Shown: one piece after another, positions 1 to 64,000 of the stretch
How the letters are laid out: each line of letters starts with the position of its first letter
Position numbering within the stretch: position 1 is the stretch's first letter
From: a virus
Lineage: Duplodnaviria > Caudoviricetes
Virus record (IMG/VR): IMGVR_UViG_3300037755_000591
Coordinates: 1 to 64,000 of that record
DNA: 64,000 nucleotides
Direction: 5' to 3' (one strand)
Program-made: the position numbers and the translations under genes
The notes under the pieces: model-generated
Database searches by the model: none
What the model saw: the letters and a program-made list of their open reading frames with translations, nothing else
What the model was told of the DNA's origin: nothing

Positions 1-61
1 TGGCTCTATGCCTATCTCCAACGATCAGCGGCTTCGCCGACATCCCCACAAATCGACGGGT

Positions 62-263
62 AGGACATACGTTCTGTTTCCATATGTAATATAATATATT
101 ATTACTCGTGATAATGAGTGTTATCACTGGGTAATGTAATCTAGCTATTCATAGTTACTGTCTTTTATTCGATTTGTAGTCATAGTCTTATTTGTGAATG
201 CATTCACAAATAGAACATGCATTCCATATAACCTCACTGGTAACATATCAGCACATATGTTCA
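62..263. promoter_or_regulatory. Three LexA (GAAC-N4-GTTC type)-like boxes
   Basis: GGAC-ATAC-GTTC (63-74), GAAC-ATGC-ATTC (213-224) and GCAC-ATAT-GTTC (251-262), each one mismatch from GAAC-N4-GTTC. Confidence 0.4.
189..212. repeat. Perfect 24-bp palindrome
   Basis: TATTTGTGAATGCATTCACAAATA equals its own reverse complement. Confidence 0.9.
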
Positions 264-882
264 GGTTATTAAGGATTATCGGGAGATATTCACGGAAAAT
301 GGCTATTTAAAGCCAATTCGAGTGTGTAATAATCGATATAAGAATACCTATCATCAGAACAAAATACTGTACTATAGTACTATATATAATTCTACCATTA
401 TCGTTTAACCTATAGGTAAGCATGAAAACACCTTAACAATTGAATAGTAAACCTTGGTCTACTCATAGGCGTAATGGCGCTATACGTAGCGGTATAGTTG
501 CCATCCACCAACAGTTGACATGTCCTGTTGATGTGGTCTAAGTCTTGAGTGTATCGGCTTTAACGACAGTTATAATGGCTCTCATTAGGCGATTATAAGT
601 CTGCATTGGCATAACCGAGCGTGGTTGCGGACAAACCGCACACTTTACCAGTGTAATCCACTAGGGGAAACGATATGAGTACGATTATGAGCGACTAGGA
701 CAATTTACAAATAGCATAATACTGGCATACTTAAAAAACAGATTTTAGAGTGCGCTTATTTAAGGCTATATAAAGCAAAAACAGCCGTTTTAAGGGCTGT
801 TTTAGGTATTACACACAAATAGATTATAACACAATCAAAAACGCGAAAATAGGCGCTTAAACGCCTAGAAAGTGATAACACA

Positions 883-1824
883 ATGAATAAGGCTATAGTC
901 AGCATTGCTATCTTATCGGCCATTGCCTTTATTGTTGCTATCGTGGCAATGTTAGCGGCCATGGCGTTATGCATAGGTATAGTGTTTTTGGCATGGCGCT
1001 ATAGAGGTAAAATACAGACAATTGGCAACAACATAATCGGACTATTACGCCATTGTTGGCAATTTTCCGCACCATTTTTAGTCGATTTTATGCAATGTGT
1101 AGTTAATGATATGTTCCCCGCTTTTTGGGCTGATATGATGCGATTAAAGCGTATAGGCTATATTGTCGGCTTATCATTGCCATTAATCAGCATTGTATTA
1201 ATCAATATGCTGTTATCTGCCAGAAAAAAGACAGCTAAAATCGAGCTAAAAACTTTTGTCGAAAGTTTGTCAGCAGAATCGGCAGAATCACCCAATGCTG
1301 ATATTGAGAATATAGAAAGGTATCTATTCGAGCCGACATTTTTAGCGAATCTGGCCTATGATGATTGCACGCCGATTCAGCTAAAATTAACTGAATTAAT
1401 CGCCTATAACCCTGCCGATGATACGGCAAAATACATCGAATCTGATGTATTGAATGCCTTCGATGATTTAATGCAAATCATCAAATTTAATGGTCGGCAT
1501 GGAATTGTAACGTCAATTGACGATATTCGAATCCATGCCTATGTGATTCAAGTGGCCAACCTGTTCACAAAAGCGTTAACAGAAAAACAAGCGGCATTAA
1601 TTGACGCTTTGTGTAGTAGTGATATTGAGCGCGTAGAATCAATGCATGAAGAGTTACGCGACAAGCGCTATAGCCTAAAATCATGGGAAGATAGGAATCG
1701 CTCAAAATTCACCTATGCAAGTAACAACGATGCGTTAAAAGAATATCGTGAACGCATTCAACAGGATCATCGTGAATTGCACGGAAACATTGAACGAAAC
1801 GACCTGCCAGAATGGGCATACTAG
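883..1824 (+). CDS. Membrane-anchored hypothetical protein
   Basis: 313-aa ORF with strongly hydrophobic N-terminal segments (IVSIAILSAIAFIVAIVAMLAAMALCIGIVFLAW) and a soluble helical C-terminus. Confidence 0.6.
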   Translation: MNKAIVSIAILSAIAFIVAIVAMLAAMALCIGIVFLAWRYRGKIQTIGNNIIGLLRHCWQFSAPFLVDFMQCVVNDMFPAFWADMMRLKRIGYIVGLSLPLISIVLINMLLSARKKTAKIELKTFVESLSAESAESPNADIENIERYLFEPTFLANLAYDDCTPIQLKLTELIAYNPADDTAKYIESDVLNAFDDLMQIIKFNGRHGIVTSIDDIRIHAYVIQVANLFTKALTEKQAALIDALCSSDIERVESMHEELRDKRYSLKSWEDRNRSKFTYASNNDALKEYRERIQQDHRELHGNIERNDLPEWAY

Positions 1825-1841
1825 AAAAAGGAAACTCAAAA

Positions 1842-2819
1842 ATGAATACTCAAATGTCTCTATTTGACACAAACGACGATAAACCAATTAAAGCCAAGAA
1901 AACAAGCCAAAATTCACAAATTGGCATGTTCTCGCAGTCTGAAATAGCACAGTTTGGCGTAAAATCAAATCCACGCAAAATTGAAGCGCCTAATGCCAGT
2001 CTTGAACTTTTTCGCCAAAATGCAGACGGCAAAACAGACGAACAACTAGCCAATGAAGCGGCGGCCAAGCGTCAATTGCCAATGACAGAAAAACCGCCAA
2101 AAAATGTACACCTAGATGTTACAAACCCATACCGCGCCAAAATTCGTAATGAGCGACTACTCAATAAACGGGATTCGCAGCGTCGGAAAGATGGCTTAAT
2201 TAATTTGAAGTCTATTAACGCCATTGTCCGATATTACCGCGCTAATCCTACACTTGATCGCGACCTAGCAATGAGTGACGCGGAAAAAAGCATTGTTGAA
2301 GCGCATAAGGAAATAAAATACTTGCTCCAACAAAAAATTGATACACCTAGCAAGGCGGTATTGTTGCCTGAAAACTTAGCACTTCAACGCCGATGGATTT
2401 TATCAGCGCAAGATACTATTATCGCCTTGCGTGTACTTCAATCTGAAGATAAGCCGATTGAAGATAAGCCGATTGAAGATAAGCCGATTGAAGATAATTT
2501 TATAATCGGTGAATCTATCAGCATAGAATTATCGGGCTACATTGACGGCGGTTATGTTACTGTCAAAATGCTACACGCCACAATTAAGGCGGTAACAGAT
2601 AAGGCAATACAAATCGAGTGTGCAAATCAAAAACGCGCTTATACGCTTTGGATACCGAAACGCGCCTTAAAGGTCGATAGGCACGGTAGTTACGACTTGG
2701 CAAAATGGTTTAATCCTGATAAATACGGGCGCTGGTTTTTGTCTGAATTTGCCACCTATTCGAGCGTGTCCGAAACTGGTTTCGCTAGCACAACAGCACC
2801 CGTCAAAATAAAAGAATAA
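1842..2819 (+). CDS. Hypothetical phage protein with N-terminal clamp-binding-like motif
   Basis: AAGGAA RBS before ATG 1842; starts MNTQMSLFD; internal EDKPI x3 repeat. Confidence 0.65.
   Translation: MNTQMSLFDTNDDKPIKAKKTSQNSQIGMFSQSEIAQFGVKSNPRKIEAPNASLELFRQNADGKTDEQLANEAAAKRQLPMTEKPPKNVHLDVTNPYRAKIRNERLLNKRDSQRRKDGLINLKSINAIVRYYRANPTLDRDLAMSDAEKSIVEAHKEIKYLLQQKIDTPSKAVLLPENLALQRRWILSAQDTIIALRVLQSEDKPIEDKPIEDKPIEDNFIIGESISIELSGYIDGGYVTVKMLHATIKAVTDKAIQIECANQKRAYTLWIPKRALKVDRHGSYDLAKWFNPDKYGRWFLSEFATYSSVSETGFASTTAPVKIKE
2445..2498 (+). repeat. 15-bp in-frame tandem repeat (EDKPI x3)
   Basis: GAAGATAAGCCGATT three times, followed by a partial GAAGATAAT. Confidence 0.95.
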
Positions 2820-2906
2820 CGCTAAAAATGAAACTATCCCCTCAATTGTTGGGGGGATAGCTGCTACTGGACATAGCGCAGATATTGTACACTTGGAGGT
2901 ACAAAA

Positions 2907-3248
2907 ATGGAAAGCATCAACGGAATCAGATTTTATAAATGCAAAGGGTCTCATTGGTTTGTCAAAACGTCACAATTACCAGTGAACGCCGATGCAGACG
3001 GCTATGATAAATCGGTTGAAAAAATTCACATCGACTATATTAAAAATCATGGATGGATGGTAACCAACAGATTCGCACGGGATAGCGACATCGTTTTTGA
3101 TACGCTGGCAGAGGCCAAACAATTTATAGTCGATATGTACCGGCCACAAGGAACACCAACGCCAACCGATGCAATGATCGCAAAACGTCAAAGTGACATG
3201 TTCCGCGAACTCATCCAAGTAATGATTGATAGAGATAAACAGGCTTAG
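2907..3248 (+). CDS. Hypothetical protein
   Basis: GGAGG RBS; 113-aa ORF. Confidence 0.6.
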   Translation: MESINGIRFYKCKGSHWFVKTSQLPVNADADGYDKSVEKIHIDYIKNHGWMVTNRFARDSDIVFDTLAEAKQFIVDMYRPQGTPTPTDAMIAKRQSDMFRELIQVMIDRDKQA

Positions 3249-3249
3249 T

Positions 3250-3269
3250 TATTTGCATCAATGCAAATA
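3250..3269 (+). promoter_or_regulatory. 20-bp palindromic site, copy 1
   Basis: TATTTGCAT-CA-ATGCAAATA, perfect 9-2-9; 1 nt after stop 3248 and directly before an RBS. Confidence 0.8.
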
Positions 3270-3287
3270 GGGAGATAAAAACCAACC

Positions 3288-3554
3288 ATGTACCACAAAA
3301 TCACAACCGACAATTTTATAAAAGCCGTTTCGTATCGTTGGCATCGTGGCCGGTGGCGCGTCAAAATCGCCTTTATTCAGGACGGCAAGAAACGGACTCG
3401 CATGTTCAAGTTAAGCCCCAAGCGCTTCACCGACCCCCACGACGCATGGCGAGAAGGAAAGGCTACACAAGTAACCTATAACGGCGGCGACTGGTACGAC
3501 GCAGACGACGGACTCGTTTTTATCCCGCCCACCGCGCAGAATTATCTGCATTAA
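3288..3554 (+). CDS. Hypothetical protein
   Basis: GGAGATAAAA RBS; 88 aa. Confidence 0.6.
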   Translation: MYHKITTDNFIKAVSYRWHRGRWRVKIAFIQDGKKRTRMFKLSPKRFTDPHDAWREGKATQVTYNGGDWYDADDGLVFIPPTAQNYLH

Positions 3555-3596
3555 TCAAATCTGCAATGAAATAGCCAAACGGAGATAAAAAACCTC

Positions 3597-6500
3597 ATGC
3601 CATACGAATACAAGCAAAAAGACGGCGAAACAATCACCAAGTATACAAACGTCGAAACCGCGAAATTCATTCGAAAACACCTCAAGGAAACCTACCCGAC
3701 AATTAAGTTTTCGGTTAAATGCGCCTCCTATAGTGGGGGCGCAACCCTCAAAATCCGATGGACAGACGGCCCCAGCTTGGAGCAAATGGAAGCCGTTCAA
3801 GAGCGTTTCCGTTCGGGGAGCCGCGTACATGATCCATATTCGGATTATGGCGGATATACCACCAGCTACACACACACCATCAAAGGCGAATTAGTGCAAT
3901 ATGAAACCTGTACCGTGAGCGGGGTTCCAGACTTACAACGCGATTACACACAGGAATTTATTGAACAATTCGCTGATACCTACGCACAAGATAACGGACT
4001 CCGCTATACAGGGAGCCGTTTTTCTGAGTGGAGCGGATTCACGCCCGAATTTGAATCATTGACAGGGCGAAACGCCTATGAAACCAACCAATTAACACAC
4101 AAATTCATTGATAACTTAGGCAAAATTAGCGCCTTGACTCCCAACGTCAAAAAATCCTTGGACTTGTCCACACCAGCAAATAGCGACGGCCCCACCATCG
4201 GCGAATACAAAAACAAGCCTATCTTGACATTACCAACAGACGGGAAACCGTTTAGTTTTGGCAAATCCAAAGCCCAAGCGATTTTAAACAATCAAGAATT
4301 AATCGAAACCTTTGTGAATGGTGGCGCTTCGACTCATATCAGCAAATATAAAGGGTTTGACGTGTTGACCCTACCCGATAGCAGCAATTTTAAGTTTGGC
4401 AAATCCAAGGCCAAAACTATTTTGCAATATTGGGACTCCATTGTCGCCTTTATCAACGGGGAAACCCTACCCGCCACCGCGGCCCCATCCACTGAGGAAC
4501 AACCAACCGAGTCAGCACCACCGGCCACGGACTCGAAACTTGCCGATAAATTACGCATCCTTGCCGACAAGATGGAATCCGCCATTGAAGCCAAGCTAAA
4601 CCCCGCCATCGGGGAACAACGCCGCACCGCCCGACGCGAACGAATCGCCGACTCCATGTACCAAGACGGTTTGACACTCAAAAAGACACAAGCCGCGCTT
4701 CGAATGCTGGCAGATCGACACGAACAAAACGACTGGACTCTATTCCTACGCAACAACGGACACGACTACCCGAATCTAGTTGGCTTATTGCAAGCCCTCA
4801 CCAGTCGGGCCGCCGTGCATGATGTCATTACCTCGCAAAAATACCCATCGGAACGCCTAGAAAAAATGGGAATCTCCCAAACCGCATTAGGACACGTCCG
4901 GGATGCTATCAATAAAATGATCGAGGGTAATATACCCGCACCTGAAACCAACAAAGAGCGGGAATTGAAGGTAGCACTTCGAAAAGCCTACGATACAAAA
5001 ATTGACGGCTTCTTTCCGACTCCATCATTTTTCGCTGAGTTTATGGTGGGTGAAGCCAAGATCAAATCTCACCACACCATTTTAGAGCCATCGGCAGGCG
5101 TTGGCCACATTGCCGACGCGATACAAGCAACCCACCCCACGAATGAACTAGATATTTGTGAGTTTTCGCCGATGTTAGCAAATATCCTGCAAATGAAAGG
5201 CTATGATGTAACCGAGCGCGATTTTTATAATCTGTCAAAACCATATGATAGAATTATCATGAATCCGCCATTTGAACAGCATCAGGACATCGACCACGTT
5301 AGACGTGCTTATGATTTGCTGAATCCGAATGGGCGACTCGTGGCCATCGTTAGCGCAGGAAGCATCGACCATAACGGCATGAGCCGACGCAAAAAAGTAC
5401 GCGACTGGATGGAATGGTTAGATAATCGCAATGCGGAAATAAATCGCATTACGAGCGACGACGGCAAGAGTCTATTTTTGCAATCCGAAAAACCGACATC
5501 GGTATTTACCTATTTAATCATCATCGACAAGCCCGACACGGAGACCAGTACAGCAATGAACCAAACAACACCAGACGAAACGCCAAGCAATGGCGAAAAA
5601 ACGTGGACACTTGTTTTTACTTCAACCAGCAAAACAACAGAAGGATGGACAGCACACCAACGATATACACACTATGAAACCATAACAGGGACTCAAAAAC
5701 GGGCGATTGAATGGGGAAAAAGTATTGCCAAAGAGCGCGGCTGGACTTACAACGCCATCGGCCCTGCTAATCCTCAACTATGCCGCACAGAATGGGAGAC
5801 TCAAGAGCGGCAGCGGTTGCTAGAGAATCCTACCACCCCCAACCGGCCCCGCTTTGCCATCGGGGATAAAGTTCAGTTTGACGGCTTTTGGAAGTATTAC
5901 AACGACAACGAAACCGCCAATGTTATCGACGTTCGCCTAGTCGGGGATCGTTTCGAATACTACCTTGAATACACATTCCGACAAAAAGCCGTCCGCAAAT
6001 TGCACCCCGCGCAAGACTTGAAACACTTTCAGCCAGCCGAAGCCGATACAGACGGCTATGGAAGCGAAGACTATCCCAAACGGTATAAAATCGAGGCCAT
6101 GTATATCGAATGGTCTGAGTCTAGCATCGCCAAAACCGCCGACACTCAAACCTTATTTACCGATGTAGACGAATTTAACAACCATCTACGCGCCATCGCT
6201 CACAGCCATGACTCCAACGGCGGCTACTACAAGACTCAAGTAGTCGTTTGCTTCGAAGATGGAAACAATTACGGATGGCGGATGGACTTGAATACTAAGT
6301 ATTATGCGAATCCCGACATCAAGAAGGAATTTCGCGATATATGGGAACGGAAAGCGGGACTCCATCTGGAACACGGGAAAACCTACCGCGAAACCTACCC
6401 GTATATCAACCACGCCAAACGACTAGAAGCCCTCGCTAACTTGGCCAAGTATGATCTTGGCCAAGTTGAACCCGAACCCGTGGCCGAAGACACCGCACCC

Positions 6501-6842
6501 CAACCGCCCAACGAATCAGCCGATAAACCAGAGATTCGCCTAGTCGGTTTTGACACGCAAACCCGCGCAGGACGGCTAGAAGCCGTGGCCGTTATCGAGG
6601 CAGAAAACCACAAAGGCGAATTAGTCACCAAACAATTACGCCTTGGCCAAAGCCTGTACGATGTTACCAAAAATCCCGCCCACACGGGCTATCACCTAGA
6701 CCGCGTGGAAGAGGGATTCGGCGACATCGAATTTTCAAATGGCGTTGTGATTGCAATCTCAAAAGACACGACTCCACCAGTCGATACAGATGAGCCACCA
6801 CCTGCTAAAAGGCCGGGCGTTATCCAATTATCGCTAATTTGA
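3597..6842 (+). CDS. Large polyvalent protein: LPD29-like N-terminus, duplicated small domain, N6-adenine DNA methyltransferase, SH3-like domain, LPD25-like domain
   Basis: FFPTP / ILEPSAGVG / IIMNPPF methyltransferase motifs; IRKHLKETYPTIKFSVK..YSGG..IRWTDGP (LPD29-like); IEWSES..GYYKTQVVVCFEDGNNY..RMDL (LPD25-like). Confidence 0.8.
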   Translation: MPYEYKQKDGETITKYTNVETAKFIRKHLKETYPTIKFSVKCASYSGGATLKIRWTDGPSLEQMEAVQERFRSGSRVHDPYSDYGGYTTSYTHTIKGELVQYETCTVSGVPDLQRDYTQEFIEQFADTYAQDNGLRYTGSRFSEWSGFTPEFESLTGRNAYETNQLTHKFIDNLGKISALTPNVKKSLDLSTPANSDGPTIGEYKNKPILTLPTDGKPFSFGKSKAQAILNNQELIETFVNGGASTHISKYKGFDVLTLPDSSNFKFGKSKAKTILQYWDSIVAFINGETLPATAAPSTEEQPTESAPPATDSKLADKLRILADKMESAIEAKLNPAIGEQRRTARRERIADSMYQDGLTLKKTQAALRMLADRHEQNDWTLFLRNNGHDYPNLVGLLQALTSRAAVHDVITSQKYPSERLEKMGISQTALGHVRDAINKMIEGNIPAPETNKERELKVALRKAYDTKIDGFFPTPSFFAEFMVGEAKIKSHHTILEPSAGVGHIADAIQATHPTNELDICEFSPMLANILQMKGYDVTERDFYNLSKPYDRIIMNPPFEQHQDIDHVRRAYDLLNPNGRLVAIVSAGSIDHNGMSRRKKVRDWMEWLDNRNAEINRITSDDGKSLFLQSEKPTSVFTYLIIIDKPDTETSTAMNQTTPDETPSNGEKTWTLVFTSTSKTTEGWTAHQRYTHYETITGTQKRAIEWGKSIAKERGWTYNAIGPANPQLCRTEWETQERQRLLENPTTPNRPRFAIGDKVQFDGFWKYYNDNETANVIDVRLVGDRFEYYLEYTFRQKAVRKLHPAQDLKHFQPAEADTDGYGSEDYPKRYKIEAMYIEWSESSIAKTADTQTLFTDVDEFNNHLRAIAHSHDSNGGYYKTQVVVCFEDGNNYGWRMDLNTKYYANPDIKKEFRDIWERKAGLHLEHGKTYRETYPYINHAKRLEALANLAKYDLGQVEPEPVAEDTAPQPPNESADKPEIRLVGFDTQTRAGRLEAVAVIEAENHKGELVTKQLRLGQSLYDVTKNPAHTGYHLDRVEEGFGDIEFSNGVVIAISKDTTPPVDTDEPPPAKRPGVIQLSLI

Positions 6843-6855
6843 ATTAATGCAAATA
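6836..6855 (+). promoter_or_regulatory. 20-bp palindromic site, copy 2
   Basis: AATTTGAAT-TA-ATGCAAATA overlapping TGA 6840-6842; followed by hairpin 6855-6879. Confidence 0.8.
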
Positions 6856-6904
6856 ACGGCTGGCATTGTGTCAGCCGTTCCTATCCATTAGGAGGTTTGA
6901 CCAT

Positions 6905-7210
6905 ATGAAAACTCAACACATACCAGCACTATCTATCCGTAGTTCAATAACTTGGCGTATCGTTTTCATTATCGCCTTGATCGTGGTTGCCAGTGTGGTA
7001 TTGCTGGCAAACCTTAATCAGCCCGACACCGTCCCCATTTGTGAAATATCCTATGAAGCGGTAACTATCGTGCATCAGTGCGATACACAGCCAACACTGC
7101 ACTATTTCACATCAGCCGTAACTGGTGAGAACACCATCACCGTGAACGGAATCGCCTACGACGCGACTCGCGTCATCACCATCGACCTGACAGGAAATAC
7201 TAATGAATGA
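6905..7210 (+). CDS. Small membrane-anchored protein
   Basis: AGGAGG RBS; TM segment IVFIIALIVVASVVLLA. Confidence 0.55.
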   Translation: MKTQHIPALSIRSSITWRIVFIIALIVVASVVLLANLNQPDTVPICEISYEAVTIVHQCDTQPTLHYFTSAVTGENTITVNGIAYDATRVITIDLTGNTNE

Positions 7211-7397
7211 AACATTTTCCGATTGTCGGACTGATGATGGAGTCACCATCGGTTTAATTGATGCAATCATTACCATGTGCCGACTGTTGATAAACCGAGA
7301 CTTATCAACCGCTGATGTGATCGAAGCCCTGAAAGACATTGCCAACGACGAAGACTTTAACCAACTCGAAACCATCCTGAAAAACTATCAAGATTAA
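7203..7397 (+). CDS. Hypothetical protein
   Basis: CAGGA RBS; overlaps the upstream stop; 64 aa. Confidence 0.5.
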   Translation: MNETFSDCRTDDGVTIGLIDAIITMCRLLINRDLSTADVIEALKDIANDEDFNQLETILKNYQD

Positions 7398-7424
7398 CTC
7401 ATTCCCTGAAAGGAACCCCAAACC

Positions 7425-8237
7425 ATGTACTTTTATAACGCACGCTTTGAACCTGAGAAACTTGTCGCCACCTTCGAGAACGATACACACAGCATCGAGG
7501 TAGTTATTCCACACACCGCCGGCCCCCGCCTGAACCTGAAACAGCACGGCAAACCCGTAACCCTGCTATCTACCGCCGCCCGATTTTTGGAAACAGACGG
7601 CACATTCCCCCGCTGGTATGGTCGCACATTGAAATGGTATGGTGATGGAGAACATGTTAGTAAAACCCCGCTGTCGGCAGTGGAATCACTCTATCAACAA
7701 GCCTACCACGTCGCCAAGCGATTTTTGCCTTATGACGTGGTTATGCCGCATAACCTTGTATATTATGCTGGCATCAACACCGACCCAAGCGATTATGTTG
7801 ACAACATGCAAGACATGATCGAGATAGATAACGATGAGACCCGCCACGCACTTGAGTCCCAGCTTCAGGATCAATGGTTGAATGCCTTTCATGAAACCCT
7901 CGAAAAGTTTCTTGGCTATTACGGCATGAAGGCAGTAGAAATTCGACTCCCGGGCCTTCCAGAAATCCCTGTCTACAAAATCAAGACAGACGGCAAACGC
8001 GGCTGGAAGCAAATCGCAGCGCTGTTAGTCCGCAAAACCACACACAACGAATTAAGCGCCTATGACAACGAACGAACCGCCCTACGCGATTTAGGCTATG
8101 GTAGCTATAAGGCCATGGTATTGATGTACATCCGTGAAGCATTCAGTCTCACCAACATCAGCGCAGGAGCCTATTTTGAAGAAGCCCTACGCGGACAGCA
8201 AGAAATTAATCCCCTGACAATCACTGTGAACGCCTAG
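7425..8237 (+). CDS. Hypothetical protein
   Basis: 270-aa ORF; AAGGA RBS. Confidence 0.6.
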   Translation: MYFYNARFEPEKLVATFENDTHSIEVVIPHTAGPRLNLKQHGKPVTLLSTAARFLETDGTFPRWYGRTLKWYGDGEHVSKTPLSAVESLYQQAYHVAKRFLPYDVVMPHNLVYYAGINTDPSDYVDNMQDMIEIDNDETRHALESQLQDQWLNAFHETLEKFLGYYGMKAVEIRLPGLPEIPVYKIKTDGKRGWKQIAALLVRKTTHNELSAYDNERTALRDLGYGSYKAMVLMYIREAFSLTNISAGAYFEEALRGQQEINPLTITVNA

Positions 8238-8307
8238 TCAGAATTTTCAATTACCGGTAGTTAGCAATCTCGCTAGCTACCAATTAGCCACAACAGGAGA
8301 TAAAATC

Positions 8308-9375
8308 ATGGCTAAGAATATCAACAACATGTCCGAATTGACCAAAACTATCTTGTTCACGCTCTATTGTATGAGCCAAGAATTTTCCGATTTTGACCCG
8401 TTTGCGAAATATCGCAAAACCGACGACAAATTGTATTATGCAGATGTGCAAATCGTCGCTGCAAAAGTTTTTGGCGCAAAGTCCACCCGCGTCCACCGCA
8501 ATGCATTGGCGGATCGTGGTTTAATCGTCCGATATAACGGCGATAGAATCACCATCAACGACACGGGACGTACACAAGCCAAACAGTACAAGAACGTCCT
8601 TGTCCCGAAAATGGCGGACTGGATCACCAACCAAATTGTTGAGGTACAGACAACCACAACTCGTGAGTTCAATTTGTCCTTTCTGTCCAAGTTGTATCTA
8701 TACCTCACTACTGCCATGAGCATTGAAGACACAGATGTTTTTGCAGACTTTCGTTATGGCGACGGCTTCATTGGGCATACAGGTGTCGTGAAGATTGCCA
8801 AGTCGGTCTACAGCAAACTCGTAACGGGCATTCACCGAAATATCTTGATTGACCTAAAATTGATCGAGGTCGATGGCCACAATCACGGTGTTGTGAAACC
8901 AACCGACAAAGGCCTTGAATATGTCAAAAACGAACTGGTTTTAATCTTTGCTGAACCCTTGCGCGAGTATCGGGATCGACATACCAGTGACAACACCGCA
9001 CCAGAATACGCTGAAGGTGATTTTGTTCTGTTCTATTGTATGGATCACGATTGTGAACACATTGGACGCATAGACAATGTAGATAAGTTCACTGCCAGCT
9101 ATGGCTATGACATCACAGAAGTCTATTCAGGCAAAATCTATAGAATCTTCAGCGAATTTAACGACATCAAACGGCTAGCCAGCCTCGAAGAACTCAAGGA
9201 AGCTGCTACCTGTTCAATGTATCATGACATTCAGAAACGAATTAATGAACTTGAAAAAGTTGACACCGCACCATTAACGCGGGTCAAGACCTACTTCTAT
9301 AACAACCAACTGATGTTCGGCGACATCGCCGCCGACATGGAGTGGGTAATCCAGCAGTTGGAATCCCGCCTGTAA
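8308..9375 (+). CDS. Putative DNA-binding protein, two winged-HTH-like repeats plus SH3/KOW-like domain
   Basis: Repeated pattern HRNALADRGLI..ITINDTG / HRNILIDLKLI..VKPTDKG; YAEGDFVLF..IGRIDNV. Confidence 0.55.
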   Translation: MAKNINNMSELTKTILFTLYCMSQEFSDFDPFAKYRKTDDKLYYADVQIVAAKVFGAKSTRVHRNALADRGLIVRYNGDRITINDTGRTQAKQYKNVLVPKMADWITNQIVEVQTTTTREFNLSFLSKLYLYLTTAMSIEDTDVFADFRYGDGFIGHTGVVKIAKSVYSKLVTGIHRNILIDLKLIEVDGHNHGVVKPTDKGLEYVKNELVLIFAEPLREYRDRHTSDNTAPEYAEGDFVLFYCMDHDCEHIGRIDNVDKFTASYGYDITEVYSGKIYRIFSEFNDIKRLASLEELKEAATCSMYHDIQKRINELEKVDTAPLTRVKTYFYNNQLMFGDIAADMEWVIQQLESRL

Positions 9376-9393
9376 TTTGAATTAATGCAAATA
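9374..9393 (+). promoter_or_regulatory. 20-bp palindromic site, copy 3
   Basis: AATTTGAAT-TA-ATGCAAATA overlapping TAA 9373-9375; identical to copy 2. Confidence 0.8.
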
Positions 9394-9427
9394 ACCCCGC
9401 TGATCGAGGGCGGGGTTACCTTTCTTT
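9392..9427 (+). terminator. Rho-independent terminator
   Basis: TAACCCCGC / GCGGGGTTA 9-bp stem followed by CCTTTCTTT. Confidence 0.65.
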
Positions 9428-9475
9428 GAGGGCTGTTAAGCCATAACGCACACTTATTTTAACAAGGGGTTTAAA

Positions 9476-9730
9476 ATGCGCTACTTTTTTGTACGGATCG
9501 AATGCAATGACGTGATCGACATCAATGAACTGGTGGATGAGAGTGAAATGTTTCTGGTAGCCGAAAACCTGCATACCATTAACTTTTTAGGTCGCCAACC
9601 AGAACATACCCACTATTTTTCCATTCATACTGAGGACGACATTCAGATATTGGTGGATAGTGCGGATACGCTTCCGACAGATGCGATAATCGACCTTGCC
9701 GTTGAGACCGTGAGCGGATTTTTATCCTAA
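9476..9730 (+). CDS. Hypothetical acidic protein
   Basis: AGGGG RBS; 84 aa. Confidence 0.55.
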   Translation: MRYFFVRIECNDVIDINELVDESEMFLVAENLHTINFLGRQPEHTHYFSIHTEDDIQILVDSADTLPTDAIIDLAVETVSGFLS

Positions 9731-9739
9731 TACTTATTT

Positions 9740-9766
9740 GGCCGGATACACTTCCGGCCTTTATTT
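9740..9766 (+). terminator. Rho-independent terminator
   Basis: GGCCGGA-TACACT-TCCGGCC followed by TTTATTT. Confidence 0.65.
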
Positions 9767-9792
9767 AAGTCTAAAAATATCTTTGAAATTTC

Positions 9793-9830
9793 TTGCTACA
9801 ACCTAGCCGTTTTATGGTATAATGGCTAGG
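9793..9830 (+). promoter_or_regulatory. Sigma70-type promoter for the helicase gene with flanking inverted repeat
   Basis: TTGCTA-18-TATAAT with TGn extension; ACCTAGCC (9801-9808) / GGCTAGGT (9823-9830) bracket the -10. Confidence 0.6.
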
Positions 9831-9872
9831 TCTACCCCGTTCACATTTCAGTAGACAAATGGAGATACTACC

Positions 9873-12800
9873 ATGTCCGACAAAAGTCAAATGTCGTTGT
9901 TGGACTTGTTACAAGTTCAACCAACACCAGCCCAAACGGAAACTATCGTGATCGAAGACAACAAGCCGATTGAGGTTCCTGTTATCTATGATCTTGAAGA
10001 TTCCCCTGAAGATTCCCCTGAAGATTCCCCACCAGCGGGAAAACTCGAATTGCCTGAACTCAAGAGCAATATTATTGTGCGTCCCATCCCAACACCCGAC
10101 GCACACGACGACGAGGAACCGCCAACCCGACGTATCAAGGCGCTGGTGGTGAAGCCTAGCCCATTCGGGAAGCCTACCGTGTCCAAAGCCAAAGAGGAAA
10201 CAGAGACGGCAAAACCCCTCTATGACGGTGTTTTTGAACGGGGTTTGCAGACCCTCGCAGGATTATGCGACGGCGCAATTGCTGATGATGGCATTGGTTT
10301 CAATGCCGCCGACTCCTATACTGGTAAGTCCTATGCCGCCTTGTCCCTAGTCCGTCCCCTCACCAACGCGGAAATTCGTGGCGACGTAGCCAAATGGCTA
10401 GGTAAGTACAAAAACCAACTTGCCGATCATGGCATTATCTTGCCTGAAATCGAATTTGATGAGGCATTGGCAGAGGCAATTAAGCCTATCACCATCGACT
10501 TTGACGGCAAAAATGCTATAACAATTTTTGATTTTAGTTATGAGATCAAAGATAAGGTGAAGTCTATTCCTACCCGCATCTATGACCCTGACAAGAAACA
10601 ATGGGCAATCCCACCGCACGGTTGGGATAAGATGATGGAGATCATCGGGGATATATCGGTTCTGACTCAGGCTATGCAGGATGCACTCAAGAACCCACCA
10701 GCACCACCCCCAAGTATTGAAGAGTCGCGGCGCATATCGTTGGATAAAGACCTTGTGTGTGTTTCGTGGGCAGTATCAGACAAAAACCACGAAACATATC
10801 TGCTCATCGCACGGGATTTGAATGGCATGTTTCAAGGTCGAGCGTGGAATAATGAAGCCAAACAATGGCAGTTCCCTATCGCGTTGATGGATACCGTGTT
10901 GAAACTGTATGCACCGCACCCCTTTGTTGTGGATCAAAGTATTCACAACGCCAAAGAACAGGCGGAAAAAGCCCGTGTCGAGGCGGAACAAGAAAAAGCC
11001 CGCATCGAGGCTGAACGCACAAAGCTACTAGCCGATGTGCGGGTTCAAATGAACAACATCCTTGCCGCCCCCCCTATTCCGAATGACTGGAAACTATTCG
11101 AGCATCAAATCGAAGGCGTGAAGTATCTTGTCGAGAATATGAAAACTATTCTTGGATTCGACATGGGTTTAGGGAAGGCACAGCCTTTATCTGCGAAAAT
11201 CCTTACGCCTGAAGGCTGGAAAACAATGGGGGACATGAGCACAGGACAAGCAATCATTAACTCACAGGGTAGCACGTCGTATGTAACAGGTGTTTTCCCG
11301 CAGGGCGAAAAGGAAATTTATCGTGTCATATTTTCGGACGGCTCTAGCACGGAATGTTGCAACGAACATCTATGGGCAGTTAATAGCGCTAATCGCAGGC
11401 GGCGGGGAAACCCTAATCTCATACGTTCATTGAAGGAAATCACAGAAAGCGGACTGACGGAATCCAATAACAACAAACGTCACTTCATTCCAATCATTAA
11501 GCCCGTTCAGTATGGCAAGAAACCATTGCCGATACCACCCTACTTACTTGGCGTTATCTTGGGCGATGGATGCACCAGTCAGGGCAGCGTTTTTATCAGC
11601 AATCCAGAAGAAAGTATCTTGGAGGAATGTCATCGGCTTTTGCCTGATAATCTCTCTATGAAATATGCAGGGGGAGTGGATTGGCGTATCACATCAGGCA
11701 GGAATCAAGTTAATCATAATTCGCTAATTACAGACCTTAGAACGTTAGGCTTGTATGGTAAATTATCACATGAGAAATTTGTCCCCGAAATCTACATGCG
11801 GGGTTCCATTGAGCAGCGCATAGCACTACTCAATGGGTTAATGGATAGCGACGGCACAAGTGTTAAAAATCGACGGCATCCAACAAAACCTTCTTCTTGT
11901 GTGCAATTCACCAGCACATCTGTACAATTAGCAAATCAAGTCCGCGAGTTGATTGAATCACTTGGCGGAATCGCTACCATGTCAGATAAAATACCAACAT
12001 ACACCTACGACGGTATGAAATTACAAGGCAAGCGGGCCTATACTTTGAATATCGTCATGCCCGTCGATGTTTTACCATTCCGATTCTCGTCTAAACGCCA
12101 TCGTTTTACGCCTCGCATGAAGTACAAGGCGACGAGAGGTATTAAATCAATAGAATACATCGGCAAAAAGCCTGCACAATGTATCAGTGTCGATGCACCT
12201 GATAATCTCTATGTCACTGACCATCACATCATTACACACAACACCGCAATCGCATCATTGGCAGCGCTGGCATACCAACGCGCCAAAAAAGCGCGAGTGT
12301 TTATCGTATCACCTGCCAATGTAAAACACATTTGGGAGCGGTGGTCGAAGCAGTTTGGGGTTCGCGCTGAAATCTTCAGTTGGGCCAAAATGCCCGTACT
12401 CACCATTAAGTACAAGGGGGAGTGGCAGGAAATAACGGATATTAATCCGCGTTCATGGAAAGCTGCTCTCAAAGCTGAAGAGTGGAAACTTGTCCTCGAC
12501 AAGAAAGTTTATGTTTCCAGCAAGGACACACAGCCCTATATTGTTATCGCTGATGAAAGCCACTACGCCCAAAACAGCAAGTCTAAGCGTTCAAGGAAAA
12601 TGGTAGGCTTGTGCAAGAAGGCCATCGGGGCATTTCTGTTATCGGGAACACCCATCCCCAATGGGCGGCCTATTAACCTTGAAGCTCAACTTGAAGCGAT
12701 TGATAGTCCTTTAGTGGAAAATAAAGGTCTCTACCGCAAGCAGTATTGCAATAACGAAAATACACAGAATAGCCGATGGCACGTCAATACCGCCGCCGAA

Positions 12801-13577
12801 AACCTGCTCGAATTGTATTCGCAACTTCAGGCCACGGGAAGCATGTTGCGGCGCACTAAAGAACAGTGCTTGGACTTGCCCGAAAAGATGCGAATTTTCG
12901 AAGGTGTCAATGTGTCCAAGTTTTATCGGGACTTGTATGAACAAAAGTTCCGTGAATTACAGAAGGTCTATGCCGAACGCAAGGAACGGGGTGAAGTTAC
13001 CACCGACAACGCAGACATCATTGTTGCCATGAATAACCTACGAATGGCAGCGAGTCTAGGCAAGGTAGAACGTGCTACCGAAATCGCGCTCAGTGAACTT
13101 GAGGCAGGTAGGCCCGTCCTGATCTTCACCCAATTCCTCGAAACCATCGGGCAATTGCGGACGGCTATCGAGAAGGCAGGCTTTGAGGTTGACGTGATCG
13201 AGGGTAGCACCAGCAGTAAAGACCGTGCCGCCATCGAATTGAAGTATCAGACAGGCGACCCCAAGCCACGATGTTTTATCGGGACAAAAGCGGCAGCCGA
13301 AGGCTTGACACTAACCGATGCTCAAGTGGTGATTTTAGTTGACCGCCACTGGACTCCCGGAAGTGCGCTACAGATGGAAGCCCGTGCAGACCGCACCGGC
13401 CAAAAGAATGCGGTAACAGTGTTCTGGTTACAATTCGGAATCGACGCGAAGGTAGACCCCGTGTTGATCCAAAAACAGGAGAATAGTAACCTGATTATGT
13501 CAGGTATGGCCCACACCATCGAGCATGAACGAGAAGGAAATATCTTGACCACTGCACTCGAATCCCTGTTCTTGTAA
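9873..13577 (+). CDS. SNF2-family (HARP/SMARCAL1-like) helicase, intein-containing
   Basis: DMGLGK|T Walker A, VIADESH, LLSGTP, LRRTKEQ, AAEGLTL, QMEARADRTGQ; two HARP-like segments (RIYDPDKKQWAIP, RAWNNEAKQWQFP). Confidence 0.9.
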   Translation: MSDKSQMSLLDLLQVQPTPAQTETIVIEDNKPIEVPVIYDLEDSPEDSPEDSPPAGKLELPELKSNIIVRPIPTPDAHDDEEPPTRRIKALVVKPSPFGKPTVSKAKEETETAKPLYDGVFERGLQTLAGLCDGAIADDGIGFNAADSYTGKSYAALSLVRPLTNAEIRGDVAKWLGKYKNQLADHGIILPEIEFDEALAEAIKPITIDFDGKNAITIFDFSYEIKDKVKSIPTRIYDPDKKQWAIPPHGWDKMMEIIGDISVLTQAMQDALKNPPAPPPSIEESRRISLDKDLVCVSWAVSDKNHETYLLIARDLNGMFQGRAWNNEAKQWQFPIALMDTVLKLYAPHPFVVDQSIHNAKEQAEKARVEAEQEKARIEAERTKLLADVRVQMNNILAAPPIPNDWKLFEHQIEGVKYLVENMKTILGFDMGLGKAQPLSAKILTPEGWKTMGDMSTGQAIINSQGSTSYVTGVFPQGEKEIYRVIFSDGSSTECCNEHLWAVNSANRRRRGNPNLIRSLKEITESGLTESNNNKRHFIPIIKPVQYGKKPLPIPPYLLGVILGDGCTSQGSVFISNPEESILEECHRLLPDNLSMKYAGGVDWRITSGRNQVNHNSLITDLRTLGLYGKLSHEKFVPEIYMRGSIEQRIALLNGLMDSDGTSVKNRRHPTKPSSCVQFTSTSVQLANQVRELIESLGGIATMSDKIPTYTYDGMKLQGKRAYTLNIVMPVDVLPFRFSSKRHRFTPRMKYKATRGIKSIEYIGKKPAQCISVDAPDNLYVTDHHIITHNTAIASLAALAYQRAKKARVFIVSPANVKHIWERWSKQFGVRAEIFSWAKMPVLTIKYKGEWQEITDINPRSWKAALKAEEWKLVLDKKVYVSSKDTQPYIVIADESHYAQNSKSKRSRKMVGLCKKAIGAFLLSGTPIPNGRPINLEAQLEAIDSPLVENKGLYRKQYCNNENTQNSRWHVNTAAENLLELYSQLQATGSMLRRTKEQCLDLPEKMRIFEGVNVSKFYRDLYEQKFRELQKVYAERKERGEVTTDNADIIVAMNNLRMAASLGKVERATEIALSELEAGRPVLIFTQFLETIGQLRTAIEKAGFEVDVIEGSTSSKDRAAIELKYQTGDPKPRCFIGTKAAAEGLTLTDAQVVILVDRHWTPGSALQMEARADRTGQKNAVTVFWLQFGIDAKVDPVLIQKQENSNLIMSGMAHTIEHEREGNILTTALESLFL
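9996..10031 (+). repeat. 12-bp in-frame tandem repeat (EDSP x3)
   Basis: GAAGATTCCCCT x2 plus GAAGATTCCCCA. Confidence 0.95.
11178..12242 (+). mobile_element. Class-3 intein (355 aa) with LAGLIDADG homing endonuclease
   Basis: Starts AQPLSAKILTP right after GLGK and ends IITHN before Thr; W (EHLW), C (QCISV) and T (THN) triplet; LLGVILGDG and LLNGLMDSDG endonuclease motifs. Confidence 0.9.
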
Positions 13578-13581
13578 ATCT

Positions 13582-13608
13582 AGGTAGGTGGAAACACCTA
13601 CCTTCTTT
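13582..13608 (+). terminator. Rho-independent terminator
   Basis: AGGTAGGTG-GAAA-CACCTACCT 9-bp stem followed by TCTTT. Confidence 0.75.
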
Positions 13609-13634
13609 GCGTTTATCACTATGGAGAAAAAGTA

Positions 13635-13889
13635 ATGAGCAAAAGAAGGCCTTATAACAGTTGTGCAGGCTATGTAGCCAGCCGAAGGAATGAAATCAAT
13701 CGCGGGTGGGTGGTTATCTACAAGGCGAAAGAAGCTGGACTGGATGACAGTGGCGGGAAATATGTTGTGTCCTGCGAAACTCACAATGTTAATGTCAATA
13801 TGTCCAGCATTCCCAAAGCGAGACCCCTCTTGAAAGTTCCCGATTTTTGTGAAGAGTGTATGCGAGGAATCGGAGGGAAAAAGCAATGA
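13635..13889 (+). CDS. Small putative metal-binding protein
   Basis: GGAG RBS; CETH and FCEEC motifs. Confidence 0.6.
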   Translation: MSKRRPYNSCAGYVASRRNEINRGWVVIYKAKEAGLDDSGGKYVVSCETHNVNVNMSSIPKARPLLKVPDFCEECMRGIGGKKQ

Positions 13890-14470
13890 TAAAAATGAAG
13901 CATCACTATAACCAAATGGTGGAAGTAAAAATAAACGAAAACGGCGAAACATTTATCGTTGATGTGCATATCTATAGTGATGGTAAATATCTTCAGCTAA
14001 AATTCTCCAACGTTTTTTTACTGGCTGACGGCTCTCCAGTATCAAGCCCTCCAAAGAATTACGAAGATAATATGTCCCCAGTTTGGAAGATAGAAGAAAT
14101 CATAGGATTCAGGCATATTAAGTGGAGTACTCCTGAATTTCAGGATTTTTTGACGGCAGCAACAACCAACTGGCTTCAGAGCCAGCACGCGATTGTCCCT
14201 AAGCCCACTGTCTGGATCGCGTTGTTCTGTCGGGGTACATACAACCCCGATGACGGACGGGACGGAAAATTTCGCGCATTAGGAACATTCAGTAGCCACT
14301 ATAAGGCGATAAAATTTGTGGAGAATTTTTTCGCGACCGATGCTGCGCTACACCAGACTCAAGGTTGGCAAGTCTATAATGATGGCCAAATCAACTATAT
14401 CAACTGGACAGATGGCAAACACCCGCAATATGCTATGGTTTACTCAACGACAATAGACCCTGAAAGGTAA
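13886..14470 (+). CDS. Hypothetical protein (C-terminal domain paralogous to the next gene)
   Basis: ATGA overlap with the upstream stop; WIALFCRG..YINW motif. Confidence 0.6.
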   Translation: MIKMKHHYNQMVEVKINENGETFIVDVHIYSDGKYLQLKFSNVFLLADGSPVSSPPKNYEDNMSPVWKIEEIIGFRHIKWSTPEFQDFLTAATTNWLQSQHAIVPKPTVWIALFCRGTYNPDDGRDGKFRALGTFSSHYKAIKFVENFFATDAALHQTQGWQVYNDGQINYINWTDGKHPQYAMVYSTTIDPER

Positions 14471-14476
14471 AATTCC

Positions 14477-14761
14477 GTGAACGAGACTAATTACACAAAA
14501 GTCATCTATCCGAGCGGAACTTGGATAGCCTTGTTATGTGAAGGACATTATGCGTGTAGAAATTTTATCTATGAAAAAAATTCTGTGGCACTAGGTCGTC
14601 CCTTTAAATTAAAAGACGCTGCGAGGGGGTGGGTTGAAGAGTATGTCCAGAATGAAGATAGTAGTTGGGAAATTTGCTGCGAAGAGGATTTTCAAGTCGA
14701 ATATATTAATTGGAACATTAATGGGCGTTCTGTCCACGCTCTAGTGTATCAATCATCTTAA
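14477..14761 (+). CDS. Hypothetical protein
   Basis: GTG start after AAGG; WIALLCEG..YINW motif. Confidence 0.6.
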   Translation: MNETNYTKVIYPSGTWIALLCEGHYACRNFIYEKNSVALGRPFKLKDAARGWVEEYVQNEDSSWEICCEEDFQVEYINWNINGRSVHALVYQSS

Positions 14762-14778
14762 CAGAAAGAGGAAACTCG

Positions 14779-15321
14779 ATGAAGAACAACCAAGACCAAT
14801 TTCAATCAGTACTTCCTAATCAGCAACCCATCACCATTCGCCATTTTACAGGTGTCAATATGGTGACACTCGAAATTCCATCCGCAGACGGCACAAATAT
14901 CGGGCGCATTGATTTTTCAGTAAAAAATTTTGCTGACTTTCTCGCCTTCTGCCAGCAATTTTTTGTGGCGCAAGTCGATTATGCTCCGTATCAAGAATGG
15001 CTACTTGGTAAAGATATTGTGTATCAAAAAGACAATGTTCATTGGCGTGCCTTGCCCCCCTTCCCCAATGAACCGCATCCAAATGATCGAGACCCCTTCG
15101 AGGAATACTGGTTCGGCATCGGTAAAGCCGTTGGGTGGGGAATTAATTTTGTAGAAGGGAATGATGATGAGCAAGAAGGTCGATGGCACAGTATATGGGT
15201 AGATTATTTCAAGGAAATGCCTACCACGCGCCTTCAGAAGCCTATTCGCCAAGTATACAATGAGGCATATCAAACGTTCTTGCAAGGCGTTGAGGCCGGT
15301 GATCGGTCACGGTCAACCTGA
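14779..15321 (+). CDS. Hypothetical protein
   Basis: GAGG RBS; 180 aa. Confidence 0.6.
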   Translation: MKNNQDQFQSVLPNQQPITIRHFTGVNMVTLEIPSADGTNIGRIDFSVKNFADFLAFCQQFFVAQVDYAPYQEWLLGKDIVYQKDNVHWRALPPFPNEPHPNDRDPFEEYWFGIGKAVGWGINFVEGNDDEQEGRWHSIWVDYFKEMPTTRLQKPIRQVYNEAYQTFLQGVEAGDRSRST

Positions 15322-15358
15322 ACAGCATGGGGCGATGCGTGGCACGATTTTTGACCAC

Positions 15359-15378
15359 TATTTGAACCTATGCAAATA
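15359..15378 (+). promoter_or_regulatory. 20-bp palindromic site, copy 4
   Basis: TATTTGAAC-CT-ATGCAAATA, intergenic, 38 nt after stop 15321. Confidence 0.7.
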
Positions 15379-15419
15379 ACGAGTATCATTGCCTTAACAA
15401 TGAAATAGGAGATAAGAGC

Positions 15420-16130
15420 ATGGCAATGGACAATCCAAATTTTAAACGAGAAATTTTCCACTACACGAGCGGCGACCTTGCCAGCATGTGGTTTCCCTCA
15501 TTCACGCCCCAAACACAGCGCAAGTACATGCTGGATGTCATTCACCAAATGCGCGAAGCCATTAAAAAAGATGGCTATGCACATTTCACCTATGGCTATC
15601 GCCGCTCCCCGCATGACCCCGAACGCCGATGGCAGATCATCACGGGAGCGTCAGAGATTTATTTTGACGACTCCAAGCAAAGCTACATTGTCGTCATGTC
15701 GAACGTAAATGCGAATAAAGTACAACGCATGATCCGCGAGATTGAAAATCTTAAGGATTATAAGCGTGTTGTCACCAAACTGTCGGGAAGCCAGAGAAAT
15801 TTTTTGGCAACCCTAGAACTCGTTCGCGACGTTGCCGAAACGCAACCATCCGAAACTTATGCGCGGGTGTACTTGACCTTCGATTGGCGACGGCATTTGC
15901 GCCGATACCCGGCTAATCCAAAGACTCCAGATAGCCTTATCAAAAAAGGTTATATCGCCGAGATGGCCATGGCGCGAATCAGCACGGAGGGTCAGGTAAT
16001 CTATGAGTCGGGCGATGTGGAACCAATTTATGTCATTACCACGTCAGGAAGGAAGGCGCTTGGGCAGGATATAGAGGCACTTGAAAAACGGAACGCCAAG
16101 GAATTAGCACAATTTCAGGAGGATAAGTAG
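15420..16130 (+). CDS. Hypothetical protein with C-terminal winged-HTH-like segment
   Basis: GGAGATAA RBS; PDSLIKKGYI..YVITTSGRKAL. Confidence 0.6.
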   Translation: MAMDNPNFKREIFHYTSGDLASMWFPSFTPQTQRKYMLDVIHQMREAIKKDGYAHFTYGYRRSPHDPERRWQIITGASEIYFDDSKQSYIVVMSNVNANKVQRMIREIENLKDYKRVVTKLSGSQRNFLATLELVRDVAETQPSETYARVYLTFDWRRHLRRYPANPKTPDSLIKKGYIAEMAMARISTEGQVIYESGDVEPIYVITTSGRKALGQDIEALEKRNAKELAQFQEDK

Positions 16131-16334
16131 ATGGCTGAAGAGAACTTAGTCGAGGAAAATAAACGGCTGAGGAATATATTGTTGGAGCTAGTGGATGCAA
16201 CCAAACCGTTCATTTGGATTTCAGAAGTTTATGTCTGTCGTACCTGTAAATCTGAAGCGGTTGGGCTAGACAATCTAGAACACGCGGCGGATTGCATATG
16301 GGCAAAAGCAGAAAAGGAATCGACGGTTGGATAA
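16131..16334 (+). CDS. Small Zn-binding hypothetical protein
   Basis: AGGAGG RBS; CRTC..H..DC. Confidence 0.55.
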   Translation: MAEENLVEENKRLRNILLELVDATKPFIWISEVYVCRTCKSEAVGLDNLEHAADCIWAKAEKESTVG

Positions 16335-16393
16335 CGGACATTCTAGGTACGCTCAGATTTGATAACATAAAGCAAACAGATAAGGAGATTAAA

Positions 16394-16585
16394 ATGGCAA
16401 AATGGTTAGTATTATGGGAAGAAAGAAATAAACACACTAATACATGGGATGCACGCCAACGAGAGGTTGAGGCCAAAACCGAAGATGAGGCTCTTGATCT
16501 TGTACTTGGTGGTTATGAGGATTCCGATCTATATAATAACAATCGTTTCGTTGAGGTAATTCCAATCCTTGAAAGCGAGGATTGA
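16394..16585 (+). CDS. Hypothetical protein
   Basis: AAGGAG RBS before ATG 16394. Confidence 0.55.
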   Translation: MAKWLVLWEERNKHTNTWDARQREVEAKTEDEALDLVLGGYEDSDLYNNNRFVEVIPILESED

Positions 16586-16586
16586 A

Positions 16587-16988
16587 ATGGATAACCTATT
16601 GATTTGGTGGTTAAGTCAAGCCGAACACGAGTCTATTGGTCATCCCATAGACTTGTCTCAAGAGGATGAGATTGAATACTGGAAAGAGAAAGTACCAACC
16701 GAGTATCCAAATATCAGCGGTTGTATTGATGTATCGACATGGGATATTCCAGCGTACATCAAGTCTGAGTTCAGTAGCATGGGAGGCCGACCATTGCGAG
16801 GCAGATTATGGGTCGCTCCAGAGATAGACCTGTCAGAGATTGAATGGAACGAACAGGGCGATCACTTAGGGTTAAAAGAACGTGGCGGAATTGTGATTTT
16901 CGAGAAAGATTTGAAGCACATTGCTGATTTGGGTGGAATTGTAACTGATACAAAATTGCGTATCCCATATCGCAAAATCGAGCGGTAA
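16587..16988 (+). CDS. Hypothetical protein
   Basis: GAGG RBS before ATG 16587. Confidence 0.55.
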   Translation: MDNLLIWWLSQAEHESIGHPIDLSQEDEIEYWKEKVPTEYPNISGCIDVSTWDIPAYIKSEFSSMGGRPLRGRLWVAPEIDLSEIEWNEQGDHLGLKERGGIVIFEKDLKHIADLGGIVTDTKLRIPYRKIER

Positions 16989-17020
16989 CAGAATGGGTTT
17001 TATGGAAAGCGAGGATTGAT

Positions 17021-17395
17021 ATGGGTAATAATTCAGCATATACAGATATGGAGGCCGCAGTCATCGGGTTATCAAACAGCCTGAAGGATAATCTAACCAA
17101 AGATATTTTAACCGCAGTCTGTTATATATTTTCACGCTACCCCGATATTGATTCGGGCGGATCGTGGAATTTAACGGACTGGAATGGACGTGACATGGAG
17201 CGCATTGTTATCGAAACATGCCGCCCCGATTTCAACTTCGAACTTGTTCCAACGCCAGAAAACACACCAAACTATGATGAAGAATATTTCTCTGATGAGC
17301 AAAATGTTGAGGATTGGCGTTGGTGGCGTGAAAGTGACGAGTTTGATGCAATCATGAGGCAGTGGCGCGACGAACTTAAGGGTCATGGTTCATAG
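17021..17395 (+). CDS. Hypothetical protein
   Basis: GAGG RBS; 124 aa. Confidence 0.55.
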   Translation: MGNNSAYTDMEAAVIGLSNSLKDNLTKDILTAVCYIFSRYPDIDSGGSWNLTDWNGRDMERIVIETCRPDFNFELVPTPENTPNYDEEYFSDEQNVEDWRWWRESDEFDAIMRQWRDELKGHGS

Positions 17396-17630
17396 GAAGG
17401 GTCGTGAGGTGGTAGCTAAATTCACCGAAACAGAAGTCTACATGGCTAATCGAGTTAATGACATGTTAAGGAAAGCTGAAAGTTACTTATCCATATTCAC
17501 CCGCGATAGTCAGTGGGCTATTGGGTCGTTTATTGACGATGTAGTCTGTCAATCAGATCACTATGGGGATGTTCAAAAAGTAGCTTTCGATGAACTTGAT
17601 CGACTAGGGCGTACAGGAAAAGAGGATTGA
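17385..17630 (+). CDS. Hypothetical protein
   Basis: Overlaps the upstream stop; 81 aa. Confidence 0.5.
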   Translation: MVHRKGREVVAKFTETEVYMANRVNDMLRKAESYLSIFTRDSQWAIGSFIDDVVCQSDHYGDVQKVAFDELDRLGRTGKED

Positions 17631-17631
17631 A

Positions 17632-17838
17632 ATGGAACAACCAGAAGTTTGTATTTTTTGCGGTAGCGACGACATCAATGATGATGGTATTGAGGTGGAT
17701 GTTGATCCTATAGGTTATTGGCACACGGCACATAATGATTTTCGATGTAACGCCTGTAAAGGCATGTGGCAATACAACGCTACAGTTTACATCGAGTTCG
17801 ATTATTCGAAGCCGCAAGTGACTATTCGTGGCGGGTAA
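17632..17838 (+). CDS. Small Zn-ribbon protein
   Basis: CIFCGS..CNAC; GAGG RBS. Confidence 0.6.
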   Translation: MEQPEVCIFCGSDDINDDGIEVDVDPIGYWHTAHNDFRCNACKGMWQYNATVYIEFDYSKPQVTIRGG

Positions 17839-17916
17839 ATAGAAAGGACGGCGCATAGCCGTCCCCATATTCAAGTAATTGCAAGTCCACTAAGTATAAC
17901 ACAGGAGAATAAACCA

Positions 17917-18387
17917 ATGTCTATGTCACCAGATGAATACACACAAAATTTTGCCGACCGATTCTATGTGGCGCGACGAGAGCGCCAAGAAGCCCATCAA
18001 GACTGGACTCCGCAGCTAGGAGAACCCGTCAATGTTTTGTCAAATTTCGAATCATTGCGGGATGATCGATTCGTATACTACGAAGGCTACGTCCTCAGTG
18101 ATGACGACGGCTTGTATAGTATTTATGATGTCATGGCCAAGAAGGTAACATATGCGTGGAAAAGAGAAGAACTCATTCCATCTTCCATGTTTGGCGGTAA
18201 CGCCAAGGACGGGCATGTTTTCATGAAGAATGCGGCAGGCACAACAGTATGTGCCATCACCGTTAAGGGGAAGCAATCAACCTTTATCACCGCCCAATTG
18301 GACGTGGAATTATTTCCCGTCCTCGAACACCTCGTATGGTTCATGTACGTGGTATTTTGGGGGAAGGTGTTCTATGCCGAGAGCTAA
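17917..18387 (+). CDS. Hypothetical protein
   Basis: AGGAG RBS; 156 aa. Confidence 0.55.
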   Translation: MSMSPDEYTQNFADRFYVARRERQEAHQDWTPQLGEPVNVLSNFESLRDDRFVYYEGYVLSDDDGLYSIYDVMAKKVTYAWKREELIPSSMFGGNAKDGHVFMKNAAGTTVCAITVKGKQSTFITAQLDVELFPVLEHLVWFMYVVFWGKVFYAES

Positions 18388-18691
18388 GAAAATCCACGAT
18401 GAAGATATTCCCCACATCGTTCGTTTGTTTCAGCGAGGCTATAGCCAAAAAGCAGTGGCCAAACAATATGATATTTCATCATCAGGACTATCGTCGGCAC
18501 TATGTCGGCGCGGTATCTATGTGAAGAACATTCAAGCCGTTGATGATTATATAGCCGATCATCCAGCACTCGTGACATTGCCGCCACCGAAGCCGCGACG
18601 AGTGCTGATAGAGGTTATCCCGCACAAAAATGGAGTAAGATATGGACGAACGAATAAGACGGCGTTTGCTCAACATCAAAAAACACGTTGA
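18374..18691 (+). CDS. Helix-turn-helix protein
   Basis: IVRLFQRGYSQKAVAKQYDISSSGLSSAL HTH pattern; start moved to ATG 18374 behind GGGAAGG. Confidence 0.65.
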   Translation: MPRAKKIHDEDIPHIVRLFQRGYSQKAVAKQYDISSSGLSSALCRRGIYVKNIQAVDDYIADHPALVTLPPPKPRRVLIEVIPHKNGVRYGRTNKTAFAQHQKTR

Positions 18692-19181
18692 TGCCGGAAC
18701 GGGCAAAGAAAGAGAAGTTGCCAAGCAGAAGCTCAAAGAACTCATGTCCCAGTATAACATCACTGAAGCCGACTTAAAGCCAGAAGCATTAGTGTTTGTC
18801 ACATTATCCTATGGTAATCGGTGGCAACGTCAACTGTTGTATGGCTGTATCTTCAAGGTGCTAAATCAGGCTGAGGTTGGCTACTATCGCGTGAATAATC
18901 GCTCGATAGAGTTAGAAGTCACCCCGCTAGAAGCGGAACAAATAAAACGTCTCTACGAGGCCGTGAAGCGGCGATGGGATGAGGAACTGGATCGCATGAT
19001 AAAGGTATTCATTCAAAAACATAAGTTGTTTTCGGATGATACACCAGTATCAGAAGTTAAACTCAGCCCGGAAGAACTAGCCATGATGCGCCAAATTTAT
19101 CGCTGGATGAAAGATGCACCAGTGATGATGGATAATCTCATGATCGGTGCAGGAGACAAATTTGCATTACCTTCAGGTTAA
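18642..19181 (+). CDS. DUF2786-like protein
   Basis: IRRRLLNIKK..GTGKEREVAKQKLKELMSQYNITEADL N-terminal signature. Confidence 0.7.
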   Translation: MDERIRRRLLNIKKHVDAGTGKEREVAKQKLKELMSQYNITEADLKPEALVFVTLSYGNRWQRQLLYGCIFKVLNQAEVGYYRVNNRSIELEVTPLEAEQIKRLYEAVKRRWDEELDRMIKVFIQKHKLFSDDTPVSEVKLSPEELAMMRQIYRWMKDAPVMMDNLMIGAGDKFALPSG

Positions 19182-19269
19182 TTACTATACGAAAAGCGTC
19201 ACCTTTGCTTGACCCCTGAGCATAAACCCATGTAAACTATCCTAAACGCGATGAATAGGAGGGTTAACT

Positions 19270-19674
19270 ATGTGGATCAAAAATCGGGTGGTTGTAGCAA
19301 TGGTGGCGCTTTTTTTGTTGGCCTTGGGGGGAGTTGGTGGTTATATGTTAGCCAACAGGGATTCGATATCCGAATCCATCACCGCGACTTCTGTGCCTCC
19401 AACCCTCAGTGAAACCGAGATCGAAACACAGAAAGACACGATGAATGATTATTTCATCGAATACATGCAAGAAAATCACTGTGAGCCTACAGAGATACCC
19501 TTCTGGACGAGCGTGATCCACCAGCAGGGATTTTTGATGCAGCTCTACAATAGTTCTTGTGGGGCGGGGTTCGATATAAAAATCACCTGTGCAATGGGAA
19601 ACTTCCTCGATCAACCCACCATCTGCATCGAGGGACATGATAGCCAGTTTTTCATCGAGCAATATTTTGATTGA
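19270..19674 (+). CDS. Secreted or membrane-anchored protein
   Basis: AGGAGG RBS; N-terminal signal/TM segment; upstream TTGACC-18-TAAACT (19209-19238). Confidence 0.65.
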   Translation: MWIKNRVVVAMVALFLLALGGVGGYMLANRDSISESITATSVPPTLSETEIETQKDTMNDYFIEYMQENHCEPTEIPFWTSVIHQQGFLMQLYNSSCGAGFDIKITCAMGNFLDQPTICIEGHDSQFFIEQYFD

Positions 19675-19686
19675 GATTGAGGTAAA

Positions 19687-19722
19687 TAAAAACCTTCGGA
19701 TTCGTTAGTCCGAAGGTTTTTA
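19687..19722. terminator. Bidirectional terminator between convergent arms
   Basis: TAAAAACCTTCGGA / TCCGAAGGTTTTTA perfect 14-bp stem. Confidence 0.85.
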
Positions 19723-20044
19723 ATATAGGAGATAAACCTACCATATCTTGTCTGCTCACGGCTTGGGAATGTCTACAAAGGGGATGTGTGCCGTGTTTGG
19801 AGGTTGAAATAATCATACCACAAGGTAAAACGCAAAACAATCAATTAACGTTCGGTTGTCTGTGATATATACCTAATTGAATTGCTATAATGAAAACGAG
19901 GGCTGCTATGCGCCCTCGCCTGTCAATCATTTCATTGGGGACTACCTTATCATAAATTATTCCAAAGCGATGTTATGACCATTCGGCATGAGCATTCTCC
20001 GTTATAACTTAATCTCTGTAGAAACGATATGAACAGTCTATATT

Positions 20045-20620
20045 TTACTCGTCATCAGTACGCAAAACAAGTGTTCCAAATATTTCACCCGTTGTTGGAA
20101 TGTCCAACTCGCCTACTTGTAACATGATCCACCCGTGCTTTAAGCGACGATAGGACATTTTTGCAGCCTTCGCAATCGTTAACGAGGTTGTCTTGCCTTC
20201 TTTGGAGGCTTTGATATGGGCCTCCAATTCTGCTTGTGACCAATTATTCGCTACCGCACGATCCATCCAGTAGTGAGGCCGCTTAGAATGCGCGGCAACG
20301 CAATGCATTGTCCATGTATGATCTGCATACCGCTCATCAAATATCTTTGATGTTCGGTATCGCCGTCGGATCAGCGACGGCGACCGGTTCACATCGGCAG
20401 CCACCTTATCAAAGAAGTCGCTCCGTTCCTTCGACCGTGCCACGCCCGGAAAGCGTTCTTGAACTTGTTCATAAATCAGGTCGCCTTGCGCCCACAATGC
20501 CCCATTTTCGCCGTCTAGGGCTTGGCGTAAGCGATCAACAAAGTCAGTGTAATTTTGGTCTATATAGTCGTTTGCAAACTCGTCTATATAAACATTTTCG
20601 ATAGCCATACCAGCAATCAT
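20045..20620 (-). CDS. Hypothetical helical/HTH-like protein
   Basis: 191 aa; LWAQGDL..KVAADVNRSPSLIRRRYRTS..WSQAEL pattern. Confidence 0.6.
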   Translation of the reverse strand: MIAGMAIENVYIDEFANDYIDQNYTDFVDRLRQALDGENGALWAQGDLIYEQVQERFPGVARSKERSDFFDKVAADVNRSPSLIRRRYRTSKIFDERYADHTWTMHCVAAHSKRPHYWMDRAVANNWSQAELEAHIKASKEGKTTSLTIAKAAKMSYRRLKHGWIMLQVGELDIPTTGEIFGTLVLRTDDE

Positions 20621-20621
20621 A

Positions 20622-21086
20622 TCAGACCTCTTTAGCTTTCACTTCTAGGAAACGATATTCGGGATACAAAACTTGAAATAACTTAGCACAGATGATGTAG
20701 TCCCGCGTTCGATGACCTTTTACATCGACAACAGTAGGGACACCAGCTTCAATATAATAAAAATCAGCGGTATAGGTAACCTCTCTGATTGGTTTTCCAT
20801 CATAATTTTTGAATTTGGGTATCAGTTCAAATTGCGGCTGAAGTAACAATCCTGATATGTCGCCAATAGTTTGACGGATATCGAGTTGGATAAAATAGTC
20901 TCGTTCCGCTTCGGAATCAAAATCCAGCAACACATCCCCATGGGAATACGTCACCGGATTGTTGTTGAATTTCCGACGCTTTGGCTTGCCACCATCCGCC
21001 TGCTGTTTTGCTAATTCTCGCAACAAATCAGGCGGTAAGTGTTTGTTGATCTCAGGATCAATATGATTAAGAATAGTGGTGTCCAT
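20622..21086 (-). CDS. DUF1064-family PD-(D/E)xK endonuclease
   Basis: KFNN..FDSEAE..LQPQFELIPK..TYTADF..VDVKG. Confidence 0.85.
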   Translation of the reverse strand: MDTTILNHIDPEINKHLPPDLLRELAKQQADGGKPKRRKFNNNPVTYSHGDVLLDFDSEAERDYFIQLDIRQTIGDISGLLLQPQFELIPKFKNYDGKPIREVTYTADFYYIEAGVPTVVDVKGHRTRDYIICAKLFQVLYPEYRFLEVKAKEV

Positions 21087-21161
21087 GTGTGACTCAAATA
21101 GTCAGGAAGAATATCCTGATTCTATCACTAGACTATTCGAATTGCAATCAAGGCAACTGGG

Positions 21162-22280
21162 TCACGAGGGAATTACTTTGACAATATACCGTTTAATTTC
21201 TCGCAAGGCATCAATGATACCGCGAAAGTAATCTCGGTCAGCGGTAGATTGGGTGTTCATTTGTTCTTCAACAGCCGAATCAAGCTCACTTTCAATGTGT
21301 TGCCATATTTCGTTTAATGTCACCATCGCCTGTTCTGGATCAAGGTCTAGGATATTTGAGGACGTTTCTACAGAAGCTTCTTGTTTCTGAGATGGGGGAT
21401 AAACACCAAAGTCAGGGGTCTTTGTCGGCACATCATCGCCTAAAAACGTATAACCCTCAGTCGGATAGGCGATGTGATTATCATCCACATAATCTTTATT
21501 GTTTTTTATGGAAACCATTAAATCATCTTGTGGACTTGGAGTCTCATCAGTGTCACTTAGCACGCGCTGCACCGTGCGGGTAACTTGGCTTTCATGGTGC
21601 TGTCGTGCCTTTTCTTCTTCCTTGCGCCGCCGAGCTTCTGCGTCCCGCACCGCTTGCTCTTCCCGTTCCCGCTTCCAGCGCTCTTGATTAGCAGCGCGTA
21701 TGTTGGCGCGATCCATAATCTTCCCATTACTGGTGAGAATATCACAGTCTTGGAGTGAATAAGGATCAACCCCTTCCGGGAATAAATGTGACTTTTCTTC
21801 GATAAGTTTGCTGATGATGCGTCGCACCGTCGCGCCGCCGATACCAAGCTCTGCCGCCAATAATTCATCGGCGGGTTTGAGGGTGTAAACACCATCCTCG
21901 ACGACAAAATTGCCATATTGGTAAACGGCACGATCCTCAATAATTTTGCGCTTATCTTCTCTGGTGAGTTGAATGCCATGTTCATTATTAACTTGCTCAG
22001 AATACATCCGAGCAGCTTTCCAGTCGCCTTCGTAAACTATCGCTTCTATCGACTCTTCTTCAAGACGGCGACTCATCTCAACGCGATGCCAGCCATCCCC
22101 GATCCGATATTTCTCATCGTCAGCATCCCAAAATAAAACGATAGGGGGTGGGACTTCCCCGTGTTTTTTTCGTTCGATGTACATGTTAAGTACATCTTCA
22201 TCAAGGGCAACTCTTGGTTGAACCCTCGTGTCGAGGTCAATTTCATCTAGCCTGATGTTCATAATTGTTTGATCTGACAC
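21162..22280 (-). CDS. ParB-like N-terminal domain protein
   Basis: IRLDEI..QPRVALDED..PPIVL..IGDGWHRVE; charged coiled-coil C-terminal region. Confidence 0.75.
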   Translation of the reverse strand: MSDQTIMNIRLDEIDLDTRVQPRVALDEDVLNMYIERKKHGEVPPPIVLFWDADDEKYRIGDGWHRVEMSRRLEEESIEAIVYEGDWKAARMYSEQVNNEHGIQLTREDKRKIIEDRAVYQYGNFVVEDGVYTLKPADELLAAELGIGGATVRRIISKLIEEKSHLFPEGVDPYSLQDCDILTSNGKIMDRANIRAANQERWKREREEQAVRDAEARRRKEEEKARQHHESQVTRTVQRVLSDTDETPSPQDDLMVSIKNNKDYVDDNHIAYPTEGYTFLGDDVPTKTPDFGVYPPSQKQEASVETSSNILDLDPEQAMVTLNEIWQHIESELDSAVEEQMNTQSTADRDYFRGIIDALREIKRYIVKVIPS

Positions 22281-22326
22281 ATATATCCCTTTCTTAACAT
22301 TCCCATTACATCAACAATTTTAACAC

Positions 22327-22351
22327 AAAAAATCACCAGTGTGAGGTGATT
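22327..22351 (-). terminator. Rho-independent terminator
   Basis: AATCACC-7-GGTGATT followed by TTTT on the minus strand. Confidence 0.55.
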
Positions 22352-22387
22352 TCTCTATTCTGTACATATTTTAACGCAATTTAAATG

Positions 22388-22951
22388 CTACTCTGAAGAC
22401 TGATCTTCATCATGATTTAATACCTCTATTGCCTGTTTAAGATACCATTTAATAAACCGGTTAATGTGGCGTAGTTGCTCAGTTAGTTCGCTATTAATCT
22501 TGTTGAGCCGTTCAGTTACTTCGCTTAGCATAAATGAATCAGGCTTTTTTGCATCGAGTGAATCTTCATCAACAAAAAGCGTATCATAAATATCATCTAC
22601 TTCATATCGCCCTGACCGGACGACGGACAAAAATGCTTCATCATCAATTCTGGCTAGTCGCCGGGCTTCATGCAAAAAGGCAGACTGTGAACTACCCACT
22701 AAACCATTCCATTCACGATCATCCCCATCTTGTAGATTAGCTACCTGAAACAAGGTCTGAGCAAAAGCAACCAGTAACTTATATGCCCATCGAAAATTGC
22801 GTTCAGCTTCATCAGCATAAGTTAGCGTATCTGTATCTGTGAGCGTATTATTCCAAGATGGCAAATTAACGACCGCATTATTTAACCAACTCAAACAGTC
22901 CTTACATAAAGGTCCTTCTTTAGTTTTCTTCGAACAACGAACGCAATTCAT
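22388..22951 (-). CDS. Hypothetical protein with N-terminal CxxC..CxxC
   Basis: CVRC..LCKDC; AAGGGTG RBS. Confidence 0.6.
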   Translation of the reverse strand: MNCVRCSKKTKEGPLCKDCLSWLNNAVVNLPSWNNTLTDTDTLTYADEAERNFRWAYKLLVAFAQTLFQVANLQDGDDREWNGLVGSSQSAFLHEARRLARIDDEAFLSVVRSGRYEVDDIYDTLFVDEDSLDAKKPDSFMLSEVTERLNKINSELTEQLRHINRFIKWYLKQAIEVLNHDEDQSSE

Positions 22952-22963
22952 GAATACACCCTT

Positions 22964-23389
22964 TTAGCTAAATAAAGATAATTGATTTGACGGCGGCTTT
23001 ATTTCCTGCCAAACCACATCCAGCCGCTTTCCTATCATTTGGGCAACCGGTAAGCGATGACAAGTTGCCAAGGTCGGGCAGGCACACATCAATATCACCC
23101 CTACGCCTTTATCAAAAACATACCCAATGTCGGCGAGTCCCTTCTCTGGATTCGCAATTTCAATGGGGCCGTCGTTGTTATAGTTTCGGTTTCCCAACGC
23201 CGGACACCAATAATAATATCTTTTGCCCATCAGTTTTTTTAAATTAGGGTATCGCCACTCGGAGCGGCGCGATACCGACCTGAAACGAATATCTACAACA
23301 ATAGCATCAAAGTCTATTGCGACCGCCAGAATCTTTTCAGGGGTCCAGCCTTTCTTGTTATAACCGATGGTGTAAAGGCTAGGACTCAT
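22964..23389 (-). CDS. DUF488-family protein
   Basis: LYTIGY..VVDIRF..LGN..LMCAC..CHR; ends NQLSLFS. Confidence 0.85.
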   Translation of the reverse strand: MSPSLYTIGYNKKGWTPEKILAVAIDFDAIVVDIRFRSVSRRSEWRYPNLKKLMGKRYYYWCPALGNRNYNNDGPIEIANPEKGLADIGYVFDKGVGVILMCACPTLATCHRLPVAQMIGKRLDVVWQEIKPPSNQLSLFS

Positions 23390-23780
23390 TTTTATATAGC
23401 CGTTTCACGAGTTCCTTGTACCATCTGCCGACTGTCATTTGTGTCGCCGATTCGTTTCCAGTCAGAAATAGCTCTGTGCAGACGGCATAATGTAGGCGTT
23501 CATGATGTGACCAACTTTTGCGATCATTATACCAATCGACCATATGGTCAATGTTCACTTGAGTTGGTTTAACTAGCCCTTCTATAGGCGTTTTATCTGC
23601 GCTCCCCTCAACGACCAACTTTTCGTACATGTGCTTTGCAAGGCTGTATGAAGCCAATGACTCTCGATGCTCCATAAGTGTCACGGCTTCTGATCTACTT
23701 TTGATAAGGTCAATACGACCTATCATTTCTTCGATTTTTGACTCTAGCCAGTGCAGATATTCATCCATTTCAATCCCCAT
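23379..23780 (-). CDS. Hypothetical protein
   Basis: Translationally coupled; 133 aa. Confidence 0.55.
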   Translation of the reverse strand: MGIEMDEYLHWLESKIEEMIGRIDLIKSRSEAVTLMEHRESLASYSLAKHMYEKLVVEGSADKTPIEGLVKPTQVNIDHMVDWYNDRKSWSHHERLHYAVCTELFLTGNESATQMTVGRWYKELVKRLYKNES

Positions 23781-24015
23781 CTTCGTTTAGTTTGTCCTCA
23801 ATTGCCATTCTTTGTGCAGCCAGATGGATAGGACTAATCACTCGCATCGTGTCCTTCGGAAGGGGAGACCCTAACACATCGGCTATTCCTACCCAAAACA
23901 TATAATGCTCCAAGCACTTCCTCGTGATGCCGTCAGTCTCAGTCCACACAAACTCGATGCTTGCTATATCCTCGCATCCTTCAGTCTCGCATGGGTAATA
24001 TTCTGTGGGAATCAT
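23770..24015 (-). CDS. Small Zn-finger-like protein
   Basis: CETEGC..CLEH. Confidence 0.55.
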   Translation of the reverse strand: MIPTEYYPCETEGCEDIASIEFVWTETDGITRKCLEHYMFWVGIADVLGSPLPKDTMRVISPIHLAAQRMAIEDKLNEDGD

Positions 24016-24755
24016 TTGCTGCCTCTTTCTAGACCTAGCTCCAATTGATAGGTCGCCACTGGTAATCTGCGGCGTTTTGGTGCTTGATTAAACATAGTCA
24101 TGATATTCTCACAGGAGCGGCGAAACGCTTCAAGGTGAACAGCTTCTTTGCGATAATCACCGGCTTCTGCCAGACGCGGCCAGTGCTTGTTTTTTGCTGT
24201 CGGATGCTGCTCATACTGAAAAAAACGTCCGCCCCGTGCATGTTTATTCCATGCGTTGCCATCGCAACTTCGGACATCTAGCCCGCCGTAACCAGCGATT
24301 TTATATTGCTCCAATGGACTACCACCTAGCAAGTGCATTGGCCAGCCGACAAATTCTGCGAGTGGCACATCTGTACCACCGTACTTAGTCCAAACCGAGT
24401 AGGCTAACCGTACCCGCTTGCCGGCAATGATGCGCGGTAGGCGTTGAATGCCGTACCATACTTTCGGAATGATTAAAACTTCATCCACGTATGGCGCGAT
24501 GTCTTCAGCCCAACCTAGAATTTCTGGAAGTTGATCGTCTTGCATCCAGTCCAACACGGTCGCCATAGAAGGCTTGTGTTTCGCTACAGCCTCAACGTAG
24601 GACGTGCGGCGAGGTGCTTTGTATTCGTTGTCTGCAAAATATAAAGGTTCATGGTAGACGATAGCTGGCAACCGTGCGCCCGGCAAAAACCCATAGGAGA
24701 GCGCAATCTCCATATAGGTGTTATTGTTGCCAGCACAGTAGATTAAATCTATCAT
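24012..24755 (-). CDS. TGT/DpdA-like TIM-barrel protein (DUF6610-like)
   Basis: YVEAVAKHKPSMATVLDW, IIPK, MHLLGGSP and VRSCDGN resemble tRNA-guanine transglycosylase-fold motifs. Confidence 0.55.
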   Translation of the reverse strand: MIDLIYCAGNNNTYMEIALSYGFLPGARLPAIVYHEPLYFADNEYKAPRRTSYVEAVAKHKPSMATVLDWMQDDQLPEILGWAEDIAPYVDEVLIIPKVWYGIQRLPRIIAGKRVRLAYSVWTKYGGTDVPLAEFVGWPMHLLGGSPLEQYKIAGYGGLDVRSCDGNAWNKHARGGRFFQYEQHPTAKNKHWPRLAEAGDYRKEAVHLEAFRRSCENIMTMFNQAPKRRRLPVATYQLELGLERGSK

Positions 24756-24794
24756 TCCAATCTTCTTTTCAACCGGGAAGAAATTCTTCTTGGT

Positions 24795-25004
24795 TCAGTC
24801 TGTCGATGGGGGTGGTATATCATTTATCATGCGATAACTGGCACATTGATTTTCGTAATATTCAATGAGCTTAAATGTTCCTTCTCGCTGAATAAAGACA
24901 TGTTCAAAGTTCTCTGGAAGAATTGACATATCATCAATTTTTCGTAGCTCCTGCTTCAGTTGTGGTATCCGATACATCATGTGATCGTATTGTTTCTGAT
25001 TCAT
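24795..25004 (-). CDS. Hypothetical protein
   Basis: 69 aa; AGGA RBS. Confidence 0.5.
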   Translation of the reverse strand: MNQKQYDHMMYRIPQLKQELRKIDDMSILPENFEHVFIQREGTFKLIEYYENQCASYRMINDIPPPSTD

Positions 25005-25038
25005 GCGGATCTTCCTAGCAAGTCCATTCTAGCTACGC

Positions 25039-25221
25039 TCACGATTTCTCAAACATAATGACACACACATCACAAAAGGTATCACCTTGCGATTCATCCT
25101 CTATATCGTAGAAATTAACATTATCAACAGGCGAATATCCGCCCATGCACCGGCTGCAAAACTCAACGCCGCAGTGTGAACATGTCAAGATGTCATCATT
25201 ACAAACTTCGCAGATTTCCAT
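25039..25221 (-). CDS. Small Cys-rich Zn-finger protein
   Basis: CEVC, CSHC, CSRC, CDVC; GGAG RBS. Confidence 0.6.
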   Translation of the reverse strand: MEICEVCNDDILTCSHCGVEFCSRCMGGYSPVDNVNFYDIEDESQGDTFCDVCVIMFEKS

Positions 25222-25279
25222 TTCATATCTCCATTTTGTCTAAATGTTATCAAATCAGACGGGTAACAGTATGTCCGCA

Positions 25280-25525
25280 CTATTCATCTGGCACTTTGCC
25301 TTGATACTGCCGACACCAAAACTCTTTGCCATCCAAGGATACCTCTATGGGATTGATACAGCGGAACTCGTCTTCTCTTCTGACATAGACGGAGCGCTCA
25401 CCTTGTCTAATAACTTCTACAGGTTGCCCACAATGAATACATTCTTTACATTCACCCGACAGAAGCTTAGCTAACCGTGTCATCACAATAGCGGCCTGCT
25501 TCATAACATCGTCGTTATCATCCAT
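25280..25525 (-). CDS. Hypothetical protein
   Basis: CIHC motif; AAGG RBS. Confidence 0.55.
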   Translation of the reverse strand: MDDNDDVMKQAAIVMTRLAKLLSGECKECIHCGQPVEVIRQGERSVYVRREDEFRCINPIEVSLDGKEFWCRQYQGKVPDE

Positions 25526-25528
25526 CCT

Positions 25529-25822
25529 TCAGTTCGTCCCTCTATCGACAGCAGAGAACCCACCAGCCATTATCTGAGTAAAGGTTCCGTTATCTGCCGT
25601 CATCAAATCCGTACATATCTGGGACGCAGTTTGAACACCAAGCTCAGTTAATTTGACACCCTCGGCGCACGGCTCCAATATCCCAAGTTCAAGTAATGAC
25701 TGTTTCACATCATGGATGGCAATGAAGTCACTGGTGGGATCAACATCTTGTGTTGGATTAATGTAAAAAGAGGCCAGCCATCTAATCTGGTCTTGGTTGA
25801 GGTCAAGGATTAATCGACTCAT
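25529..25822 (-). CDS. Hypothetical winged-helix-like protein
   Basis: SLLELGIL..VKLTELG; AGAGG RBS. Confidence 0.5.
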   Translation of the reverse strand: MSRLILDLNQDQIRWLASFYINPTQDVDPTSDFIAIHDVKQSLLELGILEPCAEGVKLTELGVQTASQICTDLMTADNGTFTQIMAGGFSAVDRGTN

Positions 25823-25832
25823 GAGATACCTC

Positions 25833-25852
25833 TATTTGAACTAATTCAATTA
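25833..25852 (-). promoter_or_regulatory. 20-bp palindromic site, copy 5
   Basis: Minus strand TAATTGAAT-TA-GTTCAAATA, about 10 nt after stop 25863 and directly before an RBS. Confidence 0.8.
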
Positions 25853-25862
25853 AAGAATTTAT

Positions 25863-26090
25863 CTAACGTTCCTGATCCCAATCCGGCGCTTCTAGTCTGC
25901 CAGTTGTGTCTTCATAGCGCATCACGGGACGGATCATAATAATATGTTGTGCAGCATGGATAGCAGATAAGAACTCAGTTTTGTCGCGATAGTGCTGCAC
26001 TGGAAGCTTTTGAAACTTATTCCATGCTTCTGAAATTAATTCCATTACCTCATGTTCTTCAGGGGTGAATATATCCTTTTTCTCGTTCAT
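25863..26090 (-). CDS. Hypothetical protein
   Basis: 75 aa; EVMELISEAWNKFQKLPVQH..EFLSAIHAAQ. Confidence 0.6.
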   Translation of the reverse strand: MNEKKDIFTPEEHEVMELISEAWNKFQKLPVQHYRDKTEFLSAIHAAQHIIMIRPVMRYEDTTGRLEAPDWDQER

Positions 26091-26092
26091 AT

Positions 26093-26374
26093 TTAGAAGT
26101 TTTTTGCCTTAGCCTTAGCCTTGAGAAAATCAAGCCCTGTCCAGTTATCAATAATCTCGCTACACTTCTGAATAGCTTCTTCTCGTGTTTTGAATGGTTC
26201 CTTAATGAATAGTCGCGCCCACCCTATATCCTCAATTTCCCAAGGCGATCCCTGAAACGGGGTTGGTGTGCCGTCGTCTAGTGTTGCGATTACCCACCAT
26301 AGCTCATATTCCGCTTCAACGCGGCGAATATCTTCAAGATCATCTTCAGTTATGTTGATGCGTTTCTTGCTCAT
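26093..26374 (-). CDS. Hypothetical protein
   Basis: ATGA coupling; 93 aa. Confidence 0.55.
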   Translation of the reverse strand: MSKKRINITEDDLEDIRRVEAEYELWWVIATLDDGTPTPFQGSPWEIEDIGWARLFIKEPFKTREEAIQKCSEIIDNWTGLDFLKAKAKAKNF

Positions 26375-26631
26375 TTCATATTTAATCCTAAATTAAATCC
26401 AATAACAGAAACCTCATCATCAGTAGCCGCCTCGCACCAATGAATAAAATCCGCTAACGAACAGCCTCCCATAAAAACGATTACCCACTCATCGTCAGGA
26501 ATTTCGCCATTATGTTCCACAACCTTAACAATCAAATCATGGCTTTCTGACAGAGCATATGTGCCGCCGCCAACTTTAATATGCCAGCCGTCAAGTAATG
26601 CACGTAAAATAATCACACTTTTGGGAAGCAT
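26371..26631 (-). CDS. Hypothetical protein
   Basis: TAATG coupling; 86 aa. Confidence 0.55.
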   Translation of the reverse strand: MLPKSVIILRALLDGWHIKVGGGTYALSESHDLIVKVVEHNGEIPDDEWVIVFMGGCSLADFIHWCEAATDDEVSVIGFNLGLNMK

Positions 26632-27017
26632 TACTTTTTCTTCTTCTGCATATTAGAAGGTTTTGGGCGTGCTTGCTTGGATTCCTTCATTTTTAATTTG
26701 CGCTCAACTTCCTCGTTCCAGTCGCGAATTGCTGCTGGAACTGAGTTGAGTAAATTGTGCAATTCTTCCCCAAAGTCTTCCGGGTGCAATAACATGTCAG
26801 GAATGTTGGCGCATACAACCGTACACACCGCATTGTTCAATACCGCCTTTTCAATACGGGGGGGCTTGTATTTTTCGATTTGCCGATTCAACAAAACGCC
26901 CAAGACTTCCGGCGTTAATTGATGGCAGATAATGTAAAAGTATCCAAGCAAAATTGGATGCCGCTTCACATCAAATTCTAAATTCTCAATGATCTTTTCA
27001 AGGTCTACTAATTCCAT
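26631..27017 (-). CDS. Hypothetical protein
   Basis: 128 aa; basic C-terminus. Confidence 0.55.
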   Translation of the reverse strand: MELVDLEKIIENLEFDVKRHPILLGYFYIICHQLTPEVLGVLLNRQIEKYKPPRIEKAVLNNAVCTVVCANIPDMLLHPEDFGEELHNLLNSVPAAIRDWNEEVERKLKMKESKQARPKPSNMQKKKK

Positions 27018-27065
27018 CTGACTTGCTCAACAATCTTCTGTTTTTCGAGAGGAAATGTTTTTATG

Positions 27066-28414
27066 TGACATACTCTCCCCGTTAAAAACGGGGAGCATCT
27101 GACGTTAGCGCCGAATGCTCTGTTGACCAGAGTCTTCTATCGACTGAGACAGTATGAGGCGATGCCCCGCCTCTAAAATGTTTAATGCTGCGTTGTGGTC
27201 ACGATCTAGCACAATGCCACAGTCAGTGCATTCAAAAACGCGGTCTTTTAATTCCAGTTTTTGTTTGCAACCGCAGGTTGAACACTTACCAGTGGTGCGT
27301 TCCCATCGGTCGATGAACAACACCTCTTTGCCACGCTTGAAGGCAACCCATTGCAAAATCTTGATGAACTGTGCAAAACCCAAATCGGATACCTTGCGCC
27401 CCCACAAGCGTTTCATACCTGCTAGACTCAAGTCCTCAAATACCAGCGTATCGTATTGGTCACACAAATCATGCGCCAATTGAAAGTGAAAGTTTAATCG
27501 TTTATCACTGATACGAATATGACGACGGGCAAGATGCCGTTTGCCTTGATACTGGTTCTCGGAGCATTTGCTTTTCTTGGAGACTTGCTTTTGTATTTGA
27601 CGCAAGCGCGGTAAGTCCTGCTTGAAAAACTCTGGCGCGTCTTCTTTGTGGCCTGTGTTGGTGGTGAGAAAGGTCTTTAATCCAAAATCAAAACCGCCGA
27701 TTTGACCTGTGCTGATTTTGTCTGGAACTGCCATTTTCTCAACAACTGAAAAGCAAAGCCACAAGTTACCTACTGCATCGCGCTTAATGGTGACAGTTTT
27801 TATATCACCTTGTAATGGACGATGATAGACAAATTTGTAGTTGGTTTTGCCAATGCTGATTTTACGATGTTGCTTGGTGGGTGTTTCATCATGCAATTTC
27901 CAACCTGCTTGTTTTAAAGTAAAGGAACTATATCGCTTGACCTTCTTGAAACGCGGCAATCCACCTTCTTTTGCAAAGAAGCGTTGATAGGCTTTTTCGT
28001 GACGCTCAATTATATCCTGTACGGCTTGAGAGCCTAACTTGCGCCAATACGCATACTTCTCGGTTTGCATTCGTAGTTTAGCGATATGTTTCTTCATTCG
28101 GTTTTCGGAGATGTGCTTGCCAAACAAATGATAGTAGCGTTTTTGCAAAGCGGTAACGTGATTCCAGACGATGCCAGCAATATTAATCTGGTCATGCAAA
28201 CGAAAATCTCGCCTTGAGCGATACAAACGATACTTGTAGGTTTTACGGACTTCGATTATGCTTGGCATAGCTTTAACCCCGTTACGGTTGAAGGGTCAGT
28301 GGGTGTTTCAGCACCGCGACTGACACTCCACATTTTAACACACTTGTTCCAGAAATACTAGCCATTACGCCTTATATCCCCCGTTTGAAAACGGGAGTTT
28401 TACGGCGTTTTTCG
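27066..28414 (-). mobile_element. IS200/IS605-family element, tnpB only (IS1341-like)
   Basis: Left end after TTAT: CGAAAAACGCCGTAAAACTCCCGTTTTCAAACGGGGGATATAAGGCG; right end CTCCCGTTTTTAACGGGGAGAGTATGTCA; no tnpA. Confidence 0.85.
27105..28268 (-). CDS. tnpB: RNA-guided endonuclease TnpB
   Basis: KTYKYRLY N-terminus; RuvC motifs GFDFGL / VFEDL / DRDHNAA intact; CSTC..CTDC Zn ribbon. Confidence 0.95.
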   Translation of the reverse strand: MPSIIEVRKTYKYRLYRSRRDFRLHDQINIAGIVWNHVTALQKRYYHLFGKHISENRMKKHIAKLRMQTEKYAYWRKLGSQAVQDIIERHEKAYQRFFAKEGGLPRFKKVKRYSSFTLKQAGWKLHDETPTKQHRKISIGKTNYKFVYHRPLQGDIKTVTIKRDAVGNLWLCFSVVEKMAVPDKISTGQIGGFDFGLKTFLTTNTGHKEDAPEFFKQDLPRLRQIQKQVSKKSKCSENQYQGKRHLARRHIRISDKRLNFHFQLAHDLCDQYDTLVFEDLSLAGMKRLWGRKVSDLGFAQFIKILQWVAFKRGKEVLFIDRWERTTGKCSTCGCKQKLELKDRVFECTDCGIVLDRDHNAALNILEAGHRLILSQSIEDSGQQSIRR

Positions 28415-28617
28415 ATAAGGTATTCTTCCTGATGCTCGATGATGGTGAAACGGGTTTCCCCGTTGCCGGAAAATCGAATAGCCATCAACCCAATGTGGGA
28501 ATTAGCATACCATTGGTATTCATGGCCGCTTAGCCGTCCTAAACTCAATAGAAGATTTCTTATGAAAAACATAGTGTCCACCAAAACGTTGTCAGCAAAA
28601 TTGTATCACACTACTAT

Positions 28618-29106
28618 TCACTTACAAACCTCTTTGCTGCCGTCTGTGTGATACAGTATGCCCGGAATGCCAAACTGCTTACACGCTTCAAACGTGTGGC
28701 GCGTACCACGCGAATGATTATGGCACAAGCCAAGAAAGCCATTCGCCGGGGCTTTCGATGCAAGTTGTGCCATGGCCTTATCACGAATTACATAACACGA
28801 TCCAGAGATATTTCCGCCCTGCACTAACCAAGTGATCTTGTCAAGAATACCTTCCCGTGAACGCAATCCCCCATTCACCTCACAACCCACCGCGATCATC
28901 TTATGATAATCTCGCTGGACAACCGCACGCCACACCAAGGTATCTATACCTCGTGCATCGCCTACAATGATCCAGAAGTCTCGTTTGATTGCTTCATCAA
29001 CTGCAAAAAGCGCAAAGTTATCTCGGTTCTCTAAACTTCTGGAACCTGAGATAACTAATGCACCTTTGTTTTGAATAAGCTCAACTAATTTCGGAGGTAT
29101 CATCAC
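28618..29106 (-). CDS. SLOG-superfamily (YspA/DprA-like) protein
   Basis: VISGSRS..IVGDARGIDT..IRDKAM..SRGTRHT. Confidence 0.75.
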   Translation of the reverse strand: MMIPPKLVELIQNKGALVISGSRSLENRDNFALFAVDEAIKRDFWIIVGDARGIDTLVWRAVVQRDYHKMIAVGCEVNGGLRSREGILDKITWLVQGGNISGSCYVIRDKAMAQLASKAPANGFLGLCHNHSRGTRHTFEACKQFGIPGILYHTDGSKEVCK

Positions 29107-29483
29107 CCGCCAGCACGACTCCTGCCCTGTCTTTGGTTTGCTAGCATTGATTCTCTAAACTCGTCACTAACGACTTCCCGCGCACCTGCCACTTCTTGAG
29201 CAAATTGTCGGGCGGGGAGCCTGCCAGTTTCTAGGCGATTCACCAGTATATCGAAGCGTTGCTCAAATCGTTGAATCGCATCTTCGATAAGATGATTTAA
29301 ATGTTCGTTTGGGTCTGTAACATCAATTTCACGCCTGTCGAGGGCCATCAACGCCATCACTAGAATTTCTCGCTGGTTAAAACCTTTTTCTTGTAGGCGC
29401 TCAATAATTTCAATTGCCAAGTTTTGATCCTCATCATTCTCATTCAACTTGGCTTGAAAGTGAACGCTTCGTCGCATAGACAT
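29103..29483 (-). CDS. Putative ParR-type adaptor / DNA-binding partition protein
   Basis: AGGAGG RBS; directly downstream of the actin-like ATPase; N-terminal SVHFQAKL followed by helices. Confidence 0.55.
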   Translation of the reverse strand: MSMRRSVHFQAKLNENDEDQNLAIEIIERLQEKGFNQREILVMALMALDRREIDVTDPNEHLNHLIEDAIQRFEQRFDILVNRLETGRLPARQFAQEVAGAREVVSDEFRESMLANQRQGRSRAGG

Positions 29484-29494
29484 TATCAGACCTC

Positions 29495-30529
29495 CTATAT
29501 GGCATTCATTGATTCTAACAAACGCCACAACTTCATTCCACCCCGCACATTCGCTAGGTGTGCAGTGGACAAATCTTCAGCTAACATAACGTTAGCATGA
29601 TCTAAAATGTCCTGCAAGTATGTATATAACATCGCCGACCCGCCACCAGTCAGAACAATAGTGTCAAATGGAGTCGGACCACCGGCCCGATTTTGATATG
29701 TCGAATGAATGCGGTTGATAAGTCCAGAAATCGCCTGCGCTACTTCTTCCTGACAGGGATATTGTTTGCCCCCGCCTTCGAAAATCCCGGTCGCGATTGC
29801 ATTCCGTAAGCGCTCAGGAACAAATACTGCCGAGTTGCGAAACTCGTCCCGGTAACGATCACGCAATGCCAACTCAAATGATTGTATCGTCTCGTTGATT
29901 CCGATATTTTCCGAGAAATCCAATCCGAGGTTAATCTGTCCACCCGGATCAACCCCGATGAAGTCTGTTGTAACTCCCCCCACGTCTATCACCAAGGCAG
30001 TGCCTTCTTGTACGCGACCATTTTTGTAGTGCTGCCCATCTTCCGCTAACACCACATTCATCAGCCCGCCAACCGGTTCTTCAAATGTGTTCACATGATC
30101 GACAGCAAAACGATACTTACGTTTTCCATGCTCGATTTCCCAATCGAACATGACAGCATCCATCAAACTATCGCGATAAGTTATATCTCGTGGAGGATGA
30201 CTACCATAGAGGTAAATTTCCTGACTGGAGTCATATAATCTCACCAGCGCCGCCGCCATCAGCACACCATAATAATCTGCCGTGTAACGCGCTGCACCAG
30301 AACGCACGCTCCGACGATGCCCATGTGACTCGGCTTTGTCGCCGACCACAAACGGAACTCCGTTAACGCAGAGATAATCAATAGGAGGTTTCCCCCCCGT
30401 CCTTTTAAGAACGTGTTCATATTCCGTTTCCGATAGCTGGACGAGGGCATGTCGAAAACTGACCTCACTCGATGCAGATTTAGCTTTTATAATCGCATTG
30501 CCTGCATCTAACACTACTACTCTGTACAT
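29495..30529 (-). CDS. parM: ParM/StbA-family actin-like ATPase
   Basis: LDAGNAIIK (phosphate 1), VIDVGGVTTD (phosphate 2), VLTGGGS (adenosine); start moved to ATG 30529 behind AGGGG. Confidence 0.9.
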   Translation of the reverse strand: MYRVVVLDAGNAIIKAKSASSEVSFRHALVQLSETEYEHVLKRTGGKPPIDYLCVNGVPFVVGDKAESHGHRRSVRSGAARYTADYYGVLMAAALVRLYDSSQEIYLYGSHPPRDITYRDSLMDAVMFDWEIEHGKRKYRFAVDHVNTFEEPVGGLMNVVLAEDGQHYKNGRVQEGTALVIDVGGVTTDFIGVDPGGQINLGLDFSENIGINETIQSFELALRDRYRDEFRNSAVFVPERLRNAIATGIFEGGGKQYPCQEEVAQAISGLINRIHSTYQNRAGGPTPFDTIVLTGGGSAMLYTYLQDILDHANVMLAEDLSTAHLANVRGGMKLWRLLESMNAI

Positions 30530-30619
30530 TTTAAAACCCCTTTGTTTATATTGGTATACAAGTATATATACCAGTATACCGCTGATAAACTCAGGGGTCA
30601 ATAACCAAATGGTTTTCCT

Positions 30620-30861
30620 CTAGGTTGACAGGAATTACACCTGCATCTGATGATCCTATGTCATCTGTTTTTGTGAGAGTGCTTCTGCTGTTAGGCATAC
30701 ACTTAAACTACAATCTGAAGGAACTTGTTTGCGTGCATCTATTGTCGCGCCGCTAGTCAGTGACCTTGGAAGGATGCTAGGGTACTCGTGGCTCAGCACG
30801 ATAGCGCCACCTGAAACGTAGGGGGACTCGACCCCCCTTCTACCCGGCTTTCACCGCTACG
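30620..30861 (-). ncRNA. Candidate structured RNA with two T-loop-like hairpins
   Basis: CGTAG/CTACG stem enclosing a CGGT-GAAA-GCCG hairpin and a GGGGG-TCGAGT-CCCCC hairpin; second hairpin GCAGG-TGTAATT-CCTGT. Confidence 0.4.
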
Positions 30862-31218
30862 TCAAAACGGAAGATCATCGACATCATCATCGGTTATCGG
30901 GCCGTATTCATATTCGTAATCGTCAACATCACCCGAATCCGGTTGGGAAGTTTCGGGAATTTGCAGTCGCCAAGGTTCAATAGCTTTGGGTTTAAATGCT
31001 CGAACTGCAAGCAGCATGGTAGCTTCATCGGTTGGTGTCACCGAGTATATGGCCGTTGGATTAAAAAATTTAGTGAATGGCTCACAGTCGTCAACTTCTG
31101 GCACATCAATGCGTGCCATCTCAGCGCCTAATACTTTCTCGGTTGAAACAAAACCGGCAATTCGTTGCCTACCAAATAATTCGATGATGCAGGGTGTTCT
31201 ATCATTCACGGATACCAC
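30862..31218 (-). CDS. Phage protein with SSB-like acidic C-terminal tip
   Basis: IIELFGRQRIAG..RIDVP..AIYSVTP core; ends DDDVDDLPF. Confidence 0.65.
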   Translation of the reverse strand: MVSVNDRTPCIIELFGRQRIAGFVSTEKVLGAEMARIDVPEVDDCEPFTKFFNPTAIYSVTPTDEATMLLAVRAFKPKAIEPWRLQIPETSQPDSGDVDDYEYEYGPITDDDVDDLPF

Positions 31219-31825
31219 CTCCTTCGATGAAGCGTTCTGGATAACGCTTAGCTAATTTTTCGATATTTTTACCAGCAATTTGTTGAAGATCAAATTTATT
31301 GATACTAACAATCCATGTCAAGCCAAAAAGAACGTTCATTAGTTCCATCTCTAATACGTAGTCACAAATCTTATTTTCCTGAAGGAAATCCGCATCGAAG
31401 ATTTGTGCCAATTTGCCAATAGTCTTGCTTAGGAGAATAATCGCAGCAATTTCATCACGCACTGGATCGTCTATCATCTCGAAACCATAATTCTCCCCTG
31501 CCACATGTTTTTGGAAGGTCGAGAACGTAACTGGTGGCGCAACATCGCCACGTAGTAAATCCTTGGTCACAATATAACCAAGGTCCGCTTCATACGCTGA
31601 GGCGAACTCAGCCAGATACCACAACACATCGCCAGCTTCGCTTTCAAATTTATCAGACTCAAATGGTGTGCCGTGAAAATCGCGCTTCTTGAGCAATTCC
31701 ACAAGCTCCCCACTTTCGCCGATCAAACCCCACAGGGCATTTTGTTTCCGCCGCCCGCCATCCATAAGCTGTCCAGATGTGCGGGCCGCAAGTCGTTGAT
31801 ATGTAGAAATCATGCCATTGAACAT
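31202..31825 (-). CDS. mazG: MazG-like nucleotide pyrophosphohydrolase (tandem domain)
   Basis: YQRLAART..GLIGESGELVELLKK..EAGDVLWY; C-terminal NIEKLAKRYP. Confidence 0.85.
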   Translation of the reverse strand: MFNGMISTYQRLAARTSGQLMDGGRRKQNALWGLIGESGELVELLKKRDFHGTPFESDKFESEAGDVLWYLAEFASAYEADLGYIVTKDLLRGDVAPPVTFSTFQKHVAGENYGFEMIDDPVRDEIAAIILLSKTIGKLAQIFDADFLQENKICDYVLEMELMNVLFGLTWIVSINKFDLQQIAGKNIEKLAKRYPERFIEGGGIRE

Positions 31826-31864
31826 CTTGTTTGCTCCACAAAACCACCTAGTCAGTTGGCTAGG

Positions 31865-32281
31865 TTAGAAAGGAATATCCTCGATTTCAAAGTCTAAGTC
31901 TCCACCAAATGAGTTATCAGTTGGTGGCTGTACAGGGCCATTATTACTTGAGGCAGAGTTGAGGAATTTAATACTCTGAGCTGTAAGTTTTAATTGTGCG
32001 GCCATGGTTCCATCTTGACGTTGATAGGCATATGGGATGTCCATTTCGCCTTCAACCAAAACCTGTGAGCCTTTGCGAAGATACTCATGGCAAGCCTTTG
32101 CTTGTCCGCTCCACACAGACACATCAAACCAAACTGTCTTCGACTTTTTCTGGTTCGTGTTTGTGTCGTACCATGTCTTTGTAGTGGCTACTGAGAAAGA
32201 ACAGGCCGCTTTGCCAGCGCTGGTATAACGTAGTTCAGGATCGCGCCCCAAATTACCAACAATCACAATCTTCTGGAACAT
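31865..32281 (-). CDS. ssb: Single-stranded DNA-binding protein
   Basis: IVIVGNLGRDPELRYT..YLRKGSQVLVEG..EDIPF. Confidence 0.97.
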   Translation of the reverse strand: MFQKIVIVGNLGRDPELRYTSAGKAACSFSVATTKTWYDTNTNQKKSKTVWFDVSVWSGQAKACHEYLRKGSQVLVEGEMDIPYAYQRQDGTMAAQLKLTAQSIKFLNSASSNNGPVQPPTDNSFGGDLDFEIEDIPF

Positions 32282-32557
32282 TTAGAATAATTCCTCATAG
32301 GTAAACTTCCGGTTGACTTGATTAGAATATTGGCCGATGCAAAGCGCATGATCCGAACCGGGAGCGATCAAGTTGACGTAGACCCCGTGAATATGCTCAT
32401 AACCAACAAGCGCGTAGTCGTTGCTGATGACCGGCATATCTTCTAAAATCATCCACTCAATTAAATCGTCGCGGATATATAAAGCGATGTCCCCAAGGGG
32501 GATGCCCTGATCCAACATTTCTTGGATCATGAGCGTTATTTTTTCGTGCATTGACAT
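32282..32557 (-). CDS. Hypothetical protein
   Basis: 91 aa; abuts the ssb start. Confidence 0.5.
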   Translation of the reverse strand: MSMHEKITLMIQEMLDQGIPLGDIALYIRDDLIEWMILEDMPVISNDYALVGYEHIHGVYVNLIAPGSDHALCIGQYSNQVNRKFTYEELF

Positions 32558-32618
32558 AAGTTTGCACCTGTTACACAGTTGGTTGATTTAATAATCCTAC
32601 GCCACATTATAACGCAAA

Positions 32619-32894
32619 TCAACCAATGTGTGAAAATTGTAAATTCGCAACGTGGTATATATTGGCGACATGCTCAGGAAGTACCTGCTCAGAATAATCT
32701 AAAAGCCAAATCGAGAACTGATCCCACAAATCTATAGGCAGATTACGGTAAATCGTAATCACACACACCTCATGACTGACTGCAACGAAGATGTCATTTA
32801 ACCAGCCTAAACCTATCTGTCGGTCATATTCTTGCTGCACACGCTCCATTGCCTGCTTCGCTTTAGTAAGTAGAATATCAGCATTGGCTAACAT
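32619..32894 (-). CDS. Hypothetical protein
   Basis: TAATG coupling to dnaB. Confidence 0.55.
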   Translation of the reverse strand: MLANADILLTKAKQAMERVQQEYDRQIGLGWLNDIFVAVSHEVCVITIYRNLPIDLWDQFSIWLLDYSEQVLPEHVANIYHVANLQFSHIG

Positions 32895-34207
32895 TAGAAC
32901 ATCCCCAAGTCAATCTTGCTGTCATCAATGTGGTTGAAGTAAACCAAACGCTTAGGATCAAAGTTGACATCTACTAATCCCATTGGCCCATTACGCTGTT
33001 TGTTTATGCGTAATCGGCGCAGGCGGGATTGTGATTCGCCAACATAGCTTTCGGTATCGTCATCAATTTCAATCGTCATTACCACATCTGTATGATGCCC
33101 AATCCCTCGACTTTCCCGTAATTGTCCACTCTCATTCAATTGCGACCCGGTTACTATCGCAATATTGTACAGCATGGACATTTCTTTCAATTCCCGTGCA
33201 ATTGAACTCAAGAACTGTTCGCGATTCATTCCGCGTGGAGTATTTTCCGCATGGGCCAGTTGTAGATAATCATAAACAACAATATGGAGTTCACCTTTGA
33301 GCATCAATCTTTCGATCATAACCCGAAGCTCACTTAAGGTGCATGGCTTATCGACATAAGTGATCGGCAAACTCGATAATTCCCCGATAGCGCGAGTAAA
33401 ATCATTCTGCTCTTTTTCATTCAACTGGCGCGAAGCTTGGATTTTTGTATCCAGTTCTACTTGATACGCTACCTGCCGCGAAATAATTTCGCTGACCGGC
33501 ATTTCGAGGCTAACAATCAGGCTTGAGTAGCCTTTCTTCGCACCATTCAAAGCAAAGGTCATCATCATGACCGATTTCCCCGCACTTGTAGCCCCCGCCA
33601 CAACATGCAGTCCCCCTATGTGTAGTCCGCCCCCCAACTTACGATCTAAATCTATCAGTCCAGTTGGTATGCGGCGCGACTGACCACTCATTACTTCTTC
33701 AAAGTAATCCGTCACAGCTTGGGTCTGACTAATTAAATTACTCCTGTGATTTTCGTGTGATAATGCCACGAGACTTTCCCACATCTCGTTAAGCATTTCT
33801 TGGGTGGATTTGTTCTCATTCATGGCCATATGGGCAAAATCTGTACCCAATGACACGACTTTCCGCCTAAATGACAATCGCTGGATGCTCTTTGCATACG
33901 AGGGGGCTGCTGTGATAAATCCCATTGGCGTGTTGTTGATTAGGTATGTCAGATAGGCATATCCCCCCAGTTCTTCATACTTGCCCATCTGTTTGAGTTC
34001 GTCTCCGACCGTGATGTTATCAATAATTTCATCACGCATGTCCAGCCCAAGCATCGCCATATAAACCCATTGATTGCGTAAAATATAGAAATCGTTGGGT
34101 CGTAGCAATTCGAATATCTGCCGATTGAGCGTCGCATCTCCGTGCAACATAGCACCAAGACAAACTTCCTCAGCCTCGATACTGCTGATAAGTTCCAGAT
34201 TCGACAT
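32894..34207 (-). CDS. dnaB: DnaB-like replicative helicase
   Basis: SIEAEEVCLGAML, IPTGLIDLD, GATSAGKS, SLEM, YDYLQL, LRESRGI, KQRNGP; start at ATG 34207 (TAATG overlap). Confidence 0.95.
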   Translation of the reverse strand: MSNLELISSIEAEEVCLGAMLHGDATLNRQIFELLRPNDFYILRNQWVYMAMLGLDMRDEIIDNITVGDELKQMGKYEELGGYAYLTYLINNTPMGFITAAPSYAKSIQRLSFRRKVVSLGTDFAHMAMNENKSTQEMLNEMWESLVALSHENHRSNLISQTQAVTDYFEEVMSGQSRRIPTGLIDLDRKLGGGLHIGGLHVVAGATSAGKSVMMMTFALNGAKKGYSSLIVSLEMPVSEIISRQVAYQVELDTKIQASRQLNEKEQNDFTRAIGELSSLPITYVDKPCTLSELRVMIERLMLKGELHIVVYDYLQLAHAENTPRGMNREQFLSSIARELKEMSMLYNIAIVTGSQLNESGQLRESRGIGHHTDVVMTIEIDDDTESYVGESQSRLRRLRINKQRNGPMGLVDVNFDPKRLVYFNHIDDSKIDLGMF

Positions 34208-35421
34208 TATGCCATCTCCTGAGTCTTGGTACATTCACAGGCAGCTTGTCCAAGTATGATGCCTGCGGTATCATAAACATATTTCCGGCCCCGATCACAT
34301 TTCCCGCAGTACTGCCGTTGTCCAGACTCCTGACGAACGGACGGATTAGGCTCCATATGTTGCGTTTTTGCAATCCGAAACGCGGCAAACTTCTCTGCAA
34401 GTTTATTTTCTGATAATACAAAGTTCGCACCTGAATTATGCTTTTTATACCATGCAGCAAACTCTTTAAACTCCTGAACTGTAATCGCCTGTTCAATATC
34501 CATCGCAGTGAGGGAATCTAACAATACCGCTATGCGACCCGTGATCGCTTGTTGCTGGGCCGGCGTTGCCTTGTCCCAATTTTTGATACCCCATCCATGA
34601 TAGGCGGTGAGTATCCAGAACGGATTTTGACCTTTCTCGTCCCTCACCGCTAGCAAACGGGACTTCGGTTCATCGGGAGACTTAGGTTTACGTCCGGGCT
34701 TCTTCTTTTTCGGGGATTCTTTCGTGGGTCGTACAGAGGTATTTTTGGTGTCCGTATCTTCGGGCAGTTTTTTGCCTGAAGGAATACTGGTTGATTCATT
34801 AGTTGATTCTAGTTGATTTAATGGAGTCTGTCCGACATCCTTAGACTCAGTCTGTCCGACAACCTTAGTTGGGGTGTACCCGACAGACTCAGTATGTGTG
34901 ACATCCTTAGTCTGTTCGACAGTCTGAGTACGGCGTGCTTTTTCCGTTCGCTTTTTGTCGGCGACTTTGCGTTTTTCATATCGTTGGTGCATTTGTTTCC
35001 AACAAATTGTATCTGGATCAACAACAAGCCGATAGCTTTGTCCATATTGAGGATGAGGCTCCCCCTCTGGAATTAATAAGTTTAATTGTTCTAGTACACC
35101 TAGGCAATTCTGTACTGTACGACGATTCTTTCCACACCCATTATGATACGGGTTGTTTTCGATTCCATCGGTGAAGTCTTTTAGTGATATATTTGCTGTA
35201 ACAGCGCGAGTGCCATCATCTTTGCGCCAGCCGATAGTATGTCGAATAGCATAACTATACACCTTCCATTCCGGGTCTGTGAGATATGGCATCATAAAAT
35301 CCACAAACACATTCTGGTTAATGGTGCGAGGGTTGAAAAGATCATACGATGGGATAGCATGATCCACAGTCATAACTTCGCTCCGAGTTTCTTCAGTTGA
35401 TTCGGTTCCACCATTATACAT
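34207..35421 (-). CDS. Phage replication initiator (lambda O-like arrangement)
   Basis: N-terminal winged helix (LTDPEWKVYSYAIRHTIGW..ISLKDF..RRTVQNCLGVL); internal iteron array; directly upstream of dnaB. Confidence 0.8.
   Translation of the reverse strand: MYNGGTESTEETRSEVMTVDHAIPSYDLFNPRTINQNVFVDFMMPYLTDPEWKVYSYAIRHTIGWRKDDGTRAVTANISLKDFTDGIENNPYHNGCGKNRRTVQNCLGVLEQLNLLIPEGEPHPQYGQSYRLVVDPDTICWKQMHQRYEKRKVADKKRTEKARRTQTVEQTKDVTHTESVGYTPTKVVGQTESKDVGQTPLNQLESTNESTSIPSGKKLPEDTDTKNTSVRPTKESPKKKKPGRKPKSPDEPKSRLLAVRDEKGQNPFWILTAYHGWGIKNWDKATPAQQQAITGRIAVLLDSLTAMDIEQAITVQEFKEFAAWYKKHNSGANFVLSENKLAEKFAAFRIAKTQHMEPNPSVRQESGQRQYCGKCDRGRKYVYDTAGIILGQAACECTKTQEMA
34789..34928. repeat. Iteron array / putative origin inside the initiator gene
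   Basis: Five AGTCTGTCCGACA-type units starting 34825, 34849, 34873, 34891 and 34909; adjacent AT-rich (A/G)GTTGATT x3. Confidence 0.75.
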
Positions 35422-35464
35422 GAAATTCGTTTCCTTTCAGTTCCCCAAAGCAACTTTATAAACG

Positions 35465-35548
35465 TTGCTTTATAAACTTAGTTGTAGTAAACTATTTACT
35501 AATACTACAAGCCGTGCCGCTGCCTTCTTGCCGGGGCAGCTTTTTTTT
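35465..35548 (+). ncRNA. Candidate ~50-nt antisense RNA over the initiator leader, with own promoter and terminator
   Basis: TTGCTT-17-TAAACT (35465-35493); GCTGCC/GGCAGC hairpin followed by T8 (35519-35548), oriented against the minus-strand operon. Confidence 0.5.
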
Positions 35549-35560
35549 GCTAGAAGCCTA

Positions 35561-35827
35561 TCAAGAGACTTCGGCTTCATAGACACGGATACAATCTTGC
35601 CAGCTTTCCTCAAAATAATCAGCTAACAAGAATACAGCATTGGGTATTCCAGACAACACAACGCCGCCCTCCTGAATATATTTTTCAATCGTCACACGAG
35701 ATACATGAGTATCAAGGTTGATACGATATAGGGTGGGTTTACCTGCCTTTTCCCATGCGTCTCGCAGGTTAACATGTACCTTGGTCGTTGTCTTTGTTCC
35801 GCTACGCAAATTAAAAACTCCTTTCAT
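35561..35827 (-). CDS. Cro/CI-type HTH regulator
   Basis: KPTLYRINLDTHVSRVTIEKY; first gene behind the divergent promoters. True start may be TTG 35809, since AAGGAG lies inside the ORF. Confidence 0.65.
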   Translation of the reverse strand: MKGVFNLRSGTKTTTKVHVNLRDAWEKAGKPTLYRINLDTHVSRVTIEKYIQEGGVVLSGIPNAVFLLADYFEESWQDCIRVYEAEVS

Positions 35828-35842
35828 TAAACAACAAATTAC

Positions 35843-35917
35843 ATAATATGCGACATTTGATATAGAGTCAAGGAAATAAGGTATTTAATTGACATGTCTA
35901 TTTAAATAGTGTATTTT
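35843..35917. promoter_or_regulatory. Back-to-back divergent sigma70 promoters
   Basis: Leftward TTGACT-17-TATTAT (35871-35843); rightward TTGACA-17-TATTTT (35889-35917); CTATTTAAATAG palindrome in the rightward spacer. Confidence 0.75.
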
Positions 35918-35956
35918 AATTATACCATTTTAAAAACTGAAAAGAGGTAAATAACA

Positions 35957-36628
35957 ATGCACCCCGGAATAACTATCGTTTATGAAGGTAAGCGTGGATG
36001 TGGGTATCGCGACAAACCGGGACGGCTGTATGTACGTCTCGACGGCGAAGGCCGCGGTTGTGGCAAGATGCCCATTCCATTCGAGGTATGCCCTTGTTGT
36101 GGTGAGGGTATCCGGTATTCTCGTGCGCCACGCTGGATCGAAGAACCCCACAAATTGTGGGATGATTTGATTTGCGGCGCTGGTGACAAAAAAACATGCC
36201 GAGGCTGTCCGCTGAAAGATGGTTACCACATGCCTCCGGCGTTGCTGATATGGATTGGGGAGAAGTACTACCCAACGGCTGCCGACTTCAAGAAAGAAGC
36301 GGAAGTCATGGGTATATCCCGTGCCATCAAAAGCATCCCCCGCGATTTTGTAGTAGGGCAGACATGGGTACTACTGGCTCACAAGAAAGCTATCCAGCTT
36401 ACCAACATTTTTGACGATGACCGCCCCGAACGATATTGGCAGGAGGGTATCTTTCGAGTGTTCCAGCCTGACCGGATAGAAGTAATTGTGTCGGGCGAGG
36501 AACCTGATGAAGTCATTGACGACTATCTGAAACGTGGCTTAACGCCAGTTCTGGTCAAGCGAATCGAAGCGAAGTACAAGACTGAAGTTGTTGATGAAGA
36601 CCCGCCAGAACAACAAGCTCTTTTCTAA
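35957..36628 (+). CDS. Cys-rich hypothetical phage protein
   Basis: AGAGG RBS; RGCG, CPCCG, CRGC; WIGEKYY..F..EA..MGISR; ends EQQALF. Confidence 0.7.
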   Translation: MHPGITIVYEGKRGCGYRDKPGRLYVRLDGEGRGCGKMPIPFEVCPCCGEGIRYSRAPRWIEEPHKLWDDLICGAGDKKTCRGCPLKDGYHMPPALLIWIGEKYYPTAADFKKEAEVMGISRAIKSIPRDFVVGQTWVLLAHKKAIQLTNIFDDDRPERYWQEGIFRVFQPDRIEVIVSGEEPDEVIDDYLKRGLTPVLVKRIEAKYKTEVVDEDPPEQQALF

Positions 36629-36632
36629 ATGC

Positions 36633-36661
36633 TTGCATTGCGTGTTAGTAAGCCATATAAT
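36633..36661 (+). promoter_or_regulatory. Sigma70-type promoter
   Basis: TTGCAT-17-TATAAT immediately after the upstream stop. Confidence 0.75.
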
Positions 36662-36667
36662 CTAGTT

Positions 36668-37180
36668 ATCTCTTTTGTCGGCGCAGTCCCAAGAATAAAG
36701 CGCTGCCGCAAACAATAGCGGATGCACACAAGTTTAAGAGATCGTTCGTCGTTACTGCCATAGAAGCGAAGAAGGCTGTGTTACCGTTTTCGGCATACCT
36801 ACCTAATAACCAATATGCACGAAAGGCCGGATGGTTATAAGGCGCGGGAAACATGGTTGGAGTGGAGGCTCAATACATCCACTATGGGGGATGTAGTATC
36901 GGCGACGTTAAAGGGACATACATATTATATAACTCTACCCATAGCTTTGAGTGCAGAAGTAGTCTGCCTGCCCCTCGGTCGGGGCGTATAAATAGAACCG
37001 CCTGCTTTCCCGACAGGACTCGCCACGTTCTGTGAGTTGCGACGCAAGGCGCGGCGCAATTTCCGAGCAGGAAGAATGTAGCGCAACAGGAGTCGCTACG
37101 GGATCAAAAATGAGACGGGTTGATATGGGTAGCGGCGGGCCGGGTTGTCCAATGGCAACGGACTAACGTTCAAAAAAATC
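36668..37180 (+). ncRNA. Candidate large structured RNA (~500 nt)
   Basis: No credible ORF; long-range CTACCCATA/TATGGGTAG pairing plus at least seven further helices. Confidence 0.5.
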
Positions 37181-37449
37181 CCTTGATGACTACCACATAT
37201 TATCCTAAAGTGCGAAAGACATACCGAACTATAACTAATAGAAGCGTAAAAATTAGAAAATATGTGCTAAAATCTAACCAGCGTAGGTTAAGCGTATAGC
37301 ACTGAATTGTTAAAGAAAATGGAAGTGTGTAGGATAATAAATAACGTGGGGATGAAAACGGGATGTGAAAGAAGACGGCTACAACTTTAGCAGGGGAGCC
37401 GTCTTCACACAAAGTCAGCCGGAAGCTGAGCTTCGGAGATAATTCTATC

Positions 37450-37623
37450 ATGGAAAAGCAATATCTAAAATCGAATAAAGAAAAGCAAATTTTGAAAATC
37501 CAAAAGCGATTCGTTAAACATTTATTTGGAAAGTACGGGGTTCCAGCATTTGCTGACACCCAATTTGCACAGATCACCAACCCGAATACTGTCAACAAAT
37601 TTGAGGTGGCATATGGATGCTGA
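37450..37623 (+). CDS. Small basic protein (57 aa, below the ORF-track cutoff)
   Basis: GGAGATAA RBS; MEKQYLKSNKEKQILKIQKRFVKHLFGK..YGC*; overlaps the next start. Confidence 0.6.
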   Translation: MEKQYLKSNKEKQILKIQKRFVKHLFGKYGVPAFADTQFAQITNPNTVNKFEVAYGC

Positions 37624-39004
37624 ATTAACTGTTATCGAAAACACCGAGATTGCTCAGGTTGAAATCGAGGAACGCTGGTTAGCCATTGAGCAAAAGCGCA
37701 TCGAGCAAATGCGCGGGGGTGTAGAGAATACCCGCGAGGGGTTGGCCGCGCTTTATCAGAAAAAGTCACAGGCGCTTGGCATGATGAGTACCGTTGCCAA
37801 GACTGGGCGGTATTCCAGTTCGGGAAGCGGCAACTATGCCTTTGCAACGAAGGATGAGGTGTTTGAAGCAGTCAGGCCGATCTTGGCTGAAGTTGGTTTG
37901 TCAATCTCAACGACCGTCCTACGCGAGTGGACGGAGGTTGAAGGCAAGACGCGAAAACTGCACATGGTATTCGCGTTTGGACTGTGCTGCGGGGACACCG
38001 GCGCAATAGAAATCAGCCGGTGGGTTAGGTGGGGTTTCGATAACGACGGCATGGGAGCCAACCGGATTTACTCTAATGCCCAAAACCAGTGGTTGCAGAA
38101 AATATTCGCGATTGACATGGCGGATAGCAGCGATGGACAACAGACCAACCATGCAGCCAATCGCGATCCGGTTAATCGCGAACAACGTAGCATCACCCCG
38201 CCTCGCAACACCGAAAAGAAACGACCTTGGGAGGCAGACCCCGTTACCGATGCTCAGAAGAAATTAGCAAACACCATTGGCAACAAACTCTATGGCAATA
38301 AGGTTTGGGATGGTGGTAAGCGTGCCGAATTATGCGCGGCAATTACCACACAGACATCACGCGGCGAGGATATACGAGAAAGTTTAACCCAACTCTCAAA
38401 GGCAGAAGCTAAAATCCTCATTGAAGGAATACAAAAGTCTCTCGATGAGAAACCACCTGCTACAGACCCGCCAGAGGGGTATGTGGTCATGACGGTAGAA
38501 GACGTTTACCAGCAAGAATTGTGGACTGACTTTGACCTGATGTATGACGATCAACCGGTTAAGCGCATCTCGTTTAATCCAAAAGAAGAACTCTATACAA
38601 TTTGGCTAGACTCGCACGGCGCGGGTTCCAAGCCAGCCGACACTGAGATTTTTGCGTCCCCCAAGCCGCAGGATGCTCAAGACGAGGAAATTCCGCAGAA
38701 TACCCCTAATGCGTCGCAGGCAGGGAAAAATCTTGAAAAAGAGCCGTCTGAGGCGGCAGCGCCCCCTAAATTGACAGTAATTGAGGGCGTGACCAAAATG
38801 GTTATCAAGCAAGGGTTTAAAGACATTGTTTCGGTGACACTTTATAACCCTGAAGGCTTTATCAAAACGGTCTCGCTCGAAACAGTCAAGTTTGATGAAG
38901 TGATTGGGGATTTAACAGGCGCTTCTATCGGCAGTGAAGTTGAATTTCCTGAGCCGATCCGTACTTTCCTAAACGAGAAGAACCGGTTGGTGCTGATTGA
39001 ATGA
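37613..39004 (+). CDS. ERF-like single-strand annealing protein with long C-terminal extension
   Basis: NYAFATKDEVFEAVRPILAEVGL..GFDNDGMG..YSNAQNQWLQKIFAI..D; GAGG RBS before ATG 37613. Confidence 0.7.
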   Translation: MDAELTVIENTEIAQVEIEERWLAIEQKRIEQMRGGVENTREGLAALYQKKSQALGMMSTVAKTGRYSSSGSGNYAFATKDEVFEAVRPILAEVGLSISTTVLREWTEVEGKTRKLHMVFAFGLCCGDTGAIEISRWVRWGFDNDGMGANRIYSNAQNQWLQKIFAIDMADSSDGQQTNHAANRDPVNREQRSITPPRNTEKKRPWEADPVTDAQKKLANTIGNKLYGNKVWDGGKRAELCAAITTQTSRGEDIRESLTQLSKAEAKILIEGIQKSLDEKPPATDPPEGYVVMTVEDVYQQELWTDFDLMYDDQPVKRISFNPKEELYTIWLDSHGAGSKPADTEIFASPKPQDAQDEEIPQNTPNASQAGKNLEKEPSEAAAPPKLTVIEGVTKMVIKQGFKDIVSVTLYNPEGFIKTVSLETVKFDEVIGDLTGASIGSEVEFPEPIRTFLNEKNRLVLIE

Positions 39005-39588
39005 AACTCGAAGACGCACGACGAATAGGCAATAACCTATTAAATAGGCTTGTTGAGCATTGCGAGGCAATTCACATCGTTGGTTCGGTGCGCCGCAAAG
39101 AACCTGAAGTGAAAGATGTAGAATTGTTAGTGATTCCGCGTCTTGATGGCGATGTCAACTTGTTTCATGAGGGTGTGGTTGATATGTTGGCCCACGACAA
39201 TATCACTGAACGATTGAATAAAAACGGCAGGAAAATTGCTTCAGTGCGACTAGGCGCTAAAGAGATGGCGCTTAGTTACCAGAACATACCTGTAGACTTG
39301 TTTGTAACGGACGAGGATCATTTGGGGTTTCAAAAATGGTTACGGACTGGTCCCGCCGCCGCCAATAAATTCATGATGCAAAACCCGCCAGCGGGGTTAC
39401 GTGTACCGGGTCTGATGTTCTACAAAGGGCAGATGAGCAAAGGTAAACGGGAGTTATTTGCGCGGGACGAACGACAAATGTTTGAGATATTGCGATTAAT
39501 GTATTTAATCCCCGAAGCGCGGTCGGTAGAAAACTACCGCATTGCACGAAAGCAATTCGAAGAGCTTAAAGCCAAACGTTTCGAGTAG
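39001..39588 (+). CDS. polX: Minimal family-X DNA polymerase (palm + thumb only)
   Basis: VGSVRRK..KDVELL..PVDLF..WLRTGP; 195 aa. Confidence 0.8.
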   Translation: MKLEDARRIGNNLLNRLVEHCEAIHIVGSVRRKEPEVKDVELLVIPRLDGDVNLFHEGVVDMLAHDNITERLNKNGRKIASVRLGAKEMALSYQNIPVDLFVTDEDHLGFQKWLRTGPAAANKFMMQNPPAGLRVPGLMFYKGQMSKGKRELFARDERQMFEILRLMYLIPEARSVENYRIARKQFEELKAKRFE

Positions 39589-39599
39589 GAGGAACCTCT

Positions 39600-40001
39600 A
39601 TGTATCGCCATTGTGACAATTTTACTGAACAGATGATCGAGTACGCCAATGCTCAGAACGATGCACTCAGCAAGTTGATGAAGAAAGTGCATCCTGTCGG
39701 CGAAGTCCGGTTACGGGATGTTATTGAGGTAGTCACATTTGAGGGAGCGCTTCAATTGGGCGTAATTGCCAATGCCGGTGGACATTGGTACGAACAGGAT
39801 GCCCGTGAATTGATTGAAGATGTGATCGAAAAAGAGGGCGGGTGGGGCATGGCCGCCTATCACCTGAAGTCTCATATTGTCGCTATTCGTGTGATTTGCG
39901 AGGGCTACGAACCAAGCATGTCCGACGACGAATTTATTCAGTTATTAGAAAAAAATAATGTGGGCAGATGGGTTCTACTTAGAAAGGAAGTGGCTTTATG
40001 A
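39600..40001 (+). CDS. Hypothetical protein
   Basis: AGGAGG RBS; 133 aa. Confidence 0.6.
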   Translation: MYRHCDNFTEQMIEYANAQNDALSKLMKKVHPVGEVRLRDVIEVVTFEGALQLGVIANAGGHWYEQDARELIEDVIEKEGGWGMAAYHLKSHIVAIRVICEGYEPSMSDDEFIQLLEKNNVGRWVLLRKEVAL

Positions 40002-40404
40002 TTACGTTAAAAGAAAACCCTATCAATCAAATTGGTCGATTTATTTCTATTCGATTGTCAGAAGATGTACCCTTGGAGGGATTAGTAGGAAAAAGAATTT
40101 GGATACAAATCCACTAAGCGAAGAGCGACCTTATGTGGTTTTCAAAAACATCGCCGGCGGCTTGAGACCGGAAGGAATCATTGATACTATTTTCCGAATT
40201 GAGGGGGTTGCAATGAGTCGTGGGCTGGCAGAAGCGATTGCCGACTGTATATTTCTCGCGTTAGACTGCATAGATGTGGATATAACCGGCTTTGCGGGTT
40301 TCTGTAGGGTAGGGGGACAATATACGCTAATCGACTCGTTAAGCAACGGCGAAATGCCATATCGTTGTGGGGCAATGTATAGGTTTGAGTTGGAATCATG
40401 CTAA
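39998..40404 (+). pseudogene. DUF3168-like tail terminator gene split by a -1 frameshift
   Basis: ATG 39998 (ATGA overlap) gives ..RLSEDVPLEGLVGKRIW and stops at 40117; the -1 frame continues DTNPLSEERPYVVF..AEAIADCIFLALD. Confidence 0.55.
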
Positions 40405-40721
40405 ACGAAGTCATACTCCACCACCAAATGCAGGTGCTACAAACAATAATTAAAGCTCTGTTCGGCACTGGTGGACATATTCACTTTTTTCGCTTTGGGG
40501 AAAATCCTTTAAGTGGAACGATTGAATTGATTACGGATATTGCCTTGCCGGACACGATAACGAGGGAGACTTATTTTCGAAGTGTGAAGCCGGGGTTTGC
40601 CATATTACGGGGGTTTGGTATGAACGTGCCGCCACGGCCATACCTGCGGAAGAATGGACTATTTTATTTCAGAATTAGTTATGGGTATCGTCTACAAGAT
40701 CAAAAGATACTCTCAGCCTAA
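40398..40721 (+). CDS. Hypothetical protein
   Basis: Overlaps the upstream stop; 107 aa. Confidence 0.5.
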   Translation: MLNEVILHHQMQVLQTIIKALFGTGGHIHFFRFGENPLSGTIELITDIALPDTITRETYFRSVKPGFAILRGFGMNVPPRPYLRKNGLFYFRISYGYRLQDQKILSA

Positions 40722-40731
40722 AAAAGATACG

Positions 40732-40757
40732 GGGGAGGTGGGATGCCTCCCCTTTTT
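40732..40757 (+). terminator. Terminator at convergence point
   Basis: GGGGAGG / CCTCCCC stem followed by TTTTT; A-run upstream. Confidence 0.7.
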
Positions 40758-40762
40758 GATTC

Positions 40763-41023
40763 CTAACTTGGTGGCGTGTTGGCTACGCCATCCGTAACTG
40801 CATCAACAAAATCGACCACATCCCGCGCCACTTCCGCGCCCTGATGCATCAATTGGACGACTGATTGGGGAACGCTTTCAGCGAGTAGTCTTTCTGTTGT
40901 ATCGCGTATCACGACATCGCGCAATACGGGACGAAAAACCCATGCGGTGAAGCCAACCGAACTCAATATTGTGAACAGTTGGGCAACCAATAGGAAAATA
41001 GTTTGTTGTGTTAGAGGTTCCAT
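40763..41023 (-). CDS. Small membrane protein (holin-like)
   Basis: AAGGA RBS before ATG 41023; one N-terminal TM segment. Confidence 0.55.
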   Translation of the reverse strand: MEPLTQQTIFLLVAQLFTILSSVGFTAWVFRPVLRDVVIRDTTERLLAESVPQSVVQLMHQGAEVARDVVDFVDAVTDGVANTPPS

Positions 41024-41037
41024 TTTGGATATTCCTT

Positions 41038-41057
41038 TATTTGAACTAATGCAATTA
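41038..41057 (-). promoter_or_regulatory. 20-bp palindromic site, copy 6
   Basis: Minus strand TAATTGCAT-TA-GTTCAAATA; begins with the TAA stop (41057-41055) and is followed by an RBS. Confidence 0.8.
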
Positions 41058-41420
41058 ACGATCTGGTAGTTTGGGAATATTGATAGCATTGTCCCATGCT
41101 ATCATCGTCAACTCTTGAGCCACCTTCATCCAGTGATTGGAGGTAGCCTGATACTTATCACGATCTGCACGGAGACGAGTAAAATTCTGCTTATACATGG
41201 TTAAGTCTGACCGTACTTTTTCTAGTTCAGTTTCAAACTTGCTTGCCCGATCTTCAGCACGAGTCAGAAAACCAGCCATAGATGAATCAACCTTGGCCCT
41301 TGCGACCCGTTCAGCAGCTTTCGCTCCCCAAAACTTAATCAGGAGCGTAATGCCCTGAACCAAAATTCCGCTGGTTAGAATATATACAATGATTGCGCTG
41401 AAATCAATTCCGAAACCCAT
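41055..41420 (-). CDS. TM + coiled-coil protein (lysis-cassette-like)
   Basis: N-terminal TM segment followed by a heptad-rich region. Confidence 0.55.
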   Translation of the reverse strand: MGFGIDFSAIIVYILTSGILVQGITLLIKFWGAKAAERVARAKVDSSMAGFLTRAEDRASKFETELEKVRSDLTMYKQNFTRLRADRDKYQATSNHWMKVAQELTMIAWDNAINIPKLPDR

Positions 41421-42132
41421 CTATGACGCTCTCTCGTTGGTTGGTCCATACACTGCGGATGATGTCTACAGCAATCCACGCAAAAACAGAAAATACCGAG
41501 GGGTGTAAGACCTCAGTGATGGTGAGCATGGCTAGTGCATAGATATGGATGATAAGCGCAAACACCCATAATCCATATTCATACTTATTCATTTTAAAGG
41601 CACGGCTAACCATAATGTTACCAAATACGATCAAGCCCGCGCCATAGTAAAAAGGACTGATACCTAAGTTCTGAATAAAGTGTAAAGTCTCTATGTCCGA
41701 GTAATTGACATATTCAAATCCTAAAAACATAAGTAAGATCCCGGACAGTTGAGCCTGATGTGTTCTCAGGCAAATAAACAGACTGGACTTACTCGAACAG
41801 ATTGCCCGTCGAAGTCCTGTCAAATATATAAAGCTAAATAATATAAATCTCTCAGAAGAACAGTCGCCACCAATCCATAGTATACCAAGAAGTACAGTAT
41901 GCAACAATAGGGGAGAGGAACCGACAAGGTAATTTTTTAGTTTAACTTCCTTGGCAGACAAAAACAGGATCGTTCCACCTGAAATAAATGCACCGGCATA
42001 AAATTCCGCTGACAAATTAAATGCATCAGTGAACGTCTGCACAATCATTTCATTAGGGTATTCACGGAAGATCAACGCCAAGATAATCATAGCGATTCCG
42101 TAAATGTGTCCAGTCCAAATTCTTTCTAGCAT
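41404..42132 (-). CDS. Polytopic membrane protein
   Basis: About 7 hydrophobic segments in 242 aa, apparently two similar halves. Confidence 0.65.
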   Translation of the reverse strand: MLERIWTGHIYGIAMIILALIFREYPNEMIVQTFTDAFNLSAEFYAGAFISGGTILFLSAKEVKLKNYLVGSSPLLLHTVLLGILWIGGDCSSERFILFSFIYLTGLRRAICSSKSSLFICLRTHQAQLSGILLMFLGFEYVNYSDIETLHFIQNLGISPFYYGAGLIVFGNIMVSRAFKMNKYEYGLWVFALIIHIYALAMLTITEVLHPSVFSVFAWIAVDIIRSVWTNQRESVIDGFRN

Positions 42133-42215
42133 TACCTATCCTTTAAGAATGCAGACGGCGAGAATGGCTAACCCACCGCCTGCTAACAGGAGAAAAAAGC
42201 ACAAGGCTTACAAAG

Positions 42216-42521
42216 TTAGGGGGTGCGTAGCTGTGCTGCCACATTGCACCAGACAGAATAATCGCCAGTAACAACCGCAACGTTATTCATGAAGTTGCTG
42301 TATTGCTCTAGTGTTGTCATTAATCCCAATGCAGTGTTTTTGTCTAACACCATATCGGGAACAAGATCGTCCGGTTGGGCGACGGCATTAACATCGTCGG
42401 AAATTCCAGCATCAAAGTAGATGGCGCGAAGCTCTTCCGCTTCACCCAATGCCTGTTGAAGATCATAGGCTAGCTGACTCAAACGTTCGCCGAACGCGGC
42501 TTTGTTATTATCCATTGGCAT
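42216..42521 (-). CDS. Hypothetical protein
   Basis: GAGG RBS; 101 aa. Confidence 0.6.
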   Translation of the reverse strand: MPMDNNKAAFGERLSQLAYDLQQALGEAEELRAIYFDAGISDDVNAVAQPDDLVPDMVLDKNTALGLMTTLEQYSNFMNNVAVVTGDYSVWCNVAAQLRTP

Positions 42522-42526
42522 GATCG

Positions 42527-42826
42527 TTATTCCTCACTTTCTTGTTCACGGTTTAATTCCGCTATCTTTTGAACATGTTCGAACTGGGTCCTGAAATTAC
42601 GTTCATTAGCAATATAAGCATCTCCCTCCGGCCATGGTAGTCCTCCCGATTCATAGCGCCCACCGTTATCGTAGATGATATGATGTGCCTTGTCTGGAAT
42701 GTAAATGCGACCAATAGCCTCGTCTGGCAACGAATATGCAGGTGCTAATTGTCGAAAAAAATCAACGGGCAGCATTAGCTCATTGATAAAAATGTGTCCA
42801 TCTGGATGATGTTGAAATCGAACCAT
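42527..42826 (-). CDS. Hypothetical tail-associated protein
   Basis: AGGAG RBS; follows the collar genes. Confidence 0.55.
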   Translation of the reverse strand: MVRFQHHPDGHIFINELMLPVDFFRQLAPAYSLPDEAIGRIYIPDKAHHIIYDNGGRYESGGLPWPEGDAYIANERNFRTQFEHVQKIAELNREQESEE

Positions 42827-42835
42827 CTTACACTC

Positions 42836-43453
42836 CTACGCTTTGATGATAAAGTTAGTCGTTTGATACGGTTGCATATTATTGTGCGGGGTGTCGCTAC
42901 CGGCTGTCTGTAAGGTTGTTCTAACTATGACATTTTGGGTGAAATCTGCGGCACGCGCCAACCAAGGAGTTCCCCCGCCGCCAAAAAAGCCAGTAATGGA
43001 GTGTGTATGCGCGGGCATCTCAGGGATAGTTACTGCATGTGTTTCTGCGCCGCTACTCTGTCCTAGATTATCAGCCTGTGTTGCGGTCACTCGATCTGCC
43101 GAGCTTCCGCCCATGTTATCTGCGCCGAGCGGGATGCGTCCGCGTAAATCAGGTATATTGAAAGTTGTTGTCATATCACCTGCGCCATAAATCTCTCCGA
43201 CTACAAGGAATAGACTATCATAAGTAGCGCGACTCACTTCGCTTCCGTCGCATAATAACCAGCCAACCGGTACGTCCCCTTCATCACCCCCATAAGGCAC
43301 GACAATACCTGTTGGTAGTAGACTATCAGCTTGACAAAGCGCATTAACCATGTCTTCCACGCGGTCTGAAAGAACCCGAATAGCATCGCAGCCCAAATTG
43401 CTTGGATCAACATCGAGAAATTCGGCTGAACAATCCATCAGTGTTAATGTCAT
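42836..43453 (-). CDS. Tail-collar domain fibre protein C
   Basis: TGIVVPYGG..GWLLCDGSEVSRATY..LF..FNIPDLRGRIPLG..MPAHTH..HNNMQP. Confidence 0.9.
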   Translation of the reverse strand: MTLTLMDCSAEFLDVDPSNLGCDAIRVLSDRVEDMVNALCQADSLLPTGIVVPYGGDEGDVPVGWLLCDGSEVSRATYDSLFLVVGEIYGAGDMTTTFNIPDLRGRIPLGADNMGGSSADRVTATQADNLGQSSGAETHAVTIPEMPAHTHSITGFFGGGGTPWLARAADFTQNVIVRTTLQTAGSDTPHNNMQPYQTTNFIIKA

Positions 43454-43463
43454 AAATCACTCC

Positions 43464-44099
43464 CTAACTTTTGATAATATAATTCATGGTGAGGTAGGGC
43501 TGCATATTATTATGTGCGCCACCTCCCCCTGTCGAAGTTGAGATAAATCCAGAAGCAGGGACTTGACCGTCTGTAATTCGTAATTGCCAATCCGCACCGC
43601 CTGAACCTGAACCGACATAACCGGTTATAGGATGGTTATGCGAAGGCATTTCACCCGATACCAATACATGACTTTCTGCACCGCTACCTTGTCCAAGGTT
43701 GTCAGCTTCAGCGGCGGTTATTCGGTTTGCCGAACTTCCACCCATGTTATCTGCTCCCAAGGGGCGACGACCCCTTAAGTCTGGCAAATTAAAGGTGGTT
43801 GTAGTATCACCAGCACCGTAGGTGATACCAATTGCCTGAAACAAACTAACATAGGTAGTACGACTCACTTCACTTCCATCACATAACAACCAGCCAGTCG
43901 GGATTCCGTCATAATCTGGTGGGTCTGCCGCTTCAGGACCGGCATAAGCCACAATCAAGCCCGTTGGAATTGTGACAGACAGATTACATATAGCGTTTAT
44001 TAGATCACGAGCGCGATTATATAATATTTCGATAGGCTCACATTTTTCATCTTCGGGATCGCCATCTGGCCAGTAGGTTTCACAATCTATCCTTGTCAT
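43464..44099 (-). CDS. Tail-collar domain fibre protein B
   Basis: GWLLCDGSEVSRTTY..FNLPDLRGR..MPSHNH..HNNMQP. Confidence 0.9.
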   Translation of the reverse strand: MTRIDCETYWPDGDPEDEKCEPIEILYNRARDLINAICNLSVTIPTGLIVAYAGPEAADPPDYDGIPTGWLLCDGSEVSRTTYVSLFQAIGITYGAGDTTTTFNLPDLRGRRPLGADNMGGSSANRITAAEADNLGQGSGAESHVLVSGEMPSHNHPITGYVGSGSGGADWQLRITDGQVPASGFISTSTGGGGAHNNMQPYLTMNYIIKS

Positions 44100-44107
44100 A
44101 TTTAGCC

Positions 44108-44737
44108 TTATGCCTTGATAAGATAATTAGTGGTTAGATAGGGGGACACATTATTATGTGCGCCACCACTGCCCGTCGAGTTTGAGTTATACACCACCCC
44201 GCTAACGGTAAAATCTCCAACGCGCCTCATGCGGTCTGGGCCAGCACCACCATTTAGCCCAATATCATCGTCATGAGTGTGCGCGGGCATTTCAGGGATA
44301 GTTAGGGTATGCGTTTCTGCCCCGCTACCCTGTCCTAGATTATCAGCCTGTGTTGCGGTCACTCGATTTGCTGAACTTCCGCCCATGTTATCCGCGCCAA
44401 GCACATCACGTCCTCGTAAGTCTGGCAGATTAAATGTTGTCGTAGTGTCGCCAGCACCGAACGTCTCGCCGATGACCCCAAATAAATTAATAAAGGTAGT
44501 GCGACTCACTTCACTACCATCACATAGTAGCCAACCACTCGGAATGCCTTGGTATGGAGGATCAGGAGTTTCGGGCGCAGCATAGGGAATAATTAAGCCG
44601 GTCGGAATGATGGCCTGAATGTTACAGAGCGCGTCCATTAAATCCTGCATACGTGCCTTTAACAACGGAATCCCGTCGCAGCCCATCTCGGTCGGGTTGC
44701 CGCTTGGCCATGTCTCGGTACAATCTATCAGTCCCAT
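44108..44737 (-). CDS. Tail-collar domain fibre protein A
   Basis: GWLLCDGSEVSRTTF..FNLPDLRGR..MPAHTH..HNNVSP. Confidence 0.9.
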   Translation of the reverse strand: MGLIDCTETWPSGNPTEMGCDGIPLLKARMQDLMDALCNIQAIIPTGLIIPYAAPETPDPPYQGIPSGWLLCDGSEVSRTTFINLFGVIGETFGAGDTTTTFNLPDLRGRDVLGADNMGGSSANRVTATQADNLGQGSGAETHTLTIPEMPAHTHDDDIGLNGGAGPDRMRRVGDFTVSGVVYNSNSTGSGGAHNNVSPYLTTNYLIKA

Positions 44738-44746
44738 CGGATACTC

Positions 44747-46315
44747 CTAGAAATAAAATATATAGGCCACAGTAATCGTCGCCTGACTTCCAACACCCCA
44801 ATTTCCGCCACCTGCGGCACTGGCACAAATTTGAAACGGCGTGGCTGGTAATGCAGGGTTTTGTGTCACGACATAAAATACATTGCTTGGGTTTACAATC
44901 TGGACATATGCAGTGACCGATGTTGCACCCGGAGGTACAGTTGGCATCGGGAAAGAAAAAAGCCGACCTGTATTTACGCCAGCATAATTACAGTTGGCCG
45001 CCAATCCCGGACCTTGACTCAGTTGTGCTTGAATTTGCACTGAGCCAACGACATTTTGAATGATGGTTGAATTATCATCAAACGTATCGTAGGTTTTCAC
45101 ATCGTCATAAACAGTCAGTAGTGGATCATATTCATCCGCAATATCGGCGGAAGTCAATTCAAGGTCGTAAACGGTCAGAAAACCACCTTGCGTTTCCAGA
45201 TAGTCTTCGTATTCTATACTGCGCTCTCGATGGTCAGACTTGAAACCAACGATACGCATCCATTCTTGTAATCGAAACGACTCTACGAGATGAACTTGTT
45301 CAGTTAAAAAGTCGTAATCCTCTTCATGCACGAGGGTATCTGCAAATATCTTTTCGTTGATTTTTGGCGGACGAGGCAATACGACTGTTACATCACCAGA
45401 ATAGTAAGGTGCGGATTGCTCCATTTCAAATACGCCACGTCGATATAAGCTGATTGCCACCTCATTCTTAACTGCTTGTGACGCATTTAAATCGTTTTGT
45501 GGCTTATGTATTTTGAACTCTTTCCGCAACTGGCAACCCCGTGAAATAGTGTTGTTGATGATGCTCCCACTTGCCGCATGAAGTGGGAAATCGGGATGTG
45601 TCGCCAACGTCGGATCAATATTAAGCGCATTAGATAACGCGACCGGCTGTGTACTCGACGGCCCCGACACCGGATATAATCGCTTTATCGGTTCTCGTGA
45701 AGGCTCTTTTAATCTTAGCGGCGATAATTGGTTTTCTTGCCGAACATAAAAACTTGGATCTTGCCCGTCGAAGGTCCCAATATCCAACAAGTGGGTTCCT
45801 CCACTATTGCCCCCATAACGAAAGAATGTGGGAAATCGCGAAGCCTCTAAAACATCAATAATTTGGGGCCATAATGTTTGATGGGAACGTGGATCAATTG
45901 TGATTTGAATGTCGCTCAATGTTGTTGTATCGCCTAATGCCCACATGCTATCGAGTGCAGTAGCCAGCAACGCGGTAATTGCTGCTGAAACAGCCACATT
46001 TTGAAAGTGAATATTGGCCGCAGTCTCACATTGCAACCGCCCTATTTCCCCATCACACTTCAGCGTTGTTTGAAGACGCTGAGAACTGCCCCGCTCAAAT
46101 TTCGGGGGCGGGGACGGACTTCGGATGATCCCACTGATGAGTAATTCGCCATCTTGATAGAGTGCAATATCCTCTAGGTAAATATCACCTAGCCCTATCA
46201 AATCTAAGGTAGTAACACTGACCTCAAATTCAGGTATTTGGCGCTGCTTTTCGCTACGTTTAACGCGGATAACGCTAATTTCCTTCGTTCCGATGATGCA
46301 TGTTGTTGCCATCAC
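44747..46315 (-). CDS. Putative baseplate hub / tail-tip protein
   Basis: Second gene after the tape measure; 522 aa; assigned by position. Confidence 0.55.
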   Translation of the reverse strand: MMATTCIIGTKEISVIRVKRSEKQRQIPEFEVSVTTLDLIGLGDIYLEDIALYQDGELLISGIIRSPSPPPKFERGSSQRLQTTLKCDGEIGRLQCETAANIHFQNVAVSAAITALLATALDSMWALGDTTTLSDIQITIDPRSHQTLWPQIIDVLEASRFPTFFRYGGNSGGTHLLDIGTFDGQDPSFYVRQENQLSPLRLKEPSREPIKRLYPVSGPSSTQPVALSNALNIDPTLATHPDFPLHAASGSIINNTISRGCQLRKEFKIHKPQNDLNASQAVKNEVAISLYRRGVFEMEQSAPYYSGDVTVVLPRPPKINEKIFADTLVHEEDYDFLTEQVHLVESFRLQEWMRIVGFKSDHRERSIEYEDYLETQGGFLTVYDLELTSADIADEYDPLLTVYDDVKTYDTFDDNSTIIQNVVGSVQIQAQLSQGPGLAANCNYAGVNTGRLFSFPMPTVPPGATSVTAYVQIVNPSNVFYVVTQNPALPATPFQICASAAGGGNWGVGSQATITVAYIFYF

Positions 46316-47460
46316 ATTCTCCTAAAATAATGGTGAACGTGGACTCGCGCCCCGCCTGTATTACCAATAACCATATAGTTTCGTCCCGGATAGAGTTGTC
46401 CGGGCCAATCACCACAAGTACGATTAACCGCACTCGCCATACTAAAGAGTATTGCCCCGTCCCGCATGACAAACCCGCCACCTGCCACGTCGCCGATGAC
46501 GGCAATATCGGTTGACTCAATCGTGATACCGAGACTGGCTGCAATCGCCGCGATGTCTGCCCAATCTAAAAATGTGACACACTCTTGTTGGCTGAAACCA
46601 ATGTCGCGAGTTACCCGCATTTCTACACCATCTAGTGAGGGAATATTGTCAAATACATACATGCTCAAAGGCGGCGCACTCCAATATTTAGGATCAACCC
46701 GTATGCCCGTCCCAATAAAGGTTGGCTCATCCGTCCAACCCTGTGAAACCCACCCCGTTTTTACATCTATCTTGTGCTGGTTCTCATGCAGAATTTGACA
46801 AAATTCGGGATCAAAAAACGGCGCGATGTTGGTGACGTTCTTTTTCATAAAGAAGCGACACGGGTATTTCTCAGTGGATAACGACTGACAAGTAGGCCAT
46901 GGCTTAAAATTATCAATATACGGGGTTTTAAGGATAGTTGTCCCCGTGCCAATTTCGCCCTCCGGCGACCAATACCAGAGCATTCGATTGAGCGGTTTCC
47001 AATAGCTCTTGGTTTCAAATGCCAGATCACATGTGTAGGAAAAATTATTATTCGATTTAATTTGAAGTTTGGTTATTCGGGCGCGATTGTGGAGCCAGAG
47101 GAAACGACACCCCCGACAACATCTCTCGCATTTACAACATGACTTATCATGTAAATCCACGCCAGATTCCCCCACCCGCTCGAAGCCTATAATATCAACT
47201 TCGAGTCCAAGCATTCGCTCTAGTTTTTGCATGTACTGCCCATCGCTGTGCAGTGTGTCACTGAAAAGCTGAAGCGTGAATGAATACTTCCGCACCTTGG
47301 GCTTAAATTGTGTGGACGGCATGAAAACCTTATTACTATCCTGAAAGTTTTTAGCGTCGCCTTGCGCCTCAAGCGTGATGGAGGGGAAGTCGATTATATG
47401 GGCATGTAGGGAAACGTCGCCGATTTGAAATATATTTTGAATTGCAGCGGGACCTGACAT
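46312..47460 (-). CDS. Putative distal tail (Dit-like) protein
   Basis: First gene after the tape measure; Cys cluster SCCKCERCCRGC; GQLYPGRN near the C-terminus. Confidence 0.55.
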   Translation of the reverse strand: MSGPAAIQNIFQIGDVSLHAHIIDFPSITLEAQGDAKNFQDSNKVFMPSTQFKPKVRKYSFTLQLFSDTLHSDGQYMQKLERMLGLEVDIIGFERVGESGVDLHDKSCCKCERCCRGCRFLWLHNRARITKLQIKSNNNFSYTCDLAFETKSYWKPLNRMLWYWSPEGEIGTGTTILKTPYIDNFKPWPTCQSLSTEKYPCRFFMKKNVTNIAPFFDPEFCQILHENQHKIDVKTGWVSQGWTDEPTFIGTGIRVDPKYWSAPPLSMYVFDNIPSLDGVEMRVTRDIGFSQQECVTFLDWADIAAIAASLGITIESTDIAVIGDVAGGGFVMRDGAILFSMASAVNRTCGDWPGQLYPGRNYMVIGNTGGARVHVHHYFRRM

Positions 47461-50400
47461 TACAATGTACTCCTTAAACCACCATTGCGGCGCGGCGGAT
47501 TATTTCTCTGTGCAATTTCAATCGCATCCATAACCACTTCCGCTAAGGCAAATGGATCATTTACATCCGTACCTTCTGGTATCGCCACATTGACATCCCC
47601 GAATTGGCTAGTATTGATAATCGTTGATCCCCCACCACCACCCATCGGTGCAGCACGTTCAAGTCCAACCCCAAATGGCATTTCAACGAAACTTTCTAGC
47701 AGGCTGACCAATTGCGGGTCGCGTTGAACCAATTGCCCACCTCTGCCCACTACAACTTCGTTATAGTGGAGTTCTGCCAAGAATGAATCATCCGCATTGC
47801 CGGGTCCGGTATAGCCACCGGTTTCAAATTGCGGGACATCTTCTGTATTATTCCTACCAGCGTTATTGAAACTGTTCGGGATACCGCCAAGAGCGGCCCC
47901 GACTGTTCCAGCGGTATAGCGCAAATTGGCTAACGCCTCTTCCATGCGCTGGATTTGACCGATCATCAAATTAGTATTCGCGGTAAGTGAAAAGTTCGCT
48001 AACGCAAATTGACTTTGAATGGTGATGGAAGCGATTGTGGTTAAACGAGTAATATTCGATAGTGATGAAAGCAGTTGTGCGAATAATGTTTCTACTTGCG
48101 GATATTGCTCATTAAATCCGAGAACAAATCCCTCTATGAAATTACCAGCAATTCGAGCCGCAACGGTCGAGGGCGATTCAACACCCAAAGAAGATTCCGC
48201 ACCCTCGGTAATAGCATCACCCGCGTCCGCCCCCGCATCTACCGCACTTTGACGGTTATCCTCAATACCCTGTATCAGTCCAGCGACAAAATCTTGCCCC
48301 ACATTTTCAGCAGCTACAAGCAATGGGCTATCTGCATCGAGGACTACACCCGCCTCAATTGCATCTTGAAGCAGTTGTTGATCCTCTTCGGACAATGTAA
48401 TGTCTTCCGGGTTTTCCACAGTGGCTTGTTCATAACTAACCCGAAGCTCAAGCAATTCAACAACTCGATCCGCGTTTTTAGCATCAAGAGCCGCTTGTAA
48501 TTCGTCGTCTAGGGCGGTATTAATTTCATCGCCAAACACGCCTGTTGGGTCGATGAAGCCCTGTGCTACAAGGTCGTCTGGTCTTGCTAATGCGAAGTTG
48601 AGACCACTTAAAATAACTTCTGTATCGTCGCTTGATAAAGCGTCTGATATAAAATTAAAGGCATCGTTAACATTGACAAGTTCTGCCGTGCCTGTTTCCA
48701 CAGCAATATTTGCCGCATCCATCCGTACAAGAATATCGCTGCTATTCAACTCGTCATTGAGAATAGCAACAAAGTTGTCGCGGAAGCCGGGGATTTGTAA
48801 CTGGGCCGGATCGAAGGCGCTAAACCCTTGCAATATGCTAAGGAACACATCATCAGCGAGTTCGGCAGCATCTTCTGGTGGTAAATTAAATGTCCCCTGT
48901 TCGATCAGGGCCGCTGCAAAATCGGGGACTAGACCTTCTGCAACATCTAACGCTCTTAGGAACGATTCAGTATCAGAGAAAATACCAAATGCGCCTAAGT
49001 CAACTTGACTGAGTAAAGCGGGATCGTTAAAACTCTCAAGGATAACTTGGAAGGCTTGAGAGGGATCAAGACCTTGGGCAACTAAATCATTGAAATTATT
49101 GACCAATTCTTCTTGGGCAACTCGTAATGCGTCGGGATCAAGCCCGACACTAATGTTACTGGCAGCGTCTTGAACATTACTAAATGCTTCTTCAAGGTCT
49201 TCTGCCGCCCGTTTTGCCTCAAGGGTTTGTTCAATATCACCCGTTAAATCAACAGGCCCAACATCACTAAATGGTGATAACTGGTTGATAATACCGATCA
49301 GAACATTAATGGCGGTCTCGACCCCGCCAAGAATGAACAAGGCAAACTCTAAGAGCGCCTCAGTCAACGTCGATTTGATGTTATCAGGCAGAAGGTTCCC
49401 AAATAGCCCCGTCAATGCCCCCACCAAATCAAGTGCCAAATCAGGGCCAAAAGTAGCCAAATCACCAATTAGCCGCAACACATCATCAACCACTGCGCCC
49501 AAATCGCCCGACGCAATGCTGTCAAATAGACTCTTGAAGTTATCAATTAAGTCAGTAATGGCGGATGGAACCGTTATGTTTCCCGTAATCTGTTCGATGA
49601 AACCAATGATTTCATCCAGTCCGGGAATAGAGATGTCCAGTGATAAAGCACTAAACGCGCTTTCAATGGCTGTCTTGAAGCCATCCAGCGACAAATCGCC
49701 GGGCAGTAGGTCATTCAAACCCCCGAAAATTGCGTCGATAGCGGCGTTGGTTGCATCTTCTACCCCATCCGTGTCTATACCTAGCAGATTGGCTAGGTTG
49801 AAGATGGTAGCGAATAGCCCCTGAACCGCGCTCTTGGCAATATCAAGGAATGAAGTTAAGGCCCCGCTTATATCACCGGCTGCAATATCATTGAAATATC
49901 CAAAGATTGAATCAAGTAAGGCCCCAACTCCGGCCTCTGCGCCAGTGGTATCAATACCCAATAGGTTAAGCAGATCAAATGCCAGCCCTAAAACCCCACG
50001 CACGGCGGTTTCAACAATCCCCAAGAAACTTTGGAGCGCGGCAGTGATGTTACCTGCGGAAATGTCGTCGAAGATACTGAACAAGGTATCAATTAATATA
50101 CTTGCGCCAGCTTCCGCGCCAGTGGTATCAATACCAAGCAGGTTGAGGAAATCGAAAGCTAATCCAAGCAGTCCACTAAGGGCTTGTGTGAAGATTGTAC
50201 CGACATCCCCGATGGCTCCAAGTACATCAGCGACCGTCAAGTTACGCAGCGGGGCAAGTAAATCATTTAAGAAGTCGCCGAGGCTAATGTCCCCGGTGAG
50301 CAAATCGCCGATACTACTAAACAACCCGCTAAAGGCATCAGTGATTGAGGATATGTCTATGCCTGTTAAATCTTGGAAGATGTCACCAACGGAGGATACA

Positions 50401-53400
50401 ATGTCGCGCAGTAAAGCAAATCCCCGAATGAGGATGTTTATTAGTAAATGGGGCAATTGACGCATACCGTCTAGTAAACCATTTACAATTTCCTCTCCTA
50501 TTTCAAGGAATACTTTCGAAGGCGAACTAATACCTAGAAAATCTAGAACTGCATCAATCATTCCAGCAAAGAAATCAATTACAGAATCGATCACGGAATC
50601 GAAGGTGCTGAGTAGACTTGTGCCAAAAATATTGTCAAAGATACCTAGAATGGTACGTTCTATTCCGAGGAAAACTTTGACTACTGCTTTGACAACATTT
50701 GAAAGACCGCGAACAATACGCGCCGGATCAAGGGTAAATATGCCTGCAATTACATCAATTATGCCGCCAAGTGCGCCAAGTACAGGTTGAATCAACACGT
50801 CATTTAGGAGTGGCCCAACAAACCCGAATATTGCTCCTAATGCTGATGCTATGAACGACCCTAAATCATCAAAGAAGTTTCCTATGCTGTCGAAAGCTGA
50901 CTGTAACGAATCTGCAATATTTGTGCCAAAGATACTGTCAATTAGTCCGGCAACCAGCAGGATTACATCACCAACGCCCTCAGCGAAACCAGTGACAAGC
51001 CCAACAAATAAATCAAGAACACCATCAGCCGTTTTCTTTATGCCGTCTAGCAATAAACTAAAGTCGCCAGTCACAATGCCTTGGATGATTTGTCCAAGGC
51101 CGGTCAGGATTTGAACCAACGGACCAATCGTGTCTTCTATGACGTTGATTGCAACAATGGCGATTGCCGCAAAGGTGAGAAAGCCTGTACCGACTGCCGT
51201 TATCCCGCCGAGCAATGCTGGGCCGGCAATGACAGCAACAACTGCGCCAAGCGCAATAAGCAGTGAATCCAAGTTGCCATCGTCAATAACATCAGCTATC
51301 GCAGTACGGAAATTGTTAAAAGCATCAACAAAAGGTTCAATGACGATAGGTGCGGCAAATTCAACAAAGTTGATAAATTTAGTGAACGCTATCGAGAAAA
51401 TATCAATAGCTACCGCTGCTAGATTAATGGCGGTTGCAATGCCCGTGAAGAATAATGAAAGCCCAACGGTAGTTGCGATTTCAAATATCTCATCAAGTAG
51501 ATCAAGAATTGATCCACCGCCACCCTCACCGGCTGCTTGAGTGTCGCCGCCGCCAAAGAGGGCATCTGTAAATGTGCGGGCTGCATCAATTATTGAATTA
51601 AATGCGTTGACAACCTTCGTCACACCTTCCGATTCTGCAAAGGCGATCACCGAGGACTGAAGGTTCAGCAGGGCATCTTCAATTAATCGGAATGAGTCGA
51701 TTACAACCTGAGTCCGTTCATCTGATAACCCCAATACATTGCTCAGGAAAATATCGAGGATTGCTGCGCCTAAATCAAACAAAACGCCGGGTAGTGCGGC
51801 TAGCCCCTGAACTAAACCATCAATAATACTCCCGCCTAGTTCGGCGAATATTGTGGACGGCGACGAAATACCCAAGATGTCTTTGAAGCCGTCGATGATG
51901 GCTTGTCCGAACTCTCGACCTAGTTCAAAAATATTGCCGATACCAGCGAGTAAGCCATCAAGTATCGACTGACCAATGTCACGGAAGGTGGTTTCGCCAC
52001 GTAAAAGCGATGTCAATGTATCCGCAAACGTTGATAATAAACCCAAGAATCCCGCGAGGGCGTTGAAGACTCCAGTGCCTTCTTTGGCGACAAAGCTAAT
52101 GAAGTCGGTAAAGACCCCAAAGAGTGCTACTGCACCTACTGCACTCAATCGAAGCAGACTACCAGCCAAGGAAATAAACGCCCCGATTGCCGCTCTAAAT
52201 CCGGGGTTGTTGATAACGTCCCCAATTGCCGAAAAGAAACGTTGAATGGTGGCAAATGCGGTCGCTGTAATTTGGCGAAGTTCAACGCCAATATCTTCGA
52301 TACGCAGTTGAATCTTGGCAATCGTGTCGATAAAGGTGTCTGGATCATCACCTAATATTGCCCGAACGAGTGGGTTTTGGATCAATCGACTACGTAATAA
52401 TTGTTGACGGGTTTCGAGTAAGCGATTGGCACGTCGCGCTTCAGCATCAATTTCATCGGCAAATTCAGTATCAATACCGAGTTTTTCACGAAGCGCTATT
52501 TCCTCATTGATTTCAGCAATGCGGTCGCTAATCTCATCGGTTTCGAGAGCAACTTGTCCGGGTATCTGGATTACCTGACCTGTCCTAATAAGATTACGAT
52601 CTGTAATTTCAGGATTTGCGGCCAAAATATCTTCAATAGTAACACCGAAGCGGCTGGATAAATCGGACAAGGTATCACCCGCCACAACAGTATGTTCGGC
52701 AGTGCCAGTTAGAGCATTATTGATACCGTTGATTTCATCTGTAACCTCTGCCGCACGATTGCGTAATTCTGTGATTTCATCGACTGCACCCCCGCCCAGT
52801 TCTAAGCCAATGATCTGTTGATTAATTAAATCAAGTTCAGACTGAAGTTCGTCACGTCGCGACGCGCTTTGCTCTGCACGTTCTTGTTCAAGTCTTGTGC
52901 GCTCGGCGATTAAGTCATTAACCGCAGCTTCCCGATCATGTATTTCGTCAGCCTGTCCAGTCCCAAAATCTATGTCCGCTTGAAGATTTAGGAAATCAAA
53001 GAAACCCGTTGCAATCTCAACCAAACCAATCAGGTCTTCAATACCATCAGCTAGTTTTTCGATAACCTGCCCGACAACATTTAAGCTGCCGTCAGCCGAG
53101 TTACCAAGATTATCAAACTCAGTGACGGCCCGAATAACATTGTCAACGAATGTAAACACCGACCCTGCGAGTTCCCCAATGGCTCCAAACAGACGACCCG
53201 TAACCTCGAAGAGTCTGTCGAACGAGTCACGGGCTTCTATTGCTAATGCCACAACAATGCCGATGGCACTCCCAATGGCAACAAAAGCGGCACTTAACAA
53301 AAGCGTTTGAGCAAGGGCAACTGGACTAAGAATGAGACCAAGTAACCGCCCAAATGTTATCAGAGACGGCCCAATCGTCAGTTTAAGTAACCCGCCCATA

Positions 53401-55808
53401 ATATTGAATAAACCAGCGAGTGTCACCAACGTCGGGATAAGGATTGCCACCCCCGCCCCAAGTGACAAAATTGTGCCGTCTAGGTCTGTAACGGCATTAA
53501 CCAGATCAATTCCCTCTTCCAGAATGGGTTTCAGGAAGTCGTTAAGGAGTGGTCTAAATGCGGTGATAATTAGATTCTGAATAGAACCTTGCAGAGAAAT
53601 CAGACGACCTCTAAAGGTGTCCATCTGCGCTTCGGCCAATACCTGAGCAGTGTTAGCAGTTTCGAGAGAAACCGCATATTCGCTAAAGGCGAGTGTGCCA
53701 TCATCCGCCGTTGAAATCAGTGCTTTAATCGCTGATACAGCGTTGCGGTCGCCGAGGGCAGACAAGAGTTCATTAATCTTCTCTGTCGATAACCCATCGA
53801 GTGAGCCTTGGAATTGTAGCAGTAGATTTTCCAAGCCAACAAATTCGCCTTGGGCATCAAAGACACTGACACCAAGTTCATCGAGTGCTGATTGTGCAGC
53901 ATCCGTAGGCGCGGCTAAGGATGCAAACACAGCCCGTAAGCCTGTACCCGCACGCTCACTCCGAATACCTTGGTCATTGAGTACCGCCAACGCCGTCGCG
54001 GTGTCTTCAATACTGATACCTAATCCACGCGCATCATTGGCAACAAAGCCAAATGCTTGCCCTAATGTCGTAACATCAGCCGTCGATATATCAGCCGCCG
54101 CCACAAACGCATTGACCACACGTTCGGCATCTTCGAAGGCTAGCCCAAAACCATTGATAGATTGAATCGTGAGATCAGTCGCAGTTTGTAGATTTAAGAG
54201 CGGATCAGCAGCAGCAAGGAAACCAATATCATCAATACTTGCCAGCGCCTCGACTGTATCAAGACCCGCTTTTTGTAGTCCAAGGAAGGCCGCAGCGGTT
54301 TCTTGCGGACTAAAAATAGTTGCCGCACTAAAGTCGGCGAGTGCCTTTTCAACATTGTCAAGCTCATCTATGGTCAAGCGACCAAAGATTTCAATTTGTT
54401 TTAAGGTTTGGTCGAATACACCAACATCGCCGATCAACCGTCCGGTAAGAAAACCAGCAATACCACCGGTCGTTAATTGCCGTAACCCAGTATCAAATTG
54501 TTGGCGACCTGATTCGGCAATGCGTTGCCCCAAACCAACGAAGCCGTTAACAATGTTATCGCGGAAAGTAGCAAACTGACCAATTACTTCACTAAATACA
54601 GTTTGAACCCCGCTGAAGCCGGCCCGCAATGCATTTATAAATGTGGAGCCGATACGCCGTCCAATATCAAGGAAACTTCCGATTGATTGGAACGGCTTAA
54701 TGAACCCTGCGATAGCATCTTGTGCGATTTGCGCCGTGGCCCGTGATGGCGAACTAATCAGTAATATCCGCTTAAGTCCGCCCAAGAAACTGCGACCGCC
54801 ACCCTCCCCCGCTTCTTCAAAGGCTTCATCGAAGTCCCCTAGGTTAAAACCTTGAGCGACCGCTGAAGCGATCTGTCGAACAGCATTGCTAAATTGATTT
54901 GCGGCATCTGCATCAAAACGAAAACCACTACTGGCCACGCGCAGCAAATTAGCCATGCCCTCAACTGCACGAGAAATGCTATTAAATTGTTGCGGGTTGG
55001 GAACACGAATATTGGCAAGGGCTTGAACTGATTGCGCCAATATCTTCGTAAAGGGACGAATACCTTGAAGAAGGCTGGTCAACCTTGATCGAGCGGAAAA
55101 TATACTACCAATGTTGCCGATACTAACCTCAACCCGCTCAATCTGTCGTAGCTGGTTGATAACGTCGGTGATCGACCGAATAACGGTAGCCACCCCTCGA
55201 ATGCCCGATATATTCTGGACTTTTGAGAGGGGTTCAAGGGAATCCGCTAGTAACTTGGTGAAGGGACGAATACCTTGGAGGAATTTGGTCAGGCGGGTAT
55301 TCCGTCCAAATAGAGACGCTAGTTTTCCAAACTTGCTATCATCAACGGGAATATCTTTGAACTCAGTGATGATGTCAACTAATGAGCGTACTGTTGTGGC
55401 GACGGCTCGAAGATTCTGAGGGGAGCGAATATTGCCAATGCTCTCAAAGGCAGAATTTAAAGTTTTGGCTAAATTCTGTAACCCGGCAAGGGCATTACTC
55501 CGGCCTGCTAACAGACCGCCGAAACGTCGATTGTCCAATTCCTTCCCAATTTCCTCAAGGGATTTAAGGAAGTTTCTTATGGAGTTTATAAAACGCGACG
55601 TATCAGTTGTTTTGATGCTTCCCATTGAGGAAGCCAATTTGGTTAATGCATTAACAACATTATCAAAGTTGGACTCGAAATTATTGAAGCCAGACCCGAA
55701 CGATTTAAATGTAGTGTTGAGCTTATTTACCAATTTATCTAAGTTGGTAAACGCATCAGTCATTTGATCGAAGTTATTCAGATCAATCGTTAATCCGGGG
55801 GCAGCCAT
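47460..55808 (-). CDS. Tape measure protein with internal LysM domain (2782 aa)
   Basis: TP901-type core (FSPQETAAAFLGLQKAG..LAVLNDQGIRSERAGTGLR), long amphipathic repeats, four LGIxSPS-type motifs, LysM at 52557-52694. Confidence 0.95.
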   Translation of the reverse strand: MAAPGLTIDLNNFDQMTDAFTNLDKLVNKLNTTFKSFGSGFNNFESNFDNVVNALTKLASSMGSIKTTDTSRFINSIRNFLKSLEEIGKELDNRRFGGLLAGRSNALAGLQNLAKTLNSAFESIGNIRSPQNLRAVATTVRSLVDIITEFKDIPVDDSKFGKLASLFGRNTRLTKFLQGIRPFTKLLADSLEPLSKVQNISGIRGVATVIRSITDVINQLRQIERVEVSIGNIGSIFSARSRLTSLLQGIRPFTKILAQSVQALANIRVPNPQQFNSISRAVEGMANLLRVASSGFRFDADAANQFSNAVRQIASAVAQGFNLGDFDEAFEEAGEGGGRSFLGGLKRILLISSPSRATAQIAQDAIAGFIKPFQSIGSFLDIGRRIGSTFINALRAGFSGVQTVFSEVIGQFATFRDNIVNGFVGLGQRIAESGRQQFDTGLRQLTTGGIAGFLTGRLIGDVGVFDQTLKQIEIFGRLTIDELDNVEKALADFSAATIFSPQETAAAFLGLQKAGLDTVEALASIDDIGFLAAADPLLNLQTATDLTIQSINGFGLAFEDAERVVNAFVAAADISTADVTTLGQAFGFVANDARGLGISIEDTATALAVLNDQGIRSERAGTGLRAVFASLAAPTDAAQSALDELGVSVFDAQGEFVGLENLLLQFQGSLDGLSTEKINELLSALGDRNAVSAIKALISTADDGTLAFSEYAVSLETANTAQVLAEAQMDTFRGRLISLQGSIQNLIITAFRPLLNDFLKPILEEGIDLVNAVTDLDGTILSLGAGVAILIPTLVTLAGLFNIMGGLLKLTIGPSLITFGRLLGLILSPVALAQTLLLSAAFVAIGSAIGIVVALAIEARDSFDRLFEVTGRLFGAIGELAGSVFTFVDNVIRAVTEFDNLGNSADGSLNVVGQVIEKLADGIEDLIGLVEIATGFFDFLNLQADIDFGTGQADEIHDREAAVNDLIAERTRLEQERAEQSASRRDELQSELDLINQQIIGLELGGGAVDEITELRNRAAEVTDEINGINNALTGTAEHTVVAGDTLSDLSSRFGVTIEDILAANPEITDRNLIRTGQVIQIPGQVALETDEISDRIAEINEEIALREKLGIDTEFADEIDAEARRANRLLETRQQLLRSRLIQNPLVRAILGDDPDTFIDTIAKIQLRIEDIGVELRQITATAFATIQRFFSAIGDVINNPGFRAAIGAFISLAGSLLRLSAVGAVALFGVFTDFISFVAKEGTGVFNALAGFLGLLSTFADTLTSLLRGETTFRDIGQSILDGLLAGIGNIFELGREFGQAIIDGFKDILGISSPSTIFAELGGSIIDGLVQGLAALPGVLFDLGAAILDIFLSNVLGLSDERTQVVIDSFRLIEDALLNLQSSVIAFAESEGVTKVVNAFNSIIDAARTFTDALFGGGDTQAAGEGGGGSILDLLDEIFEIATTVGLSLFFTGIATAINLAAVAIDIFSIAFTKFINFVEFAAPIVIEPFVDAFNNFRTAIADVIDDGNLDSLLIALGAVVAVIAGPALLGGITAVGTGFLTFAAIAIVAINVIEDTIGPLVQILTGLGQIIQGIVTGDFSLLLDGIKKTADGVLDLFVGLVTGFAEGVGDVILLVAGLIDSIFGTNIADSLQSAFDSIGNFFDDLGSFIASALGAIFGFVGPLLNDVLIQPVLGALGGIIDVIAGIFTLDPARIVRGLSNVVKAVVKVFLGIERTILGIFDNIFGTSLLSTFDSVIDSVIDFFAGMIDAVLDFLGISSPSKVFLEIGEEIVNGLLDGMRQLPHLLINILIRGFALLRDIVSSVGDIFQDLTGIDISSITDAFSGLFSSIGDLLTGDISLGDFLNDLLAPLRNLTVADVLGAIGDVGTIFTQALSGLLGLAFDFLNLLGIDTTGAEAGASILIDTLFSIFDDISAGNITAALQSFLGIVETAVRGVLGLAFDLLNLLGIDTTGAEAGVGALLDSIFGYFNDIAAGDISGALTSFLDIAKSAVQGLFATIFNLANLLGIDTDGVEDATNAAIDAIFGGLNDLLPGDLSLDGFKTAIESAFSALSLDISIPGLDEIIGFIEQITGNITVPSAITDLIDNFKSLFDSIASGDLGAVVDDVLRLIGDLATFGPDLALDLVGALTGLFGNLLPDNIKSTLTEALLEFALFILGGVETAINVLIGIINQLSPFSDVGPVDLTGDIEQTLEAKRAAEDLEEAFSNVQDAASNISVGLDPDALRVAQEELVNNFNDLVAQGLDPSQAFQVILESFNDPALLSQVDLGAFGIFSDTESFLRALDVAEGLVPDFAAALIEQGTFNLPPEDAAELADDVFLSILQGFSAFDPAQLQIPGFRDNFVAILNDELNSSDILVRMDAANIAVETGTAELVNVNDAFNFISDALSSDDTEVILSGLNFALARPDDLVAQGFIDPTGVFGDEINTALDDELQAALDAKNADRVVELLELRVSYEQATVENPEDITLSEEDQQLLQDAIEAGVVLDADSPLLVAAENVGQDFVAGLIQGIEDNRQSAVDAGADAGDAITEGAESSLGVESPSTVAARIAGNFIEGFVLGFNEQYPQVETLFAQLLSSLSNITRLTTIASITIQSQFALANFSLTANTNLMIGQIQRMEEALANLRYTAGTVGAALGGIPNSFNNAGRNNTEDVPQFETGGYTGPGNADDSFLAELHYNEVVVGRGGQLVQRDPQLVSLLESFVEMPFGVGLERAAPMGGGGGSTIINTSQFGDVNVAIPEGTDVNDPFALAEVVMDAIEIAQRNNPPRRNGGLRSTL

Positions 55809-55809
55809 T

Positions 55810-56415
55810 CTATCCTCTAGTTGTTGGAGTTAAGGTATCGAAATCAACGAACGTCCACCCTTTCAGTTCGTCAATTTTGGCTATATCTTTTTTCAATTCT
55901 TCTGCAATAGCAGAAGACCAGAAGCGCGGCGGAATACCTCGTCTGATCCGTCCGGCTGCAATCGTTCGATAATCCCCTGTAAATCCAGCAAAAGGGGATG
56001 CATCCAAAATATCTTGCTCGGTGCGGTTTTGGACACGAACCGGGAAACGGGCTGTTTTCGGTTGGGTAATCGTTTTGGTCCCAAAATCAATCCAATACCA
56101 TAGCGGGTGCGGATTGCCATTTAAAACAACAAGGCTATTGACCTCAATCAATATGCCTTTATTCGGGATTATCCGTGCCTTAGTATTAAATTTGACCGTT
56201 GGCAAGTTATAAGCTTTGCCCCATTCCGAATCAGAACGCCGATTACTGCCCCGTCCCCCTGACCAATGCGCGAACGTGCGCTCATATTGTGTTGTCAGGT
56301 ATTTGTTGATTGTAGGAATGATATGTTGAGAAGTGATCCGCAAGGCTTCTATCAATAACTTATTCCTAATGGTTTTTACGAACGCAGGCGTGAACTCCTG
56401 TACTTTGACTGGCAT
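55810..56415 (-). CDS. HK97 gp10-like tail completion / neck protein
   Basis: WIDFGT..RRGIPPRFW; position in the tail module. Confidence 0.55.
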   Translation of the reverse strand: MPVKVQEFTPAFVKTIRNKLLIEALRITSQHIIPTINKYLTTQYERTFAHWSGGRGSNRRSDSEWGKAYNLPTVKFNTKARIIPNKGILIEVNSLVVLNGNPHPLWYWIDFGTKTITQPKTARFPVRVQNRTEQDILDASPFAGFTGDYRTIAAGRIRRGIPPRFWSSAIAEELKKDIAKIDELKGWTFVDFDTLTPTTRG

Positions 56416-56777
56416 TATCGTCGCCTTCCAAGCCAGTTCCGCTTCCGTGATGGCTTTGATGTTGTCGGCGGTTTATTGGCATCATTTTTTAATCGCTCTA
56501 ATGCACGATGATTTTCCGCTGCATATCGTTGGCAAACCTCCAACATGTTCCCGTACTCAAGTTGGACGATAATTGCCGCCTTGTCACGCAACGAATATCC
56601 ACCATCCTCCCATTCGTGACGATCAATATTGGGGTTGTTCTTTAAAACCGAAAGCTCCCAATACTTGTTGGGAGCCGCGTCGATTACTGTTGGTCCAAGG
56701 ACCTTATATTTGAGTTTTTCATTTTCCTCAAATATTTGGGTCAATCTCTTGTACCACACCCGGAGTTTCATCGTGCC
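56415..56777 (-). CDS. Tail assembly chaperone, downstream (T) frame
   Basis: Overlaps the upstream chaperone ORF; reachable by a -2/+1 shift at G9 or from ATG 56771. Confidence 0.5.
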   Translation of the reverse strand, partial: GTMKLRVWYKRLTQIFEENEKLKYKVLGPTVIDAAPNKYWELSVLKNNPNIDRHEWEDGGYSLRDKAAIIVQLEYGNMLEVCQRYAAENHRALERLKNDANKPPTTSKPSRKRNWLGRRR

Positions 56778-57600
56778 CCCCCCCGGCACGACGACGGTTG
56801 GTTCGAGATTTGCCCGTTGAATTTCGAGCCAATTGGCGAGGCTTAGACCGAAACTTATCCCGCTGGTTTGATTTCGCATCGGCCAGTCGGGTCCATCCTT
56901 CTGCAAGGGTTGTTAGGTCGTCTGATAGGAATGGGTATTTTTCGAACAACACCTGCATCCATGCAATACGTTGTTCAACGATTTCATTGGGGTCTAACTC
57001 AGGGGCAGGGGGAAGGTGAATCTCAGAGCGTTGTTTGTTCTCACTATCGCGGTTCCAATATTCAACGGAGGGCATTTCGCAGCCAAGCTCATCAATAATC
57101 TTGGAGTATTCAAATATCGCGCCAGTTTCCTCGTCTTGAATGACGCTGTTTTCGAAAATATGCTTGTCAGTGACATCGCCCTCAACCACTAATCGGCCAG
57201 TGGACAACACAGCCGATAATGTGCCTAACAAGCTGCATATACGGCGTTCGCGCTCAATAGAGGTGCGAACTTTGCGTAAGGCGGTTTCGAGTGATTGACG
57301 CGGGGTAGCCTTTCCAGCACGCTCCGGCAGCCATGCAAGTTTATGATCGACACTGCCCGACGAACGCTGTGCGGCCAGCTCTCGTACTTCTGGACTGCGA
57401 ACACTCAGCGCTTTGGGATCAACGTCTACTTGCCGGGCTGAATAGAGGTCGATGGCAAAAAGTGACATCAGTTGGGCAGTTTCTTCATTGATGGTTATCT
57501 GGACTCCAATGTTATCATCCAGTTCAATGATACCCGTGAAGGTTTTAGAATCGTCGTCATATTCAGTTGTGATGTATTCTTTATCTGTTACGGTAGCCAT
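56728..57600 (-). CDS. Tail assembly chaperone (G)
   Basis: AGGAG RBS; lies between the tail tube gene and the tape measure; G9 run near the 3' end. Confidence 0.55.
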   Translation of the reverse strand: MATVTDKEYITTEYDDDSKTFTGIIELDDNIGVQITINEETAQLMSLFAIDLYSARQVDVDPKALSVRSPEVRELAAQRSSGSVDHKLAWLPERAGKATPRQSLETALRKVRTSIERERRICSLLGTLSAVLSTGRLVVEGDVTDKHIFENSVIQDEETGAIFEYSKIIDELGCEMPSVEYWNRDSENKQRSEIHLPPAPELDPNEIVEQRIAWMQVLFEKYPFLSDDLTTLAEGWTRLADAKSNQRDKFRSKPRQLARNSTGKSRTNRRRAGGGHDETPGVVQEIDPNI

Positions 57601-57652
57601 TTCGAGTATTTCTCCTGTTGAAACAGGGAGGGAAATTAACCCCTCCCCTTGT

Positions 57653-57672
57653 TATTTGAATTAATTCAATTA
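57653..57672 (-). promoter_or_regulatory. 20-bp palindromic site, copy 7
   Basis: Minus strand TAATTGAAT-TA-ATTCAAATA; begins with the TAA stop (57672-57670); followed by a GGGAGGG/CCCTCCC hairpin (57647-57626). Confidence 0.8.
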
Positions 57673-59175
57673 AGCAACGGCAACCCCATACGGGCAGGTT
57701 GTCAGTTCAACGATTTCGCCTGTATCAGTTACGGCGATGTAGTCGTTTGCGCCAGCATAAATCTCATTACCACCATTGCACTTGGCCGCGGCAGTGTAAT
57801 TACCTGTTGGAGCAACGCCAGCATAAGGTTGAGCCTTGAATGACCACTGGTTCATCAAGTCACGACGATAGATACCTTGAGCATCATCGAAGACAATTTG
57901 GCGGAAGCCATTGCCCAAGATGGCAACGATCCCAGCCCCGCCTGTGAAGGGGTTTAGGGATCGGAAGTCGTCAATATCAATGTTGACATCACGATTTTCG
58001 TAAACAACACCGGCTGCCGTTCCTACCATCAGATGGCGGGAACCAAGCACGGTAATTGATGTGAATGCACCCGCGCCAGCCACGATAGACGCGGTAATGT
58101 CGGTGAGGTTATTGCCTTCGAGGTAGTACGCAGCATAGTTGGCCGTATCAACGCCCACCAAGTACAGACGCTCATCAACTTCGTCCCACGCCCCCGCGTC
58201 AAAGCGGGCCGTGGTAACCGTCGCTGCAACTTGGGTGAATGTGACATCATCAGCACTGCGATAGATGTTACCCGCATCACCGAAAATGAATGTATATCCG
58301 CCGCCAACGACAACACCAAAGACACCGAAAGCATAATTGGTGTAGGCCCATGTCACACCGCGATCTTCAGACACACCAACGCCACCCACCGTTGGTAAGG
58401 CAATATCGTCAGTATAGGTGATAATGCGCTTATCACCTGCACAATATATGCCAGTGATAATCGAGTCAGCCGGTATGCCCGTCAAGTCCAGCGCTACGCC
58501 GCTCTGAAATTGATCGGCGGTCGCTTCTAGGGTTTCGGCCACACCACCATAAATCCCATTTTGGCATTCGGGGTTACACGATGCACATGCATCATCACAG
58601 TACGCCACCGCATGGAGCGCGGTTGGTCCGGCAATGGCACGAATACGACGTGCTTGTAGATAGAAGTCCTGATAGATTTCAGGGAAGGTGACGTTGACAG
58701 TTGCACCAATTGATTCTGTGCCGCCGTCGATTTGAATGAAGTCATCGGTTTCTTGGAAACCAGAGAAGGTGATTTCTTGGAACCAGCGCATGATCTGTCC
58801 GCACTCGTTGTCAACACACTCGTTGGTCATAGCGAGTTCGACACCACAGATTGCCGTGCCGTCGCGCATATAACGTCCGAGGACGTTACGAAAGGCTGAT
58901 CCACGAGGGAGTGCAATCGTATAAGTGTTCGACAAGGTACGTTCACCAACGATTGTGCGGCGACTGTTTTTCTGGATTCCGCCCGTATACTTTGTGCGGA
59001 GGTGCGTTATGGCTTCTTCGGTATCCCGCGCCGGACTACCAAATCCCCATCCATCAAACCGATACCAAGGACTAAAGTAGCCATCGGGACCGGGGAGTCG
59101 AGCATAAATCACTGACCCCTTGGGGTGCAGGATGATGTTTTGATCGACAACTTTATCAATAAACCAATTTGCCAT
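57670..59175 (-). CDS. Putative major tail protein with C-terminal beta-propeller
   Basis: Position upstream of the chaperones; BNR-like repeats VSEDRGVTW and IYRSADDVTF. Confidence 0.55.
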   Translation of the reverse strand: MANWFIDKVVDQNIILHPKGSVIYARLPGPDGYFSPWYRFDGWGFGSPARDTEEAITHLRTKYTGGIQKNSRRTIVGERTLSNTYTIALPRGSAFRNVLGRYMRDGTAICGVELAMTNECVDNECGQIMRWFQEITFSGFQETDDFIQIDGGTESIGATVNVTFPEIYQDFYLQARRIRAIAGPTALHAVAYCDDACASCNPECQNGIYGGVAETLEATADQFQSGVALDLTGIPADSIITGIYCAGDKRIITYTDDIALPTVGGVGVSEDRGVTWAYTNYAFGVFGVVVGGGYTFIFGDAGNIYRSADDVTFTQVAATVTTARFDAGAWDEVDERLYLVGVDTANYAAYYLEGNNLTDITASIVAGAGAFTSITVLGSRHLMVGTAAGVVYENRDVNIDIDDFRSLNPFTGGAGIVAILGNGFRQIVFDDAQGIYRRDLMNQWSFKAQPYAGVAPTGNYTAAAKCNGGNEIYAGANDYIAVTDTGEIVELTTCPYGVAVA

Positions 59176-59180
59176 TGAAG

Positions 59181-59618
59181 TTACTCCTGATTAGTGACAA
59201 TTTTTGCGAGTTGAGAAGCTGCTGGCCCAATGCTCTGTGCGACCGGCAACAGGGAGTTTGCGGCAACATAGCCTTCAACTTGAGTAACAAACCCTGCCGA
59301 CCAGAGGCGAAGTTGATAGTCGTTGACAGTTGGAACAATGTTGCGTAGAGCTTTGGTGTAGTCATGTGGCACACCCAAAGCACCAATTTCTTCTTCTGAA
59401 AGTGATAATGCGCGAGATGCATGGTAACGGTCTTCCCATACTGCCCTCAGTAGATAGCGATAATCGCTAGTGTCGTCACTGTTCGCTGGTCTTAACAGCA
59501 CGTATTCTTTCGATACGGCAGTGACAACATACTCGACCTTCGCAGGCCGGCGACGTAACCTACTAAGTGGGTCGTCATTATTCACATCCAATTTGGAGTC
59601 ATCGTTGTTATTGCCCAT
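59181..59618 (-). CDS. Hypothetical virion-module protein
   Basis: AGGAG RBS; 145 aa. Confidence 0.55.
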   Translation of the reverse strand: MGNNNDDSKLDVNNDDPLSRLRRRPAKVEYVVTAVSKEYVLLRPANSDDTSDYRYLLRAVWEDRYHASRALSLSEEEIGALGVPHDYTKALRNIVPTVNDYQLRLWSAGFVTQVEGYVAANSLLPVAQSIGPAASQLAKIVTNQE

Positions 59619-59628
59619 AAAAATCTCC

Positions 59629-60921
59629 TTAAACAGCGATTCCGCGCCGTTTCTTGTAATTCTTGATAATGTTCCATGCGTCTAATGCGCCTTCGGTTTC
59701 ACCAAATGGGCATTCTTCCATCTGCTTTTTACGCATCGCTACAAAGGTAGTAGGGTGATCGAAACCGGGAATGGTGCGCCAACGTTGTAATTTATTGCGG
59801 CGGCGACCCGTGTTATCGACTTGATCTAAACACCCACAGCCGCAAAATTCACATTGCAGTAGGTGAGTTGCTAACTTGGCAATAGCGATAGCCAATAACG
59901 AGTCAATCTGTCCATTTTCTTGTAGCGGATACCCCGCCACATAATGAATATCAGCCTTAATAGGTTTTTTTCGGTACTGTCCACATGTGCAATTAGTTAG
60001 CGACTGATTACAAATTAACTCATTAGGCGTTACGGTCGTATCGAGTCTTGCCGGATTTGGCACAAGTAGTCCATGGTCTCGATCCCAAATTGTGTAACAA
60101 ACTGGCTGACGGGATTCCGCACAGCAGTTTGGATAGATCAATTCACCCTGTTGAGTTGCGTCGATGGTTTTTAAATAAACTTCAATCTCAGTAACATAAA
60201 CACTATTATCGTCAGCCGTAAGTGGAATGGCTTCATAGCTTAAATAAAGTTCTGGACGAACAATGCAAAAGGCTGGACCATTGATCGTTGCAGTCCAGTT
60301 GCCATCGCCACCAGAGCTATCAATGACTACATTTATCGGTCGAATTTGCCACTGTTCTTTAGGTTCCCCAAAGCGATCCCCTGCGGTGAAAAAGGCAACA
60401 ATATCTTGTGGCACAGTATTATCCGGGACCGAAAACACGCCACTCACAAATTGTTCTTCTAAATTAGCAGGAACGTAAATTGAGCCACGCCCAACTGACA
60501 AATTGGCTTCCAGAAGCTCATGAGTAAGTGTGCCAACGGCTACTAAATAATTCCATTTGGTTTGTACAGGCGGTAGATCGTGACCATAATATCTCCCGCA
60601 AATGCTTTCAAACTTACTGATGGCATCTTTGGGGTTATCATCCAATGTAACTTCTTGCTCAAGGTATTTAGGATAAGGGTAATATTTTATTATCCGCGCA
60701 ATGCGATCTTCAGCTTCTTTGATGGCTCGACTAATCTCTGCCCGTGCCAGCTTATTATCGTGATGCATCATTTCAAAATAAGGGGCATCGCAACCCTGTC
60801 CGCAACATTCAAAAGTATCATCGCCCTCAATGTATGCAAATTGAGCCATCGTCCAAGGGTGTAGTCCAAGAATGCGACAATACTCAGTGATGCTCAACCC
60901 ATTTTCGTACAGAGAACGCAT
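59629..60921 (-). CDS. Putative head-to-tail adaptor, Cys-rich
   Basis: IHYVAGYP..AIAKLATHLL pattern; located after the capsid gene. Confidence 0.55.
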   Translation of the reverse strand: MRSLYENGLSITEYCRILGLHPWTMAQFAYIEGDDTFECCGQGCDAPYFEMMHHDNKLARAEISRAIKEAEDRIARIIKYYPYPKYLEQEVTLDDNPKDAISKFESICGRYYGHDLPPVQTKWNYLVAVGTLTHELLEANLSVGRGSIYVPANLEEQFVSGVFSVPDNTVPQDIVAFFTAGDRFGEPKEQWQIRPINVVIDSSGGDGNWTATINGPAFCIVRPELYLSYEAIPLTADDNSVYVTEIEVYLKTIDATQQGELIYPNCCAESRQPVCYTIWDRDHGLLVPNPARLDTTVTPNELICNQSLTNCTCGQYRKKPIKADIHYVAGYPLQENGQIDSLLAIAIAKLATHLLQCEFCGCGCLDQVDNTGRRRNKLQRWRTIPGFDHPTTFVAMRKKQMEECPFGETEGALDAWNIIKNYKKRRGIAV

Positions 60922-61229
60922 TAAGATTCCTCATCCTGCAACAACAGTTGCAACAATATGACCCCGCTACTAATGGCCAACGGTATTGCAATCCAGCGGT
61001 AAACCCCAAAAGCCAATTCAGACAGCGCAAATAATCCGAATGCCACCCAAATCGAGAAACACCAGATGCATGTAAACAATTCGCCAATCTGATTAGATGG
61101 TTGGTGATCCACTACACCAAACAAACGCCTAAAACGTTCGAAGATGTGCAGCGGACCGGCTTCGACAACAAATAAAAGACTTATCCGCCACGTCGCGAAA
61201 ATCAAAATAAGAAAATCAAGCCATTCCAT
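60921..61229 (-). CDS. DUF1360-like membrane protein
   Basis: ATWRISLLF..GELFTCIWCFSIWVA. Confidence 0.8.
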   Translation of the reverse strand: MEWLDFLILIFATWRISLLFVVEAGPLHIFERFRRLFGVVDHQPSNQIGELFTCIWCFSIWVAFGLFALSELAFGVYRWIAIPLAISSGVILLQLLLQDEES

Positions 61230-61249
61230 TTATGATTTTGCCTTAGATG

Positions 61250-61657
61250 TTACTTTGCGACGGGTACTGGATCGAGTTGTTCTGGATTTACGCTTTTTTT
61301 TTCGGGTTCGACAGCTTCAGGTTCCTCGCTCTTGGGTTCCTCAGCTTTAGGTTCCGGTGGCGGAGTCTCATCGGGAACTTCTTCGATTGATACCATCCGC
61401 TCAAAACGATGAGGTTCTGCCTCAACATCTTTGACGTGAACCCGCAAGTGTGCGCCGTTGGTGTGGTATCCATAATTAGTAATACGATATTGCTTCAGGA
61501 CACCCGTAGCTGAATAAATCCAGTGACCATAGTTTTTGCCGCTGTAGACAACCTCGATAAAATCAGGATCGTCTTTAGGAATAAGATTCTGAGCCATTAT
61601 GCTAAACCCTTTCTTTTGCGCGGAAGCCTTTTTTTTATTTCCGCCACATTTACACAT
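61250..61657 (-). CDS. Hypothetical protein
   Basis: MCKCGG start; acidic Pro-rich C-terminus. Confidence 0.55.
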   Translation of the reverse strand: MCKCGGNKKKASAQKKGFSIMAQNLIPKDDPDFIEVVYSGKNYGHWIYSATGVLKQYRITNYGYHTNGAHLRVHVKDVEAEPHRFERMVSIEEVPDETPPPEPKAEEPKSEEPEAVEPEKKSVNPEQLDPVPVAK

Positions 61658-61726
61658 GCTTTTTCTCCTAGATGTCAGGGGGTAGGGCTTTGGACACCCT
61701 ACCCATTTTCAAAGGTATCGAACGAA

Positions 61727-63298
61727 CTAGGCGGGAACTGCAATCGTCGGCAATTCAATCAATTCCGGTGCGATGGAGACGTTATCTAAACGCCCTGCAA
61801 GATGGGGCGCACGGAAGATTAACGCCATTTCGGTCCAAGATTTCACTTGGACGCAGGGAAAATTATCTTTTACATCCAGCAAGAAACGTCCACCGTCCGT
61901 CCAGCCATAACTCTGTGCAGACTGAGTCTGGCTTGGAACTTGCCCGTAAGCGCTAGCGACCTTGGTGTAATCTTTGTGTCGCCACACTTGAACGTTCTCA
62001 CCATCAACAACAAATGGCAAGAAGAAAATCGTGCTGGTATAGAAGGCTGGCACAATTGGCGGGCCGGGATCTTCCGGTGTGAAGGTGGTTGGAATAAAGT
62101 CATCCAACATTATCGGATAGGTGCGCCCATTGACCGTAACGGTTTGAGTGTTCGCTAGACGTTGGCGTTCAAACAAGTTGAATACTTCCATGTTTTGGAA
62201 GGGGTTTGCGCCGTTGTGTCCACCGGTATTGGCATTCAGGGTGGGCGATGAACAACCATCACTGATGATGTCGCAGGGCAAATACTTGATAAGTTCCGCC
62301 CACCATTCACTATGCATCACAAACGCCCACTGGACCATTGCTACATCGAATCCTAAGCGACGGGCGCGTGTGTAGATAAGGTGTTCCAATGTTTGCAAAC
62401 GGGCATAGATATTGTCAGTGCCGATAGTGCCGTCAAAGTCAATGACGACGCTATTTAATGACTCACAATTGGTTCCCGTCACATAAGTCTTGGTGTCCCA
62501 ATCGTCGGCAACGAGAAGGTTCATGCCCTCCCAAGGGATTCGCCAAGCTGCGTCTAAGTCAGTTACAACTGTCGATTGCAGCAACGCATTGGTGGGATCA
62601 GCATTCCAATACAACCACGAGTGAATGTGATTGTGTTTCTTGGCTTGCAAGAAAACCTCACGCCGAATCGCGCCTTTCTTGACGAAATCGCGATCTTGCA
62701 GTTGGTCAAATGTTGCCGGAGCGCTTACGCCACGAACCGACCCAACGAAATACAAGTCGTCGCGAACACCACGATTGGCATCCTCAATTACACGAGTAAG
62801 GTCCGCAGTGCGGCTTTGGAAAGTGATGCGGCCAAGTTCAACTTCCATCTTACACACATCAAAATTACCGGGTTCCGGGAAATTACCACAGATTGTGGCA
62901 TCTTCAGGAGCAGCGAAACTACCGAGGTCAAGAGAGGTCAGGAATGCATGTTTGACAGTCATTACTGTCGTTGCGATAACAGGCAAGATGTTGGCAATAG
63001 AGTCCAAGGGCTGAACTAAAGCATTCAGGACAGGTGATTCCAAATCACAATCAGTCAGCACACCGCCTTCGGCATATGGTAGCTGTACCGCATTCGAATT
63101 GGCAGATGGAGGACCCCATTTTTCAACTGACGATTTCTCACGTTGGTTGAACTTAAATGTATAGGGGTTGGACGGATTCAGTTGTTTATTGGGATCGGGT
63201 GTTTTGGAGTCCTTTGCATAGGCTTCATACAAAGTACCCATATGAGTAAAAAACTCTTCCATCGACCCCTTCTCGATTTGTCGGGTTGGAAATGACAT
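61727..63298 (-). CDS. Putative major capsid protein
   Basis: 523 aa; GAGGT RBS; follows a scaffold-like gene and precedes the adaptor/tail genes. Confidence 0.6.
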   Translation of the reverse strand: MSFPTRQIEKGSMEEFFTHMGTLYEAYAKDSKTPDPNKQLNPSNPYTFKFNQREKSSVEKWGPPSANSNAVQLPYAEGGVLTDCDLESPVLNALVQPLDSIANILPVIATTVMTVKHAFLTSLDLGSFAAPEDATICGNFPEPGNFDVCKMEVELGRITFQSRTADLTRVIEDANRGVRDDLYFVGSVRGVSAPATFDQLQDRDFVKKGAIRREVFLQAKKHNHIHSWLYWNADPTNALLQSTVVTDLDAAWRIPWEGMNLLVADDWDTKTYVTGTNCESLNSVVIDFDGTIGTDNIYARLQTLEHLIYTRARRLGFDVAMVQWAFVMHSEWWAELIKYLPCDIISDGCSSPTLNANTGGHNGANPFQNMEVFNLFERQRLANTQTVTVNGRTYPIMLDDFIPTTFTPEDPGPPIVPAFYTSTIFFLPFVVDGENVQVWRHKDYTKVASAYGQVPSQTQSAQSYGWTDGGRFLLDVKDNFPCVQVKSWTEMALIFRAPHLAGRLDNVSIAPELIELPTIAVPA

Positions 63299-63329
63299 GG
63301 GAAATTACCTCATTTATAGAAATAGCGGT

Positions 63330-63983
63330 CTAGTATTCAAGTGCCTTGATTTGTTCGGGATCAGGCAATAACCCACTCCAATCGTCTTTTGTAGATGATT
63401 CGGGGGGGGCGGCTGGCCCGTCAGTCAAATCTTTTTCATCATCCCCTACTGTTGGAATCGGGGTTTTAGTGAAAAGGTTTTCAAGGCTTTCGAGTTGCTG
63501 TTCAAGTGCTGTTTTTTGCCGTGCGGCGGGAGGAAGGGTCAAGCCTTCTGTGATGTTGGCTTGTTGCTCCAACATCTTTTTGACCATTTCCAATAAGTCT
63601 GAAATTTGTTTCTTGAGGGTAGCATTTTCATCCTCAACAGCTTTCAGGCGAACCGATACAGGTTCTAGTGCCTTCTGAACGCTTTGGACAATTGGCAATA
63701 GTGCTGTATCGTCAACTTGTCGCGTTTCGGTATCATTGGTTTCGGCGACTGCTGGTTGACTTTCATCAGCGGCGGAATTTTCAGTGTCGGAAGGAGTGGG
63801 GGGAGAATCGATAGAATTGTCCGATGGAGGATCGTCAGAAGTGGTTGCCGCTGCATCTTTGCTTCGCAAACCATTGGCTTTAGCAGAATCCGCCGCTGCC
63901 TTGCCCATTTCTTCTAATATTCCTATCGTGTCAGGGTCCAACATTGTGCCTAATTTGGCACGTTGCTCGTCAGTTAGGCTCAT
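63330..63983 (-). CDS. Putative capsid scaffolding protein
   Basis: AAGGAG RBS; low-complexity acidic linker plus coiled coil; upstream of the capsid gene. Confidence 0.6.
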   Translation of the reverse strand: MSLTDEQRAKLGTMLDPDTIGILEEMGKAAADSAKANGLRSKDAAATTSDDPPSDNSIDSPPTPSDTENSAADESQPAVAETNDTETRQVDDTALLPIVQSVQKALEPVSVRLKAVEDENATLKKQISDLLEMVKKMLEQQANITEGLTLPPAARQKTALEQQLESLENLFTKTPIPTVGDDEKDLTDGPAAPPESSTKDDWSGLLPDPEQIKALEY

Positions 63984-64000
63984 CTTGGTAAGCTCCTTAA

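Follow-up and report, generated by a model that had tools for sequence, protein, structure and literature searches.

Seven copies of the dyad WAWTTGMAY-NN-RTKCAAATA were found in a phage genome. The copies are real, restricted to gene junctions, conserved in sequence rather than in structure, and are not host-type promoters. With a probability of about 0.5, we take them to be putative operators of one dimeric, probably phage-encoded protein that modulates transcription across selected junctions.

The motif and its distribution

The window, that is, the whole stretch of DNA analysed, comprises 64,000 nucleotides (positions 1 to 64,000 of record IMGVR_UViG_3300037755_000591). All seven matches listed in the first-pass annotation were recovered, with (+) copies starting at 3250, 6836, 9374 and 15359 and (-) copies starting at 25833, 41038 and 57653 (0 expected from 100 shuffles). 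A PWM scan of the entire 81,364-bp record returned the same seven sites only (27–32 bits; the next best match scored 14.9 bits) and no further dyad copies in 64001-81364. The genome is ∼89% coding, and the seven copies fall without exception in gene junctions (P ∼2e-7); in a genome as compact as this, a strict 20–22-bp dyad fits nowhere but in the gaps between stop codon and RBS. The distances between copies are very uneven (2.5 to ∼27 kb), with four copies within the first 15 kb, and the earlier description of the spread as genome-wide was overstated, as 57673-81364 is without any site. The genome is that of an uncultured long-tailed phage and measures ∼81 kb. The ends of the contig are identical at 315 of 330 positions, so that it closes on itself; little sequence is therefore missing, and the genome is apparently complete.

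When the mirrored flanks are counted (T/C before, A/G after), the motif becomes a 22-bp dyad, with two half-sites of 9–11 bp, (T)TATTTG(C/A)AT, per site. An offset of 11 bp between the TTG and CAA triplets places both on the same face of the helix. Isolated half-sites are neither enriched nor biased in orientation, and the unit is therefore the dyad. No similarity around the copies extends past 22 bp, and elsewhere the exact motif gave only single chance matches in 185,579 species genomes and IMG/VR. The fixed orientation that had been noted is weak. Copy 1 (3250) is perfectly symmetric, and the five asymmetric copies, which share one polarity, represent only two variants, AATTTG (in two copies, identical 21-mers) and TAATTG (in three), yielding a polarity P of 0.06 if the five are independent and of 0.5 if they are two lineages. 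Because the flank is mirrored, the constant CAAATA(A/G) end is merely the right half of the 22-bp dyad.

The seven junctions

Four copies overlap the stop codon of the preceding gene and the remaining three lie 1, 10 and 38 nt past it, as described before. The apparent pinning to stop codons is a by-product: on the coding strand, TAA/TAG occupies one frame and TGA another in five of the seven copies, and any ORF reading into the motif usually ends there because the motif itself holds stops in two of three frames. The two kinds of downstream context were also confirmed. Three copies (6836, 9374 and 57653) run into a GC-rich hairpin of ∼-16 to -18 kcal/mol that begins at +2, and three (3250, 25833 and 41038) run into the next RBS, with an SD and ATG within 10–18 nt. 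Five of the seven dyads sit ahead of small unrelated genes of 84–108 aa.

Copy 1 (3250..3269, +; TATTTGCATCAATGCAAATA) is the sole perfect palindrome among the seven; the stop of 2907-3248 lies 1 nt upstream, GGGAGA follows directly on its 3' side, and ATG 3288, 18 nt downstream, starts the gene for an 88-aa basic protein. Copy 2 (6836..6855, +; AATTTGAATTAATGCAAATA) contains the TGA stop of 3597-6842, which encodes a 1081-aa methyltransferase polyvalent protein. The adjoining GC-rich hairpin (6856..6878, +; ACGGCTGGCA..TGTCAGCCGT) has a weak U-tract and is followed by an SD and ATG 6905. Copy 3 (9374..9393, +) has the same sequence as copy 2, and its first two bases overlap the TAA stop of 8308-9375. 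The terminator-like hairpin at 9392..9418 (+), the top-scoring intrinsic-terminator-like hairpin within the first 20 kb, consists of 10 pairs, 6 of them GC, followed by CCTTTCTTTG, and the TAA of copy 3 can be drawn into the hairpin stem. Copy 4 (15359..15378, +; TATTTGAACCTATGCAAATA) lies 38 nt past the stop of 14779-15321 and overlaps a plausible host-type promoter (15362-15389, TTGAAC-16-TATCAT). Copy 5 (25833..25852, -; TAATTGAATTAGTTCAAATA on the coding strand) lies 10 nt past the stop of 25863-26090, and the 10 nt between this copy and ATG 25822 hold a GAGG SD. The first three bases of copy 6 (41038..41057, -; TAATTGCATTAGTTCAAATA) are the TAA stop of 41055-41420, a membrane protein gene; ATG 41023, 14 nt past the copy, begins the last gene of the leftward operon, encoding an 86-aa membrane protein. 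Likewise, bases 1–3 of copy 7 (57653..57672, -; TAATTGAATTAATTCAAATA) are the TAA stop of 57670-59175, a 501-aa tail-tube-like gene. The GC-rich hairpin past copy 7 (57626..57647, -; GGGGAGGGG..CCCTCCC) lies upstream of an SD and ATG 57600, the start of a 290-aa gene located ahead of the chaperone and tape-measure genes.

A related but distinct palindrome of 24 bp, TATTTGTGAATGCATTCACAAATA, perfect and unstranded, is present at 189..212 in a divergent control region. It shares the outer arms and the core frame (TGAAT-NN-ATTCA) with the seven copies; its core, TTGTGAA-N4-TTCACAA, matches a Rex-type box, and its right arm doubles as a -35 hexamer. A variant of this palindrome occurs at genome positions 81223-81246, in the terminal repeat.

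Dyads in related phages

In the only true relative, the tail-tube junction orthologous to that of copy 7 (L261:20957-21036) is occupied by a 20-bp dyad of different sequence, TATTnnAAGCACTTnnAATA. The geometry of the dyad is kept and the half-site is changed; the dyad family of this relative comprises two good copies only. Both flanking genes are conserved there, which at this one comparable junction speaks against cassette gain or loss. Two distant relatives with complete genomes each have a private 18-bp dyad in 12 copies, mostly intergenic, with one-arm versus compensatory changes of 15 versus 2 and 14 versus 1. The dyads of the relatives are thus quite different, and therefore fit a private, co-evolving partner.

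Alternative explanations

An element acting in the mRNA, as a hairpin that serves processing, protects the 3' end or controls translation of the next gene, would suit a dyad placed between stop codon and SD; copy 1 indeed folds at -5.8 kcal/mol, and on the opposite strand TATTTG provides a U-rich tail for the three GC hairpins. However, the other six copies fold at 0 to -1.6 kcal/mol (copy 6 gives no fold), and the 11 deviations from consensus on the arms are all one-sided, with 0 compensatory. The M/K positions are paired in three of the seven copies versus 3.3 expected by chance, the T/C asymmetry of G001 produces G-U wobbles in part of the sense transcripts but C-A mismatches in the rest, and Rfam yielded no match in the window. 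Since the arm changes are never compensatory and six copies barely fold, we read the dyads as two protein half-sites on DNA; a role at the RNA level is very unlikely, and the RNA processing or termination signal proposed in the first-pass annotation is not supported. By the same data (folding, arm changes, Rfam), assignment to the intrinsic terminators or structured RNAs was rejected, as a stable stem with compensatory change was not found. We also regard as rather unlikely a compact phage-specific promoter that starts at the purine just past CAAATA and yields short leaders opening with an SD or a 5' stabilising hairpin. The layout would be that of the T7 phi10 promoter-hairpin-SD, a purine directly follows the motif in all seven copies (with GGGAGA after copy 1), the three hairpins begin at +2, and gene 9476-9730 is flanked by two terminators and lacks a clear promoter. 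L261, L269 and G002:9577 show a terminator followed by dyad, SD and ATG, and the 11–26 nt to the ATG leave no room for a sigma-70 promoter. On the other hand, neither a phage RNA polymerase nor a sigma factor turned up among the ∼105 proteins of the apparently complete genome, and no -10-like hexamer for the host polymerase occurs at a fixed offset from the dyads. Sigma-A-like promoter overlap is seen only at 15359; six of the seven sites are without a host-type promoter, and clear host promoters are present elsewhere in the genome. Moreover, the element is a full dyad in which the +1 purine has a pyrimidine counterpart on the opposite side, the symmetric copy 1 would fire both ways, half-sites are never used alone, and the 3' arms of the relatives' dyads have nothing promoter-like in common. 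The class of T7-type phage-polymerase promoters was rejected because neither an own RNA polymerase nor an asymmetric element ending at the start site was found.

The dyads could also be docking sites without a direct role in transcription, serving genome organisation, plasmid-prophage segregation or replication control. The intergenic position of the copies would then simply reflect that a strict dyad does not fit into coding sequence; they are not at promoters, an actin-like ParM is present and an integrase was not detected, so that a plasmid lifestyle is possible, and comparable dispersed dyads of other phages likewise lack an explanation (PMC4351075). Such a function is nevertheless rather unlikely, given the irregular spacing, the crowding of four sites near one end and the empty head module; a link to expression is suggested by the close tie to operon-type junctions and hairpins and by the fact that the relative has conserved the tail-tube junction. 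Crp/Fnr and Rex consensus sequences were used for comparison with sites of host global regulators, through which the phage might read host physiology. The core can be read as T(T/A)TG(A/C)-N6-(T/G)CAAA, the 5-6-5 geometry of Crp/Fnr sites, and the 189-212 dyad contains the exact TTGTGAA-N4-TTCACAA box, with the -35 hexamer in its right arm; yet the G of TGTGA, which Crp/Fnr- or Rex-type regulators read, is missing from the seven sites, and with only chance matches in other genomes and differing dyads in relatives, this reading is scarcely probable. Homodimeric LAGLIDADG enzymes recognise ∼20-bp pseudo-palindromes, and the phage encodes both a LAGLIDADG intein and TnpB, which, together with the five small unrelated genes behind the dyads, would fit recombination, mobile-element or endonuclease targets at cassette boundaries. 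We consider this highly improbable, and the cassette-boundary recombination put forward earlier finds no support: the similarity ends at 22 bp, the flanking genes are neither related nor paralogous, no integrase or Y1 transposase was found, the tail-tube junction has the same two neighbours in the relative, and seven cleavable sites for its own nuclease are implausible in a phage. Integron attC/cassette sites were rejected as a class, as no integrase was found, the flanking genes are unrelated and the comparable junction is intact.

A proposed dimeric protein at selected junctions

For the preferred reading, operators of a dimeric protein, we envisage that one two-fold symmetric, sequence-specific protein docks on double-stranded DNA at the two half-sites of each dyad. 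The bound protein would modulate already-running transcription across the seven chosen junctions, acting as roadblock or attenuation switch and, at three of them, jointly with the abutting GC hairpin; ordinary promoters would not be switched on or off by it. Both the existence of the protein and its effect on elongation are what we infer from the sites, for which the SPbeta SPBRE sites, bound by the MrpR repressor, provide a precedent (PMC10516654). One candidate partner is the AP2-like 88-aa protein encoded after the perfect copy, with a weak match (E = 0.08; Atlas score 0.80). Of the three HTH proteins named in the first-pass annotation, that at 18230-18691 is a further candidate with a marginal HTH_7 match, whereas the other two gave no HTH match.

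Dyads are absent from the main divergent control regions (69-882 and 35810-35956) and from the 23.7-kb head module, upstream of the first late-operon site. Genome-wide silencing is therefore unlikely, and the dyad cannot silence the entire late operon, since the head genes are without an upstream site. The stoperator-like silencing network proposed earlier thus survives in part: the copies behave like sites on DNA that a sequence-specific protein recognises, but silencing of the whole genome is contradicted. Further observations stand against the operator reading. Six of the seven sites are off promoters, an uncommon position for the operator of a repressor, and the three hairpins exactly at +2 also match a layout of promoter plus 5' stabilising hairpin.

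Tentatively, the dyad and the abutting GC hairpin may form a protein-switchable transcription boundary, in which a dimer beside a leaky terminator sets the passage of polymerase between gene sets. The phage dimer might sit on either side of the terminator, for example between the abundant tail-tube gene and the chaperone and tape-measure genes. It is a similarly speculative idea that this boundary is a dyad-based, junction-selective cousin of the stoperators that related uncultured phages have reinvented with sequences of their own.

Comparison with known dispersed repeats

Cluster O mycobacteriophages contain 17-bp dyad repeats, TGTTCGGNNNCCGAACA, with 34 copies in Corndog (PMC4351075). As in these phages, a private palindrome is dispersed in a siphovirus, far above chance, mainly between genes or at gene starts and with other versions in relatives; a meaningful orientation is absent and a binding partner has not been assigned in either. 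The present case differs in having seven copies rather than >30, all junctional (10 of the 34 Corndog copies are inside genes), and AT-rich, degenerate half-sites of 9–11 bp where Corndog has invariant arms. The SPBRE of Bacillus phage SPbeta are ∼10 intergenic 15-bp copies, shown by ChAP-seq and EMSA to be MrpR sites (PMC10516654). Both sets are intergenic in a large long-tailed phage and belong to one regulator, which here is predicted from sequence; SPBRE lie in promoter regions, unlike six of the seven sites here, and MrpR has a recombinase-like fold, a protein of which type was not detected here. A promoter-operator regulon (SPBRE/MrpR, P1 C1) was rejected as a class, with promoter overlap only at 15359 and no fixed-offset -10 box.

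Cluster A stoperators (L5 gp71 type) are asymmetric 13-bp sites read by a monomer, present in 20–30 or more copies per genome, strongly oriented, and with an operator at the early promoter (PMC9283540). As with the stoperators, the mechanism proposed here is that of repressor sites within short gaps between genes which act on polymerase during elongation, but our sites are dyads, number seven, have no significant polarity and leave the control regions empty. Membership of this class was rejected, the sites being 20–22-bp dyads rather than ∼13-bp asymmetric elements and lacking in 57673-81364, 69-882 and 35810-35956. The T1-like phage TLS has 18 intergenic 21-nt repeats, no own polymerase or sigma factor and few host-type promoters, and its authors made the comparison with stoperators (PMC11447400). 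The dyads resemble the TLS repeats in being intergenic, in a phage for which no polymerase or sigma factor was found, and in having no assigned function; the TLS repeats differ in being direct and asymmetric, ∼76 nt upstream of start codons and co-oriented with transcription. In plasmid prophage P1, the C1 repressor keeps the phage silent through many dispersed operators, which are asymmetric and located on ordinary promoters. A ParM-type partition gene is present here as well, but a test for promoter overlap was negative at six of the seven sites.

Dispersed private palindromes thus recur in phages (Cluster O, TLS, SPbeta), and for few of them is the binding protein or mechanism known. The finding is one more documented example of private phage dyads rather than a new principle. 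As a case it is small and clean: its seven sites are all junctional, and only one of them overlaps a plausible promoter. Should the partner protein be found, the case could reveal whether elements of this kind act at gene boundaries on polymerase during elongation, and would provide a compact, orthogonal protein-operator pair.

Seven copies of the dyad and their placement

The window makes up the first 64 kb of an IMG/VR viral record of 81,364 bp. A pattern search with the consensus WAWTTGMAY-NN-RTKCAAATA returned exactly the seven coordinates listed in the first-pass annotation (copies 1–4 at 3250, 6836, 9374 and 15359 on the plus strand, copies 5–7 at 25833, 41038 and 57653 on the minus strand), with no match in 100 shuffles; a tolerance of two mismatches gave the same loci and none new. 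When the whole 81,364-bp record was scanned with a weight matrix, the seven sites scored 27–32 bits and the next best 14.9 bits, and no additional copy was present in 64001–81364. In IMG/VR and in 185,579 species genomes, scans with the motif turned up nothing beyond single chance matches in AT-rich DNA. All seven sites are junctional, with about 89% of the genome coding (P about 2e-7), and their placement relative to stop codons, hairpins and ribosome-binding sites was confirmed as previously described. Intersite distances are highly irregular, ranging from 2.5 to about 27 kb. Copies 1–4 (+) are in the left arm, the site of the methyltransferase and helicase genes; one copy lies 3' of the genes for replication, partition and TnpB, one separates the tail-tube gene from those that lead to the tape measure, and one comes just ahead of the final gene of the leftward operon. 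Stable hairpins adjoin three copies, and the one that follows copy 3 scores best among the terminator-like sites of the first 20 kb.

The sites had also been regarded as pinned to stop codons in a fixed orientation, and both claims proved weak. In five of the seven copies the coding-strand motif holds stop codons in two different frames, TAA/TAG and TGA, so that an upstream ORF entering the motif usually terminates there. The chance probability of the orientation is 0.06 for independent copies and 0.5 if they stem from two lineages. Copy 1 is perfectly palindromic, and the five asymmetric copies comprise two variants only: AATTTG (two copies, identical 21-mers) and TAATTG (three copies, in two of which TAA is the stop codon). 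Immediately 5' of the motif, six copies have T and one has C, which mirrors the A/G on the 3' side; the element is thus a 22-bp dyad, of which CAAATA(A/G) is merely the right half. A replication fork-trap, as the ++++/−−− layout might indicate, was rejected, since two sites of one group flank the replication genes and the polarity is not significant.

The dyad as a probable DNA site

RNA folding energies were 0 to −1.6 kcal/mol for six of the seven copies, and there were no Rfam matches in the window. Each of the 11 departures from the consensus affects a single arm, with none compensatory, and the variable M/K pair is complementary in 3 of 7 copies (3.3 expected with independently varying arms). 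TKCAAATA occurs 13 times, nine times within the seven sites and four times in genes, in the opposite orientation; isolated half-sites are thus rare. The one-arm changes, negligible folding and scarcity of lone half-sites indicate that the unit is a dyad of two independently drifting half-sites, and the defining features of an RNA hairpin are absent. Independently drifting half-sites of this kind, here with 11 bp between the TTG and CAA triplets, are typical of sites read by a dimeric DNA-binding protein.

A perfect 24-bp palindrome, TATTTGTGAATGCATTCACAAATA, at window position 189–212 has the outer arms and core frame of the seven-copy dyad. Its core is an exact Rex-type box, TTGTGAA-N4-TTCACAA. 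The right arm serves as the −35 of a rightward promoter (TTCACA-18-TATAAC), which puts the centre of the dyad near −40. A further copy, in the terminal repeat (genome 81223–81246), carries a symmetric double change (TATATG...CATATA). The palindrome may bind the protein of the seven sites, or a relative of it, with high affinity, or it may be a site for a host regulator.

Transcription at the marked junctions

A plausible sigma-A promoter, TTGAAC-16-TATCAT, overlaps copy 4 only. Clear host-type promoters with extended −10 boxes are found elsewhere (for example at 9731–9872, 19182–19269, 36629 and 77766–77913) and none at a motif copy. An activator-dependent promoter of the kind used by Mu C, P2 Ogr and P1 Lpa was rejected, there being no −10-like hexamer at any fixed offset from the dyad, and, compared by eye, the consensus sequences for sigma-54, LexA, CodY, ArgR, Fur and CcpA misfit in spacing or key bases. 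A minority rival is a T7-style phage promoter at the dyad, which would account for the purine 3' of the motif, for the three hairpins that start at +2 and for the order terminator-dyad-SD-ATG in relatives. However, neither an RNA polymerase nor a sigma factor was found among the about 105 phage proteins, the dyad is symmetric, with the purine mirrored by a pyrimidine on its other flank.

The proposed genome-wide silencing is unlikely: both divergent control regions are devoid of copies, and so are the 23.7 kb of head genes before the first late-operon site. Defining features of stoperators are also missing, and the flanking genes show no paralogy of the kind looked for at cassette boundaries. 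The reading we favour is that a bound dimer would modulate read-through at the marked junctions, a step that we infer; docking without a transcriptional role is a possible alternative. As to the binder, BLASTP gave no regulator common to the compared genomes (G0, G001 and G002), with only head genes common, and comparison of candidate regulators with Pfam, PHROGs and the ESM Atlas yielded no usable identification. A 203-aa protein (genome 78781–79392, minus strand; L117:16781–17392) has a KOW motif (E = 1.5e-7) and a weak match to Spt5 KOW4; no NGN domain was detected, and it may be a phage NusG-like elongation factor.

Dyads in related phages

Megablast and tblastn searches of 50,697 phage and 72,556 plasmid records revealed no close relatives, nor did pattern scans of IMG/VR with single proteins, and the tail-tube protein was an orphan in a word-indexed set of 5.8 billion proteins. 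Homologues were reached by an exhaustive HMMER search with the portal protein. The closest relative, 50% identical in the portal and syntenic in the late region, is a JGI contig that was read over 30 kb (the 77-kb ENA copy is from sample ERZ27256991). Over these 30 kb the motif is absent and another dyad type, AAGCACTT, is present, which keeps the outer arms and geometry and differs in the inner half-site. One copy, TATTTTAAGCACTTACAATA, separates the tail-tube gene (44% identity) from the gene that follows it (31% identity, E = 8e-34); a second, TATTGGAAGCACTTCTAATG, lies at another junction. At the orthologous tail-tube junction the dyad is 3' of the hairpin in the relative and 5' of it in this phage, which indicates that dyad and hairpin are separable modules and that the position of the dyad does not depend on the stop codon. 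As the relative has two copies only, this evidence is suggestive, not strong.

Two complete distant relatives, G001 (IMGVR_UViG_3300035130_000101) and G002 (IMGVR_UViG_3300033121_000651), share with this phage head genes only (BLASTP), plus one DUF6610 protein in G002. The latter (window 24012–24755, minus strand; E = 1e-30; 44% identity over 162 aa to G002) is the sole non-structural protein common to this phage and G002. In each relative a private 18-bp dyad is present in 12 copies, TCTCAATTGCAATTGAGA with flanking A/T tracts in G001 and GTTACCGTTAACGGTAAC in G002, and reversed-pattern controls gave none. The copies are mainly intergenic or junctional, frequently touch a stop codon, have an SD and ATG 11–26 nt beyond them, and likewise vary one arm at a time. 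Near-perfect dyad families were modestly enriched: they occurred in 7 of 45 portal-relative loci, as against 3 of 72 among unrelated viral loci and none among 45 shuffled loci.

Genome of the phage

The phage is long-tailed. It encodes a 2,782-aa tape-measure protein, a DnaB helicase, a methyltransferase polyvalent protein, a GH25 lysin, an RNA ligase, SSB, an actin-like ParM and two tRNAs. The SNF2-family helicase (window 9873–13577, plus strand) is interrupted at residues about 637–716 by a LAGLIDADG-type homing endonuclease/intein domain. A TnpB-like gene (window 27105–28268, minus strand; OrfB_IS605 and Cas12f1-like TNB domain) lies within the replication/partition block between long non-coding flanks (28269–28617 and 27018–27104, the second of which contains a hairpin); a Y1 transposase was not detected. 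Window 1–330 and genome 81035–81364 form an imperfect direct repeat (315/330 identical, first 127 nt exact). These repeated ends make it probable that the record is a closed, complete genome (about 81.0 kb) whose assembly runs over a variable region, despite a CheckV completeness estimate of 62%.

Outside the window, the large-terminase region (genome 67534–69316) lacks a single long ORF in rough gene calls, with a Walker-A-like stretch, AGGAGSGKSF, within 68049–68713; an intron, intein or frameshift may interrupt the gene. At L261, a locus of a relative phage, the large terminase is a single 458-aa gene. After the GH25 gene, a terminator-like hairpin, GGGGGATGCAAATCCCCC followed by TTTTAT (genome 70742–70798, coding strand), holds the motif half-site ATGCAAAT in its loop, which may be a coincidence.

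Comparison with known systems

The closest known cases include the stoperators of Cluster A phages (PMC9283540) and the TLS repeats (PMC11447400). Also among them are the 17-bp dyads of Cluster O phages, of unknown function (PMC4351075), and SPBRE, for which the binder, MrpR, has been demonstrated (PMC10516654). The dyad of this phage differs from promoter-operators and from phage-polymerase promoters in lacking their defining features. The element is real and fits with a loose class of dispersed phage dyads.
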